A DNA stretch of 64,000 bases from Alphaproteobacteria bacterium (GCA_965220745.1 CBDCQT010000012.1:128001-192000), one strand, 5' to 3'; shown: positions 1-64,000, counted from the first letter of the stretch. A program made the numbers and translations. Notes: generated by a model not told the origin, from the sequence alone.

Positions 1-120
1 TCGGGCCGTTCAGCACCAGCGGCGCGACCGCCCCCGCCTTGCGCGGCCCGGCCAGGAAGGTGGTCGTCTTCCAGTGGCCGTGTGGCACCGCGCTGACCAG
101 CCGCTCGCCTTGGGGGCGCC
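1..120 (-). pseudogene. IS630-family transposase internal fragment
   Basis: Minus strand reads ...GERLVSAVPHGHWKTTTFLAGPRKAGAVAPLVLNGP, typical of IS630 transposases; runs off the window edge. Confidence 0.7.
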
Positions 121-265
121 GGGGCGGCGTGCCCCGATCACCCAGGCCCGTTCAACCCTCGACCCAACAACGACCATCCTCAGTTCCCCAAGCCAGACAG
201 CGTCAGGCCCCGACACGACCCATTAACCGAGCTTCAAGTGCAAGGCAGCCCATGAATAGATCGGC
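119..265 (+). mobile_element. Isolated 3' end of an IS1380-family element
   Basis: Aligns with the reverse complement of the IS1380 end at about 50688-50838; ends in ATGAATAGATCGGC next to CTAG, which contains the porin stop codon. Confidence 0.75.
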
Positions 266-1195
266 CTAGAACTCGACCGTGAACTGAGCGGTCGCCAAGT
301 CCGTGCTGTCACCGCCATAGTCTTCATCGCGCCTCCACTCGAAGGCCACGGACGTGTTATCGGTGATGCCGGCGGAGAGGCCGACGATCATGCGGGACTC
401 TGGAAGTTCGATGCCGGAGGCTTCGCGAGTGCTCTGGTAGCCGATGGCCGCAACCGCATCGCTCCCGAGAATGTTCTGGAGGGAGTAGCTCAGTTCGACC
501 ATAAGCGCTGAGGGTTGCATCCCGTCCATGAGTTCCTCGAGCGCCCCCACATGCTCTACCAGCACCGTGGCATCGCCGAGGTTCCCGCCGGCGCTGGCGC
601 TGAAACCAGGCGCTTCCGAGAGTTCCCAGACATCGCTGATGTATCCCACATTCACGGAGAACCCGCTGGCGGCGCCCTCGACGGCGTAGCTGATCGAAGT
701 GCCGTAGCCGCTGATGCGGTCATCGCGCTCTTCGCCGGTATCCCGCTGATAGGCATAGACGGCGCCATGGAGGGCGTCGGCCGATCCCTCGACTACCACC
801 GCCGGATCGAGTTTCTCGCCGAGATCGAGGGTGAGCGGGTCCGAGATCATGTTGGTCTCGAACACGCCGAACGGCAGGTAGAGCAGACCACCTGTGATCG
901 ACACGTCGCCCGGCAGGGCTGCCGTCACGAAAGCATCGTCAACCTCGATATCCCCTTCGTCGCCGTCACGCTTGAGGGTGCCCTCGGCAGTGATGCCTTC
1001 GTCGATTTCTACCGAGACGCCGAGTTCGAAGTCCTTGAGGTAGAGGCGCTGGGTGGTGTCCCCGCCGCTAGGGCTCTCCGAATAGGCCCTGACCTTGATC
1101 TTGCCACCGATGTCGATGGCGTCCTCTGCTTGAACAGCCGCCGGCGCGATCAGCGCCACCGCACCAGCCAGCGCCGCCAGTCCTGTGATTTTCAT
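266..1195 (-). CDS. LbtU-family outer-membrane porin
   Basis: Signal peptide MKITGLAALAGAVALIAPAAVQA; motif YLPFGVFETNMISDPLTLDLGE; C-terminal F. Confidence 0.75.
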   Translation of the reverse strand: MKITGLAALAGAVALIAPAAVQAEDAIDIGGKIKVRAYSESPSGGDTTQRLYLKDFELGVSVEIDEGITAEGTLKRDGDEGDIEVDDAFVTAALPGDVSITGGLLYLPFGVFETNMISDPLTLDLGEKLDPAVVVEGSADALHGAVYAYQRDTGEERDDRISGYGTSISYAVEGAASGFSVNVGYISDVWELSEAPGFSASAGGNLGDATVLVEHVGALEELMDGMQPSALMVELSYSLQNILGSDAVAAIGYQSTREASGIELPESRMIVGLSAGITDNTSVAFEWRRDEDYGGDSTDLATAQFTVEF

Positions 1196-1271
1196 CGTTT
1201 TCTCCCGTTGAAGGTCATGCGGTGGATCACGTCGTGGCCGTCGATCCACCGGTGCTTGTAAGACGTGAAAG

Positions 1272-1289
1272 GAAACGTTATAACATTAC
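1272..1289. promoter_or_regulatory. Putative Zur box in the divergent porin/znuA promoter
   Basis: Near-palindrome GAAACGTTATAACATTAC resembling the alphaproteobacterial Zur operator, upstream of zinc-uptake genes. Confidence 0.7.
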
Positions 1290-1500
1290 TTCTCTGCCTC
1301 GCAAGGTGAGACAGGCGATGACGAAACCGTTGGCCCGACCCTGGCCCTGCACCGATCTGGATTGCCGCGGGCGGCACTCGGCACGCTGATGGTGGTGTCG
1401 CGGGCCTCGCCTACGCGCTGTCTCTGGTCTTCGGACCGGTGGGCGGTCTCGCCGGGCGGGCCTTCCCGCGCCGCCATCTCGAAGCCTGAAAGGAGTATCA

Positions 1501-2589
1501 ATGCTCACCCGCAGAACGCTTCTGACATCCGCCACCACCCTCTTCGCCCTGTCGCTCGCCGCTCCGGCCATCGCAGAGGCCGACAAGCCGACCCCGGTGG
1601 TCGCCACCTTCTCGATCCTCGGCGACATGGTGAAGCGGATCGGCGGCGAGCACGTCGCTCTCACGACGCTCGTCGGCCCCGACGGGGATACGCATGTCTA
1701 CCAGCCGACCCCCGCCGATGCGCGGGCCCTCAGCGAAGCGAGGATCCTTGTCGTCAACGGGCTGCAGTTCGAGGGCTGGCTGGACCGGCTGATCGACGCT
1801 TCGGATTTCGATGGCATGCGCGTGGTGGCGACCGGCGGGATCGAGCCGATCGCGTTCGACGACGACCACGACGATGACCACGATGACCATGCCGAGGCCG
1901 ATCATGATGATGACCACGGCCACGAAGAGCATGCCGAGACAGCGATGCACGATCATGACGACGAGCACGAGGAGCATGCCGAGACAGCGATGCACGATCA
2001 TGACGACGACCACGATGACGAGGCGCATGCCGAGGCAGGCCACGACCACCATGACCATGGCGCTTTCGACCCGCACGGCTGGCAGAGCCTCGGCAACGCC
2101 GTAGCCTATGTCGACAACATCACTGCCGCTCTGGCTCAGGCCGATCCGGCGAACGCGGCCGACTTCTACCAAAGCCGCGCAGCTTATGTCGCCGAGATCG
2201 AGGCGCTCGATGCAGAGATCCGCGAGATCATGGCAGCCCTGTCGGCCGATCGCCGCATCGTCGTCACCTCGCACGACGCGTTCCAGTATTTCGGCGGCGA
2301 TTATGGGCTGACCTTCATCGCGCCGCAGGGGCTCAGCACCGAGTCGGAGGCATCCGCAAAGGATGTCGCCCGCCTCATCCAACAGATCCGTGAGCGGGGC
2401 ATTGGTGCCGTCTTCATCGAGAACATTGGCGATGCGCGCCTCCTGAGGCAGATCGCCGACGAGACGGGAGCCGTCATCGGCGGCACGCTCTATCCCGGTG
2501 CGCTGTCCGGCCCGGACGGCCCGGCACCGACCTACCTCGACATGATGCGGCACAACGCGATGACGCTCGCGCAGGCGCTGGCTCCGTAA
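1501..2589 (+). CDS. znuA: Zn/Mn ABC transporter substrate-binding protein with long His/Asp-rich loop
   Basis: VVATFSILGD, GPDGDTHVY, DPHGW, TSHDAFQY motifs; His/Asp loop with a 45-bp internal duplication. Confidence 0.85.
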   Translation: MLTRRTLLTSATTLFALSLAAPAIAEADKPTPVVATFSILGDMVKRIGGEHVALTTLVGPDGDTHVYQPTPADARALSEARILVVNGLQFEGWLDRLIDASDFDGMRVVATGGIEPIAFDDDHDDDHDDHAEADHDDDHGHEEHAETAMHDHDDEHEEHAETAMHDHDDDHDDEAHAEAGHDHHDHGAFDPHGWQSLGNAVAYVDNITAALAQADPANAADFYQSRAAYVAEIEALDAEIREIMAALSADRRIVVTSHDAFQYFGGDYGLTFIAPQGLSTESEASAKDVARLIQQIRERGIGAVFIENIGDARLLRQIADETGAVIGGTLYPGALSGPDGPAPTYLDMMRHNAMTLAQALAP

Positions 2590-2764
2590 GGCTGGGCGCA
2601 GCCTTCGAAAGCCGGGACGCCGGACTTCCAGGGACGAGAGGGACAGGTCGGCACACCACGCATGAGGTCGTGTCCCGAACAGCGCTTTCAGCCAGCATCT
2701 ACGAACGGAATAGAGGCCGCTGGGTGCGACCGAACGGCTTCAAAGATTGAAGGAGACGGAATCC

Positions 2765-3721
2765 ATGAACCAGATCCCCGTTACCGTTCTGACCGGCTAT
2801 CTCGGCGCCGGCAAGACAACGCTCCTGAACCGCATCCTGACCGAGGAGCACGGCAAGAAATACGCCGTGGTCGTCAACGAGTTCGGCGAAATCGGCATCG
2901 ACAACGACCTCGTGGTCAACGCCGACGAGGAAGTGTTCGAGATGAACAACGGTTGCATCTGCTGCACCGTACGCGGGGATCTGATTCGCATCCTTGGCGG
3001 TTTGATGAAACGGCAAGACGGCTTCGATGGAATCCTCATCGAGACCACGGGCCTTGCCGATCCCGCGCCCGTCGCCCAGACCTTCTTCGTGGACGAAGAC
3101 GTTCGGCGACGGACCTGGCTCGATTCGATCGTAACGGTGGTCGACGCCCGCCATGTCGTCCGGCGGCTGGAAGACAGCCATGAGGCGCTGGAACAGATTG
3201 CCTTTGCCGACGTCATCCTTCTCAACAAGACGGATCTTGTGCCGGCCGATGAGCTGGCGCAGGTGGAAACGCGCATCCGTTCGATCAATGCGACGGCGGT
3301 TATCCATCGCACGCAGCGATGCGAGGTGGGTCTCGACACGGTTCTGGGGCGCCGAGCTTTCGATCTTGATCGCATCCTGGCGATCGAGCCGGACTTTCTT
3401 TCGGAAGACGACCATGAACACGACGATGCCGTGAAGAGCGTCTGCCTGCGCACCGACCGGCCCTTGGACGGAACCCGCCTCACAGGGTGGTTGCAGCGCC
3501 TACTCGCCGAGCGTGGTCAAGACTTTCTGCGAACCAAAGGGATCCTGTCGATCGCCGGTCAGGACAAGCAGTTTGTCGTCCAGGCGGTCCATATGCTGAT
3601 GGAAGGTAATTTCACGAAGCCGTGGAGCCCTAACGAGAAACGAGAGAGTCGCTTGGTCTTCATCGGACGAAACATCGATGAGCTGGAGCTTCGACAGCAG
3701 TTCGACGCCTGCACCGCATGA
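2765..3721 (+). CDS. COG0523/CobW-family G3E metallochaperone GTPase
   Basis: GYLGAGKTT, NEFGE, GCICC, ETTGLADP, NKTD and a CobW_C-like tail. Confidence 0.92.
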   Translation: MNQIPVTVLTGYLGAGKTTLLNRILTEEHGKKYAVVVNEFGEIGIDNDLVVNADEEVFEMNNGCICCTVRGDLIRILGGLMKRQDGFDGILIETTGLADPAPVAQTFFVDEDVRRRTWLDSIVTVVDARHVVRRLEDSHEALEQIAFADVILLNKTDLVPADELAQVETRIRSINATAVIHRTQRCEVGLDTVLGRRAFDLDRILAIEPDFLSEDDHEHDDAVKSVCLRTDRPLDGTRLTGWLQRLLAERGQDFLRTKGILSIAGQDKQFVVQAVHMLMEGNFTKPWSPNEKRESRLVFIGRNIDELELRQQFDACTA

Positions 3722-4773
3722 GCTTGTCCGCTGAGCTGGACAAGACGTCGCTGCTCGATCGCATCGGCACCGGCCGCTCGCTCGACGCTTATGTGGTAGG
3801 CGTCGCGTTCCTTGAGGAGGGACTGCTCGCGGCTGCACTCGGGGACGGTCGGGTCGCGTTCATCGACAGCGAGAGCACGAATCCTCCGTCCTTCGTTTCG
3901 GTGCATGACGGGGCTTGTCTTGCGCTGGCCGTCGACTTGGGGCAGCAGCGCGTTCTGACAGGCGGAGACGATGCTCGGCTGGTGAGCACCGATACCGACG
4001 GCGAGACCACCGAAATCGCAGCCATTGCGGGGCGATGGGTCGAGCCGATTGCCGTGAGCAAGGCATCCGGACTATGCGCTGCGGTCTTCGGCAAGACAGT
4101 TTCCCTTTTCGCGCAAGATGGAAGAGCGCTTGGAACGTTCGATCATGCAAACACAGTCGGCGGTCTGGCATTCGACCCGAAAGGGCGGCGGATCGCCGCC
4201 GCGCACTATGGTGGAGTCAGCCTCTGGTGGGCGAAGGTCAGCACGCAGGAACCTAAACGACTTAGCTGGTCGGGCTCGCACCTTAGTCTGACCTGGAGCC
4301 CGGACGGGAAATACATCGTCACCGCAATGCAGGAGAACTTGCTGCACGGCTGGCGTGTCTCCGACAGCACCGATATGCAGATGCCTGGCTACCCGACGAA
4401 GGTCAAGTCGATGAGCTGGCTGCCGAAGGGAAGGTATCTGGCGACCGGCGGCGCGGAGTCCGTGGTTTGTTGGCCATTCCACGGCAAGGGCGGCCCACTG
4501 GGCAAGGCGGCGCTCGACATCGGGTGGGGCTTCGAGGGTGTGGTGACGGTGGTGGCTGCCCACCCCCGGCATGACGTGGTCGCCGCCGGATACGAGGACG
4601 GTGCCACCATCCTCGTGCAGATCGACCGCGATCATCCGGTTGTGGTCAAGCGACCCGGCAAGGGCGCTGTGACCGCGCTCGCATGGTCGGCGGATGGACA
4701 GCATCTCGCACTCGGTACCGAGAGCGGCTTTGTCGGTCGAATTAGCCTTTCCGACTGGCGGACTCCATCATGA
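3718..4773 (+). CDS. WD40-repeat beta-propeller protein
   Basis: Repeated AFDPKG/TWSPDG/AWSADG blades; ATGA overlap with the COG0523 gene. Confidence 0.85.
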   Translation: MSLSAELDKTSLLDRIGTGRSLDAYVVGVAFLEEGLLAAALGDGRVAFIDSESTNPPSFVSVHDGACLALAVDLGQQRVLTGGDDARLVSTDTDGETTEIAAIAGRWVEPIAVSKASGLCAAVFGKTVSLFAQDGRALGTFDHANTVGGLAFDPKGRRIAAAHYGGVSLWWAKVSTQEPKRLSWSGSHLSLTWSPDGKYIVTAMQENLLHGWRVSDSTDMQMPGYPTKVKSMSWLPKGRYLATGGAESVVCWPFHGKGGPLGKAALDIGWGFEGVVTVVAAHPRHDVVAAGYEDGATILVQIDRDHPVVVKRPGKGAVTALAWSADGQHLALGTESGFVGRISLSDWRTPS

Positions 4774-4806
4774 GCGCGAACAGGGAATTCCAATCGAGGT
4801 TCTTCC

Positions 4807-5016
4807 ATGAGACGGGGGGCAAGACGCGCACAATCCCCATGCATCGACGTCTGCCGACTCGACGCGAAGACGGGGTGGTGCCTGGGCTGTGGCAGGACCG
4901 CCGCCGAGATCGGAGACTGGCTCAAGCTCACACCGTTCCGCCGAGGCCGGCTTGAACGGGAACTCGCACGGCGCCTGGTGAAGCTCGGACAGCGCGCGCC
5001 ATTGGAAAGCGAATGA
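4807..5016 (+). CDS. DUF1289-family small Cys-rich protein
   Basis: [26 protein letters not shown]; start uncertain. Confidence 0.75.
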
Positions 5017-5048
5017 AACGGTCGGCGATCACTATTCACGATCCATGA

Positions 5049-5240
5049 ACCAAGCTGCCGCTGACCATCTGGTTCGCGGCCATCCACCTGATCGTCACGG
5101 CGAAGAACGGTGTCTCGTCGGTCGAGTTGGCCCGCCGTCTCGGCGTCAAGCAGTCGACGGCCTGGACCATGAAGCACAAGATCATGGCGGTGATGACGCA
5201 CCGCGAAGGAGAGGCGCCGCTCTCGGGTCGGGCGGAGATT
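5049..5240 (+). pseudogene. IS1595-family transposase fragment
   Basis: TKLPLTIWFAAIHLIVTAKNGVSSVELARRLGVKQSTAWTMKHKIM...LSG; both ends missing. Confidence 0.75.
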
Positions 5241-5716
5241 GTCGCGGTGCCGAGGATCTCGGCGCCGGTGGGTTGCCTGTTGTCGTCGCGGCAGATGAAG
5301 ACGGCGTTGAGCCTGTCATCGGCGTAGAGCAGTCCGCGGCTGTGGCAGGCTTCGAGCAGATGGTCGAGGGAGCCGGCCATGTCCTCGGGTTCGGCGGCGT
5401 CCATGACGAGGTGCTGGCGGACGCGCGAGGCGATAGGCTGCAGGTCCTGCCTTCGCAGCCTGTCGTTCAGGCGGTTGTCGCCGACGAAGACGACCGAGAG
5501 AATGGCGCGGGAGTCGAAGTCGGTGGACGCAAGGAGGCGGATCTCGGCGAACACCGAGGGCAGCAGTTCCTGTGCCTCATCGATGAGCAAGAGCGGGTGC
5601 ATGCGGGTGTCTTCGAGATGGGCGAACCAGCGCCGGCGGAACATCTTGAAGCCGCCCCAGCTGCTGTGCGGCAGCAGAGAGATGCCGAAGGTCTCGCCCA
5701 TCTCGCGGTAGAAGTC
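5240..5716 (-). pseudogene. ExeA-like AAA ATPase fragment joined to a short toprim/DUF3991-like fragment
   Basis: LLLIDEAQEL (Walker B) and LSVVFVGD with no Walker A, followed by GLLYADDRLNAVFICRD...TGAEILGT. Confidence 0.55.
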
Positions 5717-5856
5717 AGAGAGTCTGGAGGAGGGGTGGGTGCCCTGGAACTCCGATCCCGACGCTAGAACTGACTGACCACGCCACTCAAACCGCCCCCC
5801 TGAAAGTGGCTGTCAACTCAAATCCACATAAAAGCGCTCAATGACGGTCTTGCAAC

Positions 5857-6888
5857 TCAGTCGGGCTTGCGGGCAAGGAAACAATAGAGCGGTGTGAATA
5901 TGCCCGTTTTGCCGCCCGCGACATAGGCGTTCGCCGTGCGGTCCATCAGTTGGACAACGGCCGCTGAACCATTGGGAAAGAGCCGGAACACCTCCGCCAT
6001 CCGCAGACCCGCGAATATCGCCCTGCGACCCAAGGGCGTCCTGCGAAAAGCGTTGCCCAATGTCCCGCTCCGGCCTTCCATTGGCCGATGCCACGGTATG
6101 CCCTGGCCTTCCCTGTCGTCCCTGTTCGCTGCTTCGATGACGTCGAAGCCCGCAGCCTCAAGCGCGCGATTCACCTCCGAGAACGTGGCGATCTCTTTCA
6201 GGGCAATTCCCCGCTTGAGTTCATCCTTGATAGTGCGGTGACGGCTGTCGCTGGGGTCAAACTTTTCCGTCATGCACATCTCCTGACCCCACAGCAGGGC
6301 TCCCGGTTTGAGCACACGATATATCTCCGCAAACGCGCGCTCCTTGTCCGGCGCGTGGCAGGTCGACTCGATGGCATAACCCGCATCGAACGAGTTGGCC
6401 TCAATCGCACTCATATCCATGAAGTTGCATTTGATATACTCCGCCATATCGTCGAGCCCCGTCTCGATATTCCTCCGCTTGGCCTGTTCCAACTGCTGTT
6501 CGTTATTGTTGAGGCCGACAACCCTGGTGCCGCCTTCGCGGATGACCCGCCGCATGGGACCGCCCACGCCGCAGCCGACATCGACAACCACCATGCCCTC
6601 TCGTAATTCCAGCTTCTCGATCATCAGACGCTGATGGCGAACGACCGAGTCCTCCAGAGATTCCTCGCGCGTCAATGGCGCGAAATGGAGGGACTCGCCC
6701 CACCCGAATTGCATGATTCCGCTGCACAGCTCGTAGTAATCGTTCACCGTCTCGGTGAAGTCATAATCGCCGTCATCGGCATCGGCCCGCTCCATTCTGT
6801 CGAACCGATCGCCGAAACGTGCTACACGACCTCTGACGTCCCGGACTTGGTAAAGGATCCGCAGGTATCTGGACAAACTTGCTAACAT
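5857..6888 (-). CDS. Sterol C24-methyltransferase (SMT/Erg6-like) homolog
   Basis: NDYY..QFGWGESLHFAP, DVGCGVGGP, YAIESTCHAP, EIYRVLKPG and C-terminal GGKTGIFTPLYCFLARKP match SMT regions. Confidence 0.85.
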   Translation of the reverse strand: MLASLSRYLRILYQVRDVRGRVARFGDRFDRMERADADDGDYDFTETVNDYYELCSGIMQFGWGESLHFAPLTREESLEDSVVRHQRLMIEKLELREGMVVVDVGCGVGGPMRRVIREGGTRVVGLNNNEQQLEQAKRRNIETGLDDMAEYIKCNFMDMSAIEANSFDAGYAIESTCHAPDKERAFAEIYRVLKPGALLWGQEMCMTEKFDPSDSRHRTIKDELKRGIALKEIATFSEVNRALEAAGFDVIEAANRDDREGQGIPWHRPMEGRSGTLGNAFRRTPLGRRAIFAGLRMAEVFRLFPNGSAAVVQLMDRTANAYVAGGKTGIFTPLYCFLARKPD

Positions 6889-7325
6889 GTGCTGCCTCGT
6901 TTATTGTCCATCTCGCAGTTTAGCTCTTTGGTAGCGGATGGCAACGACGCCGGAAGCATTTGCTAGTCTTACGGCGGTTTGTCTCCACATCACAAGGGAG
7001 GGATCCAGGCGAGGGGAGGCGCCCTTCGCCGCCGGCACCGGGGAAAAAGACCAAGCGAAGCCGGTTGACGGCTGGTGCCGGGACCATCGACATGGCCCTG
7101 CTGTCGGGCTCATGCGCCGTTCATTTCGCTGACGAACTCAACGGTCGTTTCATTACACTAAAGGCGCCGAGCACGGGCCACTAGCAATGCAGGGGCCGTC
7201 GAGGCGACCCCAAAGACGTGACGGGTGGCGAAAACCGGGCTAAATTTCGCGCGACATGGTGAGAGGGGGCGCTTGTCTGGGAACGATCGGCCCCCATCTC
7301 AGCTCTTATGGGAGGCCTTGGCCCG

Positions 7326-9347
7326 ATGCCCGACTCGGCCGCTACGGCCCAAGAACTGCGTCTGCCCGAGGAGCTTATCCTGATGCTCCTCAACGAGCAG
7401 AACGGCTATTTCCACCAGGTCCCCGGCTGGAATCTGAACTGCGCGGTGGTGGGCGCGGTGCTCGCGGAACTCTCCCTGCTCTCGCGCATTGACACTGATC
7501 TCGATTCGCTGATCCTCGCCGATCCAGCGGAGACGGGCGATCCGGTGCTCGATCCCGTCCTAAAGGAAATCGCCGGGGAGTCCGTTCAACGGGACGCCGT
7601 GTACTGGATCGAACGGCTTGCCGGCAAGGCGGAATCGATCATCGACCACACCCTCGAGCGCTTGGTCGAGCTGAAGATCCTGGAGCATCACGACGGCGAT
7701 TTCTGGACGCTGGCCGCCGCGACGTGGCGCGAGGAGTTGTCCGGTGGTTCCCAGGAAGGCACCGTTGGCCAGTTCGTAAAAACGCGTGTCCTCAAGGCGC
7801 TCTTCACCGACGAGATTCCCGACCCCAGGGACATCATCGTCATCTGCCTCGTCAATACGTGCGACGTCTTTCGCTTCATGTTCGAAATCGACGACGAGAC
7901 CCAAGAGCGGATCGATTTCATTTGCCGGATGGATCTGATCGGCCGTTCCATCGCCGCCGCGGTCGAGCACAACATCTCCAGCCCGTCGCTGCGGCCTTCC
8001 GCGCTGACTAAGAAAATACCCGTCGTCCCCCTGCACAAGCTCTTGCTGAACCCGCGTCTTCGGGGCGGCAACATCGCCGCCATTTTCGCGCACATCGCGG
8101 AAGAACACGGTCCGGTTTTCCAAATCCGTCCTCCGTTCCAGGAACCCACGACCTTCCTCGCCGGGCCCCAAGTCAACCGTTGGATACACCGGAACGGGCG
8201 CATGTATCTGCGGTCCAGGGACTATTTCACCGACATCGAGAAGGTTTATGGCGCGTCCGGGGTGATTGCCTCGCTCGACGGGGCCGACCATTTTCAACTG
8301 CGCAAGGCGATGCAGCCGGGCACTTCCCGCGGGAGGCTGGAGGATCGACTGCATGACCTCTACGGCCATGCCCGCGCGTTTATGGCGGACTGGAATGTGG
8401 GATCGTCGCTGCCGGCGACCAGCATGTGCCGACTGATGATCAACGCGCAGATATCCCCGCTGGTCATCAGCATTGATTCACAGGACTTCGTGGAGGACCT
8501 GATCAGATTCAAAGAGCGCGCGCTCACCACCCACGTGGCCAAAGTTCTGCCCAAGTTCATGCTGAACACCCCATCGATGAAACGTGCGTCAAGGGCCATC
8601 GACATCGGGGTACAGCGGATCCTGGGCCTCCACACGCCCGCCCAGCGGGTCGGTTGCCCCCGGGATCTCGCCGACGACCTGCTCAGCCTCCACGCCAGCG
8701 ACCCGCAGTTCCTGCCCGAATCGAACCTGGCCTTCGCTCTTTCGACGCCCATGCTGGCTAGCATGTATCTGGGAGACGCGTTCGGCTGCGCGCTCTACGC
8801 CATGGCGTCGCAGCCTACGCTCTACGAAAGGATCCGTGCCGAAGCCGACGCCCTCTTTGAGAACGGCGATCCGGATGCCAAGGACTTCGCCGACGAGTCC
8901 ATCGACGTTACGCGGCGCTTCATCTTGGAATGCCTGCGCATGTACCCCATCGTGCCCGCGTCCATCCGCAACGTCATGAATTCATGCGTTGTCGAGGGCC
9001 ACGAGCTGCCCGTGGGCGCGCGCATCGCCATCGCCTCGACGGCGCCGCATTACATGAGCGACGTCTTCCCGGACCCCTTCACATTCGACATCGACCGCTA
9101 TCTGCCGCCGCGCAACGAGCACCGCAGTCCCGGCTATGCGCCTTATGGGCTTGGCACCCACAAATGCCTCGGCTTCCGCTGGGTGGACCTGCAGCTGGCT
9201 GTCAACCTGCTGATGGTCGCACACTACTTCACGCTCAAGGTATCGCCCGCGAATTACAAGCTCCGGATCAGTCCGTTTCCGTCGCTGTCACCGAGCAAGA
9301 AGCTGAAGTTCCGCATTGCCGAGCAGGTGCGCGAGCTGCCCGCCTGA
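7326..9347 (+). CDS. GPP34/GOLPH3-domain-cytochrome P450 fusion protein
   Basis: N-terminal LPEELILMLL..GAVLAELSLLSRI (GPP34-like); C-terminal ECLR (ExxR), FDIDRY and heme motif YGLGTHKCLG. Confidence 0.8.
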   Translation: MPDSAATAQELRLPEELILMLLNEQNGYFHQVPGWNLNCAVVGAVLAELSLLSRIDTDLDSLILADPAETGDPVLDPVLKEIAGESVQRDAVYWIERLAGKAESIIDHTLERLVELKILEHHDGDFWTLAAATWREELSGGSQEGTVGQFVKTRVLKALFTDEIPDPRDIIVICLVNTCDVFRFMFEIDDETQERIDFICRMDLIGRSIAAAVEHNISSPSLRPSALTKKIPVVPLHKLLLNPRLRGGNIAAIFAHIAEEHGPVFQIRPPFQEPTTFLAGPQVNRWIHRNGRMYLRSRDYFTDIEKVYGASGVIASLDGADHFQLRKAMQPGTSRGRLEDRLHDLYGHARAFMADWNVGSSLPATSMCRLMINAQISPLVISIDSQDFVEDLIRFKERALTTHVAKVLPKFMLNTPSMKRASRAIDIGVQRILGLHTPAQRVGCPRDLADDLLSLHASDPQFLPESNLAFALSTPMLASMYLGDAFGCALYAMASQPTLYERIRAEADALFENGDPDAKDFADESIDVTRRFILECLRMYPIVPASIRNVMNSCVVEGHELPVGARIAIASTAPHYMSDVFPDPFTFDIDRYLPPRNEHRSPGYAPYGLGTHKCLGFRWVDLQLAVNLLMVAHYFTLKVSPANYKLRISPFPSLSPSKKLKFRIAEQVRELPA

Positions 9348-9349
9348 CT

Positions 9350-10165
9350 CTACCGCACACGCTTGAGCGCCGTCCGGGTGAAGTCGCCGAGGTCGAGGTC
9401 CGTGCCGAACTCGTAGTCCGACCAGTTCAGCACGGTGCTCTTGCCCGTGAGATGGTTGGTCATCGTTATCGTTCCGGCCCGCCAGAAGCGATCGAGATAG
9501 ACCTCGTAGTCCTCGATGACCATTGTCTTGAGATGCGCCTCCCTGCGATCGAAGAACTCGATCTGCTGGGTGCGAAGCTCCCCCCGGTCGAGCCAGACCA
9601 CCTGGCGGGAATACCCCGAATCCTCGCTGAGGGGGACGCGTTCCAGGACCGCGCATTCGAGATCGCCGCAGGGCTCGTCGCGCAGGTAGCGATGAGCGTA
9701 TTTCTCGACCTCGACGGCGCCCATGTCTTCGTAGGAGAACTCGCTGCCCATAAAGGAGCCGGACTGCTTCGAGGCGCTGATGCGCTTGACCCGCTTCAGG
9801 GCAGGAAGATAGAGCCACTGTTCGTCCGCGTCGTTCTTGTGGGCGTGGACGAGAAACGCAGTTCCCTTGACGTCGCGCGGGCGGTCGAACACGAACAAGG
9901 TGCGATCGCCGTCCTCCTCGACCTCGATGACCTTCAGGCGCAGTTCGCGCTTGCTTTCCTGCCCCCGCTTGTTGCGCAGGACCATGTTCAGGCTTGCGGT
10001 GAAGTTGCCGAAACCCTTCTGGCGTTCGCGGGCTTCGGTGGCGATCTCGAGCCCCGTTTCCTCGGCGCTCTGCGCGTGACCGACCGACGGCTCGTCCGCC
10101 CAGACGAAGGCGGCAAGAAGGATGGCGGACAACGCAAGCGCGGGGTGGGGGAGAGCGACACGCAT
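9350..10165 (-). CDS. LolA-like periplasmic 'outer membrane lipoprotein-sorting' protein
   Basis: Signal peptide; PRDVKGTAFL, QWLYLPALKRVKRI, SFMGSEFSYEDM; AGGAGG RBS. Confidence 0.88.
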   Translation of the reverse strand: MRVALPHPALALSAILLAAFVWADEPSVGHAQSAEETGLEIATEARERQKGFGNFTASLNMVLRNKRGQESKRELRLKVIEVEEDGDRTLFVFDRPRDVKGTAFLVHAHKNDADEQWLYLPALKRVKRISASKQSGSFMGSEFSYEDMGAVEVEKYAHRYLRDEPCGDLECAVLERVPLSEDSGYSRQVVWLDRGELRTQQIEFFDRREAHLKTMVIEDYEVYLDRFWRAGTITMTNHLTGKSTVLNWSDYEFGTDLDLGDFTRTALKRVR

Positions 10166-10437
10166 CACCGTTTCCTCCTGTCGGCGGCCATCGGCGGAGC
10201 GGGGAAAGCGGGACATTGATGGCGGTATCCGGGCAGCGACCGGACCATGTCGTCTCGTTCACCTTCGCCGGAACTTATTCGCACATGGTAGCACGATTCC
10301 TGCCCTGCAAATGAAACCTCCGCTTGAGCGTGTCCGTCTTTGACGGACGCGCGACAGGCCGTGACCGCGGCCCGCCGCTGATGCGGCGCGCCCGCGCAGG
10401 CGCCGGCCACAGGCCGGCTGCCGTGAGCGAAATAGTA

Positions 10438-10520
10438 CGAGAGCGTTTCCGTGTAGAAACACCAAGAGACGATATGGTGGTTTAGAAGTTTGAGCCAATA
10501 TGCGATGGTCGTCCACTTCT
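10438..10520 (+). repeat. Left inverted-repeat end of the element
   Basis: CGAGAGCGTTTCCGT...TGCGATGGTCGTCCACTTCT. Confidence 0.7.
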
Positions 10521-10529
10521 CATGTTGTA

Positions 10530-10542
10530 TATCAGAGGTTTG
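10530..10542 (+). promoter_or_regulatory. IHF consensus site, left end
   Basis: TATCAGAGGTTTG fits WATCARNNNNTTR in an AT-rich tract. Confidence 0.5.
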
Positions 10543-10758
10543 TCAGATATTCAACCATAGAATTTTGAGTACAATGGCCATGGCAGGATTTGCCTGTCTT
10601 GTGGTGATAGTGACACTTTGGTGTTGAAGTGTTCCTCATATGGGCGGTAATCTGCGGCTTATGGGGTGCATCTCGATGATAGATATGTAGTCCGTATGGT
10701 TTCTACGGTATAATATGGGACGATATTGGGAAATCTCCATAGGATAGCGAGCGGGCCG

Positions 10759-11091
10759 ATGCCGGCGAGACAAAAGGGCGAAAAGCGGAAGCAGCGCTGG
10801 GTCGGTGCAACCGATGCCGAATGGGCCGAGATCAGCGAAGGCGCGCAAGCGGCGGGATTGTCCAATTCCGACTACGTCATCCGGTGCTGCCTTGAGGGCA
10901 AGGCGCGGGCCGAGCCGACCGATGCCGCTCTGCCCTCGCCGGTGCTGCAGCGAGCGGTGAAGGCGGTATTGATCCTCGAAGAACTGCAAAGGCTGCGGCT
11001 CGCGAACGACGGCGAGATAGGCGAAGCACTGTGGCGGAGGGCGGTGGGCGAGGTGGACGCCTGGATCAAGGGCGAGGACGATCTGGGATGA
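10759..11091 (+). CDS. Ribbon-helix-helix/MobC-like protein 1
   Basis: RKQRWVGATDAEWAEISEGAQAAGLSNSDYVIRCCL pattern; TATAAT at 10709-10714. Confidence 0.6.
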   Translation: MPARQKGEKRKQRWVGATDAEWAEISEGAQAAGLSNSDYVIRCCLEGKARAEPTDAALPSPVLQRAVKAVLILEELQRLRLANDGEIGEALWRRAVGEVDAWIKGEDDLG

Positions 11092-11104
11092 AGCGGAAGG
11101 TGCC

Positions 11105-11431
11105 GTGATCCTCGCGAAGAAGCGCTGCATCTACTGCTCCCCAGAGACGCGGGAGAAGATGCGGCGGCGGGCCAGGAAGGAGAGGATTCCGCTCTCGCGC
11201 CTGGTCATTCTGTGCTGCCGCCGGGTTGCGAGCGCGAGCGCTCCTCCGGAACCGCCCGGTCATCGCCTGGCGCTTGCCGAGGACGCGCAGCGCCGCCTTT
11301 ACGAGGACAGCCGCGTTCTCGCCCGGTCGAAGGGCATCGTTGTCGATGCGCAGGAAGGCGGGAAGGCGACCCTGGCGATCCATGAAGTGGTTCGTTTTCT
11401 GCTGCTTTGCGAAGAAGAGCAGGAGGCATGA
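11105..11431 (+). CDS. Ribbon-helix-helix-like protein 2
   Basis: KKRCIYCSPETREKMRRRARKERIPLSRLVILCC; GTG start. Confidence 0.55.
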   Translation: MILAKKRCIYCSPETREKMRRRARKERIPLSRLVILCCRRVASASAPPEPPGHRLALAEDAQRRLYEDSRVLARSKGIVVDAQEGGKATLAIHEVVRFLLLCEEEQEA

Positions 11432-11925
11432 GCAAGCCGCGCGTGCGCAGGGCGGGGACCGAACAAACGATTTCCGCGACCGACGAGGAATGGGCCGACG
11501 TCCAGTCGGGGGCGGACGAAGCCAGAATGTCGGTGTCGGCCTGGGTGGTCCATTGCGTGTTGACGGTGGACCCCCTGCCGCGGAAGCATCGCCGGCTGGT
11601 GCTCGACGAGAAACAGCAGAAATCTGTCTCACGGGCCGTGAGCGAGCATGCACGGAGCCTGCGCTCGGACGTCGACGCGCCTTCGCAGGTCACCGACGAC
11701 CTCGGCGCGCTGCTGAAGGCGCGGCTTGAGACGATGGACCGGCAGGACCGGGGCAGCGAAGCCGCGACGCTCCTTCGGCAGGTATTCGGCGAGGAGCGGG
11801 CGGCAATCATCGCCGCCGCCTTCATGCCGAATGTACGGATGACGCCGGAAGCGGCGCAAAAACCGCAGAAGCCCGCACCCCGAAAGAAAAGGGTCCGCGA
11901 CTCCGGTCAGGGCGAGTTGTTCTGA
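11428..11925 (+). CDS. Ribbon-helix-helix/MobC-like protein 3
   Basis: EQTISATDEEWADVQSGADEARMSVSAWVVHCVL; ATGA coupling and AGGAGG RBS. Confidence 0.65.
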   Translation: MSKPRVRRAGTEQTISATDEEWADVQSGADEARMSVSAWVVHCVLTVDPLPRKHRRLVLDEKQQKSVSRAVSEHARSLRSDVDAPSQVTDDLGALLKARLETMDRQDRGSEAATLLRQVFGEERAAIIAAAFMPNVRMTPEAAQKPQKPAPRKKRVRDSGQGELF

Positions 11926-12230
11926 TTGCAGGCAGGCAGATCGGGCGAACAGGTGCGGCAGTCAAGAGAGAGCGAGGTCGACCCGCGCGGGCCTCTGCCC
12001 CCGACGGTGTCGGGCTGGAAAGACGGGGCACCTCCGATGACGTCCCTTGATCATCGAGGCAAGGGCCGAGGGGCTCCGGCCGGTCGACGAACGGCTGGAG
12101 CGCTCGCCGCGCTGCATCGAGCTCGCCTGGGCCAGGCGCTGAAACGGCGTCCTGCCCTCGACCACGGTGGGCGGCGGCCTCTCGCCGCTCCTGTCGCTCC
12201 AGTGAAGCAGGGGGCATCGGCGGGACAATC

Positions 12231-13598
12231 ATGGCTCTCGAAGTCGTAAAGGCGTTCACCCTGGAGCACGTCCGGTGGCTCGCGCCCCTCGAGGAATGGG
12301 CCCTGCGCGAGGTGAAGGGCGCAGCGGTAGAGGGCAGGGAGCCGAAGCCGGAGGCGCGAGGGATCTACGACCCCTTGACCGAGGACATCCGCAACGGGAA
12401 CTGCTGGATCCTCTGCAATTGCCTTCCCCATGAGCCGGAGCGGCCGGTCATCGTGCCCGCTCGGAGAACGCGCGGCATCAGTCTCGGCAACCTGCCCGAC
12501 GCTCCGGTGCCGCATGACGGGAGTTGCGTCTTCCGCCTGCGCGGACACTCGATAGACACCTCCGGTTATCTCTTCAATCCGCTGACGTACGACCGGCAGG
12601 GCGCGGCTTCGTTGGAACGCGACCGGAGGCGCGAACCCCGGGGCCGGGGCGGTCGGTCGGTCCCGGTCGTGGCCCACGTGCTCAAGTGCTTCATCCGGGA
12701 GGCGCGGCTGCACACGTTGGCAGGCGCGGAGCGGTTCCCGTCTCCGGCGGACTGGCTCGCGGAACTCGCGCGCGCCGCGGCCGCGTTCCCCGTTGCGCCG
12801 AATGTTCCGGCGTCGGAGGTGCTGTTGACCGACCCCGCGAGATGGCGCTCGGGCGAATTCCAGAAAAGGCTGGACGAGCGCGCACAGAAGTGGCCGAAGG
12901 GTTCCCCGCCCTGCGGCTTCCTGTGCTGGGACGCGGACGACGTGGAGGACCACGAGATCAACGGCAAGACCACGGGCGCCGGCCACGTGAGGGTGACCTC
13001 TCGCGTGGTCTCTCCGCGCGTCTACGACAACAGGGTGGTGGGGCCCTATCTCTTCCTGGGGGCGCTGGAACAGTCCGAAGACCGATCCGGGTGGGAGTGC
13101 TGCATGGCCTATGCACATCCCATCGCCGCACTGGAATTGCCGATCCCGGTCGAGTCGGAATACGAGCGCCAGGCGCTCCTGTCGCTTCCACAACTGGTCC
13201 GGGATCTCCAGAGCGACACGAAGCTTGAGGAGGCGCTCGGCGGGGTCGTCGGGGTCGAGCTCCAGAAGCCTCTCTTCGAGATAGGGGTGCGCGAAGGCCC
13301 CTGTCGACCGGACGTCCTTCTCACCGTGACCCGCCCTGGCGGTCCGGTCCCCCGTGTCCCCGACGATGCCTTCGACGGCAGCGACAAGGTGCACTACGTC
13401 ATCGAGGTCATGGGGTTCGACGACGAGAAATACAAGAAACGGAAGGAAAAGACCCACCGCCGGATGGAGCGGCTCGGCCGGGTGATCCCCCTGGAGGGGT
13501 GGACGTTCGAGGCCGCTCACTACGGCCTGGAGCGCCAGCTCGAGAGGATCGCCTTGCGGATCGCGAAGGATCTCATCCGGCGATGGGGAGCAAGCTGA
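12231..13598 (+). CDS. DUF1173-like protein (N-terminal CxC..HxxxC motif, C-terminal PD-(D/E)xK-like nuclease)
   Basis: WILCNC...PHDGSCVF; PVESEYE, KPLFE, RPDVLL, IEVMGF, YKKRK. Confidence 0.6.
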   Translation: MALEVVKAFTLEHVRWLAPLEEWALREVKGAAVEGREPKPEARGIYDPLTEDIRNGNCWILCNCLPHEPERPVIVPARRTRGISLGNLPDAPVPHDGSCVFRLRGHSIDTSGYLFNPLTYDRQGAASLERDRRREPRGRGGRSVPVVAHVLKCFIREARLHTLAGAERFPSPADWLAELARAAAAFPVAPNVPASEVLLTDPARWRSGEFQKRLDERAQKWPKGSPPCGFLCWDADDVEDHEINGKTTGAGHVRVTSRVVSPRVYDNRVVGPYLFLGALEQSEDRSGWECCMAYAHPIAALELPIPVESEYERQALLSLPQLVRDLQSDTKLEEALGGVVGVELQKPLFEIGVREGPCRPDVLLTVTRPGGPVPRVPDDAFDGSDKVHYVIEVMGFDDEKYKKRKEKTHRRMERLGRVIPLEGWTFEAAHYGLERQLERIALRIAKDLIRRWGAS

Positions 13599-13766
13599 CG
13601 GTTCCGGTTCCCGCGGCGGGTTCCCGGCGCCCCGAAAACGCCGAACCGGCGGCGCGTCGGAGGCGGCCGGCAGTCGCAGGAACCTCACTGGGCTCCGCGA
13701 CGGCCTGGAGCGCACATGGTACGGCACACTAACATGCCGGATCGGCTTCCCGGGAATGCGACGACA

Positions 13767-16700
13767 CTAAGGCATCCAGGGGCGCCTGCGCATGACGTAG
13801 TGCCGTCCATGCTGCTGGTTCAGTTCGACCCGTATCTTGTCCAGCTCCATCTTTCTGGCGCGCGCCTTGGACCAGCGTTCGTCCTCGTCGTCCCGGAATG
13901 CGCGCCATCGCGCGAATGGGAAGAGTTCGTCGAGCGAAAGGCTGAATTCCCGGCAAGGCTCGTCGTCCGAACGCGAGATCTCGCGGAGCTTGCAGCTGTC
14001 CTCCGCTTCGGTCTTCCCCGCCGTTCTCTCGACCACCTCCAGCTCGATCTGCACGACCGTCGGGCGGCCCAGGCGCGCGCTCGCCGGCGCAGCCGTTTCC
14101 GATCGGCCGACCTCGCTGCACCACAACCGGTCGCCCCTGGTGAGATCCCGTGAGCAGTCGAGTGGATAGCTGGCCGGGGGTTCCGGCCACTGGCGCGCCC
14201 GCTCCACCTCGCGAAGCCTCTCGTCGCTCCACTCCGCGCGATGGACGCGGCCCGCGAGCTTCGTTGCGGACATTCGCGTCACCGGCTCTTCGGCTGTGCG
14301 CCCCGTCGCCGGCGCAGCCCATTCCAGCTCCACCTCGTCGTGGCGGGTACACCCGCCGGTCCGTCCGGGCTGGAGCACCACCGCTTCGCGTTGCGGCTCG
14401 TCGTCCGATCGCTGCAACCTGATCCTGTCGCCCGCGAGCAGCGGTTCCGCGCCCCACCAACGGCGGTCGAACGCGTGCCCGACGGCGGGATCGCGAAGCC
14501 GTGCCAGCTCCGCGCCCACCATCTCCGCGATCCGGTCCTCCTCCAGCTCGGGAACGGTTTTCCGCTCGCTTGCGCGCCGAAGTCTCTGCTCGATGCGCTC
14601 GAGCATATCCGGGCGACCTCGCCAGCGCTCCCGGGTGCCCTCGTCCAGTACCCACTGGGCGTCGTCCTCGAACCGGAGGCTTCGTTCTTGCCACGCCGGC
14701 CATTCGGCAAGCAGCGACAACGGCAGTGTCTCCCGCGTCGCGCGTTCCTCGAGCCGGCGGTATTGCTCGTCTACCTGATTCGCTTCCCGGAACAGGCTTT
14801 GGAACGTCATCCATTCGATTGAGAGGGCGGCATGCTCGTCGATCTCGGCCTGCAGCCGGCGCCGGGCCGCCTCTTCCAGGTCCGGTTCCTTCGCCAGGCG
14901 CTCCGCTCGGGCGATGGACTTGTCGTACCCCTCGTCACCCACGGGCGAGATGCCCTGCGCCAGCGCACCGGGTTTCGTCTCCTCGATCCGGTTCATCACC
15001 GAGACGAAGCGGTCGAGCAGGTGGTGACTCTCCAGCCGCTTCAGAGCGGCAGTCAGCGCTTCCCTGCCATCCGGTATCCGGTCGAGATGGGGAGCATAGG
15101 TGTCTTCGTCCTTGTGGATTGCTCGTCCCGTGGTCAGCAGCTTCTCCGGAAAGTCGGTGAGGGACCGGTAGCCCGGCAGGCCGATGACGAGGAAATCAGA
15201 ATCCTGCCGGGCACGCCGCTTCGCTTCTTCCTGCAGGTCCTTCCAGTACTGCCCATGTTGCCCGGCTCCCTGGAGGAAACCGTCGACGGTGGCGCGCTCC
15301 GTGCTGCATCGACTGTCGTATTCCAGCACCCGCTCCACCATGTTACGTGCCTGGTCCGGCAAGCCCTCCCTCCGGCCGAGCGCGCGGGCCTCCTCGACGA
15401 GCTCTTCCCAGCCCGGCAGATAGAAGGCGATGACGTTCCCGGCCTTCGCCCGGTCCGCCATCGCCAGACGCTTCTCGAACACCCCCGCCCAGGCCAGATC
15501 GTGCTTGCCGAGTTCATCGAGCTGATCGACGGCGGCCGCGATCTCCCCCGCTTCATCCTTCAACCGGTCGAGATGGGGTTGCCATGTATCATGGGGCCGC
15601 CATGTATCATGGGGCCGCCATGTATCATGGGGCCGCCATGTATCATGGGGCCGCCATGTATCCGGATCTTCACGCTTGGAATCCGGCACTTCACGCATGG
15701 CGCGCCAGCCTTCGCCCAGCTCTCCGCAACGCGCCAGCCAGTCGGCATAGCCTGCCAGTTCGGTGGGCGGGGTGAATGTAGATCGGTACTCCGTGCTGGC
15801 GCGGTCCTCCAACTTCGTGTGCTCGTCCAGAAGCCCGACCGCAGAGGCATGAAGTGCGACGATTGCCGCCTTCCGTTCTTCGCAGGCCTCTGCATGGTCA
15901 AGGACCTCCCTGGCTGCTGCCAGCGCCCATGCAGGAAGGGGGGATCGCCTGGTAAGTGTCGTGGCCCGCCCGACAAGATCGTCATGGCCCTCGGCGTAAA
16001 ACGGAATCGCGCCTTCAGCCGCGGCCCGCGCCGCCACCTCGCGGCGTATCGTGTCGAATGCGAGCACCGCGTCGTCGACCGCCAGCAGGTCGGCGAGCTG
16101 CCCGAGGCGCTCTGAGATCGTTCCGCCCACTTCGCCCGCGCGCTCGCCCAGGGCCGCGAGCAGGACCTTGCCGTTCGCCGAAAGACGTCCCGACATCTCC
16201 CGCCACTCCGGGTAGTCTTCCAGTCCGGCAACCGGGCACGTCGCGGACTCGGCGGCCTCGTCCAGGCCGCGCCTCGTTGCGTCATGCGCATCGAGCAGTC
16301 CGAGGAACTCCACTGCCGCCCTGTCCCCCTCACGGCAGGCGCGGTCGTAGGCGAGCAGGCCGTCCACGTCCTCCCGTGTCAGGGCCGGCAGGTCCGGCTT
16401 CCCGGCGAGCTCCCGCGCGCGTCCGATCAGCGCCCCGTAGCCCTCCACCAGGAACAACACCGTAGCCTCGCGCCGCGCCCGCCGTTCAAGGGCCTCCCAT
16501 TCGTCGCGCAGCGTCCAGACAGGCTCCTTCTCCGCCAGCAGCCGGACGATCTCCTCAGGCTCAATCTCGATCGGAGCGTCGACCGCCTCGATCGCCGTCG
16601 GCCGCTCCCCGGTGTTGTCGGCCAGAACCTTCACCAGCTGCTCGGCATTGTCGGTGAGCACCACCGCCCGCTCCCGCGCCCGGCTGATCTCGACGTAGAA

Positions 16701-19298
16701 GGTCGACTGGTCGGTGAGCGCGCCGTGGCTCGAATCCAGCACCGCGATCACCCCCTCCGCCGTGCTCCCCTGCGCGCCGTGCACGGTCGAGCTCCAGGCG
16801 TGGTCGATATGCCGCAGCTGCGGATCGTCCAACCGCAGCGACAGCCCCCGCCCGTCCGCCAGTCTGAACCGCACCCGGCCCTTGGCGATCCCCTCCACCT
16901 CGGCCCGCTCGCCGTTGATGAGCGACCGCTTCCTGTCGTTCCGGGTCCAGCGGATCCGGTCGCCCGCGCGGACCTCCATGGGACGGGTCTCGTAGACGTC
17001 GAGCTGGTAACGGATCGAGCCCGCCGGGCGGATCCAGCGCTGCTTGCCGTCGGGATGCAGCAGCATCACCCGGTCGTAGTCGATCCCGGTCACCGTCAGG
17101 ATCTCGTCCTTCTTCAGCCGGTAGTTGACCAGGTCCTGGTGGAACACCACCAGGTCCCCTTCGCGGTAGTTGCGCACGTCCCCCTTCTCGGTCCGGGTCA
17201 AGCCCAGGCTGACCAGGCGCTCGATCCCGAGCGCCTTCCCCCGGAGCACCCCCTCATTCGCCAGTGCCTCCCGGACGGTCCGGTTGATTTCCTCCCTCAA
17301 CGCATGGGTCGGCGCGACCAGCAGGGTGTTGTCGCGGGTGGCGGGGTCGAGAGCCAGCCAGGCCTGCGCCGCCTTCTCGCCGAGCTCTTCGTGCGCCACC
17401 TCGTGCACGCTGCTGCCGAGCAGCTCCACCGCCTCGCCGGGATCGCCCGCCAGAACCGCCTGCACCGCCGCCCGCAGCTCCGGGTTCCGCTGGCGCAGGA
17501 TGTCGTCCATCGCCGCCGTCGTCATCCCCGCCCGCTGCAGCAGACGGAACGGCTGCCCGGCTTCCACCGCGCGGAGCTGGCTGCTGTCGCCCACCAGCAC
17601 CACGCGGGAAGCGTCGAGCTCGTCCGCCGCCCGCAACAGCGAGCGCATCTGGTCGGTCGACACCATCGAGGCCTCGTCCAGCACCAGCACCGCGCCGCCG
17701 AAGGTCTCCCTCAACGCCTCCAGCGCCTGTCGGTTGCCGCCCGCCGCCCGGCGGCGCGCCAGGAACCACTGAAGCGTTCGGGCATGAATGCCGGTCTCGC
17801 GACCCAGCACCGCAGCCGCCGCAGCCGAGGGCGCGAGTCCGAACACCGGCTTCTCCCCGGCAAGCGCCCGCACCTGGCGCAGCATCGTCGTCTTGCCGGT
17901 CCCGGCCCGGCCCTGCACGCCGACGACCCGGTCGTGCGCCAGCAGGATCGTGCGAACCGCCTCCCCCTGTCCCTCGGTGAGCCCGGCGCCGTCGAGACGG
18001 GCGGCCACGTCCCTCTCCCGGGCCAGCGCCGCGCCGGCACCGATCCCGGCCTTCATCATGGCGATCGTGGACCGCTCTGCCTTCAGCGCCCGGTCGGTGA
18101 CGAAGGCCCGGTCGGCGCGCCGCAGCTGGGCCTCGACCAGGTGGCCGTCGCGGACCAGCCAGGCGATCGTGTCCCGGATCTCCCCGAGCGAATGCCGGCC
18201 CGGCGAATGGCCGAGAGCAAGCGCCTCGAGCTCGTGTTCGGAAAAGACCGATTGCCGTTCCTCAAGCTGGCGCATGCAGCGGCGCACGATCGCCAGCGCG
18301 GACGGGCTCTCCGGAAGCATGATCGCTTGCTCGGAGCGTGTCTCTGCGAGCGCCGTGTCGAGGCTCAATTCCTGTGCGCGGGCCCGCCATAGCTCCTGCA
18401 GCTGAGCCCGCACCGGCTCCGCCTTCCGCTTGCGCGTCGCCAGCGTCGCCGCCTGCATCGCCGCCGCGCCGCGGTCCCAGCCCTTCTCGTCCACATAGGC
18501 CAGGATCTCGTGCCTGCGCGTCGAGAAGGCTCTCCGCAGCTCCCCGCCGTAGCCCGCAAGCTCGAAGCTCGGCAGCCGACCCACCATCGCCGGCACGATC
18601 GAATAGCCCTTCGCTATCAGCTGCCGCGCCAGCCGGTCGCGGTAATAGGCTCCGATCAATCTCGCATTGCGGTGCAGCAGCGTCGGCTCCACGCTTTTCC
18701 ACCGCCCCTCCTCGTCCCGGGTCATGTTGGCGATCACGGCGTGAGTGTGGAGCTGCGGATCGAGGTTGCGGCTTGCGATGTGGCGGAACAGCGCCGCCAC
18801 CATCGAGGGCGCCTTCACCCTTGGCCGCCTGCCGGTGGCGGGGTCCCAGCCACGGGTCTCCAGCAGCATCCCCTCGATCCAGTCGAGCGTCTCGCGCACC
18901 GCCGCACTGTGCGCGCGAATGACCGCCCGGTCGCCGTGCGGGTGTTCCTCCGTCGGCAGAAGCGCCGCCAGCGACACCGACTTCGGCGCCGAGAAGGTGA
19001 TGTCGAAGCCCGGGCGATGCTCGTGCTGCCCGTCGCGCAAGCGCCCGAGCCGAGTCCCTGTTCCGATCACGTGGCCCTGAAGAAGCTTCTCGAAGGCGCC
19101 CGCCGCGACCGGCTTGCCGGGATGCAGTCCCAGGGCAACCGCGCCCGCACCGTGCCAGGTGCTCGCGTTCCGGTGCTCGGCCCGCTTGGCCCGAAGGTCC
19201 GCCGCGTCCTCGCCTTTCCTCAAGTAGTAGCCGCCGTCCTGGCGGAAATACTCCGACGTGGCAGAGGACGAGGTCAGGTTGCGGACCGTCGCGACCAT
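13767..19298 (-). CDS. trwC: MobF/TrwC-type relaxase-helicase with ~900-aa C-terminal extension
   Basis: EYFRQDGGYY, PGFDITFSAPKSVS, DPQLHTHAV (HUH), GRAGTGKTT, LDEASMV, TVHGAQG, FYVEISRAR. Confidence 0.92.
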   Translation of the reverse strand: MVATVRNLTSSSATSEYFRQDGGYYLRKGEDAADLRAKRAEHRNASTWHGAGAVALGLHPGKPVAAGAFEKLLQGHVIGTGTRLGRLRDGQHEHRPGFDITFSAPKSVSLAALLPTEEHPHGDRAVIRAHSAAVRETLDWIEGMLLETRGWDPATGRRPRVKAPSMVAALFRHIASRNLDPQLHTHAVIANMTRDEEGRWKSVEPTLLHRNARLIGAYYRDRLARQLIAKGYSIVPAMVGRLPSFELAGYGGELRRAFSTRRHEILAYVDEKGWDRGAAAMQAATLATRKRKAEPVRAQLQELWRARAQELSLDTALAETRSEQAIMLPESPSALAIVRRCMRQLEERQSVFSEHELEALALGHSPGRHSLGEIRDTIAWLVRDGHLVEAQLRRADRAFVTDRALKAERSTIAMMKAGIGAGAALARERDVAARLDGAGLTEGQGEAVRTILLAHDRVVGVQGRAGTGKTTMLRQVRALAGEKPVFGLAPSAAAAAVLGRETGIHARTLQWFLARRRAAGGNRQALEALRETFGGAVLVLDEASMVSTDQMRSLLRAADELDASRVVLVGDSSQLRAVEAGQPFRLLQRAGMTTAAMDDILRQRNPELRAAVQAVLAGDPGEAVELLGSSVHEVAHEELGEKAAQAWLALDPATRDNTLLVAPTHALREEINRTVREALANEGVLRGKALGIERLVSLGLTRTEKGDVRNYREGDLVVFHQDLVNYRLKKDEILTVTGIDYDRVMLLHPDGKQRWIRPAGSIRYQLDVYETRPMEVRAGDRIRWTRNDRKRSLINGERAEVEGIAKGRVRFRLADGRGLSLRLDDPQLRHIDHAWSSTVHGAQGSTAEGVIAVLDSSHGALTDQSTFYVEISRARERAVVLTDNAEQLVKVLADNTGERPTAIEAVDAPIEIEPEEIVRLLAEKEPVWTLRDEWEALERRARREATVLFLVEGYGALIGRARELAGKPDLPALTREDVDGLLAYDRACREGDRAAVEFLGLLDAHDATRRGLDEAAESATCPVAGLEDYPEWREMSGRLSANGKVLLAALGERAGEVGGTISERLGQLADLLAVDDAVLAFDTIRREVAARAAAEGAIPFYAEGHDDLVGRATTLTRRSPLPAWALAAAREVLDHAEACEERKAAIVALHASAVGLLDEHTKLEDRASTEYRSTFTPPTELAGYADWLARCGELGEGWRAMREVPDSKREDPDTWRPHDTWRPHDTWRPHDTWRPHDTWQPHLDRLKDEAGEIAAAVDQLDELGKHDLAWAGVFEKRLAMADRAKAGNVIAFYLPGWEELVEEARALGRREGLPDQARNMVERVLEYDSRCSTERATVDGFLQGAGQHGQYWKDLQEEAKRRARQDSDFLVIGLPGYRSLTDFPEKLLTTGRAIHKDEDTYAPHLDRIPDGREALTAALKRLESHHLLDRFVSVMNRIEETKPGALAQGISPVGDEGYDKSIARAERLAKEPDLEEAARRRLQAEIDEHAALSIEWMTFQSLFREANQVDEQYRRLEERATRETLPLSLLAEWPAWQERSLRFEDDAQWVLDEGTRERWRGRPDMLERIEQRLRRASERKTVPELEEDRIAEMVGAELARLRDPAVGHAFDRRWWGAEPLLAGDRIRLQRSDDEPQREAVVLQPGRTGGCTRHDEVELEWAAPATGRTAEEPVTRMSATKLAGRVHRAEWSDERLREVERARQWPEPPASYPLDCSRDLTRGDRLWCSEVGRSETAAPASARLGRPTVVQIELEVVERTAGKTEAEDSCKLREISRSDDEPCREFSLSLDELFPFARWRAFRDDEDERWSKARARKMELDKIRVELNQQHGRHYVMRRRPWMP
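15581..15662. repeat. 18-bp in-frame tandem repeat, about 4.5 copies (HDTWRP)
   Basis: GCCATGTATCATGGGGCC repeated directly inside the relaxase gene. Confidence 0.95.
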
Positions 19299-19420
19299 GA
19301 CGCAGGATCATAGCGGTCCGGCGGTGATGTCGCGGTCAAAATACGACCGGAGTTGGGGCTTGCGCTCCACTATAGGCGCACTTGTGCCGGCCCATCGTTG
19401 TAGGGGGCTTGGCGCTTTGT

Positions 19421-19657
19421 CTAGCCCTCGCTCCCCTTGGCGCCGTTGAGTTGTCTGGCCGCGAGAGCCTGTCGCACGAGTTCCATCGCGTAAGGAATCT
19501 GGCGGGCGTTATCCACCTCCACCTGAACGTCGCCGTTGCCCCAGAGCCCGAGATTGGTCACGTCGGCGGCAAGCCCGCGCGGGCCGGAGATGTCGTCAAA
19601 GCGCATGTTGAGGGAGAGCAGAAGCCGGCGCTTCTGCGGCACCACGTCCGTGAAGTT
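19421..19657 (-). pseudogene. 3' remnant of a DUF5655-domain gene, truncated by IS3
   Basis: NFTDVVPQKRRLLLSLNMRFDDISGPRGLAADVTNLGLWGNGDVQV; begins at the IS3 left end. Confidence 0.65.
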
Positions 19658-20920
19658 TGATCCTCCCCCATCGGATTGGTCCACCCTTAGGTTATGGAAA
19701 GAGGAGGACCGACGATGGCAAGGAAGCGTTACAAGCCCGAGGAGATCGTGAGCCTGCTGCGGCGGGCTGAGGTTCTGAACGGCCAGGGCATGTCGATGGC
19801 GGACGCGATCCGCGAGCTTGGGATCAGCGAGGTTACCTTCTACCGCTGGCGCAAGGAGTATGCCGGGATGAGCGGCGATCAGCTCCGCCGTTTGAAGGAG
19901 CTCGAGAAGGAGAACGAGCGGCTGCGCCGTGCGGTCTCCGATCTGACGCTGGACAAGCAGATTCTCAAAGAGGCCGCAGGGGGAAACTTCTAAGCCCCTC
20001 GCGCCGGCGCCAGTGCATCGATCATGTCTGTGACCGGCTCGGGGTCTCGGAACGCCGCGCTTGCCGGGTGCTGGGGCAGCACCGCTCGACCCAGCGCCGC
20101 ATCCCGCGCGGCCGCGACGACGAGGACCGCCTGGTCGCGTACATGATCGAGCTGGCCCGCCAGTACGGCCGTTACGGCTATCGCCGCATCGCGGCCCTGC
20201 TTCGCGATGCCGGCTGGCAGGTCAACGACAAGCGGATCGAGCGCTTGTGGCGGCGCGAGGGGCTGAAGGTGCCCGGCAAGCAACCGAAGCGGGGCCGGCT
20301 TTGGCTCAATGACGGCTCCTGCATCCGGCTGCGCGCCGAGAGGGCGGATCACGTCTGGTCCTACGACTTCGTCCATCACCGGACGTATGACGGCAGGGCC
20401 TTCCGCATGCTCAACGTCCTGGACGAGTTCACCCGCGAGAGCCTGGTCATCCGGGTGCGCAGGAGGCTTTCCTCGATCGACGTCATCGATGTGCTGACCG
20501 ACCTGTTCATCCTGCGCGGCATTCCGACCTGGATCCGTTCCGACAACGGTCCGGAGTTCGTCGCCGAGGCCGTCAGGCGGTGGATCGCTGCGGTCAGCGC
20601 CCGCACCGCCTTCATCGAGCCGGGCTCACCCTGGGAGAACGGCTACATCGAGAGCTTCAATGCGCGGCTGCGCGACGAGCTCCTGAACGGGGAGATCTTC
20701 TACACCCTGAAGGAAGCCCAGGTTCTCATCGAATCGTGGCGGTGCCATTACAACGCGATCCGCCCACACGGCAGCCTGGGATACCGGCCGCCCGCCCCGG
20801 AGACGATCATCATGCCAAGCTGGCCGCCCGGCTCCGCTACGCTCCGCCGGCCACCCAGCTTGGCCGAGGAACCCGCGATGCACTAACATTCGACCTGGAC
20901 CAGTCGACGGGGGCAGGTCA
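19658..20920 (+). mobile_element. IS3-family insertion sequence (orfA 19715-19993, orfB to 20886)
   Basis: IRL TGATCCTCCCCCATCGGATTGGTCCA vs IRR (rc) TGACCTGCCCCCGTCGACTGGTCCA; slippery GGGGGAAAC at 19979-19987; DDE motifs WSYDF, SDNGPEF, ESFN. Confidence 0.92.
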
Positions 20921-21699
20921 CATGATCGAGCTGGCCCGCCAGTACGGCCGTTACGGCTATCGCCGCATCGCGGCCCTGCTTCGCGATGCCGGCTGGCAGG
21001 TCAACGACAAGCGGATCGAGCGCTTGTGGCGGCGCGAGGGGCTGAAGGTGCCCGGCAAGCAACCGAAGCGGGGCCGGCTTTGGCTCAATGACGGCTCCTG
21101 CATCCGGCTGCGCGCCGAGAGGGCGGATCACGTCTGGTCCTACGACTTCGTCCATCACCGGACGTATGACGGCAGGGCCTTCCGCATGCTCAACGTCCTG
21201 GACGAGTTCACCCGCGAGAGCCTGGTCATCCGGGTGCGCAGGAGGCTTTCCTCGATCGACGTCATCGATGTGCTGACCGACCTGTTCATCCTGCGCGGCA
21301 TTCCGACCTGGATCCGTTCCGACAACGGTCCGGAGTTCGTCGCCGAGGCCGTCAGGCGGTGGATCGCTGCGGTCAGCGCCCGCACCGCCTTCATCGAGCC
21401 GGGCTCACCCTGGGAGAACGGCTACATCGAGAGCTTCAATGCGCGGCTGCGCGACGAGCTCCTGAACGGGGAGATCTTCTACACCCTGAAGGAAGCCCAG
21501 GTTCTCATCGAATCGTGGCGGTGCCATTACAACGCGATCCGCCCACACGGCAGCCTGGGATACCGGCCGCCGGCCCCGGAGACGATCATCATGCCAAGCT
21601 GGCCGCCCGGCTCCGCTACGCTCCGCCAGTCACCCAGCTTGGCCGGCAAACCCGCAATGCACTAACATTCGACTTGGACCAGTCGACGGGGGCAGGTCA
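20921..21699 (+). mobile_element. Second, 5'-truncated copy of the same IS3 element (779 bp)
   Basis: Near-identical to 20142-20920 with several substitutions near the 3' end; has its own IRR. Confidence 0.9.
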
Positions 21700-22761
21700 G
21701 CGCTCGGCGAAGACCGATTGTCGCTCCTCCAGATGCCGCATGGCGCGTCTGACAATCTCCAGCGCGGAGGGAACCGTGGGAAGGACCATCGGTTGCCTGG
21801 AGCGCGTCACGGAAGGAACGGTGGCCAGACCCATCTCCCGCACGCGCTCGGTCCAACTCGTCTCCAGCATCGCCCGCACCGGCTCCGCCTTGCGCTTGCG
21901 CATCGCGTACGACGCGATCTGCGTCGAGCGCTGGCTGTAGGCCAGCTCCTGCTTCTCAAGGTAGTCCAGGATATCGCTCCTGCGCGTCGAGAATGCGTCG
22001 CGGAGCTCCTTGTCGTAGCCCGCGATCTCGAAGCTTTGTATCCGACCCGCCATCGCGGGCAGAATCGAATAGCCCTTCTCTATCAGCCTCCGTGAAAGCT
22101 CGTTCCGGTAATACGCCCCGATCAGCCTCGCGTTGCGGTGCAGCGAGATCGGCTCGACGCTCTTCCACCGGCCCTGCGCATCCCGGGTCATGTTGGCGAT
22201 CACCGCATGGGTGTACAGCTGCGGGTCCAGGTTGCGGCTCGCGATATGGCGGAAGGTCGCCGCCACCATCGAAGGCGACTTGATCCGGGGCCGCCTGCGG
22301 GTGGCAGGGTCCCACCCCCGGGTCTCCAGCATCGTGTCCTCGATCCAGTCGAGGGTCGTGCGCACCGCCTCGTCATGCGCGCGCATCACACCCCGGTGGC
22401 CGCACGGGTGCTTCTCCGTCGGCAACAACGCCGCGAGCGACACCGACTTCGGGGCCGAAAAGGTGATGTCGAAACCCGGCCGATGCTCGTGCTGTCCGTC
22501 ACGGAGGCGCCCGAGCCGCACGTCCGTTCCGATCACATGGCCCTTGAGCAGCTTGTCGAACTTCCCCGCCCAGACATGCATACCGAGTTCCAGCCCAAGG
22601 GCACGCGCGCCGCGCCCGTGCCAGGCGCTGCCGTTCCGGTGCTCGGCCTGCTTCGCCTGCTGTAGCGCCCCGTCATCGTTCTTCAGATAATGGCCGCCAT
22701 CCTGCTGAAAATACTTCGAAGTGGCGGAGGAGGAGGTCAGATTGCGGACTGTCGAGACCAT
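21697..22761 (-). pseudogene. Second MobF relaxase, truncated by IS3 and with degenerate motifs
   Basis: Highly similar to the N-terminal ~350 aa of the long relaxase, but GGHY replaces GGYY and QLYTH replaces QLHTH; stop codon supplied by the IS end. Confidence 0.85.
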
Positions 22762-23062
22762 GACGCGGGATCATAGTGATCTCCTGGCGAAATTGCGGCG
22801 CAAATGACACCCTGGTCCCGCGAGCACCATAGACGCGCGCGGCGAGTTCTGGTGCATCGCGGCGCGCCGCCCCGGCCGATCGTCTCGAGCTGACGCCTCG
22901 CCGCCTCAAGGTTGTGTGGCTGAGCCCGGTGGAGGCTGACGAGAAACGTCTCCTCGCGGGTCATGCGTCACCTTCGCCACCGCGCACCACAGGCTGGCTC
23001 GGACATTTGACGACAACTCCGCCTGCCGTATCGTGATCCGGCAAGTGGAGGAGTTATCGGCG

Positions 23063-23374
23063 ATGGCGACCTTGACGCGGGCGGATCTGGCGAAGGCCGT
23101 CAGCGAGGAGACGGGATGGACGCAGCGCGACGCGAGGACGTTCGTGGACGCGGCATTCGAGGAGATCATGGCGCGCCTTGAGGCCGGAGAGACGGTGAAG
23201 CTCAGCGGCTTCGGCAGCTTTGGGTTGCGCGACAAGGCGGCGCGGACGGGGCGCAATCCGAAGACGCGGGCGGCTGCGCCGATAGTGCCGCGCCGGGTGG
23301 TGGTCTTCCGGGCTTCCCATGTATTGAAGAAGCGGATCGGCAAAGGGATGTCCGGTGGCGAGAACGGCGGTTAG
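23063..23374 (+). CDS. ihfA: Integration host factor alpha-like protein
   Basis: TLTRADLAKAV, VKLSGFGSF, RTGRNPKT, PRRVVVFRAS; GGAGG RBS. Confidence 0.85.
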   Translation: MATLTRADLAKAVSEETGWTQRDARTFVDAAFEEIMARLEAGETVKLSGFGSFGLRDKAARTGRNPKTRAAAPIVPRRVVVFRASHVLKKRIGKGMSGGENGG

Positions 23375-23439
23375 GAATTTGAAAGCTTCGCTGCTACAAG
23401 TGCGCGGCACCTTCACTACGGACAGGCAAATATAGCATC

Positions 23440-23728
23440 ATGGACCAGACAACTTCGAGCGGTTTCGACGAGAGTACTCTCTCCAAGGGAGAGATTCGCA
23501 AGCTGAACGCGTTGCGAAAGTCAGTGGGCACGGAGATCGGCGACAAGGCGTTCGCCGAATGGTTGTCGTCACGTTCGAACGGGTCGAACGAGGAGGCCTC
23601 CAACGCAGATAAAGATCGTCGATATCCTGTGGCCGCTCGTCCAGGCAGGAACACTGAAGATCCCGCGAGGCGGCTACCTGCTGAGACGCGGACGCGGCAG
23701 GATTATCGCGGAGCGTGCGCAGACATAG
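23440..23728 (+). pseudogene. Small protein apparently split by a 1-nt frameshift near 23612
   Basis: LSKGEIRKLNALRKSVGTEIGDKAFAEWL continues more plausibly in another frame as KIVDILWPLVQAGTLKIPRGGYLLRRGRGRIIAERAQT*. Confidence 0.5.
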
Positions 23729-24167
23729 ATGGTTTGGCCCCGGCCCTGGCAGAGGGGCGGCAGACGCGGAGACATGCGAGTCAGCCTTGACGACGGCGCC
23801 TGAGCGGTCGGCCGACGCGCGGAATGGCAGAGGAGCCGGTTCCGCCGGGTCGCCGCCGGCAAGCGCGCTAACGGTTGCGGCGGCACCGGCGCGGGCTTCC
23901 TCGGATGACTGCCGGTTGTCGCCGTCTGTTGACCCGCCGGCGCGCCAGTCGCTAATTCCTCATGCCATGAGCCACACCGGGGAACAGATCGAGCTTCTGT
24001 CGGACCTGCTGGACCGGGCAATGCCGGAGCGGGACGCGATGTCGATCGTCGAGCTGGACGCCATGAACGACATCAAGGCGGTCCCTGCGAGCTAGGAATT
24101 AATTTAATAGCGGTTACAAATATTTTCCGGCGATTCTTCGCGGGATAGATGTTGTCTGAGAGGTGCC

Positions 24168-24611
24168 ATGCCGTACACAATCTTTCGCAACCGTGTGTCT
24201 GCCGCTCCTGCCACGATTTGGACTGTTCTTCTCGACGATCTTTCCGAACGAATTGGAGGGAACTTCGCTATTGAGTCGAGCGATTTGGAACAACACGGTG
24301 AGCACGTTTGGGAGAGGCCAAGCGCCGCAACTGACGATGTTGCCATTGAAAACATCGCAGCCAACGTAAAGGAAATGCGTATCACCTGCTCACTGATCGA
24401 GAGGCCGTACTACGAAGGTACAAACGTCACACAAATCGTCGCACCGCACTGGCGCGATCCCGACCGGCAGCTCACGCTGTCGATGAGCATGACCTGGCAG
24501 CCTTTGGATTCAACACTCAAGCAATCAGATATGCGAGCTCGTCTTCGCGACGAGGTCAATCGCCTCAAGGGGCTTGCGGAGAAATTGGAGCGGCGACAGT
24601 CGGTCGAATAG
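24168..24611 (+). CDS. Hypothetical protein, possibly SRPBCC/AtaL-like
   Basis: GAGG RBS; VSAAPATIWTVL start and C-terminal helix LNRLKGLAE-like pattern. Confidence 0.5.
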   Translation: MPYTIFRNRVSAAPATIWTVLLDDLSERIGGNFAIESSDLEQHGEHVWERPSAATDDVAIENIAANVKEMRITCSLIERPYYEGTNVTQIVAPHWRDPDRQLTLSMSMTWQPLDSTLKQSDMRARLRDEVNRLKGLAEKLERRQSVE

Positions 24612-24852
24612 GCGTTCTTTATCGAGACGGTAGGGACCAGGGAAAGACCTCGCACTTAAAGAGGCTGTGCTTTGCGGCCGCGCGTAGGTTTGCTTGCCGG
24701 TCCAAGGCAGTAGGAGTACCGTCGATCATGGCGGTTTCGTTACACAGAAACGGGGGCGTTCCGACAGGGAATCCGCATCCAGTCGCGGAGCTTTACGTCG
24801 CACCATCGCCAGGAATGCAATGAATCACGCGGACTGACGCCGAGGAGGGAGC

Positions 24853-26016
24853 ATGTACGTCGCCACCAAAGACCGACCTCTTGCAACCACAATCACGGGC
24901 TCGCTGCCTCGACCACAGTGGTTCACCACGGGCTTAGACCGAAAGGCATTCTCGGTCAGCATGGGTGGGCGCCTCTTTCGCGAACAGTACACCGATGCGG
25001 TCCAATGTTTGCTCGGGGACCAGAAACGAGCGGGTCTTGATATCCTGGTCGATGGCGATATGCGTTTCGACCTGGATATCGGCGGCCGGTCCTGGTTCGG
25101 CTACATTTTCGATCGCTTGGATGGGCTGGGCTCTGTGGATGTGCGTCCGCAACCGCAATACCCCTCGCCTCGAGAGCAGACGCCGGGCGATATCCTTCAT
25201 GAAATCAGCGAGACACGCATGCCACCGGTGGTCGAGGGGCCCGTTGGCAGGGGCCGACTCGAATACACCGACGTTTGGAAAGCGGCTCAGCGTCTCGTTT
25301 CTGAGCCGGTCAAGCTTGGTTGTTGCTCGGTTCAGTGGATCGAAATGTATGCCAACAATCAACACTATAAGACTCGAGAAGACACTCTTTTTGCCATGTC
25401 GGAGGCGCTGAACGAGGAGCATCATGAGCTAGCGGATGCAGGTTGCCCCATCATTCAGATCGAGGAGCCTGCAATCCACTTCAACGACAACGGGAATCTC
25501 GGTATTTCACAAGATAAATACGTCGAAGCCTTCAACACAGAGGTGCGCGGACTGCGCGATAAGACCGAAGTCTGGTGTCACACCTGTTGGGGCAACCCCT
25601 TCGCGCAAAAAATCGAAGTGGGCCCCAACTATAAGGCTAGCCTTGAATACCTGAATCAACTCGACGTCGACGTCATCACGTTTGAAACAGCAGCCGATGG
25701 TGGCGCTGAAATTGCCGATATCGCCGCCGGCATTAGTAGCGACAAGAAGATATGCATCGGCGGTATTTACCACCGCACCTTAGAGGTCGAGCGGCCCAAG
25801 GAGGTGGCCGGATTAATCCGCAAGGCACTGGACCATATCGAGCCCGAACGCCTCCTGATCAGCTCCGATTGCGGCTTCGGCAGGCAAGGGATGAGCCGCA
25901 CGCACGCCTTCTACAAGATGGTCTCGCTAGTTGCCGGGACCAACATGGTGCGCAAGGAGCTGGGCCTCGAGGAGGCGCCAATTTTGGCAGCCGATAAGCG
26001 CTATTCGTTCATGTAG
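24853..26016 (+). CDS. Cobalamin-independent methionine synthase II (single-domain MetE-like) protein
   Basis: TITGSLPRP, IQIEEP, HTCWGN and SSDCGFG zinc-ligand motifs. Confidence 0.88.
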   Translation: MYVATKDRPLATTITGSLPRPQWFTTGLDRKAFSVSMGGRLFREQYTDAVQCLLGDQKRAGLDILVDGDMRFDLDIGGRSWFGYIFDRLDGLGSVDVRPQPQYPSPREQTPGDILHEISETRMPPVVEGPVGRGRLEYTDVWKAAQRLVSEPVKLGCCSVQWIEMYANNQHYKTREDTLFAMSEALNEEHHELADAGCPIIQIEEPAIHFNDNGNLGISQDKYVEAFNTEVRGLRDKTEVWCHTCWGNPFAQKIEVGPNYKASLEYLNQLDVDVITFETAADGGAEIADIAAGISSDKKICIGGIYHRTLEVERPKEVAGLIRKALDHIEPERLLISSDCGFGRQGMSRTHAFYKMVSLVAGTNMVRKELGLEEAPILAADKRYSFM

Positions 26017-26105
26017 ATTGGTGGCGGCAGTCACCAACGTATCGACCCGCGATGTCGGCAGGCCGACCAGCCAGTCTCGTTATCCGCAAGCCCACTCCTT
26101 AGGAA

Positions 26106-27545
26106 TTAGATGTCGGGCGTTGTGCCGCGCCAAGGATTAGCGCTTTCGTAGGCTGCGGAAGCCCGAAAGACGCTGACGTCGTCATAAGTACGCCCGACAA
26201 TCTGCATGCCCGTGGGCACTCCAGTTGTAGCGAAACCGGTGGGCACCGTGGCGACCGGACACTGGCTGACGAGATTGAAGGGATAGGTCAGGCACCACTG
26301 CAACATCGCGTCGACCGGCTTGCCGTTGATGGTGTAATCGGGGTCGTCGCACCTGTGCCAAGCGTCGACGGAGGGCGCAGCAAGCGTCGGGCAGATCAAG
26401 TAGTCGTAGCTCTTCAGCACTTTACCGAGACGATCGTACATCTGTGTCCGTACGAACTCAGTCTGTTTGACACGAACGTGGCTATGGTTCATCCCGGTGT
26501 GCAGCAGTTCGCGAACGTAAGGATCCATCTGATACTGCCAGCGCGGCAGATACTGCCCCGCTACCGACGCAAACAACCCTTGCCAATGGGTCATCCAGGC
26601 GTCGTACACATCCATTGTCCACCCGAGATCGATCTCGTCGATCTGGGCTCCAAGCGACCTGAAGACCTCGGCCGCCGCCCGGGCGTTCCTCTCGACGTCC
26701 GTGTCGATCTCGTAATAGCCAAGGTCGATCGAGAAGGCGAACTTCTTGCCCTCAACACCGCCGAGCTTGTCGAGTTCGGGAATGCGCAGCTTCGGCCTGA
26801 GCGTGGTGATGTCCCCTTCCCAAGGGCCGCACATGACGTTTTGCATGAGGCGGGCGTCTTCGACGCTCCGCGTCATCGGGCCGAAGTGCAGGATGAGTTC
26901 GAGGTTGGTTTCCAGAATCCCGACCGGATTGCGCCCGAAGCTCGGCTTCACGCCGAATATGCCGCAGGCCGAAGACGGAATGCGCACCGAGCCGCCGCCG
27001 TCGGTGCCATCGGCGAGCGTCGTCATGCCCGACGCGACAGAAGCGCCCGCCCCTCCCGACGAGCCGCCGGAGCTGTACGCCGTGTTCCAGGGATTGCGGG
27101 TCGCACCCCATAGCGGACTGTGGCAATGCCCGGTATGGGCGAACTCCGGCGTGGTTGTGCGGGCATGCATGATGACGCCGGCGTTGAACAGGCGCTGGAC
27201 GGTGGGGGCCGTAAACTCCGAACGCACGCCCTCATAGACGCGCGACCCCCACGTGGTGATCTCACCCTTGACCGGGTGCAGGTCCTTGATGGCGCAGGGA
27301 ATGCCTTCGAGCGCGCGCACGCGCCCGTCAGTCTTGCCATACTTCTCTTCGGCCTTCCGAGCCTGTTCGAGCGCGCGCTCGTAGAAGGTATAAGTGTATG
27401 CGTTCACCTTGGGGTTTACCGCCTCGGAGCGGGCGATAACCGCCTCGGTGAGTTCGACCGGTGAGAGCTTGCGCGCCTTGAAGAGAGCGAGCGCCTCGCT
27501 CGCGGTCGTGTAGCAGAGATCCGTGCCTGAATCCGTCATTGCCAT
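26106..27545 (-). CDS. Amidase-signature family amidase
   Basis: AIKD, SGGSSGG, GTDGGGSVRIPSS. Confidence 0.92.
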   Translation of the reverse strand: MAMTDSGTDLCYTTASEALALFKARKLSPVELTEAVIARSEAVNPKVNAYTYTFYERALEQARKAEEKYGKTDGRVRALEGIPCAIKDLHPVKGEITTWGSRVYEGVRSEFTAPTVQRLFNAGVIMHARTTTPEFAHTGHCHSPLWGATRNPWNTAYSSGGSSGGAGASVASGMTTLADGTDGGGSVRIPSSACGIFGVKPSFGRNPVGILETNLELILHFGPMTRSVEDARLMQNVMCGPWEGDITTLRPKLRIPELDKLGGVEGKKFAFSIDLGYYEIDTDVERNARAAAEVFRSLGAQIDEIDLGWTMDVYDAWMTHWQGLFASVAGQYLPRWQYQMDPYVRELLHTGMNHSHVRVKQTEFVRTQMYDRLGKVLKSYDYLICPTLAAPSVDAWHRCDDPDYTINGKPVDAMLQWCLTYPFNLVSQCPVATVPTGFATTGVPTGMQIVGRTYDDVSVFRASAAYESANPWRGTTPDI

Positions 27546-27684
27546 TCTCCCGGCTGCAGCTGGTCAACGCCCAAGCGATGCAAGGCCGCCACGCGTGCGC
27601 AGCGGATCGTGCAGCACGCAGGCGGACTAAACAATTCCGTACAGGCGCTCGTTCGCGCGCTCTTTTCGTCGACGACGATGGGCG

Positions 27685-28773
27685 TCACTCGACGATGCCC
27701 GATCTCCGCGCGTCGCTAAGCCAGGGCACGCGGGGGACGATGTATCGCCGCCATGCGTTCTCGATGAGGCCGACGACTCCTTCACGCAGGAGCACGATGA
27801 ACGCGACCGTTATGGCGCCGAAGGCGATCATGCGCCACTCGCCGAGGTCCTTCATCAGCTCGTTGGCCACCATGATGATGATGCAACCGATGATCGGGCC
27901 CCAGCGGCTGCCGAGACCGCCGACCACCAGCATCGAGAGAAGGAACAGGAGAAGGTCGAGATCGAGCAGCGACGGCCCGATCGTCCGGAAATGGGCCGCG
28001 TAAACCGAGCCCATCAACCCGGTGAAGAAGCCCGACAGCCCGAACACCAAAATCTGATACTTGACGCGGGCGATACCGCGCGACGCAGCCAGCGGCTGGT
28101 TGTCGCGTAGCGCGCGGAACGCCGAGCCGAACGGGCTCTTGATGATGACGAAGGCGAAGATCGTATTGATGACCAGCAGCAGGAGGCCGAGATAGTAGGT
28201 GCCGAGCGGCACCTGCTTGTAGGCGACCCACTCGCGGAAGCCGAGGTCGCCGAACTTCATCAGACCGCGCGGACCGCCCGTCAACGGGTAGCAGATCTTG
28301 CCTTCGTAGAAGAAGCAGTTCACATCGCTCTGCACGAGGGCCTGTATGACAACGGCTATGGCGAGCGTCAGCAGCAGGACATAGGGTCCGTGCAGGCGCA
28401 GTGTCGCCGCGCCGATCACGACACTGACGAAGATTGCAAAAACCGCGCCGACCCAGGCGCCGTACCAGAGCGAAATGTCGAGATAGAAGCCGAGCATCGC
28501 GGCGGCGTAGCCGCCGAGGAAGAACACGGCCATCTGTGCCAAGGAGTAGATGCCGGCCACGCCGAACACCAGGTTCCACTGGGTGATCACGCAGCACCAG
28601 ATGAAGAACAGAGTGATCTGGCCCAGGATGTACTTGCCCGGGCTGAGGACGGGGATGATGATCCCGACGGCCAGCAGGACGAGGCCGATGGCGAGATCGA
28701 GCCTCAAGTCCTGGCGGCGAGCGGCGGCGTAGGCGCCGCGACTTCCGTGCGCGGGCGTGGAAGGTGCCGTCAT
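27685..28773 (-). CDS. Branched-chain amino acid-type ABC permease (LivM-like)
   Basis: LRLHGPY, SPFGSAFRALRDN, VVGGLGSRWGPIIG. Confidence 0.88.
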   Translation of the reverse strand: MTAPSTPAHGSRGAYAAARRQDLRLDLAIGLVLLAVGIIIPVLSPGKYILGQITLFFIWCCVITQWNLVFGVAGIYSLAQMAVFFLGGYAAAMLGFYLDISLWYGAWVGAVFAIFVSVVIGAATLRLHGPYVLLLTLAIAVVIQALVQSDVNCFFYEGKICYPLTGGPRGLMKFGDLGFREWVAYKQVPLGTYYLGLLLLVINTIFAFVIIKSPFGSAFRALRDNQPLAASRGIARVKYQILVFGLSGFFTGLMGSVYAAHFRTIGPSLLDLDLLLFLLSMLVVGGLGSRWGPIIGCIIIMVANELMKDLGEWRMIAFGAITVAFIVLLREGVVGLIENAWRRYIVPRVPWLSDARRSGIVE

Positions 28774-29648
28774 ACGCGGGTGACCCTGCGCCGGCCAAAT
28801 ACGCCGTAGGGCTTCCACAGCAACACGATGATGACGAGCACCAGCATGGCGGGGAAGCCGTAGCGCGCACCGGCGCCGTAGCTGACGGCCGATTCGAACC
28901 ATCCGAGCACGAACGAGGCCACGAAGGCAGCCGGCAGATTACCGAGCCCGGCGATGACGCAAATGATGAAGGCCTTGAGCAGGGGCTCGTGGCCGACATA
29001 GGGCGACATCGGAATGACGGCCGTCAGCAGGACACCTGACGCCGCGGCAATCACACCGGCGATCACCATGACCAGCAGGAAGATTCGCTCCACCGGAACG
29101 CCCATGAGCTGGGCGGCGTCGCGGTCCTGGGCGACTGCGAGAATGGCCGTTCCCGCGCGGGTCTTGTTGAGGTACCAGCTCAGGATCAACATGATGACCA
29201 GCGCGATACCCAGATTGATCAGGCTCTGGTAACGCATGGTCACCGAGCCCATGAGAATCCCGTCATCGACCAGGAAGGGCTGCTTCTTGGCGTAGGCGGT
29301 GAAAATCTTGACCAGCAAGTTCTCGATGACGATGGCGACGCCGACGGTCGCGATGACGATGCTGGTGTCGAACGTCGGCACCCGGTACATCCACTTGACC
29401 GTGATGTAGTAGAGCACCGCGCCGGCTACAAAGCCCACCACGAGGGACGCCAGGAACCCCAGCCACCAGGGAACCGGCAGATACTCGACCAAAGCAAACG
29501 AGGCGTAGCCGCCGATTGCGAGCATCGCGCCCAACGCCATGTTGAGCATGCCGATTGAGCCCCATACCAGCGAAAGGGCGATCGACGCCGCGGCGTACAT
29601 TGCGCCGAGGCTGAGGCCGCTTTCGAAGATGACCAGGAAGGCTGTCAC
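28770..29648 (-). CDS. Branched-chain amino acid-type ABC permease (LivH-like)
   Basis: AVAQDRDAAQLMGV, KAFIICVIAGLGN. Confidence 0.88.
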   Translation of the reverse strand: MTAFLVIFESGLSLGAMYAAASIALSLVWGSIGMLNMALGAMLAIGGYASFALVEYLPVPWWLGFLASLVVGFVAGAVLYYITVKWMYRVPTFDTSIVIATVGVAIVIENLLVKIFTAYAKKQPFLVDDGILMGSVTMRYQSLINLGIALVIMLILSWYLNKTRAGTAILAVAQDRDAAQLMGVPVERIFLLVMVIAGVIAAASGVLLTAVIPMSPYVGHEPLLKAFIICVIAGLGNLPAAFVASFVLGWFESAVSYGAGARYGFPAMLVLVIIVLLWKPYGVFGRRRVTRV

Positions 29649-29654
29649 CGGTGC

Positions 29655-30368
29655 TTACCCTCCCAGGTACGTTTCGAGAATTTTCTCGTGTCTCATCAAC
29701 TCGTCCGGCTCTCCTTCCCACACGAACTCGCCGTGATCGACCAAGTAGACGTAATCGGCGAAATCCACGATGCGGCTGATGTTCTCCTCGACGATAAGGA
29801 TGGTGCGGCCCTCGGCCTTGAGGTCGCGAATCACGTCATAGATCTGGTCGACAACGATGGGGGCGAGCCCGAGCGAGGGCTCGTCGATGAGCATGATCCT
29901 GCCTGCCGACATCAGGCCCCGACCGAGCGCGAGCATACGCCGCTCTCCGCCCGACAGCGTACTGGCGGTCTGGCTCTGACGCTCCTCCAGACGCGGGAAA
30001 ATCTCGAAGACGCCCTTCAGTCGCTGACCGATTTCACTCTTGGGCGCGAGGTAGGCACCCATGGTGAGGTTCTTCAGGACAGTCAGGTCCGTGAAAATGA
30101 GATCGCCTTGCGGGATGTGAACCACCCCTCGTTGCACAACCTTGTCCGCCCGCAGACCCTTGATCGACGTACCGTCCAGTCGGATGTCACCACCCATGAT
30201 GGGGATCAACGACGAGATCGCCCGTAACAGGGTCGTCTTGCCGTGACCGTTCGGGCCGATGATGCCGACGGCGCCGCCGTCGTCGACGTGCAAGGAGAGA
30301 TCCCGGAGCACTGGCTGGCCGTGATAGCCGGCCGTGAGGCCATCGAGTTCAAGACGAGTCGTGGCCAT
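29655..30368 (-). CDS. ABC ATP-binding protein (LivF-like)
   Basis: GPNGHGKTT, LSGGERRML, IDEPSLGLAP. Confidence 0.92.
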   Translation of the reverse strand: MATTRLELDGLTAGYHGQPVLRDLSLHVDDGGAVGIIGPNGHGKTTLLRAISSLIPIMGGDIRLDGTSIKGLRADKVVQRGVVHIPQGDLIFTDLTVLKNLTMGAYLAPKSEIGQRLKGVFEIFPRLEERQSQTASTLSGGERRMLALGRGLMSAGRIMLIDEPSLGLAPIVVDQIYDVIRDLKAEGRTILIVEENISRIVDFADYVYLVDHGEFVWEGEPDELMRHEKILETYLGG

Positions 30369-31167
30369 GGTGGAGTTCCTCGTCGATGATGTGCTCGAGG
30401 CGGCGGGCGGCGCCCTCGCCCAGATAGACTTCGACCACCGTCTGATCCTTGGTCAGTCCCTCGGCCAATCCCTCATAAATCTTGCTCCCATGATGCATAA
30501 TGACCACGCGGTCGGAGAGCGCCACCAGGAAACGCATGACGTGCTCAATCAGAACGACCGTAAGAGAGCGGCTCTCCCGCATGCGTCGAACAAGATTCAT
30601 CAGGACGTCGATCTCATCGACGTTGAGACCGCCCACCGGCTCGTCGAGAAGGAGCAGGCGCGGCCGCGTCGCCAGTGCGCTCGCGATCATCAGCAGCTTT
30701 CGCTGGAGCACCGGGAGCTCCCGCGCAATCACCATCTCGTAATCGAGTAGTTCGGTGAACTCGAGAACTTCATCGGCAAGCTTCTGCGCTTCCCTGTCGA
30801 AGCGAAGCTTCGGGAAAAAGACGTTCCTGGGCCCGTAGTACGACGCACAAAGGATATTTTCACGAACCGGCAGGGTCTCGAACGCAGCGTTGAGCTGGTA
30901 CGTGCGGGAAAGACCAGCATGGCAAATCTCGACGGGGTTGGACTTCGTTATGTCTTTGCCGTCGAACGCAATGCTCCCTGCGCTTGCCGGATTCAGCCCC
31001 GAAATGACGTCGAACAGTGTCGTCTTGCCGGCGCCGTTGGGCCCGCCAATCCCAAGAACCTCGCCTTGCTGTACATCGAGGCTCAGGTCGTCGACCGCTG
31101 CCATCGCGCCGAAGAACTTGAAGACTCCTCGGCACGACAGCAGCGGTTCGTGGGCCGCTTCATCCAT
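30349..31167 (-). CDS. ABC ATP-binding protein (LivG-like)
   Basis: GPNGAGKTT, LLDEPVGGL, IEHVM. Confidence 0.92.
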   Translation of the reverse strand: MDEAAHEPLLSCRGVFKFFGAMAAVDDLSLDVQQGEVLGIGGPNGAGKTTLFDVISGLNPASAGSIAFDGKDITKSNPVEICHAGLSRTYQLNAAFETLPVRENILCASYYGPRNVFFPKLRFDREAQKLADEVLEFTELLDYEMVIARELPVLQRKLLMIASALATRPRLLLLDEPVGGLNVDEIDVLMNLVRRMRESRSLTVVLIEHVMRFLVALSDRVVIMHHGSKIYEGLAEGLTKDQTVVEVYLGEGAARRLEHIIDEELHHGHDSS

Positions 31168-31217
31168 GGCCGGCCCTATGTCACAAGATACATGGCCCCT
31201 TACCGGGCACTTGTTGG

Positions 31218-32657
31218 TTACGCGCCGATCTGCGGAAGTCCCCCATTATCCTTGAACCAGGACGGAATCATGAAGTTCCCCGTGTTGTAGGGCTCAGGCG
31301 CCACGAGCGCCCGCACAGGGGATACCTCCTGGATCTGGAAGAACAGATGCGGCTGACCGAGAGACGGGTCGTTGGTGTAGTCCGGATAAGGAATGCCCGC
31401 CTGCCACTCAGGATGCATGTTGACGGAGCCGACGACGCTCCGATAGATCAGGTTCTTCAGGCGATAGGCCACCTTCTTGTTCTGCTCGAAGTTCCCGGGC
31501 TCGCCGGATCCACCGGCAAGCGCCGCGGCCATTGCCCAGTGATACATCGACACATAGGTCTCGCAACCGACCAGCGGCGTCGAGTTCTCACCGTACAGCT
31601 CACGGTACTTGTTCTCGAACGTCGTGCCGATTTCGTCCTGCAGCTGCCCGATCACCGTGGCCACCGTAGTCCCAAGCGCGTTCTCCTGTGCGATGTCGGT
31701 GAACACGGCCGAGATTGCGCCAAACTGATAGTAGGTCAGCGAATCGATCGGATCCTGCATGAACTGGTTCTGACACTGCGCAATTTCCTGAGACGGGAAA
31801 TGCGTGTTGGCGAAGGCGGAAGGATCTGCCGCCCGCACCTTGGCCAGCGTCGGGCCCCATTCAGTGGTGGGAGTCTTGACGATCTCGGGACCGTAGGCGA
31901 CCTCCCAACCATACTCGGCTGCTGATTCGTTCATCGCGTTCACGATGACGATGGAATAGGGGGTGGAGCCGGAAACGAGCGCAACCCTGTTGTTGCGCGG
32001 CTTCCACTGCCCCGTATCACGCAGCCAGGAAATGAACTGGATGTAGCCGAGACCGTACCAGTACTCTGCCGGGTCGGTCTGGAAGCAACTGTAATAGCGC
32101 TCCGGATCGCTCATCACTGTGTCGTGGTGATGCAGGAGCGTGTTGTGGTGCAGGTAGAGGACTCCCGCATCCGCAACCGGCTCGTACTCGGCGTTGTTGG
32201 GGCCAATGTTGTAGCCGTTGATAATGGCGTGGACTTCCTTGCTGTCGATCAGCCGGTTGAAGGCGGTGACCACTTCGTCCGCCGACTGGTTCTTGGTGTC
32301 CTCCCAGTGCATCTCGATGGGACGGCCGAGCACGCCGCCGAGCGCGTTGATCTCTTCGACGGCCATCTCGATGCCATTTCTGAACTCAATCGCGTCGTGA
32401 GCGCCCCATCCGGTGAAGGGCAGCGCGCTGCCGACGGGGATCGGATCGCCCTCGGCCTTGCCCTCGTTGAGCTCGGCCAGCGTTGCGCTCGAGGCGACGA
32501 TCGCGCCGGCGCCGCCAATGGCAGCACCCTTAAGAATATCGCGACGGCTGAGGCCCTTCTTGGCGAGCTCCTCGACCGGCGTGTTCATAAGCTGCTTCTC
32601 TTTTGGTGTGCGGTACTTCGCCCACACGTAGTTCGACATTCCGGGGAATAGCTTCAT
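31218..32657 (-). CDS. Tat-exported ABC substrate-binding protein (LivK-type fold)
   Basis: SRRDILK Tat motif; MAVEEINALGGVLGRPIE. Confidence 0.85.
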   Translation of the reverse strand: MKLFPGMSNYVWAKYRTPKEKQLMNTPVEELAKKGLSRRDILKGAAIGGAGAIVASSATLAELNEGKAEGDPIPVGSALPFTGWGAHDAIEFRNGIEMAVEEINALGGVLGRPIEMHWEDTKNQSADEVVTAFNRLIDSKEVHAIINGYNIGPNNAEYEPVADAGVLYLHHNTLLHHHDTVMSDPERYYSCFQTDPAEYWYGLGYIQFISWLRDTGQWKPRNNRVALVSGSTPYSIVIVNAMNESAAEYGWEVAYGPEIVKTPTTEWGPTLAKVRAADPSAFANTHFPSQEIAQCQNQFMQDPIDSLTYYQFGAISAVFTDIAQENALGTTVATVIGQLQDEIGTTFENKYRELYGENSTPLVGCETYVSMYHWAMAAALAGGSGEPGNFEQNKKVAYRLKNLIYRSVVGSVNMHPEWQAGIPYPDYTNDPSLGQPHLFFQIQEVSPVRALVAPEPYNTGNFMIPSWFKDNGGLPQIGA

Positions 32658-32862
32658 CGGGTGACCTCCCTGTTACGAGTTCGTCTCTCCGCGACCGATC
32701 ATCAGCCGCCGCACCAACGCACGCGCCCACTCATCCACCGTGGGTGGGTGCGCATTACGCCACTTCACCAACGACCAAGCAACTCCCGCCCTCTCGGACG
32801 GAAGATGCGGACGCTGTACACCTGCGCCCGCGTACCGCGCCGGCATGGCCCGGACAATGCGT

Positions 32863-35208
32863 CTACTCCGCCGCCTCCGCTGCAGTCGTAGAGCTCTGGA
32901 CCCTCCAGCTGTAGCAATCCCTCATAGCGGGCGCCGGTTTCTTCTCGACCGGGAAGGGCGTAGGATCGAGGAACCGGTCGAGCACGTTTTTGGTCAGACG
33001 CGACACGTTGTTGTCGAAATCGTTGCTGGGCAGACTTCCGACCCACGCCATCGACGACGCCGAGAAGACGGCACCACCGTTGGGCGTCTCAAAGAAGCAG
33101 AGATCGCCCCGCACGAATTCGTTCTCCTGCCCGCCGCATCCAGGAAGATTGAAGAGGATATCCTCGACCACCACGAGGTACGTGTCGGTATGATTTTCAG
33201 ACGACGCGACGCAAAGCGCGTGGGGCGGCGTTCCGAACCCGCGCTCGACCCGGTCGACCTCGAGCCCGGCGGCACCGCCACCGATCAAACCGAAGTCACC
33301 GATCAGCTCGTCGCTGCCGATACCCTCGAACATGAACTTGACGCGCTCGTCGAAGCTGTCGGGATTACGTCGGTAGTAAGTCGAGATATCGAAGCCTTCA
33401 GCCGAGAATCCGACGCCTGCCATGACGTTCGGGCCGAAGCGACCTTGCCGGCGCCATAGGCCGCTATATTCGCAGGTAAAACCGGTGTAGTACTCGCCGC
33501 TCTTGGGCGCCCACGCCCGACTTCCTCCCTCGGACCGCCGAATCTCGATCACGCCTGGCGCGCTGTTGTGGTAAGAGACACGCCAATAGAAGCCGTTACC
33601 GCCAAGATACATGAGCCGCCCACCCTGATGGGTGTAGTCGAAAACGGCGTCGAACATACTCTTCGAATAGTATTCCGGATGCGAGCCGGTCAGCACGGCG
33701 CTGTAGGGCGCGAGCACATCGGTTCCACCGTAGTGAACGTCCTCGTCCGTGATCACGTCAAAGTCGTAGCCCAATTTCTCGAGCCACACGGTCAGGTGTG
33801 TGTCGGCGTTGAACTGCCAGAGCTGCGAGCCGTCACCGCCGAGCATGGTTTGCGCCTTGGGCCGCATGTTGAGCACCGGACGCAGGCGCGAGGAAATGTG
33901 CACGCCGCTGCCATCGGAGTGACGGTCGTAGAGCGAGTGCCCGTACTCGCGATGCTCGTTCAGGAAGATATGGTGCTTATCGAGCTCGACCGCGCGATGG
34001 GTCATGATCTCCGCAGGCCACGGGTCGGTCGCGAAATGCTCATTCGCGTAGGCCTTGTAGCTGGTAATCGGGAACAGGAAGCAGACTTTCTTTTCCTTGC
34101 CTTGTGCCGGCCTGACCACGAAGGGGATGTACTCCTCGTCATCCCGAGCCTCGCCCGCAATCAGGTGCGCCGCGTAGATCCCGCTCTTCATCGAATCGGG
34201 AATGGTCAACTCGAAATCGACATCCCACCCCGAATCGTAGACGTCGTCATCGTGAAACTTGATCGCGCCATACTGATCCGGCGCGTGCTTCCAGCGCAAT
34301 TCCTCGCCGGTCCAGTTGTAGCCGGTGACGCCACGGGTCGGCATATGCACGATTTTCCCGTGAAGCCGGTGGCTGGAGGCATCGGTGATCGTGGTCTCCG
34401 AGATGTCGAGTGAGAAATCCCAGCTCCCGATTACACGTTGCGCGAGTGTCGTCGGTGCATTGCCGGCCAATATCTGCGCACTCTCCCCCGGGCTTAGCAC
34501 GCCCGAAACGATTGACGGGCTGTCGAGCTTGCCGTTGAAGTGGCACTTGCCGATTGCCGCGTCACCGCGCGGAGTGTCGCCGCCGTAACACGCGGCCATC
34601 ATGAGTGGCGCCTTGTTCCGCGCAGGTCTGACAGAGACGGCCTGCTCCGCCGCACCGGCGTCATCGATGGTCGGGTACTCGACCTGCGGCTCTTGCCGCA
34701 CGGTGATCGTGCCGGAGTCGGCATCGAAAGTCGCGGCGGCGAGATACCACTCGTACTCCACCATCGGCTTGCCGATCGAGACCGAGGCGACGCCACCGTC
34801 GCCGTCCCCCACCATGAGGGCCACGCCGCCCGATTCGTCGATCACTAGGGCGAAACCGCTGCTGTCCGCAGTCGACCATTTCGAGACCAGCGCCTGAAGC
34901 CCTTTGCGGGGCGTCGTCGGCCACACCATGACCTGGACCGAGAAGCTTCCCAGAGTCTCAAGTGGAGCCGAACTCGGGACCATCGCATAGGAGCCGGCGT
35001 AAATCTCCTGCTTGCGCCCCGGATAGGTGCCGTTCGCCGGGGTGTCAATGACCTCTTCTATGACCCCGGGCCCCTCCGGATTCAGATCACCCGACACCAC
35101 GCGAACGATCTTGGCTTGGTATTGCGGATGCTCGCAGTTCACCATGAACTTGATCGAGTCCCCCGGCGCGACACTGATCTGATCGCTATAGCCAGTGATC
35201 TTGAGCAT
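32863..35208 (-). CDS. dmfA2: N,N-dimethylformamidase-family large subunit
   Basis: N-terminal LamG-like region; YKAYANEH, SLYDRHSDGSG, GSHPEYYS, LGGNGFYW, AGLEVDR. Confidence 0.88.
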   Translation of the reverse strand: MLKITGYSDQISVAPGDSIKFMVNCEHPQYQAKIVRVVSGDLNPEGPGVIEEVIDTPANGTYPGRKQEIYAGSYAMVPSSAPLETLGSFSVQVMVWPTTPRKGLQALVSKWSTADSSGFALVIDESGGVALMVGDGDGGVASVSIGKPMVEYEWYLAAATFDADSGTITVRQEPQVEYPTIDDAGAAEQAVSVRPARNKAPLMMAACYGGDTPRGDAAIGKCHFNGKLDSPSIVSGVLSPGESAQILAGNAPTTLAQRVIGSWDFSLDISETTITDASSHRLHGKIVHMPTRGVTGYNWTGEELRWKHAPDQYGAIKFHDDDVYDSGWDVDFELTIPDSMKSGIYAAHLIAGEARDDEEYIPFVVRPAQGKEKKVCFLFPITSYKAYANEHFATDPWPAEIMTHRAVELDKHHIFLNEHREYGHSLYDRHSDGSGVHISSRLRPVLNMRPKAQTMLGGDGSQLWQFNADTHLTVWLEKLGYDFDVITDEDVHYGGTDVLAPYSAVLTGSHPEYYSKSMFDAVFDYTHQGGRLMYLGGNGFYWRVSYHNSAPGVIEIRRSEGGSRAWAPKSGEYYTGFTCEYSGLWRRQGRFGPNVMAGVGFSAEGFDISTYYRRNPDSFDERVKFMFEGIGSDELIGDFGLIGGGAAGLEVDRVERGFGTPPHALCVASSENHTDTYLVVVEDILFNLPGCGGQENEFVRGDLCFFETPNGGAVFSASSMAWVGSLPSNDFDNNVSRLTKNVLDRFLDPTPFPVEKKPAPAMRDCYSWRVQSSTTAAEAAE

Positions 35209-35324
35209 TGCGTCTTTACTCCCTGGTGTGTCCTCTTGGAATCTCAATCGAACCGGTCACCCACCCACGCCGGCGAAGGCCAGGGCGGCTGCCGTGCGGT
35301 AGCGCTCTACCCTGCGCTGAGATG

Positions 35325-35624
35325 CTAGTCCAAGGTTTCTCCGGTGTGACGGTGCCAGCGGAGCTTAAAGATCTCCCACTCGCCCTCTTCCCTGCTCGAT
35401 ACCCGTATGTTGTGGTACTTGAGCGGTTTGCCTCGGCCTTGCATCTCCGCCACAACCCATTCCTGGTGAGGTCGATCGATCACAAGGCAATACTTCCCCT
35501 CAATGGCCTCACCACGCATCCTGTTCAGCAGGCGGATGACTTCCGGCGGCTGAATTCCCACCGGCTGATTCCTGATGTGGTCGATCCACTTCCGATCCTG
35601 TTCGCCAATTTGATATCGCGTCAT
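35325..35624 (-). CDS. dmfA1: N,N-dimethylformamidase-family small subunit
   Basis: RLLNRMR..GKYCL..EW..GRG..EGEWEIFKLRW; directly upstream of the large subunit. Confidence 0.65.
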   Translation of the reverse strand: MTRYQIGEQDRKWIDHIRNQPVGIQPPEVIRLLNRMRGEAIEGKYCLVIDRPHQEWVVAEMQGRGKPLKYHNIRVSSREEGEWEIFKLRWHRHTGETLD

Positions 35625-36049
35625 GGTGGTCACGGCGGAGGTCTCCCTGGGTTCCACTCACCTAGAGCACGCAGGAAATGTATCATGGACGCGCGGCGCA
35701 GGTCACCAGCATCATTGGTGCTGCGCCGGGTCTTGGTAGGGAGCGATTGCACCAAGCGCGTTTGCAGTTGAAGACGCCGCACGCCGCGCATTCAGTGGCC
35801 ATCTATCGAACGGCTGGCGGGCCAAACGGAATAAATGTATTGTCGGCTGCGATAGGCATGGCGGTTTCGGTACGAGGGAAGAATCGCGCTTCGATAAGAA
35901 GTTTTGTCTCTGCGTCAGCGGATTGCGCTATGCCTGCCGTACCACATTTGGGCCTGCTGCGAGGGCTCCAAACGAAGGAGATACGCTCGGCGCTCCGAAA
36001 GCAGCGGGACTAAACGGGAGCCCTACCAACCAATCATGAGAGATGCGCC

Positions 36050-36496
36050 ATGAAGCAAATCAGCTACGTAATCCAATTTCGCGGCACTGCAGGCCCCAAA
36101 GAAGGGGAGGAAGGGGTACTCCGGGCAAGAACCACCGGGGCGTCCGCCTCTATCACGACGAACATCAACGACAGCGGCGTCGACGCCGCGATCGAATCCA
36201 TCGCGGGCAACGATGCGTCCTTCGAGTCGGATGTCTTCCCGAATGAGGACGGTTCCTTCACGGAGTCGGGGGTCATCAACTTTGGAGGCGGCAACGGCTT
36301 CACCTTCAGCACACGCGGCAAGGGCGCGATGGGGCCGAGCGCAGACGAGAACTTGACCCACGGCGGAATCTGCTGGCAGGTCGATGCCGGCACCGGCATC
36401 TTCAATGGCGCCACCGGGATCATCACCTCGAATTTTACGGTGAGCGGCGCCGGCGAAGTCGTCGACAATCAGTGGGGCGTTATCTTCCTGAAGTAG
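36050..36496 (+). CDS. Hypothetical beta-rich protein, possibly allene-oxide-cyclase/dirigent-like barrel
   Basis: C-terminal VDAGTGIFNGATG motif. Confidence 0.55.
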   Translation: MKQISYVIQFRGTAGPKEGEEGVLRARTTGASASITTNINDSGVDAAIESIAGNDASFESDVFPNEDGSFTESGVINFGGGNGFTFSTRGKGAMGPSADENLTHGGICWQVDAGTGIFNGATGIITSNFTVSGAGEVVDNQWGVIFLK

Positions 36497-36678
36497 TGCC
36501 TGAAACGGAGTGGGTGGCGGCTCTGTTGTGCGACTCGCCGAAGCGAGATTGAAGCACTAGTCGCCCTCACCCCCGCCCTTGCCGTGACCGCGGAAATCAA
36601 CTGAATCGGCCGCCAGGATAGGACAGGGTCTGTTTGCTCTCCATGACCAGACTGAGGACGCGGCAATGCAATTCTTCG

Positions 36679-38766
36679 CTAGCCGCTCGGGATAATCAAG
36701 GCATCGAGCGCGAGAGCGCCTTGGCCCTTCGGCAGGACGAGAAACGGATTGATGTCGATACTCTCGATCCGGTCGGCATATTCATGAGCGAATGCCGATA
36801 GTCGCGAGAGCGCTTCGGCGAGTGCATCGACATCTGACGGCTCCGCGCCGTGAGCGCCATCAAGCAGCGGGAAGCCCTTGACCTCGCGTAGCATCTCATG
36901 CGCCTCCTCGACGCCGAACGGCGCCAGACGTTGAGTCACATCGCCCAATAATTCAACGAATATGCCACCGAGCCCGAAGAGGACGACTGGCCCAAACACC
37001 GGGTCGCGCTTAACTCCAAGGATGGTTTCGACGCCGCCCGATATCATTGGCGCCACGACGACTCCATCGACTTTGGCGTCCGGTCGCGCCATCTTCGCGA
37101 GCTCAATCAGGGTGTCGTAGGCCTCCCGCGCCGCAGCTTCATCAGGGACATCGAGAAGCACGCCCCCGATTTCCGATCTGTGCGGAATGTTGGCAGAGGC
37201 GAGTTTCATCGCGACCGGAAAGCCGATTTCGGCTGCCCAAATCCCGGCCTCACCTGCCGACGTAGCCAAACATTCGTCAACCACGGGAATACCGGCCCCA
37301 GCAAGGATATGCATTGCCTCGACTTCGTTCGGCATCTCAGCCGGAAGATCGACTGGTACAGGGAGCGATGATGGCGCCGGCTGGTCCGCCTTCGCATACC
37401 TCTGCCCGAATTGAATTAAGGCCGCGGCCGCCCTGACGGCACGTGTCGGCTCTGGAATGACGAGATAGTTCAGGCCGTCAAATACCTGCCATGCTTCTTC
37501 GTCCATGGTAACCGAAATGATGATCGCTGCCGCCGGATACCTTTCGCGTATTCGGATCAGCCCCGTTCTGCGCAGGAATTCGATCGACGTCATGCCAGCG
37601 AAATACACGATGATCACATCATACTCGCCCTCTTCGATCATGACGTTGAGGCAGTGCTCAACAATTTCAGGCTGATTCACGGCTTGGCCGGTGATATCTA
37701 CCGGATTGCGAGTCCCCGCAAACGGAATGACGTCCTTGATTTTCGCTTGTGCTGCCACCGACAGACGGGCGACGTCGAGGCCAAGACTAACCGCATGATC
37801 GGACATAAGAATACCAACACCGCCCGAGATCGTGACAAAACCAATACGGTTTCCGGCCGGGAACAGACCGCCGGTGCAGGCATAACCGATGTCGAAAAAC
37901 TCATCCATCGTGTGGGCACGGTAGGCGTTGAATTTCTTGAGGACGGTATCGACCACGCTATCCGAACCGGCGAGTGAATCGGTGTGCGATAAGGCGGCTT
38001 CGGCGCCAACATCAGAACTGCCGACTTTCATCGCAACAACAGGTTTTTGCGCCTTCTTCGCTGCTTCCAAGCCCGCCATGAGTTTCGCGCCATCGCGGCT
38101 TGCCTCGAAATACATCAAGATCACTCTGGTTTCGGAATCACCGACATAGTAGTCTAGGCAGTCAGCGACGTTCACATCCGACTCGTTTCCCGTGGTCGCC
38201 CAAAGCCTGACGCCAAGGTGTCGTTGGCGTGCCTCCGCGTAGGTGACGCTGCCATAAGCCCCACTTTGACTGACAACGCTGACAGGCCCCAACTTCGGCG
38301 GCAGATTCATCATCGATACGCCAAAGGTGATGATCATATTGTGATCGAAGGCGGCGATGCCCATGCAGTTCGGGCCGACGATCCGCATTCCCGCATCGTC
38401 TGCAATCCGCCGCATATCGCTCTGCGTCTTGCGACCTTCATCGCCGGTTTCGGCAAACCCTGAACTGAATATGACGACTGCCTTGACGCCTTTTTCTGCG
38501 CATTCGCAGATCGCCGGCAACACGGCAGTTGCGGGCAGGACAATTAACGCCAAATCTACTTCGTTCTCGACGTCGAGGATCGACTTGTAGGCCCTCAAAC
38601 CTTGAACTTCTAAACGGTTCGGATTGATCGGATAAATGGGGCCATCAAACTCATAGTGTTTGAGGTATCTGAGTGGTCGACCCCCGATCTTGTTCTCGTC
38701 TGAGGAAGCTCCCAAGATCGCCACCGATCTCGGCCGAAACACCGCCTCCAAGGAAGCCCGGCTCAC
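36679..38766 (-). CDS. ADP-forming acyl-CoA ligase (acetate-CoA ligase family)
   Basis: PRSVAILGAS, GPNCMG, SQSG, SHT, NPVD, C-terminal ATP-grasp with DINP. Confidence 0.9.
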   Translation of the reverse strand: MSRASLEAVFRPRSVAILGASSDENKIGGRPLRYLKHYEFDGPIYPINPNRLEVQGLRAYKSILDVENEVDLALIVLPATAVLPAICECAEKGVKAVVIFSSGFAETGDEGRKTQSDMRRIADDAGMRIVGPNCMGIAAFDHNMIITFGVSMMNLPPKLGPVSVVSQSGAYGSVTYAEARQRHLGVRLWATTGNESDVNVADCLDYYVGDSETRVILMYFEASRDGAKLMAGLEAAKKAQKPVVAMKVGSSDVGAEAALSHTDSLAGSDSVVDTVLKKFNAYRAHTMDEFFDIGYACTGGLFPAGNRIGFVTISGGVGILMSDHAVSLGLDVARLSVAAQAKIKDVIPFAGTRNPVDITGQAVNQPEIVEHCLNVMIEEGEYDVIIVYFAGMTSIEFLRRTGLIRIRERYPAAAIIISVTMDEEAWQVFDGLNYLVIPEPTRAVRAAAALIQFGQRYAKADQPAPSSLPVPVDLPAEMPNEVEAMHILAGAGIPVVDECLATSAGEAGIWAAEIGFPVAMKLASANIPHRSEIGGVLLDVPDEAAAREAYDTLIELAKMARPDAKVDGVVVAPMISGGVETILGVKRDPVFGPVVLFGLGGIFVELLGDVTQRLAPFGVEEAHEMLREVKGFPLLDGAHGAEPSDVDALAEALSRLSAFAHEYADRIESIDINPFLVLPKGQGALALDALIIPSG

Positions 38767-38886
38767 TGCCCACCCCGCGCATAGAGCCAACCTCCACACA
38801 AGGGTCGGCGCCCACCATTTGCTGCGACACCCTCTTTTCGTACGACGAGCATTCGCGCCATTCGTGTTTGATCTCGACGATCCACT

Positions 38887-40431
38887 TTAAGGACGCACCG
38901 GGAAACTCGTTGGGCCCTTCAGGTGCGGGAGCAGCGGCTGAACGCGGGCGATCCAGTCGCAGAGCACCGGGCGGGTTTCGCGCGGATCGATGAGGTCGTG
39001 GAAGGAAAAACTCTCCGCGCGAGGCACCGGCGACTGCCGCGCCAGCATCTCCTCTTCAAGCCGTTCGCGCTCGGCAATGGGGTCGTCAGCCTTGGCGATC
39101 TGACGGCCGAAGGCAACCGCCACGCCGCCCTCGACCGGGATTGCGCCAATTTTGGCTGAGGGCCAGGCGACGACGAAGCCGTCCGGGCCGAAATGCGCGG
39201 CCTCGGCAACGCCATGCGCCGTGCGCACGATCACCGACGCCCAGGGCACCACCGAGCTCGCCGCCGCGAGCACGGCGGCCGTGCCGAAACGGATCGTGCC
39301 GGCCTTTTCTGCTTCTGTGCCGATCATGAAGCCGGGCTCGTCGACCAGGCTTACGATGGGCAGGTGGAAGGTGTCGCAGAGCTCGATGAAGCGGCGCGTC
39401 TTCTGGGAGCCCGCCGCGGTCATGGCCCCGGCCAGGTGCCAGCAGTCGTTGGCGAGCACGCCGACCGGCTGGCCCGCGAGCCGGGCGAGGCCGGTGATCG
39501 TGCCTTGCCCGTAGAGGCGCCCGATCTCGAAGAACGAGCCCTCGTCCAGCACCAGCGCGATCACGCGCCGCATGTCATAGAGTTTGCGCCGGTTGCGCGG
39601 CACGATTTCGATCAGCTCCTCGGCGCGGCGAGCCGCTGGATCGTCGGCCGCCGTGCAGGGCGGGAGCTCCCAGACGTTCGGCGGCAAATAGCTGAGAAAG
39701 CGACGGATCTCGGCGAAGGCCGCGGGCTCGTCGGCGACCAGATTATCGACGACGCCGTTCCTAGCGTGCACCTCCGCGCCGCCGAGCGCCTCCTTGCTCG
39801 GGCGCCGGCCGAGCGCGCGCTCAACCACGGCGGGGCCCGCGACCAGAACCTGCGACGCCTCGGTCATCACCGAGAAGTGCGAGGCCACCAGGCGCGCCGC
39901 TGGCAGGCCCGCGACCGCGCCGAGCGCGGCCGAGGCGACAGGCACCGTGGCCATCGCCCTGGCCACGGAGGCGAAGCGCGGCGCGGCGTTGACCGGCGTG
40001 CCCACCGTCTTCGAGCCGGAGCCCGCGACGCTGCCGCCTGCGCCCTGATGCAGCCGCACCAGGGGCACGCGGTAGGTGCAGGCGAGCTCCTCCGCATAGA
40101 CACTCTTGCGCAGGCCGGCCTCGTTGGGCGAGCCGCCCCGGAGCGTGAAGTCCTCGCCGCCGATGACGCAGCGGCGCCCGTCCACCGTGCCGAAGCCGAG
40201 CACGAAGTTGGCCGGCGAGAAGTCTGTGAGCCGCCCTTCCTCGTCGCGGGTGGCATCGCCTGAGGCGCCGCCAAGCTCCTGAAACGAGCCACCGCCGAGC
40301 ATGGCGTCGATCCGCTCGCGGATCGTGAGCAGACCCTTGGCGTGCTGACGGGCGACGCCCTCCTCCCCGCCCTGGGCTTGCGCGAGCGCCCGCTTGCGCG
40401 CGAGCTCGTCGACCTCCCTCTCCCAGCTCAT
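38887..40431 (-). CDS. Acyl-CoA carboxylase carboxyltransferase subunit
   Basis: DFTLRGGS, AGPAVV, LGGAEVH, LVDEPGFMIG, IDPRETR. Confidence 0.9.
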   Translation of the reverse strand: MSWEREVDELARKRALAQAQGGEEGVARQHAKGLLTIRERIDAMLGGGSFQELGGASGDATRDEEGRLTDFSPANFVLGFGTVDGRRCVIGGEDFTLRGGSPNEAGLRKSVYAEELACTYRVPLVRLHQGAGGSVAGSGSKTVGTPVNAAPRFASVARAMATVPVASAALGAVAGLPAARLVASHFSVMTEASQVLVAGPAVVERALGRRPSKEALGGAEVHARNGVVDNLVADEPAAFAEIRRFLSYLPPNVWELPPCTAADDPAARRAEELIEIVPRNRRKLYDMRRVIALVLDEGSFFEIGRLYGQGTITGLARLAGQPVGVLANDCWHLAGAMTAAGSQKTRRFIELCDTFHLPIVSLVDEPGFMIGTEAEKAGTIRFGTAAVLAAASSVVPWASVIVRTAHGVAEAAHFGPDGFVVAWPSAKIGAIPVEGGVAVAFGRQIAKADDPIAERERLEEEMLARQSPVPRAESFSFHDLIDPRETRPVLCDWIARVQPLLPHLKGPTSFPVRP

Positions 40432-40450
40432 GCGGGGCTTACGAGGGCCT

Positions 40451-40482
40451 CACCCGACGACGCTGTTTGTCGTCGTCGGGTG
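40451..40482. other. 12-bp perfect stem-loop just upstream of the carboxyltransferase gene
   Basis: CACCCGACGACG-ctgtttgt-CGTCGTCGGGTG; function unknown. Confidence 0.5.
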
Positions 40483-40783
40483 TTAACGGCACTCGTCCTC
40501 TCCTCGTTGTGCCGTATTGTGGGTGTCCGTGGGCTCCCTGAAGCGATCCTGACACACGACGAACGCGTGCGTCTTTGTCGGTGCCTCGCCCAGCGGCAAG
40601 CGATCGCCGGGATCACTCAGCTGCATTCACTCCCCCTGCGTAACCGCTAGTGTCATTGGCGAACAAGCTGCAGAGGCTGCGCCCACCACTTATCCTTGCC
40701 AGGTACTCAAACGGCGGCACGCAGTCATGAATGTCTCAAAGGCTGAACAGACGCGGTGCTGCCCGAAATACCTTGCCTCAGGC

Positions 40784-41257
40784 TCAGCCCGAAGGGCCTT
40801 TTCCTTCCATAACGGGGCCCCGGTTGAAGGGTTCGCTGCCGTCGTGCATCCAGCCGTGATACCGGGGTAGTTCGTCTACAGTATCGAACCACTCGATCCG
40901 CTCGTCCGTCCAAATGTGAAATTGCGGAACCAAGGCGTCGGGGTCGTCCGTCGTGCTGATGAAAACCTCGATCAGGTCCCCGCCGAGTTCCTCTACGTAC
41001 CCCTCCCACGTGAGCGGAGTCCCACACTTGCCGCAAAAGCCACGCCTGATACCCGGCGATGACTCATAGATATTCCGCTCTTCGCCCGTCCAGGTGATCT
41101 CGCTCTTGAGATAACCTACGAGCGCAGCCACCACGGCGCCTGTGTGGCTCCTGCATGACTTGCAGTGGCAATAGACGACGGCGTGCGCTTCAGGGGCTTC
41201 ATAGCGAACCGCGCCGCACATGCAGCCTCCGGTAACCTTGTCAGGACCACTCCCCAT
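40784..41257 (-). CDS. GFA/CENP-V family protein
   Basis: GGCMCGAVRY, CHCKSCR, FCGKCGTPL; AGGAGG RBS. Confidence 0.9.
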   Translation of the reverse strand: MGSGPDKVTGGCMCGAVRYEAPEAHAVVYCHCKSCRSHTGAVVAALVGYLKSEITWTGEERNIYESSPGIRRGFCGKCGTPLTWEGYVEELGGDLIEVFISTTDDPDALVPQFHIWTDERIEWFDTVDELPRYHGWMHDGSEPFNRGPVMEGKGPSG

Positions 41258-41400
41258 AGCAACCTCCTCCTGTGGGCTTGAAGGTTCCGAATTGGCCTTG
41301 AGAAGCCTCCAAGTGCAACTTATCGACCCGGTGGCCCGCAGCTTACCAAACACAACCGTTGATGTCGTCGCTGTCATTCGAATGAGCTTGCCTCCCGCAG

Positions 41401-42440
41401 GATTCCTCTGCGAAATTAGTTCGGCAGGGTGTTGGGGAAGGTTTTCGGCTTGTGCGGTGTTGATGGAGCCGATTTTGCCGCTGCCGTCGGGCGATCTTGT
41501 GTCTGAAACGGCGGTTTGCGGGCGCACTGGTCGGTCAACAGCCCGCAATCAGGCTGGCGCGGCGCAGGTTGTAGGCGGTGGCAGCGGCGTAGAGGCGGGC
41601 GGTGTTCCTCTCGAGCACGCAACTCCTGGCCCGCCTCAGCCCGTAGAGGCGCTTCAGCGCCGAAAAGACGGCCTCCACCGGCGCCCGGCGCCTGGCAATG
41701 AGATCGTTGCGCCGCTGCTGCCAGGGCGGCAGCGAGGCCATGTGCTTGTTGCGCCGGTGCATGATGCGGTCCTTGATGCCGGCGGCCTTGAGCCTTGCCC
41801 GTCTCGGCTTGCCCTCGTAGGCGCGATCGCCATAGACCGCCCCCTCGTCGCCGCAGATCAACCGATCGGCAACCTCGCTTCGTAGGTCTTGGCCGAGCTC
41901 AGCGCCACGCGACGGATCAGCCCGGAGCCCTGGTCGACACCCACATGCGCCTTGTAGCCGAAGAAGCCACGGCCCTTCTTCCGCGTCCAATCCGCACCGG
42001 GCTCGCGCGGGTGCCCGGCACCCGCGCCCGCCTTGTACGGCGGAGGCCGCGAGGCCGAGGCCACCAGCGTCGCGTCCATCAGCGTGCCCTTGCGCAGGAT
42101 CAGCCCGGCGGCATCCAGCTGGCGGTTGATCTCCTCGAACGCCGCCTCCAGAACAGCGCCCGCGTCCGCGCGAAAGCGGCAGATCGTGGTCTCGTCCGGC
42201 ATGCCCCCATCCAGCGCAAAGCCGCAGAAACGCCGGAACGACAGCCGTTCCAGCAGCGTCTCCTCCAGACCGGGGTCCGAAAGGTCGTAAAGCGCCTGAA
42301 GATAGAGCGCCTTCAGCATCGACAGCGGCGCATAGGGCGGGCGCCCCCGCCGTCCTCCGCGCACGCCCGAAGCCAGACGCTCGAGAGGAGCCCAGTCGAT
42401 CAATCCATCCAGCCGTTCCAGCTTCCGGTTCGTACCCAGA
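41401..42440 (-). pseudogene. IS5-family transposase, frameshifted and 5'-truncated
   Basis: GRPPY, LSDPGLEE, PDETTICRFR, MDATLV, GYKAHVGVD, then frame change near 41878 to YGDRAY..VEAVF..NLRR. Confidence 0.85.
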
Positions 42441-42570
42441 GCGCATCCGTTTTAGACGGAACCATATCCGACGTTTCGGATGTAGTTATTGCATTCGCTG
42501 GGCTCGATGGTGTCGATGAGGTGCCCGAGGTGGCGCCAAGTGTCCTCGAAGTCGCGCTTCTTGGTTCTCC
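42440..42570 (-). pseudogene. IS630-family transposase C-terminal remnant
   Basis: FEDTWRHLGHLIDTIEPSECNNYIRNVGYGSV*. Confidence 0.7.
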
Positions 42571-42725
42571 GAGTGACCCATGTAGTGCCACGTCTTGAAG
42601 AAGATCGCTTCCTTTTCCCGCTCGAATATGGCGGGGTCGTGATACCAGGATGCCGGGAGCGTGTAAGAGAGCTCGGGGTTCAGGCTGAAGGTCCTCTTGA
42701 GTTCGAGTGCCGACACGTCGTTCAT
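42571..42725 (-). pseudogene. 5' remnant of a second Rieske oxygenase alpha subunit
   Basis: YTLPASWYHDPAIFEREKEAIFFKTWHYMGH, then interrupted by IS DNA. Confidence 0.75.
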
Positions 42726-42780
42726 CGGGGACCTTCCTTGACGTTTCTGCAGCAGGGCGCGGCTTCTGCCCCCCTTGCAG

Positions 42781-43935
42781 CTAGTCCGGGTCGTTGAGAG
42801 CCTTCCACACCATGTGCTCGAAGTGGTGCACGCCGTGCTCGCTGCGCCAGCTGTCGAAGTCGTCCACCACGAAACGGCCCTGCTTGTAGCCGCGCGACTT
42901 CACGCCGCGCTGCACCGCGCGGATGATGGCGATGTCCTGCTCGTTGACCACGTCGCTGTGGTACTTGATTACCTCTTCCTCCTTCTCGGAGGGCGGGTTC
43001 GAGCGGAAATAGTAGTCGAGCGACTCGAAGGTCTGCTCCGGCCCGGTGGGATGGACCTGGAAGACTATGAAGTTGCTCGACGGCGGCCAGGCCATGAAGA
43101 GCGTGTTGGGCCAGAGCGCCCAGATGTAGCCGTCCACCATGTCGGCCTGGCATGGATTGAAGCCGTAGGCCCGGTTCTCCGGCCGCGCCTTGTAGACGAT
43201 GTGGCTCGAATAGTAGGGCCGCACCATGTTCTTCCAACGCTCGGTCTCGAAGAGAGACGTCGCCGAGCCCATGAACTCCGGGTGGGCGTAGGGGCAGTGA
43301 TAGCACTCGGCGAAATTGCCGATCGCGATCTTCCAGTTGACGTCGAGATCGAAGGGGTCCTTGCGACAGAGAAGGAGGTCGTCGTAGTCGGGAACCGCGT
43401 CGCGGAACTCGTCGACGATCGAGCCGGCCATGCTCTCGAGCGAGGGCGCGTCCGGATCCATGTTGATGAACACCATGTGGGTGCCGAATTCCTCGACCTG
43501 CATCTCCGGCAGGCAGAAGTCTGCTGGATCGAAGTTCATCATCAGCTCCGCGCCATTCGCGTTCTTCAGCGAGCCATCGGTGTTGAAAGTCCAGTTGTGA
43601 TAGGGGCAGACCAGCGTCTTGCGGTTGCCGACGCCGTTGTCCATCAGGCTCGCGCCGCGGTGGGGGCAGACGTTGTAGAAGGCGCGCAGCACGCCGTCCA
43701 TGCCGCGCACCACGATGATGTCCTGATCGATCACCGTCGTCGCGACAAAGCTGCCTGGCTCCGCGACCTCCGATGCATGGGCCGCGAACAGCCAGTTCTG
43801 ATAGAATATCTTCTCCTTCTCCTGCGCGAGAATCGCCGGGTCGTAATAGTAATGGCCCGGCAGGGTGCAGCTGTCGCGGGCGTCCCTATTGAACGGCACT
43901 GCCGGCTGAAGAACGGGCGCGGGTCCGATGGGCAT
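42781..43935 (-). CDS. Rieske non-heme iron oxygenase alpha subunit (CntA/choline monooxygenase-like)
   Basis: CPH..CPYH Rieske motif; NFAECYHCPYAH and EQD iron ligands. Confidence 0.88.
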   Translation of the reverse strand: MPIGPAPVLQPAVPFNRDARDSCTLPGHYYYDPAILAQEKEKIFYQNWLFAAHASEVAEPGSFVATTVIDQDIIVVRGMDGVLRAFYNVCPHRGASLMDNGVGNRKTLVCPYHNWTFNTDGSLKNANGAELMMNFDPADFCLPEMQVEEFGTHMVFINMDPDAPSLESMAGSIVDEFRDAVPDYDDLLLCRKDPFDLDVNWKIAIGNFAECYHCPYAHPEFMGSATSLFETERWKNMVRPYYSSHIVYKARPENRAYGFNPCQADMVDGYIWALWPNTLFMAWPPSSNFIVFQVHPTGPEQTFESLDYYFRSNPPSEKEEEVIKYHSDVVNEQDIAIIRAVQRGVKSRGYKQGRFVVDDFDSWRSEHGVHHFEHMVWKALNDPD

Positions 43936-44065
43936 GACACTCTCCTTCAATCGCTTTCGCCAGTCGCTCACGCTGAGGGGTGGCACAGGCGAGGGGCCGG
44001 GGCCTCGGCACCCGGTGGCGCTCGGTGCCGGTGGCCCCGTCCCGCTCTCGCGTTACTCGCCGGTT

Positions 44066-45166
44066 TCAGTTCCCGTAGCGGCTCCAGTCCTCTTCGAAGC
44101 CCTCCGCGTAAAGGTCGCCGATGATCGTGCAGTCGATGCCGCGCTCTGGCGGGACCGCCTGTTCCATGTAACCGAACTTCACCCACCATTCGTTCACGAC
44201 ATTCCACTGCGTCGAGAAATACCCGTTCTCCTGCTCGAAGGGCGGGTCACCGGGCGCCACGCCGCAGAAGGCGGCGGCTTCGGCAAGGGTATAGGGGTAG
44301 ATCTTGTTGTCCGCGAGGGTTCCGGTCTTCCCGATGACGACCTCGACGTCCTCCATCTCGAACTGCAGCGACTTGGCGATGATCTCGTTGCCCTCTTCGG
44401 GATTGTCCTTCCACCACTGCACCGCGTCGTAATAGAGACGCATGACCTGCTTCGCGAGACTGCGCTTCTCTCGGATGAAGTCGGCGTTCATGAACATCGC
44501 ATCGCCCAGCACAGCCAGCTTAAGCCAATAGGGGTCGACCGAGTTGGCGACTTCCTGGGCTCCAGGCAGGTCGCGCAATACGTTGCGCGCCCAAGGTTGC
44601 CAGAACTCGCCGCCGGCGATCTCGCCGCCGACCATCGCGGCCGCCGCCTCGTTCATGATGAGATTAACCCATTGGACCTCGTCGATGCCGACGCCGTTCT
44701 GCTCGAGCCAGGTCGCCATGTAGATCTGCGCGAGACCGCCTTCGAGCACGGCAACCTGCTTGCCCCTGAGCTCCTCGGGGCTCTTGATGTCGGGATGCAG
44801 GATGATCATGTCGACGCCATAGGACACGGTGGAGAGCGCGATCAACTTGACCGGGAGGCCCTGCGCGGCGGTGATCGGCCCCATCTCGACGGTGCTGTTG
44901 ATCACGTCGAGCTCGCCGGTTGCCATCAGCGTGAAGAGCTGATTGGGATCGTCGATAATCGTGTGCTCGAATTCGATGTCGGGCGCCCAACCCAGCTCGT
45001 TCACCATGTAGAAGAAAGTTTGCGCCGGCCAATGGGTATGGCCCACACGCACCACGTCTTTGGCGGAGGCCAAGTTCGAGGCGTCGGCTATGGCGACGAC
45101 GGCGAGCGCCGCGCCAGCCACTACGAGACCAAGTCTCCGTGCAAGGCACTTTATTCCCATTTTCAT
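44066..45166 (-). CDS. NitT/TauT-type ABC substrate-binding protein
   Basis: Signal peptide; SYGVD, ELRGKQVAV, WQPW. Confidence 0.82.
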   Translation of the reverse strand: MKMGIKCLARRLGLVVAGAALAVVAIADASNLASAKDVVRVGHTHWPAQTFFYMVNELGWAPDIEFEHTIIDDPNQLFTLMATGELDVINSTVEMGPITAAQGLPVKLIALSTVSYGVDMIILHPDIKSPEELRGKQVAVLEGGLAQIYMATWLEQNGVGIDEVQWVNLIMNEAAAAMVGGEIAGGEFWQPWARNVLRDLPGAQEVANSVDPYWLKLAVLGDAMFMNADFIREKRSLAKQVMRLYYDAVQWWKDNPEEGNEIIAKSLQFEMEDVEVVIGKTGTLADNKIYPYTLAEAAAFCGVAPGDPPFEQENGYFSTQWNVVNEWWVKFGYMEQAVPPERGIDCTIIGDLYAEGFEEDWSRYGN

Positions 45167-45346
45167 GCTCAGCCTCCCGTTTTAGGTTCAATTCTTTGCG
45201 TTTGATGGCAAAAACCATATCGTGGGGATTCTTCGGAAGCAAGCACACTCCGCGCAAGACGGGCGCAGATGCACGCGAAGGCGGGAGATCGAGAACCGCG
45301 ATAGGCGCTCATCGGATGCTGCGGTGAGGGCAGGCGGGAGAGGACC

Positions 45347-45877
45347 ATGACACCCGACGAATACAAGCAGACTGACCTTCTCAACAGCTTCCTCGACGGC
45401 ACGGTGCAGATCTGTGTCGTGACCCACGATCTCGATAAGGCTGTGCGAGCCTATGCCGATCGGCTCGGGATCGGGCCCTGGTGGATCCAGGACGCCGAGC
45501 CGCCGGAGATGATCGAGACGCGGATCCGCGGCGTCGAGACGCCGTTCAGCATGCGCCTCGCCCTCGCCTGGACTGGAGATATGATGTGGGAGATCATCCA
45601 GCCGCTGACGGGGCCGACCGTCTACCAGGAGCACCTTGAGAAGCACGGCGAGGGGGTTCAGCACGCCGCGTTCTCGTTCACGCGCGTCGGCTTCGACGCA
45701 GCGGTCGAGAGTTTCAAAGCACGCGGCTTCGAGCCGATCCAGGAATGCAACTGGAATGGCGTCCGGGTGAAGTATTTCGACACGGTGGGCGCAGCCCACA
45801 CGACCTTTGAAATCTACGACTGGCCCGAAGACAAGGCCCTGCCGGAGCCGCAATACTGGTATCCCGCTCCGCCGTGA
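45347..45877 (+). CDS. VOC/glyoxalase-family protein
   Basis: QICVVTHDLDKA, LGIGPW, EIIQP, HGEGVQH. Confidence 0.85.
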   Translation: MTPDEYKQTDLLNSFLDGTVQICVVTHDLDKAVRAYADRLGIGPWWIQDAEPPEMIETRIRGVETPFSMRLALAWTGDMMWEIIQPLTGPTVYQEHLEKHGEGVQHAAFSFTRVGFDAAVESFKARGFEPIQECNWNGVRVKYFDTVGAAHTTFEIYDWPEDKALPEPQYWYPAPP

Positions 45878-45901
45878 GCCGGACGCGGGCTGCAGGCGCG
45901 G

Positions 45902-46750
45902 TCAGCTGATCTTGCCCTGGATCTCCTCGCGCATCATGGCGAAGAGGACCTGCTCCGTCTCGATATAACCGGGATGACGTAGTAGTTCTTCTTTCTGCTC
46001 GTATCGGCGCCCTTCTTTGAAGTCCATTTGGAGGTCTGCTTTGATCCGTCCAGGCTGGCGCGTGTAAAAGAGAATACGATCAGCGAGATAGATTGCCTCC
46101 TGGATGTCGTGGGTCACCACGATCACCGTCTTGTTCTCGCGTTCGATGATCTCGATGATCATCTCCTCCATTTCCCAGCGGACCTGTGCATCGAGGGCGC
46201 CGAACGGCTCGTCGAGCAAGAGGAGCCTTGGGTTCTGCGCAAGAGTGCGGGCGATCGCGACACGCTGCTTCATGCCCCCCGAAAGTTCTTCGGGATAGGC
46301 GCCACGGAATTTGTCGAGATGCACGACGTCGAGGAAGTGGCGTGCGCGCTCGCGCCGCTCGGCCTTCGGAATCCCCTGCACCTTCATCCCGTATTCGACG
46401 TTCTCCAGCACCGTGAGCCAACGGAATGAGGTGTAAGCCTGGAACACCATGCCGCGGTCGGGGCCAGGGCCCAGCACTGGGTGCCCGTCGACAACGACAC
46501 GACCGCTGGTCGGCAGGTCGAGCCCGGCGATGAGCCTCAGCATGGTGGTCTTGCCGCAGCCGGACGGGCCGATCATGGCCGTGACGCGGCTCTCCTCCAG
46601 GCTGAACGAGATGTCGTCGATCGCCGTGATCGTCCCGCCGAGGAACTCCTTCGTCACCCGCTCGCTCTCGACGATCGCGGACGAATCTCTCGCCTCGACG
46701 GCAAGCCCGTTCTCTCCGTTGCCGCCGCCCCTGTTGCGCTTCCACAGCAT
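45902..46750 (-). CDS. NitT/TauT-type ABC ATP-binding protein
   Basis: GPSGCGKTT, LSGGMKQR, LDEPFGALD. Confidence 0.92.
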   Translation of the reverse strand: MLWKRNRGGGNGENGLAVEARDSSAIVESERVTKEFLGGTITAIDDISFSLEESRVTAMIGPSGCGKTTMLRLIAGLDLPTSGRVVVDGHPVLGPGPDRGMVFQAYTSFRWLTVLENVEYGMKVQGIPKAERRERARHFLDVVHLDKFRGAYPEELSGGMKQRVAIARTLAQNPRLLLLDEPFGALDAQVRWEMEEMIIEIIERENKTVIVVTHDIQEAIYLADRILFYTRQPGRIKADLQMDFKEGRRYEQKEELLRHPGYIETEQVLFAMMREEIQGKIS

Positions 46751-46758
46751 CCCGTCGC

Positions 46759-47658
46759 TTAGCCCCGCCGGCGGAAGTTGTACGGAAACATGAGGCGGCT
46801 CGCGAGCCGAAACGCGATGTCGGTGAGGATGCCGAGGACGCCAATGGTCAGGATGCCGGCCATGATCACGTCGACGTGGAGGAAGCGCCCGGCCCGCATC
46901 ATTACGGCGCCGATGCCGTCGGTGGCGGCGACGATCTCGGCAACCACGAGATAGGTCCAGCCGATTGCCGCGAGGCTCCGAAGCGAGTCCATGATGGTGG
47001 GCGCCGAGTACTTCCAGACGACATCGAATACGACCCGCCAGCGCCCGGCGCCCATGGTGAGCGATGATTCGACCAGCTCATCGGGCACAGAGAGCACGTT
47101 GTCCAGGATGACCACCATGAGGAACCAGAAGCACCCGAGGAACAGGAGCGCCATCTTCGCCGAGTCGCCGGCACCGAACCAGATGAGCAGCAGCGGCACG
47201 AATGCAACCGCCGGCAGGTAGCGCCAGCCGGCCACGGTCGGGCCGATCAGCGCCCGCAGGCGGGCGAAGCAGCCCATCAATACGCCGATCGGAACGGCGA
47301 TCAGGCAGGCCAGAAAGTAGCTCACGTAGATTCGGAAGATGCTCTTGCCGATATCACCGATGAATCCCTTCTCGGCCAGCAGCTCGTAGAGCGTGACGAT
47401 CACCGTGCCCGGAGAGGGCAAGAAGCGCTGCTGCGCCGCGGGCGTCGTCAGGTGGCCGATCTCCCATATCACGAAGAAGATGACGACGCCGACGATGCCG
47501 TAGAGGATCGCCTTCTTCTGCGAGAGGCGCGAGCGCAACTCCAGAAACCGTTCTCGGGGCTTCGGGAGCTTCGGGACTTCCGCCTCGGCCGCGCTCGGAG
47601 TGCTCCCGCCGGCCAGGGTCGTCGGTCGTTCGCGCGCTGCCGACGCTCTTTCGTCCAT
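46759..47658 (-). CDS. NitT/TauT-type ABC permease
   Basis: FLPSP, PLLLIWFG, GWTYLVVAE. Confidence 0.9.
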   Translation of the reverse strand: MDERASAARERPTTLAGGSTPSAAEAEVPKLPKPRERFLELRSRLSQKKAILYGIVGVVIFFVIWEIGHLTTPAAQQRFLPSPGTVIVTLYELLAEKGFIGDIGKSIFRIYVSYFLACLIAVPIGVLMGCFARLRALIGPTVAGWRYLPAVAFVPLLLIWFGAGDSAKMALLFLGCFWFLMVVILDNVLSVPDELVESSLTMGAGRWRVVFDVVWKYSAPTIMDSLRSLAAIGWTYLVVAEIVAATDGIGAVMMRAGRFLHVDVIMAGILTIGVLGILTDIAFRLASRLMFPYNFRRRG

Positions 47659-47735
47659 GATCGCTAAGGCGCTGAATTCATCGCATTATTGATTGTTCGT
47701 AAATCAGTATATCATGCGCAGACCCGCGGTCGAGA

Positions 47736-48629
47736 TCACGGCGGGCGAGCGGCCCGGCGGTTCCGATACAGTTGGTAGGCGGAATGACCGGCGAGCGTGG
47801 CCAGAACCACAATACCGCCGACAACGGTGAGCAGCGGTGGCTCCTCGCTCAGCACAAGCCAGACCCAGAGCGTGCCGAGCACGGTCTCGAGCAGCATGAG
47901 CAGGCCTACCTCGGGCGCTGGCAGATAGCGCGGCCCGAGCGTGATAAGCGCGAACGAGACGGGCAGGACGAAGAGCCCCATGGCGGCGATGTAGCCCGCG
48001 CTGCCCCAGGCGGCATCGAGCGGCGCGGCAACACCGAGGACAGCGAGACCTGAGCTCAGGCTGCCGAGCGCCGTCGCAGGGATCAGGTTAACCTCCCGCG
48101 CCGCGCGCAGGACCACGAACATGCCCGCAAGCGTGATCGAGACGAACACCGCTGCGATGTCGCCGAGGAGCGTTCCGCGGCCGACGCCGTCCCACACGAC
48201 GATGGCGATGCCAGCAAAGGCGAGGAAGATGACGATCCAGAGCTCGAGGCTCACCCGCTCTCGCAGGAAGATCCAGCTGAGCAGCGCCGCGATGACCGGC
48301 GCGGTCGCGTAGATCACGAGGGTGTTCGCGACTCCCGTGTTCGAGATGGCGACCACGAAGAGAATGCCGTTGGCGCCAAACAGCAGTGCCACAGCGAGCC
48401 CGGCCCAGCCGATGCCGAGGAACGCGCGAATCGTCGCACGCCGGTAAACGATCGCGATGCCGAGCATGAGAGCGAGGCCCATTGCCAAGCCGCGCCAGAA
48501 GGTAGCCGTCCAGACGTCGAGGTCGGCGAGGCGCAGCAGGAGCGTGTCGGGTGTCAGCACCAGCACGCCGGTTCCGGTCATCAGGAGACCGCGCGTGTGG
48601 GTCGGCAAACCGGTTGAGCGGTTTTTCAC
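47736..48629 (-). CDS. EamA/DMT-family transporter
   Basis: About ten hydrophobic segments; FLRERV, LMLLETVLG. Confidence 0.85.
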   Translation of the reverse strand: MKNRSTGLPTHTRGLLMTGTGVLVLTPDTLLLRLADLDVWTATFWRGLAMGLALMLGIAIVYRRATIRAFLGIGWAGLAVALLFGANGILFVVAISNTGVANTLVIYATAPVIAALLSWIFLRERVSLELWIVIFLAFAGIAIVVWDGVGRGTLLGDIAAVFVSITLAGMFVVLRAAREVNLIPATALGSLSSGLAVLGVAAPLDAAWGSAGYIAAMGLFVLPVSFALITLGPRYLPAPEVGLLMLLETVLGTLWVWLVLSEEPPLLTVVGGIVVLATLAGHSAYQLYRNRRAARPP

Positions 48630-48870
48630 TGTCGATGTCGCCGCGCCGAGACCGGTCGCTCCCTTGCTGTTGCCGCGCTCCCCCCGCGATCGCGCCGTCT
48701 GGCCCGCATCGCCTCCCTAGACCAGGCCGTCCTCACCGACGGCGGCGACGGCGACCTTGCGAAGCGGCGGGTCCAATTCCCGCCCGCCCTCGCTGAACGT
48801 GCTCTCCCGGAATGTCAGGATGCTCCTTACCTTCATGCCAGGCAGTCTCCCTCGCGCGTCCGGCTCGCCG

Positions 48871-49443
48871 CTATCTGGCGGTCGCGGGGGAGGTTCCTTT
48901 CGCCTCCGCGGCGGCCGAAACGGTGTCGTTGCCCTCGAGAAAGGCATTCGGGATGCACTCGGCGCCGTCCCAGTCGTAGGTCCGGAAGTTGTGCCCTCTC
49001 GTGATGAACTGGGCACCGTTATAGAACATTCGTACTGGGTGTGCCGGCTCGCGAACTCCGATCCGACCGCGTCCCACGCCAGCTTGAGGAATTTCATCCG
49101 GTCGTAGGCGTCCTCGCCCTCCCGCGCCGAGACCAGCGCGGTGTCGAACAGCGCGACCAGCTCGGGATCGGCGAGATCGGCGGTCGACGAGGGCAGCATG
49201 ATCAGCCTAACACCCGCGAGCTCCCGGATCTCGGTGATGAACGTCGGGTAGAACTCCTGCGTAGAGGACGTGGCGGCGTAGAGGAGCCTCCGGTTCGGCA
49301 CGAAATACTTGCCGCGCCGGATTCCGGCCGCCTTCATCCCGTGGAGAAGGCCCTCCGCCACGCCGATCTGCGACGCCATCTGGCCCAGCCTCTCGTGCAC
49401 GGCGGGCATCCTGATGGTGCCCACGGTCTCCGTGATCCGCATT
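48871..49443 (-). pseudogene. 4-hydroxyphenylacetate 3-hydroxylase-family C-terminal fragment, frameshifted
   Basis: IRELAG..MLPSS, RMKFLKLAWDAVGSEFASRHTQYE, then MFYNGA in another frame; no 5' part. Confidence 0.8.
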
Positions 49444-49445
49444 GA

Positions 49446-49712
49446 GCCTTGGGAAAAAAGAACCGAGCGAAGCAGGATAATGCCTACCTCGTAACTGAGA
49501 TGGTTTCTATACTGTACGAGCAACAAGGGCCAGCAACCATTGTCCTTATGACTGGTGATGCAGATTATGCGCCTCCTCTGGAAAAGGCCTTGATGATGGG
49601 ATGGAGAACAGAAGTTGCATTTATCGACCGAGGAATCTCACAGGCGCTGGAGCCCATCTCTCATGAAATTCGTGAAATTAGACCGAACGAAATAGAGCTG
49701 ATGCAGTTTTGA
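49446..49712 (+). pseudogene. NYN (PIN-like) domain C-terminal fragment
   Basis: IVLMTGDADYAPPLEKALMMGWRTEV; lower GC; N-terminal half missing. Confidence 0.65.
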
Positions 49713-49826
49713 GTTTCGCCATCAACGAATCCTGTCCAAGCTACCATACCGCCAGCGCGACGTGAGCGGCTCGCAGGTCCACCCGTTTGGCGAGCGGCGC
49801 AAGGCGAGAAAAACGCGGTCTTTAAC

Positions 49827-52800
49827 TTAGACCGCGGCCGTGCCCTTGCCACCGTGGACCGATGGTTCCGCGCACCATTGGTGGCGCAACAGGGCCAGCG
49901 GCTCGAGCACCTCTTCCGAAATACTCAGCAAGTCGATCAGGACGGCGCGGTCGAGCGCCTGCCGGGTTTCGTCCTGCCACGCTTCGTTAGCCGGCAATAG
50001 CTCTTGTTCCCGAAACTCCGCGAAGATGTCGTCGGCACGGTCCAACTGCGGCGGAGTGAGGCTAGTCGGGTTGAGCACGGTGAGGGCCGGCAACTTCGAG
50101 ATCGTGAGCATGGCCCGACCCTGTTGCTGACGGGTACCGATCCACCAGAATAAAATACAACCGAGGGTCGTGTTGGCCCAAAGAACGAGCGGCACTTCCC
50201 AGCGCCGATCTGCGCACAGGAAGTTTGGCCAAGCCCTGCCTCCAATCGTTGGTTCGGGTGTAAGGCACGCTGCCAGCGGTTGGGAGTTGATGCGGAAATC
50301 GCGATTGAAATGCAGCCGTGAAGCTGTCCGTTGCCATGCTTCGTTGGCGCGGTGATCGCATTCCGGCCGAACCTCCCCGGCACTGTCCGGAAGGACGATC
50401 ATCCGTGTTTCGCGGATAGCATCGTGAGACCACAGGGCGGGCCACGTGGGAACGTGCCCAGGCTGCAAGTCAATAATGTCAAATGGTCCGCGAGGAAAGC
50501 CGGAGCTATTGCGTTCAATACCCGAAATGTCCATGTGGTAGAGCCCGCGATTTCCCAGATCGGCAAGAGTGGCGACTCGTACAGGTATCGCATTACCCAA
50601 CCTGGGCAGTCGAAGCTCGCCTTGCGCCAGCCCCCTAGCGGCCTGCACCACGCTTGCATCGCGAAGGCCCGCGCAGCCGGTGTCTAACCCGACTTATTCA
50701 TGGAGAACCTTGCGGTTGAGGCTCGGTTATCGGGTCGCGTCGGGACCTGACGCGGTTTGGCGCCGGGATCTGAGGATGATGGTCGTTATTGGGTTGAGGG
50801 TTGAACGAGCCTGGGTGATTGGGGCACGCCGCCCCGTCGCTCAGGGGCCTGCTGCGGCGAGACGGCCTGCGAGCAGGCGGAAGAGAGCGGCGTCCGGGCA
50901 GGCCGAGGCGAAGTGGATGCGGACGCGGGTGGCCTTCTCGATGACGCGGGCGCCGATCTTGAGGAGGCGCAGCCTCAGGGTTGCGAACTCTGCACGGGCG
51001 AGCGGCGCCGTGCGGGGAATGGCATCGCGGAGCGCGAGCATCAGCCAGTAGGCTGCAGTGTGCAGGACCAGCCTGAGCTGGTTGGCGCGCGGGCTCTGGC
51101 AGGAGGTTCGGTCCGAGGCGAGCTGGCCCTTGTGCATCTTGATCAGGTTCTCGGCCTGGCCTCGGGCGCAGTAGATGTCTTCGTAGAGATGGCGGGGCTC
51201 GCCCTTGAGCGAGGTGACGATATAGCGCGCGTCGAAGCCGCGCGTCGTCGCCTCCAGCCGAGCCACGACCCGGCGTTCGCGGCCCCAGGAGCCGGCGGCG
51301 TAGTCGAAGGCGGCGACGCTGCGCATCCTGTCCGCGCCGGCCTTGGCGCGGCGCACCCGGACGTCGTCGGCCACGTCGTATGCAAGCGCGTGCAGCGCCC
51401 GATTGCCGGCGAGGCCGAAGATGTAGTCGACGCCGTTCTGCTCGCACCAGGCCATGGCTTGCGGGCGGCCGTAGTGCGCATCTCCCCGGAAGACGATCCG
51501 GGTGTGCGGCCAGTGGCGGCGGATGCGGCGGACCAGGTGCTTGATGAGAGTGCGGACCTCGGGCCCCGACGGCGTCTTGCCCGGGCGCAGGAGGACCGCC
51601 ACCGGCTTGCCGCTTTCCACATGGTAGACGTGGACGGGCAGGAAGCAGCGGGTGTCGTAATGAGCGTTGAACAGCGACAGCTGCTGGTGCCCGTGCACGG
51701 CATCGCAGGTGTCGTCGATATCGAGCGTGATGGCGGCAGGTGGGGCTGAGAAGGAGCGGCAGAAGAGATCGACCAGGGCGGCCGTCATGCGCGCCACCTC
51801 GATGCGAGACGGCGCGTTCTCCAGGCGGCTCATGGTGGGCTGGGAACAGAGGTCGCCCCCGCTCTCCGGCGCCCGGCCTGAGGCCAGCTTGAACAGCGGG
51901 TCCGCGCGCAGCGCGTCGCAGTCGTCGGCATCCTCGTAACCGCAGGCGATGGCCAGCATGCGAAAGCGCAGCATGGCCGAGAGCGAGTGGACCACCTGCG
52001 CCTGATTGCGCCGGTCGCGGATACAGCCCGCCAGGGTCTCGGCGAGACGCAAGCGGCGTTCCGCCTCGCGCAACAGGACCAGGCCGCCGTCAGACGAGAT
52101 CAGGCCGCCGTCGAAGGCGGCGCTCACCCTCTTGCGTTGGACGCTTGGCAGATCGAAGGGGAGAAGGCTATCGTCGGTCATGGCGGGCGTGGCTTTTTCG
52201 TTGTTCGGAGAGGAAGACGCCTCGACAACGAATTCCTACCCGATGGCAACGGCTTACGCTACGTCCGCCACCCCAAAATCAGACCCGCCACGAATAATCC
52301 GGGCTAACAACGTTCCTCGAATACTGCATCCGATCCTGTCGCCGGTACCAATTGTAATCGCGCCAACAACGTGATCGGCGGGCAGCCCCCGGACGGCCCG
52401 CGCCATCGTCGCTGCTTCCAAGATGGTCTGTGGGCGGTGCTGGAGATTCACGAAGAGCGTCGCACCGTCAGTCTCCTCGTCGTCGTTCTTTCTGGTCGCA
52501 ACCACTAGCACCTCGGCCATGCCCGTGTCGGCCGAGAAGGCGCAATTGGTCGGGCCGGTGGCAGCAATGCTGACGATAACGATATCCCTGTAATGCTCGT
52601 CGAGCAGACGCCGCGCGGCGGCCCAGGATTCACCCTGGAGGAAGGATGCCGGGAGAACGAGGGCCAGCACTCCGTCGGGGCTCTTTACCTTGGCATGGGC
52701 AAGATCGATGAAGTATGACGCGAGGCCGGCATTGCCGTGACCGACCTTAGGCTCTCTGCGAATCTTCCCGAGGCGACGTGACATGTGCCTCATTTCTTCG

Positions 52801-54347
52801 TCGCTCGTCGCAAACCCGGCGAATGCAGGAGCTGGTACTCCGATCTTCTCGGCCTCATGGCCGGTCGAGCGCGTGAAGGGCGGATTCATGATGACGAGAT
52901 CGAATCTGCCGTGAGGCAGGGCAACATGCCCGTCGTCGCTTTCGCCTATACCGCGCAGTCGCTGTTGCCCTGTGCCATACAGCGGAAGGATGTCTTGGGC
53001 TGCGATCAGGTCGAGGGCCCCGATCGCAATCGGCCGGTCGGTGGGTTCAGTTTGTTCACCGTAGGGCAGAGTGAAGATCGAAGTATTCTCGAAGGTCACG
53101 CTCGGGTGCGTGCTCGACAACACCGATGCGGTGAGATGCGTGGCCGCCGGCATGATGTCCGCGCCGACAATCGCGCGCTCCATCATCTCGGGGTGGATGA
53201 GCCGGTCGTCTCCCCCGCTTCGCCTGTAGCGGGACAGTGCGGCCTCGTATGCCGCGTTCAACAACGCCCCGGTGCCGCAGGCGAAATCGCCGATCCTAAG
53301 TGCGGCAACCGCGTCGCGGTCCCACCAGTCCACGTCAAGACGCGATACGGCAAGCTCAGCCAGCAAAGCAGCCGAGCTCGGCAAGGTGTAGAAGGTCGCC
53401 AGGAACTTTCGGTCCGTGATCAGGCGCTGAAACATCCGCCCGCAAAGATCGTGCTGGCTGGTTGCGCCGAGCGAAACCAGCTCCGTCGAGACCTCGAATA
53501 GCCGCTCCAGAATGTCTTGGGCCGTGCCGTTGCGGATGGGGCTAAGGATGTCCGAAGCGATCTTGAAGATGGGCCAGTAATTGATGTTGGTGAGAATGTG
53601 ACTCCATACCTTCAGGACTTTGCCTTTGGAGGGGCGCCCGTTGACGCCGCGCATTTGGTCGAGGGTGTCAATTCCGTGGCCGCCCGCGATGGAAGACTGG
53701 AAGGTAAGCGCGTTGGCAAGAATGGCCATTGCCATTCGCGAGGTCTGTTCGCCGTCCTTCTGGTGCAGCTCCTGGGCGATGGCCTCCAGCGTATCCGGCG
53801 CATCGGCGCAGGCGTCGCGCAACTTGCCGGCGGCCTGATGAATTCCCATCTCTAGAACCTGCATGCCGAGAGCGATGCGGTTCTCGGAATGCGCGGCGAG
53901 CTCGATGGACGAGGCGAGATCGTCGACGGTGCCGTCCAGCCATCCGGTCTCCGGCCAGCGCTCAGGGGATTCGGGATCACTCGAGAGAAAACAGAACTCC
54001 AGCCGCGCACTCTCGATTTCCACTTGGAGATCGTTCTGGCGCACGCTGGCCAAGGCAAGCGGAATGCGAACGGCAAGGGCCTGCTCAATGGGATCGCCCG
54101 TGGTCTCCAGGCGCTTGCCGAGGCGTTGCCGGGCGTCTTCCTCGACCTCACTGGCCGGGGTGTATTCGGTCTCGACCACGACCGGGAGACCGCCCGGATG
54201 ACGGACTATGATGTCGGGCTGGAGCCCTGGAACTCCGCTGAATACGCGGGTCTGCTCTACCCCGATTTGGCCCGGCCAGCGTGGATGTTTCCGGCGCAGC
54301 ACCTGCGCCAGTTCCGTGTTGAAGGCGGTCTCAGTAGTCCTCGGCAT
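49827..54347 (-). pseudogene. Type IIG-like nuclease/amino-methyltransferase fusion interrupted by IS1380
   Basis: QPDIIV..VETE, FYTLP, DFACGTG, MNPPF; removing the IS and one CTAA restores a 2901-nt, 966-aa frame. Confidence 0.82.
50688..52303 (-). mobile_element. Complete IS1380-family element (transposase 50841-52181)
   Basis: SSDGG, GYEDADD, LDIDDT, RGDAHY, YCARGQAENLIK; IRs CCCGACTTATTC/CCCGGATTATTC; CTAA duplicated at 50684-50687 and 52304-52307. Confidence 0.95.
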
Positions 54348-54670
54348 GATCCCTGTTTCTCGACCGACCGGGGCGGCGGTCAAGCTGTGAGCTTTATAGC
54401 TCGCCAGTCGGGAATTCAAGGCGGGCAGAAAATAGAGCGGCCACTGGGGTCAAACGTGTCTCACGACCCGTCGAACAGGGGGCGTTTCGACGACAGGCCG
54501 CGTCGCAAGGCTTCAGTTGGTTCGGCTTCGGAGAGGGTAGAAACGAGAAGCGCAGTTGTTTCCGGCAGAGCGACGTGAGCAGCGCGGCACTCACCCGTTG
54601 TCGATCAGCAGCTCGGCGGCGCGCTTGACCGTCTTGGCATTTATGCAATGTGCCGCCGACACGTCCTCGA

Positions 54671-55834
54671 TCACGAAGCCCACGATTCGCCGGTTTCCAT
54701 TGCGGCCTCGACGGCCATTCCTATGCGCTCTGCGGCGGCTTGCAGGTCGCGGTCGCCGACGTGGGCGTATCGCAGGGTCATCACGGGGTCGGCGTGCCCG
54801 AGCATGCGCGCGACGGTGGACAGGGGAACGCCCCGGGCGACCGCCTGGCTGGCAACGGTATGCCTGAGATCGTGCAGGCGGACGTCGTCAAGCCCGGCTT
54901 CCTTCCGCGCCCGGCGCCAGAGGCACAGGGAATGTGAAAGCGGTTTGTCCGGATGCCTCGGGGAGGGGAACACGTAAGGGCTTGTGGTACGCGGCTGGCG
55001 GGCGAGGATGGCCTGCGCGGCCTGGCTCAGCCAGACCCTCCGCGGCCCGGTCTTGGAGTCCGCGAGGTTGAGACGGTCGCCGTCGACCTCCGACCATCGG
55101 AGCTTCAGGACCTCGCCCGCTCGGCAGCCGGTGAGCAGGAGCAACCGGATGACGTCGGCCTGCTGCCGGCGGGAGGGCCGCTCCCCGACCAGCCGGTCGA
55201 GGACGCGGTGAAGCCTCTCGATCTCTTCGGTGGAGAGGAACCGGGTGAGTTTCGGGCGAGGGTTCTTCGTGATGCCCTTGACGGGAGCGGTTCCGGCATG
55301 GCCGGCGGCGAGGGCGGCGTTCATGATCTGGCCGAGGATCTCGAGCGCTTTGTTGGCTCCGCCCGGCGCGGTGCGGCTGTAGGCGTCGAACCACCGCTCG
55401 ACGTCGATCCGCCGGATGACGTCCAGCGGGATGCGGCCGAAGGCGGGGATAAGCTGCCGCTCAAGCACACGATTGGCGAATTGGCAGGACGACGGGGCAC
55501 AGCGGCGGCGGTACGCCGGCAACCACTCATCGAGGACGAAGTCGCGAAACAGGGGAGCGCCGGAACGGCCTTCCGCCGGACACGGAGCGATTCCCAGGCG
55601 GAGCGCTAGGGCTCGCTTCCGGGCGTTCCCGACGGTCATGAGCGCGGCCGGGCCGACGGTCGCCCTGACCGGCTCTCCCTGGACGCGCCCGTGCCAGACG
55701 AAGCTGCGATGCCCGGACGGGCGCACCCGCACGCCGAGGCCGGGTACTTCGGTGTCCCACACCACGTATTCCGTGGTGTGCGGCTTCAACTTGCCGACGC
55801 CCGCGTCGGTCAGCCGGACCCTCCGCCCCTTCAC
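54671..55834 (-). CDS. Tyrosine integrase B with N-terminal arm-binding-like domain
   Basis: VWDTEVPGLGVRV; TGCR, DSKTG, HDLRH, LGH, RYAH all intact; GTG start overlaps the integrase A stop (GTGA). Confidence 0.9.
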   Translation of the reverse strand: MKGRRVRLTDAGVGKLKPHTTEYVVWDTEVPGLGVRVRPSGHRSFVWHGRVQGEPVRATVGPAALMTVGNARKRALALRLGIAPCPAEGRSGAPLFRDFVLDEWLPAYRRRCAPSSCQFANRVLERQLIPAFGRIPLDVIRRIDVERWFDAYSRTAPGGANKALEILGQIMNAALAAGHAGTAPVKGITKNPRPKLTRFLSTEEIERLHRVLDRLVGERPSRRQQADVIRLLLLTGCRAGEVLKLRWSEVDGDRLNLADSKTGPRRVWLSQAAQAILARQPRTTSPYVFPSPRHPDKPLSHSLCLWRRARKEAGLDDVRLHDLRHTVASQAVARGVPLSTVARMLGHADPVMTLRYAHVGDRDLQAAAERIGMAVEAAMETGESWAS

Positions 55835-56958
55835 GCCTGCCTCCCCGACAGGACGGGAGACAGGGTCTCGACCGCTTCGCGAACCGTGGCGTCGGACAGG
55901 TGGGCGTATTTCAGGGTGGTCGACGCGCTCTCGTGACCGAGCAGGCGGCCGACGGTGCGCACGCTCTCGCCGCAGAGCAGCGCCATGCTGGCGTAGGAAT
56001 GTCTCGTGTCGTGCAGGCGGACATCCTGCAGCCCGGCTTCCTCCCTCACGCCGCGCCAGAAGTGATCCAGCCACATCCATGGAGTGCGCCGACCGGCAAC
56101 CGGGAAGACGAATCCGGACGACCGGGGCAGACTGTCGAGGACATCGCGTGCCGCCTCGCACAGCCAGACCGTGCGCGGGCCGACTTTGCTGTCGGGCAGA
56201 TAAAGCCGCCCCTCCCGGTAGGAGCGCCATTGGAGGGTCAGGATCTCCGACTTGCGGCACCCGGTGAGCAGCAGCAGGCGCACGGCGGCTACGTGCAGGG
56301 GGCGGCTGGCCTCGTACCGGCCCAGCACTGCGGCGAGGCGGCGATACTCCTCGGGGGTCAGGAAGCGCTCTGACCGCCCCTGCCGGTAGCGGCGGATGCC
56401 GGCGCAGGGGTTGCTGTTCTCCGGGCGGTATCCCCAGGCCTCGGCCTGCTGCATGATGACCGAGAGGACCGGCGCCGAGCGGTTCGCGGCGGCGGGCGTT
56501 GCGTGGAGCCCGCGGAACCAGGCCCGCACCTCCTGCCGGGTTATCTCTCCGATGGGCCTGCCCGCGAAGAAGGGCAGGATCTGCCGGCGGAGGTAGGCCC
56601 GGTTCACTTCCAGGGTGCGCGGCTTCCAGCGGCGCCCGTAGCGGTCGAAGACCTCCTCGGCGACCGTCTCGAAGAGGGTGCCGCCGGGGTCCGCCGCATC
56701 GGGCTCCCGACCGTCGCGTAGCGCGGCCAGCATTAATCTGGCCCTGGCCCGCGCCTCGGGCTCGGCGATCGTGGCCGCGTCGCCTATGATCTTCCAGACC
56801 CGTTTGCCCCTGTGCTGGCTGTGGATGAAGTAGCGCGTAGAACCGGAGGGCATGACCCGGACGCCGTACCCCTTGAGTTCGGCGTCCCGGACATCGCGCA
56901 CCTTGCGGCGGGGCCGAAGGGCGTCGACCCTGCGTTGGGTGAGTCGGATGATTGGCAT
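55831..56958 (-). CDS. Tyrosine integrase A with N-terminal arm-binding-like domain
   Basis: [12 protein letters not shown]; TGCR, DSKVG, HDTRH, LGH, KYAH all intact. Confidence 0.9.
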
Positions 56959-57025
56959 GATTGCGTGTCTCCGATCTGTTGCAGCGGGGTGCGGAATCGG
57001 CTTGAATTCCGCGCCCAGTGGCAAT

Positions 57026-57105
57026 AGAAACGGAAGACCATTGCAATCGAATCAGTTACTTAGCACCGAAGGTGCGTGTTTCCGTGTGAAACGGAAACGC
57101 TCTCG
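57026..57105 (-). repeat. Right inverted-repeat end of the element, with IHF consensus and internal palindrome
   Basis: rc CGAGAGCGTTTCCGT...TGCAATGGTCTTCCGTTTCT; AATCAGTTACTTA at 57050-57062; GTTTCCGT-N5-ACGGAAAC at 57078-57098. Confidence 0.7.
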
Positions 57106-57175
57106 CAGGCGGCCATTCCCGCGAAGACAGGACCAGATGGCGACTACTCTCTGGAGCCTCGCACGCCAATCCGGT

Positions 57176-58444
57176 TCAAAAGCCGTAGTCCAGGTTCACT
57201 CCGATGTAGCTGTCGCGCCGCACGTCATACACGACATCGTCCTCGTCGATCCCCACATAGGCGGAGGCCTCCACATGCAAGAACCAGTTCTCCGAAAGGC
57301 GGCGCTTGAATTCAGTGCTTAGAACGCGACTGTTGCCGCTCAGGGATTCCAGAACGCTGACCGTGAATTCGGTACTCTGTTCGTCGTTCAGCCCGAGGCG
57401 CGCGACTAGCAGTATGTCGTTCTCGAACGCGTTGGTCGCCCATCGGCCGCGCCCGTCGCGCGTCCATTCGCCGATCAGGCTCAGATCAGCGTCCGAGTCC
57501 CACACGGCATAGATCGTGTATTCGCCGCCCGCGACGAACGCCGCGTAGTCTTCTTCTTCGTATTTCAGATACTGGTCGAGCCGCCGGTTCTGCAAGCCGG
57601 CGCGGTGTATGGCTTCCAGCTTGAGAAGCCACGGGCCGGTTGTGAGCTGGGTATCCAGGCCGAATTGGGTGATCTGCTCGTAGTATGGCGCCAGAACGAA
57701 TTCGGAGCCGGCCAGCGTCGGCAAGAGAGTGGGCTCGCGGCTGGTACCATCGAACACGCTGAGCCCGACGTCGACCGGCCCGAAGCTGCCGCTGTACCGG
57801 GCCGCGAGATCAAGATGCCACTCTTCCGCTCCGGACTCGTACGAGGTCAAGCCGTGATCCACGACAAGCCCGGGACGCAGGCGACCGCGCTGCCCTGGGA
57901 AGGTGCGCTCGCGGTGCCAGGTCAGCCCGAACAACTCCAGCGCCCCCCAGTCCCCCGACCAGGTGAAATGAACCATAGGCTGGCCCAGTTTGGTCTTCTC
58001 GTCCGGGTGTTCCACCAAGTCGGTCTGATTGACGATATCGACCAGGGACCGCGATTCGACGACACCCCAGAAGACTCGATCGACGCCCAGACGCAGCTCC
58101 CATTCATCCTCGCCAATATCGCCGTACAATAGAACAAAGGCCTCGCGAAGGTCGGCGTGGGTGCGGTCCGGATCCCCGGCGTCGTATCTGTAGAACGGCG
58201 TTACAGTAATGCTTCTGCCTTCGTCGTCCTCCATATAGGCCGTTGCCTCTACGGCGAGGCCGCTCGCATGCGAGCGCTGGCCGGGATGCGTGGAACTCTT
58301 GGGGTACAACCGGGTTTCCATGGAAAGACGCCCGGAAAGCTCGATCTGATCGGTGATCCCGTTGTCGGCGTGCGCTCCAGCCCCGAGCACTGAGAGCAGC
58401 ATCCACAGCGACGCCGCGAGAAGGACGGGGAAGCGCGCAATCAT
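57176..58444 (-). CDS. Outer-membrane beta-barrel protein of MMPL/LolA-like clusters
   Basis: Signal peptide; DLREA, VFWGVVESRSLVDIVNQTD, KLGQPM; C-terminal YGF. Confidence 0.78.
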   Translation of the reverse strand: MIARFPVLLAASLWMLLSVLGAGAHADNGITDQIELSGRLSMETRLYPKSSTHPGQRSHASGLAVEATAYMEDDEGRSITVTPFYRYDAGDPDRTHADLREAFVLLYGDIGEDEWELRLGVDRVFWGVVESRSLVDIVNQTDLVEHPDEKTKLGQPMVHFTWSGDWGALELFGLTWHRERTFPGQRGRLRPGLVVDHGLTSYESGAEEWHLDLAARYSGSFGPVDVGLSVFDGTSREPTLLPTLAGSEFVLAPYYEQITQFGLDTQLTTGPWLLKLEAIHRAGLQNRRLDQYLKYEEEDYAAFVAGGEYTIYAVWDSDADLSLIGEWTRDGRGRWATNAFENDILLVARLGLNDEQSTEFTVSVLESLSGNSRVLSTEFKRRLSENWFLHVEASAYVGIDEDDVVYDVRRDSYIGVNLDYGF

Positions 58445-58530
58445 CGCGGCCCGGTCGGCTCCGGCAGGCGGGGACGATGCGTTCTGGCCGGCCGGCTATG
58501 GATCGAGAGAGTCATGTTGGGCAGACCGGT

Positions 58531-60870
58531 TCAAGCGCTCTCCTCAGGCGCAGTCTTGCTCCTGCGCCACTTCTTTCCCAACCCGTCGAGAAAGATCAGC
58601 AGCGGCGGGAGGAGCAGGAAATCCGCCAGCAGGGCGATGATGACCGTCGTTCCTGCCAGCAGACCGAGCGCCTGGTTGTTGGCCATCCCCGACGCGCCGA
58701 ACACCATGAATCCCAGCGCAAAGAGGACGGTCGTCGCCAACAGGGCCTTGCCCACGGAGCCGAAGGCGGAGCGGACGGACTCCGGCGGCGGCTCTCCGCT
58801 CTTTCGCGCTCTCAGGTACTTGGTCATGAAGTGGATCGTGTCGTCCACAATGATGCCGAAGGCGATGGCGGTAACGACCGAGGCCGAGACTCCGAGCTCT
58901 CCGACCGCGTACCCCCAAAGTCCCATCGCCATGGCGGCAGGAACAAAGTTCGGTATCAGGCTGATCAGGCCGAAGCGCACGCTTCTGAAGATGAAGATCA
59001 GCAGCAACGACACGATAGCCATCGCGATGATGGTGCCGATCAGCATCTTTTCGATGTTTCTCTGAATCGAATGAGCGCCCACGATGGCGATGCCGGTGGC
59101 CGAGGTTTCCAGGCTGGGCGCATTCTGCCCGAGCCAGTCGCGCGCGCGCTCGTCGAGCGCCAGCTTCTCACGGGTGGACAGGGCCTTCAGCACCACCGTG
59201 ACGCGCGTTGCCGAGCGTTCGATATCGATGAGATTGTTCAGATCGAGGCCCACCGGCAGCGAAAATTCGTAAAGCAACAGGTACTGGGCGGCCAGATCGG
59301 AGTCGTCCGGAATGCTGTAGAACGCGGGGTCGTCGCTGTTCAGGTTCTTGTTCAGGCGCTTCATGATGTCGGCGATGCTGAAGACGTGGGCAACCTCCGG
59401 CTGCGTCCGATACCACTCCGCAAACGCGTCGACCTGCTTCAGATACTCCACATCCGTGATGCTGTTCTCCTGCCCGGTGCCGAGCGAGTACTCGAAGGGC
59501 TCCAGGCCCGTGAAATTATCGCTTATGAAATCCGTCGATCGTCGGAACTCGTAGCTTTCGCTAAGAAGCTCGAGGTGATTGTCGTTGAGCTCTATGCGCG
59601 AGATACCGGCCATGAGCGCGACAACGACAACGGCGAACGAGCAAAATACGACCAGGCGCCGGGAAACAACAAAACGCCCGAAACGCTCGATGAAGCGATC
59701 GAAAAGGTCCGTCTTTCCTACGCGCTCGGGCCGGACACGCATGGGCATGAGCGAGAGAAACGCGGGCAGGAGCGTCACCGAGTAGACGAAGGCAATCAGC
59801 GAGCCGAAGGCCACGATGTTGCCCATAACCCGAAACGGCGGCATGTCCGAAAAGTTCAGGCTTAGGAAGCCGATCGCGGTCGTGATCGAGGTGAGAAAGA
59901 CGGGCCAGACGTTGAGTCGCAGGGAATGAATCGCAGCTTCCCTGCGGTCCATCCCCTGGCGCATGCCCGCGAGCATTGCCTCGATTATATGCACGCAATG
60001 GGCGACCGTGATCGCCATCAAGACGAACAGTGCCGCGCCGCTCTCGCCGTAGAGCTTGAGGCCGGCCCAGCCGGCAAAGCCCAGTGCCGACAGGAGAACG
60101 GCAATGATCATCAGGACGATCGTGACCGTTCCCCAGATCGAGCGGAGCATGAGAAAGGCGACGATCAGCATGACGCCGAGCGCGATGGGGCCGAGGATGC
60201 CCATGTCCTCGTCCAACGCGTCGCGCACGGCACGATTGAGGAAAAGCGCGCCGGTCAGGTAATAGCCGGTGGTCGAATACGTTGCGCGCGCTGCGGCGAC
60301 GGTCTCGTTGAGATAGTCGACGACGTCGACCTTGGCCTGCTGTCGGTCCTCGCCGGGAAGCGAAACGCTGATGTGCAGTCCGGCAACGCGACCGTCCCGG
60401 GCAACCAGGCGCCCGGCGACTTCCTCGGTGCCGAGCGCGATCGTCTGAATTCGTTCTATGTCGGCATCGCTCAGGGAAGCGGCGTCGTCGATGAGCGGCT
60501 CGACGATCAGCTCGTCTTCGAGGCCTTCGCTATGCGAGTAGTTGGTGATCGAATCGATGCGGGTGACATAGGGGGTTCGCCAGAGCAGCTCGGTCATCTC
60601 TTCCAGGGCGACCAGCGTTTCCCGCGTGAAAATGGTGCCGTCCTGCGGCGCGACGGCAAGCAGCACGGTGTCGGAGAACGCGTAGGTGTCCTCCATTTCG
60701 TCAAGCGCGACGAGGTTGGGGTCGTCCTTGCTGAAATGATTGCGAAAGTCGACGTCGACATTGACGATGTACTGGGCGCCCGCGACGAGTGCCAGTATGA
60801 CAAGCAGGGAGAGTAAAAGGGTCAGCCATCGCCGACCCATAATGCGCGCTATGCAGGCTTCCAGATTCAT
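58531..60870 (-). CDS. MMPL/RND-family lipid transporter
   Basis: Two-repeat RND topology; TSITTAIGFLSL, GIIVDDTIHF, LLPPLL. Confidence 0.9.
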   Translation of the reverse strand: MNLEACIARIMGRRWLTLLLSLLVILALVAGAQYIVNVDVDFRNHFSKDDPNLVALDEMEDTYAFSDTVLLAVAPQDGTIFTRETLVALEEMTELLWRTPYVTRIDSITNYSHSEGLEDELIVEPLIDDAASLSDADIERIQTIALGTEEVAGRLVARDGRVAGLHISVSLPGEDRQQAKVDVVDYLNETVAAARATYSTTGYYLTGALFLNRAVRDALDEDMGILGPIALGVMLIVAFLMLRSIWGTVTIVLMIIAVLLSALGFAGWAGLKLYGESGAALFVLMAITVAHCVHIIEAMLAGMRQGMDRREAAIHSLRLNVWPVFLTSITTAIGFLSLNFSDMPPFRVMGNIVAFGSLIAFVYSVTLLPAFLSLMPMRVRPERVGKTDLFDRFIERFGRFVVSRRLVVFCSFAVVVVALMAGISRIELNDNHLELLSESYEFRRSTDFISDNFTGLEPFEYSLGTGQENSITDVEYLKQVDAFAEWYRTQPEVAHVFSIADIMKRLNKNLNSDDPAFYSIPDDSDLAAQYLLLYEFSLPVGLDLNNLIDIERSATRVTVVLKALSTREKLALDERARDWLGQNAPSLETSATGIAIVGAHSIQRNIEKMLIGTIIAMAIVSLLLIFIFRSVRFGLISLIPNFVPAAMAMGLWGYAVGELGVSASVVTAIAFGIIVDDTIHFMTKYLRARKSGEPPPESVRSAFGSVGKALLATTVLFALGFMVFGASGMANNQALGLLAGTTVIIALLADFLLLPPLLIFLDGLGKKWRRSKTAPEESA

Positions 60871-61477
60871 GTCGGCATGACGTCTCGCGGGCGGAATTCC
60901 GGTGGCGAATCGCGACTCCAGAGGCACTTCCGCGTTCAGTATCTCAATCCGCGGCCCCCGCGTCCATCATTCTTGCCGTGAAAGGGTCCCGGGGCTGGCA
61001 CGAACGTCTACCCGCCAAGCCCATGTTGCAGGATCGGTCGCGGCACCAGGTCCGGGTCGACGGTACGACCGGTGGACTTCCCCGACGTGGGCCCGAAGAG
61101 TCGTTCCGTCTGGCCGGGCGGCGCGAGGGGTGGGCGGTCAGGCCGCCCCGAGCGACAGCAGAGTGCTGCCCAATCAGGATCCGGCGCTGCCGGCTCTACG
61201 AGCGCACCTCCCGAATCGGTTGAGGCGGCACGTGGGAAGGTGTGCGAAGCCCGAACGGGCAAATGCAGGTCAGCCACACGCTGCCGGGCTGTTGCGATCC
61301 CCAACGCAGGAGCGCGAGTGGAGTGGAAGCGTGACTTCACTAGTGAAATGCAAAGCGCCTTAGAGGTGAGACATATGGTGTCCGCTATTGGCGATACGGT
61401 AAACCTTCGATCCCAGTGGAAGAGAGGCTGGCAGAAAATGCGTTGGCGGTTGGCGGACATCTCAGGAGTGCGCCAAA

Positions 61478-61730
61478 TCAGCCGCGGTTACTGGCCTCAC
61501 CTCCGAGCAATGCCTGCGCAATAACCACGCCGATACGTTCAGCTGCTGCCTCGGTCTCGCGGTCACCAACATGGGCGTACCGCAGTGTCATGCTCGGTCG
61601 CTTGTGGCCAAGCAGGCGCGAGACGACCGGCAACGGAACGCCTTGCAGAATGGCGTGGCTCGCAAACGTATGACGAAGGTCATGAAGGCGCACGTCTTCG
61701 ATCCCGGCTTCCTTGCTTGCCAAGCGCCAG
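61478..61730 (-). pseudogene. 3' remnant of another integrase-B-type tyrosine recombinase
   Basis: EAGIEDVRLHDLRHTFAS..LLGH..MTLRYAHVGDRE..AAAERIG, very similar to the integrase B C-terminus. Confidence 0.82.
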
Positions 61731-61937
61731 GGGGGCCTCGTGTTCCTCGGCGGCGGGGCGCCCAACCTCTATACCTTCGACAAGGCGACGTGCGCTGAGA
61801 TCTGGCGCGGCGCGACGCCGTTTCGAACCCAGGCGAACCCGATGACCTATCGCGCGCGGTCAGACCGGCAGTTCATCGTCATCGCGACTGGCGTCGGAGC
61901 GGCCGCCGCGCTCGTCGCATTCGCGCGACCCAAGTAG
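61730..61937 (+). pseudogene. PQQ-dependent dehydrogenase C-terminal fragment
   Basis: GGLVFLGG..YTFDKAT..EIW..ANPMTY..RQFIVIATG..LVAF. Confidence 0.7.
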
Positions 61938-61949
61938 CCGTCTCCGACG

Positions 61950-62302
61950 AGGTCGCGACGGACCCCTACGCGGCCTATTGCCGGCTGAAGGATAGGGATC
62001 CGGTCCATCGCTTGAGGCTGATCGATGCCTGGGTGCTGACCCGCTACGAGGACGCGGACGCCATGCAGCGGGACCACGAACGCTTCAGCGCCGAGGATCG
62101 CCGGTTCCACGATACCGGGCTGACCACCATGCTGGACATCGACCCGCCGGACCACACGCGGCTGCGCTCGCTGGTCTCCCGGGCGTTCGCGCCGCGCTCT
62201 GTGTCGCACTGGGAGGGCCGCGTGCAGGAGATCGCCGATCGGCTTCTGGGACGCGGTCTCCGGCCACGATCGCATCGACCTGATCGCCGTACTCGGCTAT
62301 CT
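61950..62302 (+). pseudogene. Cytochrome P450 N-terminal fragment
   Basis: DPY..RL..DPVH, WVLTRYED, DPPDHTRLRSLVSRAF; frameshifted and truncated before the heme motif. Confidence 0.78.
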
Positions 62303-62695
62303 GGCGCGGTCCTCCTTGCGCCGTTTCCGGTTGAGGTAGGTTCGGGCGTTTCCATGGAGTGTGCCGTTGATCTGCATGTGCCGCCTCCCGCTGGCCTGTG
62401 AGTGGAAGCGGCGGGGACGCCCTCTCGCCGGACGCGCTCCGCCGCGCCCTGATTCAGGTCGAACTCTCCCTCGCGTCGGCGCGCGGCTGCGGCGGACGGG
62501 GCAACAGTCCCGGCCTCGGACTACGAGGGACTGCAGCGGTCAGGAGTGGTCTGGGGTTTTCTTCGCGGTGGTTACTGGGTGGTTATTTTCCTCGACTGGG
62601 CGTCGGGCACAGACTCGCATCTTCTTCCAACCCATTGACATGACGCGGTTATAGGAAACGGCGGGCGCTACCGTGTTGGTGGTGAGAAATGCGGG

Positions 62696-63775
<1,080 letters not shown>

Positions 63776-63937
63776 GACACTACACCCAGATATACGAGCT
63801 CGACCGCGATGAAGAGAGCCACACCCCAAAATCGGACTTCGCCGGGGGTCAGCCAGCGTCGCCGCGTGTTCCACACCCCGATCAAAAGTATGAACGGCAC
63901 GCAGACCGCAGCGACGGCAACGTGTTCCAACACCGCC

Positions 63938-64000
63938 TAGTCTCGCGTCGGCGGGCCGGCGGATCTGAACCAGATCATGAAGGGCAGGCTTGCCAGCAGG
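63938..64000 (-). CDS. 3' end of a probable membrane protein running off the window
   Basis: LLASLPFMIWFRSAGPPTRD*. Confidence 0.3.

Follow-up and report, generated by a model that had tools for sequence, protein, structure and literature searches.

In Methylococcus capsulatus, the BstABC system has been proposed to carry sterols made by the cell to the outer membrane (PMC10942540, PMC11713862). The HAE3 pumps HpnN and AmeABCD are described as moving hopanoids and terpenes, AmeABCD conferring monoterpene tolerance in Castellaniella defragrans (PMC6394551), and HpnN is reported, in work cited in PMC6394551 and PMC11713862, to function without dedicated periplasmic or outer-membrane partners. 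Cofitness data for the cluster of DUF1302, DUF1329, COG4447 and RND genes suggest export of cell-envelope components (preprint 10.1101/072470). Proteins that join a GPP34 domain to a cytochrome P450 account for 656 of 663 GPP34 long forms and were reported only from sponge symbionts (PMC11706023); in the available text of that paper flanking genes are analysed only for the short form, the long form is proposed to be secreted and to act as an effector that binds PI4P, and sterol, methyltransferase, RND and MMPL are not mentioned. Sterol methyltransferases (SMTs) of sponge symbionts have been shown in vitro to alkylate both desmosterol and 24-methylenecholesterol (PMC10070321), and the available text of that study does not mention P450, Rieske or transporter; the sterol passages of PMC9531527, on bacterial sterol gene clusters, likewise name no GPP34-P450, KshA-like Rieske or transporter. 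The parts of the locus described here are therefore already published; neither their link to one another nor a link to the transporter was found in the literature searched.

In this paper we analyse a 64,000-nucleotide stretch of a genome assigned to an Alphaproteobacteria bacterium (GCA_965220745.1 CBDCQT010000012.1:128001-192000), hereafter the window, and argue that five of its genes probably represent this genome's part of a horizontally mobile cassette by which sponge-associated bacteria tailor and traffic sterols. The original prediction had read these genes, separated by an island, as a sterol modification and transport module, a reading that rests on gene context and is partly supported by what follows. 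Matches to Pfam, PDB and structures establish that all five genes are real and lie on the strands predicted (Table 1). The GPP34-P450 gene (GP450) and the LolA_like gene converge, with stop codons 2 nt apart; an overlapping ORF at 9288-10262 was considered as the LolA-like gene and rejected, being in the wrong frame and having no matches. For the MMPL pump an ATG at 60870, where the original prediction also ended, is a likelier start than the GTG that gives 60927. The ORFs adjoining it (61008-61460 and 61847-62275) have no Pfam match, and no additional gene was found inside the trio of MMPL, barrel and LolA_like genes. Between 0.52 and 0.64 of the words of the stretch were found in runs labelled sponge metagenome (three studies), and one coral-metagenome study also had matches.

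Table 1. Features of the locus, numbered from the first letter of the window.
Feature	Position	Strand	Size and basis
SMT1, sterol C-24 methyltransferase family	5857-6888	-	343 aa; Pfam domains
GPP34-cytochrome P450 fusion (GP450)	7308-9347	+	679 aa; Pfam GPP34 + p450
LolA_like periplasmic protein	9350-10216	-	288 aa; PF17131
Integrative mobilisable island	10327-57101		46,775 bp, between barrel and LolA_like genes; empty site
TrwC relaxase-helicase of island	13767-19298	-	1843 aa; TrwC 249.2 bits, AAA_30 165.2 bits
Second island tyrosine integrase	~54758-55813	-	residues 412-763 of ORF 54671-57046
Tyrosine integrase, island right end	55831-57024	-	Phage_integrase, Arm-DNA-bind_3, Phage_int_M and SAM_3 domains
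Outer-membrane beta-barrel	57176-58444	-	422 aa; AlphaFold2 + Foldseek
HAE3-type MMPL/RND inner-membrane pump	58531-60927	-	798 aa from GTG; PF03176

The island has a natural empty site in L010, a relative about 98% identical, in which positions 9928-13019 correspond to 7235-10326 of the window (98.25%) and, on the right flank, 13016-17649 to 57102-61736 (97.78%). Matches on both flanks therefore fix the ends of the island, and its removal restores MMPL, barrel and LolA_like as neighbours, as had been predicted. Of the predicted ends, 10438 and 57105, the right one is within 4 bp of the observed end and the left one about 110 bp too far in. In four of four public runs, contigs end loose at 10326. 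The island contains two tyrosine integrases, a TrwC relaxase together with a fragment, IS elements and metabolic cargo; a terminal integrase, the relaxase and the empty site of L010 identify it as an integrative mobilisable/conjugative element. No tRNA gene was found within the window, and the junctions have only an imperfect short repeat. No coding sequence is interrupted, and the LolA_like gene is cut off from its operon partners by the 46.8-kb insertion.

SMT1 has a Methyltransf_11 domain (70.1 bits) followed by Sterol_MT_C (61.2 bits, cut-off 21.7), the domain arrangement of SMT/Erg6 proteins, and is 45% identical to SMT2 of the core sterol cluster found on another contig (C13). Its translation contains FGWG and VDVGCGVGGP, which we take to be SMT signature motifs, and analogy with the assayed symbiont SMTs suggests that it is a putative sterol side-chain methylase. 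In GP450, GPP34 spans residues 19-220 (98.3 bits, cut-off 29.1) and p450 residues 253-666 (109.5 bits), an architecture present in all 120 of its best database relatives; the heme-cysteine region reads GTHKCLG, and C620 is present in all 15 sequences compared. Among solved P450 structures, CYP51 enzymes come closest (E 3.7e-17), a distant kinship, as to any sterol P450. GP450 resembles the published long-form proteins both in architecture and in being restricted to sponge-associated bacteria of many phyla, and goes beyond their description (PMC11706023) in being linked here to SMT, Rieske, sterol-core and RND genes. One RNA library has short contigs matching SMT1, GP450 and LolA_like, RNA support that is weak as DNA carry-over is possible.

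The MMPL protein matches PF03176 in two stretches (140.6 bits) and the Sterol-sensing family at 23.2 bits (cut-off 22.3); its best NCBIfam model is TIGR00921, HAE3, at 160.3 bits, below the curated 351.9, which makes it a divergent member. The LolA_like protein covers positions 3-184 of the 184 of PF17131 (200.7 bits, E 2.1e-59), has the solved relatives PDB 3bk5 (E 4.7e-82) and 9tp6 (E 2.3e-34), and has a likely internal start at M18 ahead of a Sec-type signal. The barrel reaches no Pfam family at cut-off and its family has no Pfam model, the family counting 2086 representatives at E<=0.001. AlphaFold2 modelled it with about 20 strands (pLDDT 92.5, pTM 0.86), and the signal-like helix at its start and the C-terminal ...DYGF are those of an outer-membrane beta-barrel. 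With Foldseek it has 230 PDB matches at E<=0.001, the best among those listed being OmpU, MOMP, AlgE and OccK (porins, AlgE and Occ channels; E 6.6e-09 and weaker). Against DUF1302 it scores 12.2 bits (E 0.088), below the cut-off of 23.2, and among 30 barrel matches DUF1302 is annotated on 35% of the members of one Atlas cluster, so that by sequence it may be at most a distant DUF1302 relative. Docking of LolA_like on the barrel is supported by a predicted complex with ipSAE 0.79 (runs 0.79, 0.82 and 0.78; best of three controls 0.00), contacts agreeing at 84% or more and partner pLDDT of at least 86; 58 of 80 solved complexes attain that ipSAE mark, as do 2 of 110 mismatched pairs, counts that are rough here because our own alignments were used.

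As described, BstABC also combines an MMPL/RND inner-membrane protein with a periplasmic carrier and an outer-membrane component, and is likewise tied to bacterial sterol synthesis. The composition is nevertheless different, as the original prediction held. The pump encoded in the window is no orthologue of BstA (NF045600, 41 bits in the window, and 38.1 bits for the same gene as genome-wide best, against a cut-off of 1400), and, going by the published descriptions, a LolA_like fold stands in place of the PhnD-like BstB and an integral porin-fold barrel in place of the TRAP-type BstC. HpnN, described as moving a polycyclic triterpenoid from the inner towards the outer membrane, is also an HAE3/MMPL pump; the window's protein, however, is far below the HpnN cut-offs (TIGR03480, 120 bits against 751.85; NF052374, 59.3 bits against 1100) and is encoded with LolA_like and barrel genes. 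Since no BstA or HpnN orthologue was found, another sterol carrier would be needed. AmeABCD and the DUF1302/DUF1329/COG4447/RND cluster are closer in plan, with an HAE3 pump gene accompanied by genes for a barrel of the outer membrane and for a periplasmic protein of the LolA superfamily, and the AmeABCD type is described as exporting hydrophobic isoprenoids. Compared with the published AmeABCD, the LolA_like protein has 288 aa against 451 aa for DUF1329 and the barrel 422 aa against 605 aa for DUF1302, a fourth gene of the COG4447/BNR type was not seen among the adjoining ORFs, the order is MMPL-barrel-LolA, and the neighbouring genes are sterol genes, not those of monoterpene catabolism.

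Neither a squalene epoxidase nor a cyclase lies within the window, as the original prediction stated, but the genome has both on contig C13. There, positions 14688-23948 encode SdmB, SdmA, ERG4/24, a P450, a 1150-aa SE-OSC fusion (TIGR03463, 751 bits) and SMT2; this arrangement of SdmB/SdmA-like, ERG24, CYP51 and cyclase genes with an SMT on the opposite strand is the published CSG layout, as far as it is described in PMC9531527 and PMC10070321. A supply of host sterols is thus not required in this genome. The cassette occurs without a cyclase in two genomes of the same genus and in all tested Chloroflexota and Latescibacterota, and for relatives without one the host origin of the sterols, raised as a possibility in the original prediction, is the simplest reading.

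Linkage of these genes was observed directly in other lineages. We examined the 80 best of 471 confirmed GPP34-P450 loci, which are kin by descent or transfer, so that the following counts are not independent. An SMT is present within 10 kb of GP450 in 54 of 80 loci, and in 40 GP450 has an SMT homologue, of whatever type (39-99% identity), no more than 300 bp away; further partners are a KshA-like (KshA_C) Rieske oxygenase (56/80), an FAD Amino_oxidase-like gene (44/80) and ERG4/24 (14/80). An RND-superfamily pump stands within 3 kb in 61 loci, the density of RND genes being 1.36 per 10 kb inside that distance and 0.02 per 10 kb beyond it, while 17 loci have none within 10 kb, a count that misses RND genes outside the clusters used. 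Which pump accompanies GP450 follows the host lineage, with tripartite AcrB at 28 loci, MMPL with a sterol-sensing domain at 25 and the window type at 10, and from these three non-orthologous types we argue for repeated recruitment. Homologues of the five genes were expected to occur together elsewhere if the prediction was right, and they do: the order SMT1 > GP450 > < LolA < barrel < MMPL is identical in one genome of the same genus (L121), the only one outside the window with the exact order, and four others (L122-L125) have GP450 and the trio with a Rieske and/or amine-oxidase-like gene. SMT1 is absent from the nearest relative (L010/G072), and L012/G080 combines SMT1 with a truncated GP450 but lacks the trio. 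Among 21 genomes of the genus, GP450 and a clade-1 MMPL occur together in 8, GP450 alone in 2, and MMPL alone in 1 (a 67%-complete genome), while 10 have neither. The two genes are 2.4-4.1 kb apart in 7 of the 8 genomes that have both, the window being counted with its island removed. In all five Nitrospirales, GP450 and MMPL bracket a complete sterol cluster, contiguous as SMT1-Rieske-AmOx-SMT2-SdmB-SdmA-ERG4-CYP51-SE/OSC-MMPL with GP450 at one end. The linkage claimed for a five-gene module therefore recurs, but the unit is larger and mosaic, with Rieske, FAD and ERG4/24 genes added and a pump that varies. This recurring, horizontally spread gene set suggests that the bacteria of sponges alter sterols and carry them across their envelope.

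In the function we propose, SMT1 would alkylate the sterol side chain at the cytoplasmic membrane and GP450 would oxidise or desaturate the sterol, its GPP34 domain tethering to the membrane a P450 that has no other anchor; genes for the cassette's KshA-like Rieske oxygenase and its FAD oxidoreductase are located elsewhere in this genome. The substrate could be synthesised de novo through the SE-OSC fusion cluster, and in cyclase-less relatives would come from the host or neighbouring cells. The proton-driven HAE3/MMPL pump may pull the product from the inner membrane and hand it to the periplasmic LolA_like protein, which would dock on the 422-aa barrel and either insert the sterol in the outer membrane or pass it through. 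Most RND pumps export, and we infer from this that the trio more likely exports sterol than takes it up.

The trio could instead be a general exporter of hydrophobic compounds or outer-membrane lipids, resembling AmeABCD or the DUF1302/DUF1329/RND cluster and having no sterol specificity, with only SMT1 and GP450 acting on sterols and adjacency reflecting shared mobility. Generic MMPL-LolA_like-barrel trios, 50-65% identical, do occur remote from sterol genes in Nitrospirales and Latescibacterota, as sister to the sterol-linked Nitrospirales clade, so that sterol specificity is not a property of the transporter family as a whole, and a paralogous set lies beside a relaxase on contig C5 of this genome; the monoterpene tolerance given by AmeABCD (PMC6394551) and the cofitness evidence for envelope-component export (preprint 10.1101/072470) point the same way. 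We nevertheless consider this unlikely. The MMPL of the window falls in a separate clade (SH-aLRT 100) whose 11 sampled members all adjoin GP450, and in 40 cassette genomes all nine genome-wide matches of at least 70% identity are at GP450 loci. Different RND pumps occupy the same place in other lineages, LolA_like and barrel directly follow SE-OSC in a Rhodospirillales genome (L096), and MMPL flanks SE-OSC in Nitrospirales. Less probable again is that GP450 is a released symbiosis effector, its GPP34 domain binding host PI4P and blocking phagosome maturation, with neighbours that co-travel on symbiosis islands and a trio that is an unrelated envelope transporter. P450 enzymes need redox partners of the cytoplasm, which argues against release, as do a GP450 N-terminus that on direct inspection is hydrophilic and without an obvious signal peptide and the lack of an adjacent secretion system. 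The surroundings of the locus are rich in mobile elements and stand-alone GPP34 genes are common in the genus, as an effector would allow, but co-transfer alone is insufficient to account for a GP450 that in every one of the five Nitrospirales lies inside a sterol biosynthesis operon and in half of the 80 loci abuts an SMT. Phagocytosis evasion has been proposed in print for GPP34+P450 proteins of sponge symbionts (PMC11706023), in a text whose available part lacks the sterol and transporter terms and does not weigh that context.

Two further readings concern the substrate, and both are very improbable. Non-sterol isoprenoids (hopanoids, other triterpenoids or squalene derivatives) might be methylated by an SMT-like enzyme and exported in the manner of HpnN, itself an HAE3 pump. 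The genome does have a squalene-hopene cyclase (TIGR01507, 769.7 bits), and the Chloroflexota with the cassette have SHC-like matches and no OSC; however, the cyclase model has no match in 11 of 40 genomes that have the cassette all the same, the matchless lineages being 9 of 9 Latescibacterota (bar one 19.5-bit trace), both Longimicrobiales, Poriferihabitaceae, two Dehalococcoidia and one Alpha, and the presence of Sterol_MT_C, together with the linkage to OSC, CYP51 and SdmAB, points to sterols. Least probable of all is that the cassette serves to degrade or detoxify steroids of the host, the P450 attacking the side chain and the KshA-like Rieske and FAD oxidase the rings, while the pump expels intermediates. 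The best solved relatives of the Rieske protein are indeed 3-ketosteroid 9-alpha-hydroxylases (E 2.2e-21), and steroid catabolism genes have been reported from sponge metagenomes (PMC5790920), but the constant partners are biosynthetic (SMT and ERG4/24, and the whole pathway in Nitrospirales), and beta-oxidation and meta-cleavage genes were not found among the conserved neighbour families.

Returning to the sterol cassette, a wider reading is possible, although we hold it tentatively and think it rather doubtful: sponge symbionts of at least 10 phyla, mostly unable to cyclise oxidosqualene, would share the mobile cassette, take sterols from the host or neighbours, rebuild their side chains with SMT, GPP34-P450, Rieske and FAD enzymes, and re-export them through lineage-appropriate RND systems. 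If this is true, some of the unusual sterols found in sponges (24-isopropyl, 26-methyl and similar) would be made by bacteria, and the MMPL/LolA_like/barrel trio would be a second bacterial sterol transport machine, independent of BstABC.

The original prediction had read five genes, split by a genomic island, as one sterol module, and this arrangement was confirmed: a sterol C-24 methyltransferase family gene (SMT1), a GPP34-cytochrome P450 fusion gene (GP450) and the LolA_like gene lie on one side of the island, and the barrel and MMPL pump genes, which with LolA_like form a trio, lie on the other (see table). The genome measures 4.82 Mb in 13 contigs with a G+C content of ~67% (66-69% per contig), and the window occupies C12:128001-192000. 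In GP450 the heme-ligand region is intact and its cysteine is invariant in 15 relatives. Foldseek neighbours of the barrel model were all outer-membrane porins, AlgE or Occ channels, and an Atlas search with the barrel added only 'hypothetical protein' clusters. An ORF at 9288-10262 (-) was tried as the LolA gene and replaced by the frame in the table, since it is an arginine-rich wrong frame with no Pfam match. Around the LolA gene, a search for promoters and terminators yielded nothing beyond consensus-level sites, all inside the island, and was left out of account. The WD40-repeat protein encoded nearby is of a eukaryotic-like type common in sponge symbionts. The DNA upstream of GP450 (5036-5701 and 7235) varies among the near-identical relatives L010 and L012. 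L010 has no DNA in common with the window left of 7235 and no SMT1; L012 retains SMT1 and the WD40 gene, and ~5.8 kb, including an IS110 transposase, replaces the ~0.7 kb between 5054 and 5768, where the window has an AAA_22/DUF3991 fragment. The L012 GP450 is truncated at about residue 611-623 by IS-like genes.

Coordinates of the features in the window (plain numbers) and on other stretches of the same genome (C, contig)
Feature	Position	Strand	Description
WD40-repeat protein	3718-4773		two genes from SMT1; conserved in L012 at 97%
SMT1	5857-6888	-	class I methyltransferase domain and Sterol_MT_C, 61.2 bits, cut-off 21.7 (Pfam)
GP450	7308-9347	+	GPP34, residues 19-220; cytochrome P450, residues 253-666 (Pfam)
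LolA_like	9350-10216	-	PF17131, 200.7 bits; PDB 3bk5, E 4.7e-82; convergent with GP450
TrwC region of island	13767-22761		full 1843-aa TrwC relaxase and 354-aa fragment of a second TrwC, rve-type IS copies between
Tyrosine integrases	54671-57046		two, in tandem, at right end of island
Barrel	57176-58444	-	no Pfam family; predicted fold all-beta, ~20 strands, pLDDT 92.5
MMPL/RND pump	58531-60927	-	best subfamily model HAE3; marginal sterol-sensing-domain match
Core sterol cluster	C13:14688-23948		SdmB-like dehydrogenase, SdmA-like Rieske, ERG4/24 reductase, P450 (CYP51 position), SE-OSC, SMT2
SE-OSC fusion	C13:19399-22851 (L008:11400-14852)		N-terminal FAD_binding_3/SE; SQHop_cyclase N and C after residue 496
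KshA-like Rieske singleton	C11:517000-518739 (L099:9014-9739)		adjoins gene for MlaC-family periplasmic lipid-binding protein
Second barrel and LolA_like pair	C5:43472-45435 (L097)		54% and 61% identical to those of the window
Second MMPL	C5:51261-53564 (L097)		stronger sterol-sensing-domain match, 45.6 bits
Stand-alone GPP34	C12:816591-817307		
Stand-alone GPP34	C13:226598-227218		

The island is placed by L010, a public MAG contig 98% identical to the window, in which 10326 is joined straight to 57102. Because of this empty site the inserted element is taken as 10327-57101 (46,775 bp); the right boundary originally proposed (57105) was correct to 4 bp, while the left one (10438) was about 110 bp off. 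The element sits in the 184 nt that separate the barrel gene from LolA_like, and no coding sequence is interrupted. An inverted hairpin across the junctions first proposed was considered as target site and rejected, since by the L010 comparison it lies inside the island. No att repeats were found when each region was searched separately, and the 64-kb window holds no tRNA gene and therefore no tRNA integration target. The island also carries IS elements and a metabolic cargo (an amidase, two ABC systems, a dimethylformamidase-like protein and a ring-hydroxylating oxygenase), and, with its tandem integrases and its second, fragmentary TrwC, it seems to combine two or more elements. Contigs break at 10326 in four of four public runs, many contigs of these runs start to match exactly there, and the summed contig depth over the left end (10327-10615) is 10- to 40-fold above its surroundings in three DNA runs. 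The raised depth and the contig starts indicate that, in these communities, this island end is joined to many different genomic surroundings.

It had been stated that no squalene epoxidase or cyclase is present, which is borne out for the window, but the genome encodes both on C13. The core sterol cluster there is flanked by transposases, and its layout matches the 'clusters of steroid genes' of sponge symbionts in the accessible part of PMC9531527. The cyclase is a single 1150-aa SE-OSC fusion that scores 751 bits with TIGR03463 and only 278 with the hopene cyclase model; a separate hopene cyclase is also present. SMT2 lies on the opposite strand of the cluster and is 45% identical to SMT1. 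To judge from these genes, the organism can make its own sterols. A KshA-like Rieske oxygenase on C11, and an FAD amine-oxidase-like gene (AmOx) and a second ERG4/24 on C10, are singletons with unrelated genes and no further cluster in their neighbourhoods, and NCBIfam assigns a specific name to none of the three proteins Rieske, AmOx and ERG4. The adjacency of the Rieske and MlaC-family genes may be due to chance. Both the Rieske and AmOx genes fall short of a GC3 > 0.78 filter that their neighbours pass, and G+C is 60-63% at 5857-10216 and 57176-60927, below the range of the genome's contigs; such values are consistent with recent acquisition of the cassette genes. As for BstA, the genome has no orthologue: its best match to that model is the window MMPL, which scores 38 bits where the cut-off is 1400.

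Among 49 genomes of the order, the full-length GP450 fusion occurs only in the window's genus, where it is present at an identity of at least 53% in 9 of the 20 other members and at 33-37% in a further 3. GP450 and an MMPL of the window type (clade 1) occur together in 8 of 21 genus genomes, GP450 without MMPL in two (one being truncated by IS-like genes), MMPL without GP450 in one, which is 67% complete, and neither in 10. SMT1-type genes and the cyclase are each found in 8 of the 21, and in two genomes, G075 (completeness 96%) and G081 (100%), SMT1, GP450 and the trio occur without a cyclase. A stretch from G075 (L121) has exactly the gene order of the window, with the island absent, and in four further stretches (L122-L125) GP450 and the trio are joined by Rieske, AmOx or both. 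The cassette, as the term is used here, comprises GP450 and the neighbours which recur with it in sponge-associated bacteria. Most genus genomes also contain two or three (range one to four) stand-alone GPP34 genes of ~230-260 aa, 36-43% identical to the GP450 N-domain; one copy in the window's own genome has an in-frame TGA.

GP450 relatives number in the thousands, and 120 of the best 120 carry both domains. A scan of one genome per species gave 471 confirmed GP450 loci, of which the best 80 were studied together with flanks of up to 10 kb (18 are shorter than 20 kb); all six-frame ORFs were clustered and the clusters named with Pfam. By record title the hosts are Alpha- and Gammaproteobacteria, Nitrospirales, Latescibacterota, Chloroflexota, Gemmatimonadota, Binatia, Opitutales and others, and despite this variety the GP450 proteins are 65-72% identical to that of the window. 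An SMT lies within 10 kb in 54 of the 80 loci and within 300 bp in 40; a Rieske oxygenase with a KshA_C domain is present in 56, an FAD amine-oxidase-like protein in 44 and ERG4/24 in 14. Counting only RND genes that fall in ORF clusters, an RND-superfamily pump lies within 3 kb of GP450 in 61 of the 80, and RND density is 1.36 per 10 kb inside 3 kb versus 0.02 per 10 kb beyond.

These pumps fall into three unrelated types. In Chloroflexota (25 loci) the pump is an MMPL that bears a sterol-sensing/Patched domain; in Latescibacterota, Gemmatimonadota and others (28 loci) it is AcrB, together with HlyD and an outer-membrane factor; and 10 loci have the window type, accompanied by LolA_like in 7 and by the barrel in 4. 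No pump was found within 10 kb in 17 of the 80, mostly Nitrospirales. A search of 40 cassette genomes found, in five of five Nitrospirales, an MMPL 50-55% identical to that of the window adjoining the SE-OSC fusion, in the run MMPL, SE-OSC, CYP51, ERG4, SdmA, SdmB, SMT2, AmOx, Rieske, SMT1, GP450. In L096, from a Rhodospirillales genome, the genes immediately after SE-OSC are LolA_like (59%) and barrel (52%). OSC-type matches above 700 bits occur in 11 of the 40 (five Nitrospirales, six Proteobacteria) and in none of the tested Chloroflexota, Latescibacterota, Longimicrobiales, Binatia and Poriferihabitaceae; this absence is valid only for the genomes tested, because, in the accessible part of PMC9531527, cyclase clusters are described for certain members of several of the phyla concerned. 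All OSC-type frames in these 11 and the 8 genus genomes are 1143-1416 aa long (one with an internal TAG), so the SE-OSC fusion is apparently general in the group.

Every window-MMPL match of at least 70% identity in the 40 cassette genomes (9 of 9) is at a GP450 locus. In a quick maximum-likelihood tree of 40 sequences, 11 GP450-adjacent proteobacterial proteins, including that of the window, and 6 Nitrospirales cluster-adjacent proteins each form a clade with SH-aLRT 100. A further clade of 17 'generic' proteins has LolA_like adjacent in 13, 10 of these with barrel, and none beside sterol genes. The Nitrospirales and 'generic' clades, both supported, are sisters, and the MMPL family as such is therefore not sterol-specific; two of its branches are consistently sterol-linked, and the transporter family has non-sterol relatives. 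The second trio, on C5, lies near a TrwC/T4CP gene and a C39-peptidase ABC exporter. Two Nitrospirales genomes (L118 and L119) have a more distant MMPL, 40-41% identical, followed by two tandem genes weakly similar (29-32%) to SMT2, which may be another methyltransferase-pump pairing.

Within the trio, a complex of the mature barrel and LolA_like, each modelled with an alignment, gave an ipSAE of 0.79 (runs 0.79, 0.82, 0.78), against 0.00 for the best of three controls. Among solved complexes 58 of 80 score at least this high, as do 2 of 110 mismatched pairs; both counts are approximate because our own alignments were used. The runs have at least 84% of contacts in common with a partner pLDDT of at least 86, and the contacts (barrel residues ~123-128, 161-168 and 382-388; LolA ~112-115, 140-157 and 280-288) encircle the whole barrel like a plug or cap. 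The model supports, short of proof, binding of LolA_like to the barrel.

In public data, the segment 5857-10326 is present at 0.52-0.64 of its words in 'sponge metagenome' runs of three studies, and also in a coral-metagenome study and coded organisms. The uncovered parts, and many small joints at 90% likeness, are taken as relatives in other organisms and were left out of account. One RNA library (0.15 share) yielded only short contigs, 96-99% identical, of SMT1, GP450 and LolA_like, a weak hint of their expression.

It has long been asked which organism produces the unusual side-chain-alkylated sponge sterols, and the answer bears on the use of 24-isopropylcholestane as the oldest animal biomarker. 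Accessible portions of the literature report that sponge-symbiont SMTs alkylate sterols in vitro (PMC10070321), that sponge MAGs are enriched in sterol core clusters, which are horizontally transferred (PMC9531527), that only sponge symbionts have the GPP34+P450 form, a proposed secreted PI4P-binding effector (PMC11706023), that terpenes are exported by HAE3 pumps whose partners are a LolA-superfamily protein and a barrel (PMC6394551), and that among bacterial sterol transporters BstABC is the only one described (PMC10942540). A link of GP450 to sterol genes or a transporter was not found in these portions, literature searches aimed at such a link gave no relevant paper, and supplementary tables, which lie outside them, may list some neighbours. 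The original interpretation, of a five-gene module for uptake or export and tailoring of possibly host-derived sterols, stands at the level of gene linkage and is corrected on module size, the organism's own sterol synthesis, transport direction and transporter specificity. The five genes are part of a larger mobile cassette, and for its transporter export is more likely than uptake. From this linkage we infer, with somewhat better than even confidence, that the cassette serves sterol tailoring and export. The locus and its relatives offer candidate partners for the SMTs (a P450, an oxygenase and a flavoenzyme) and candidate transporters that can be cloned and assayed, and give the sponge-specific GPP34-P450 family a testable non-effector function. 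They suggest that bacteria have a further type of sterol transporter in addition to BstABC, one for which a docking interface between LolA_like and barrel is modelled.
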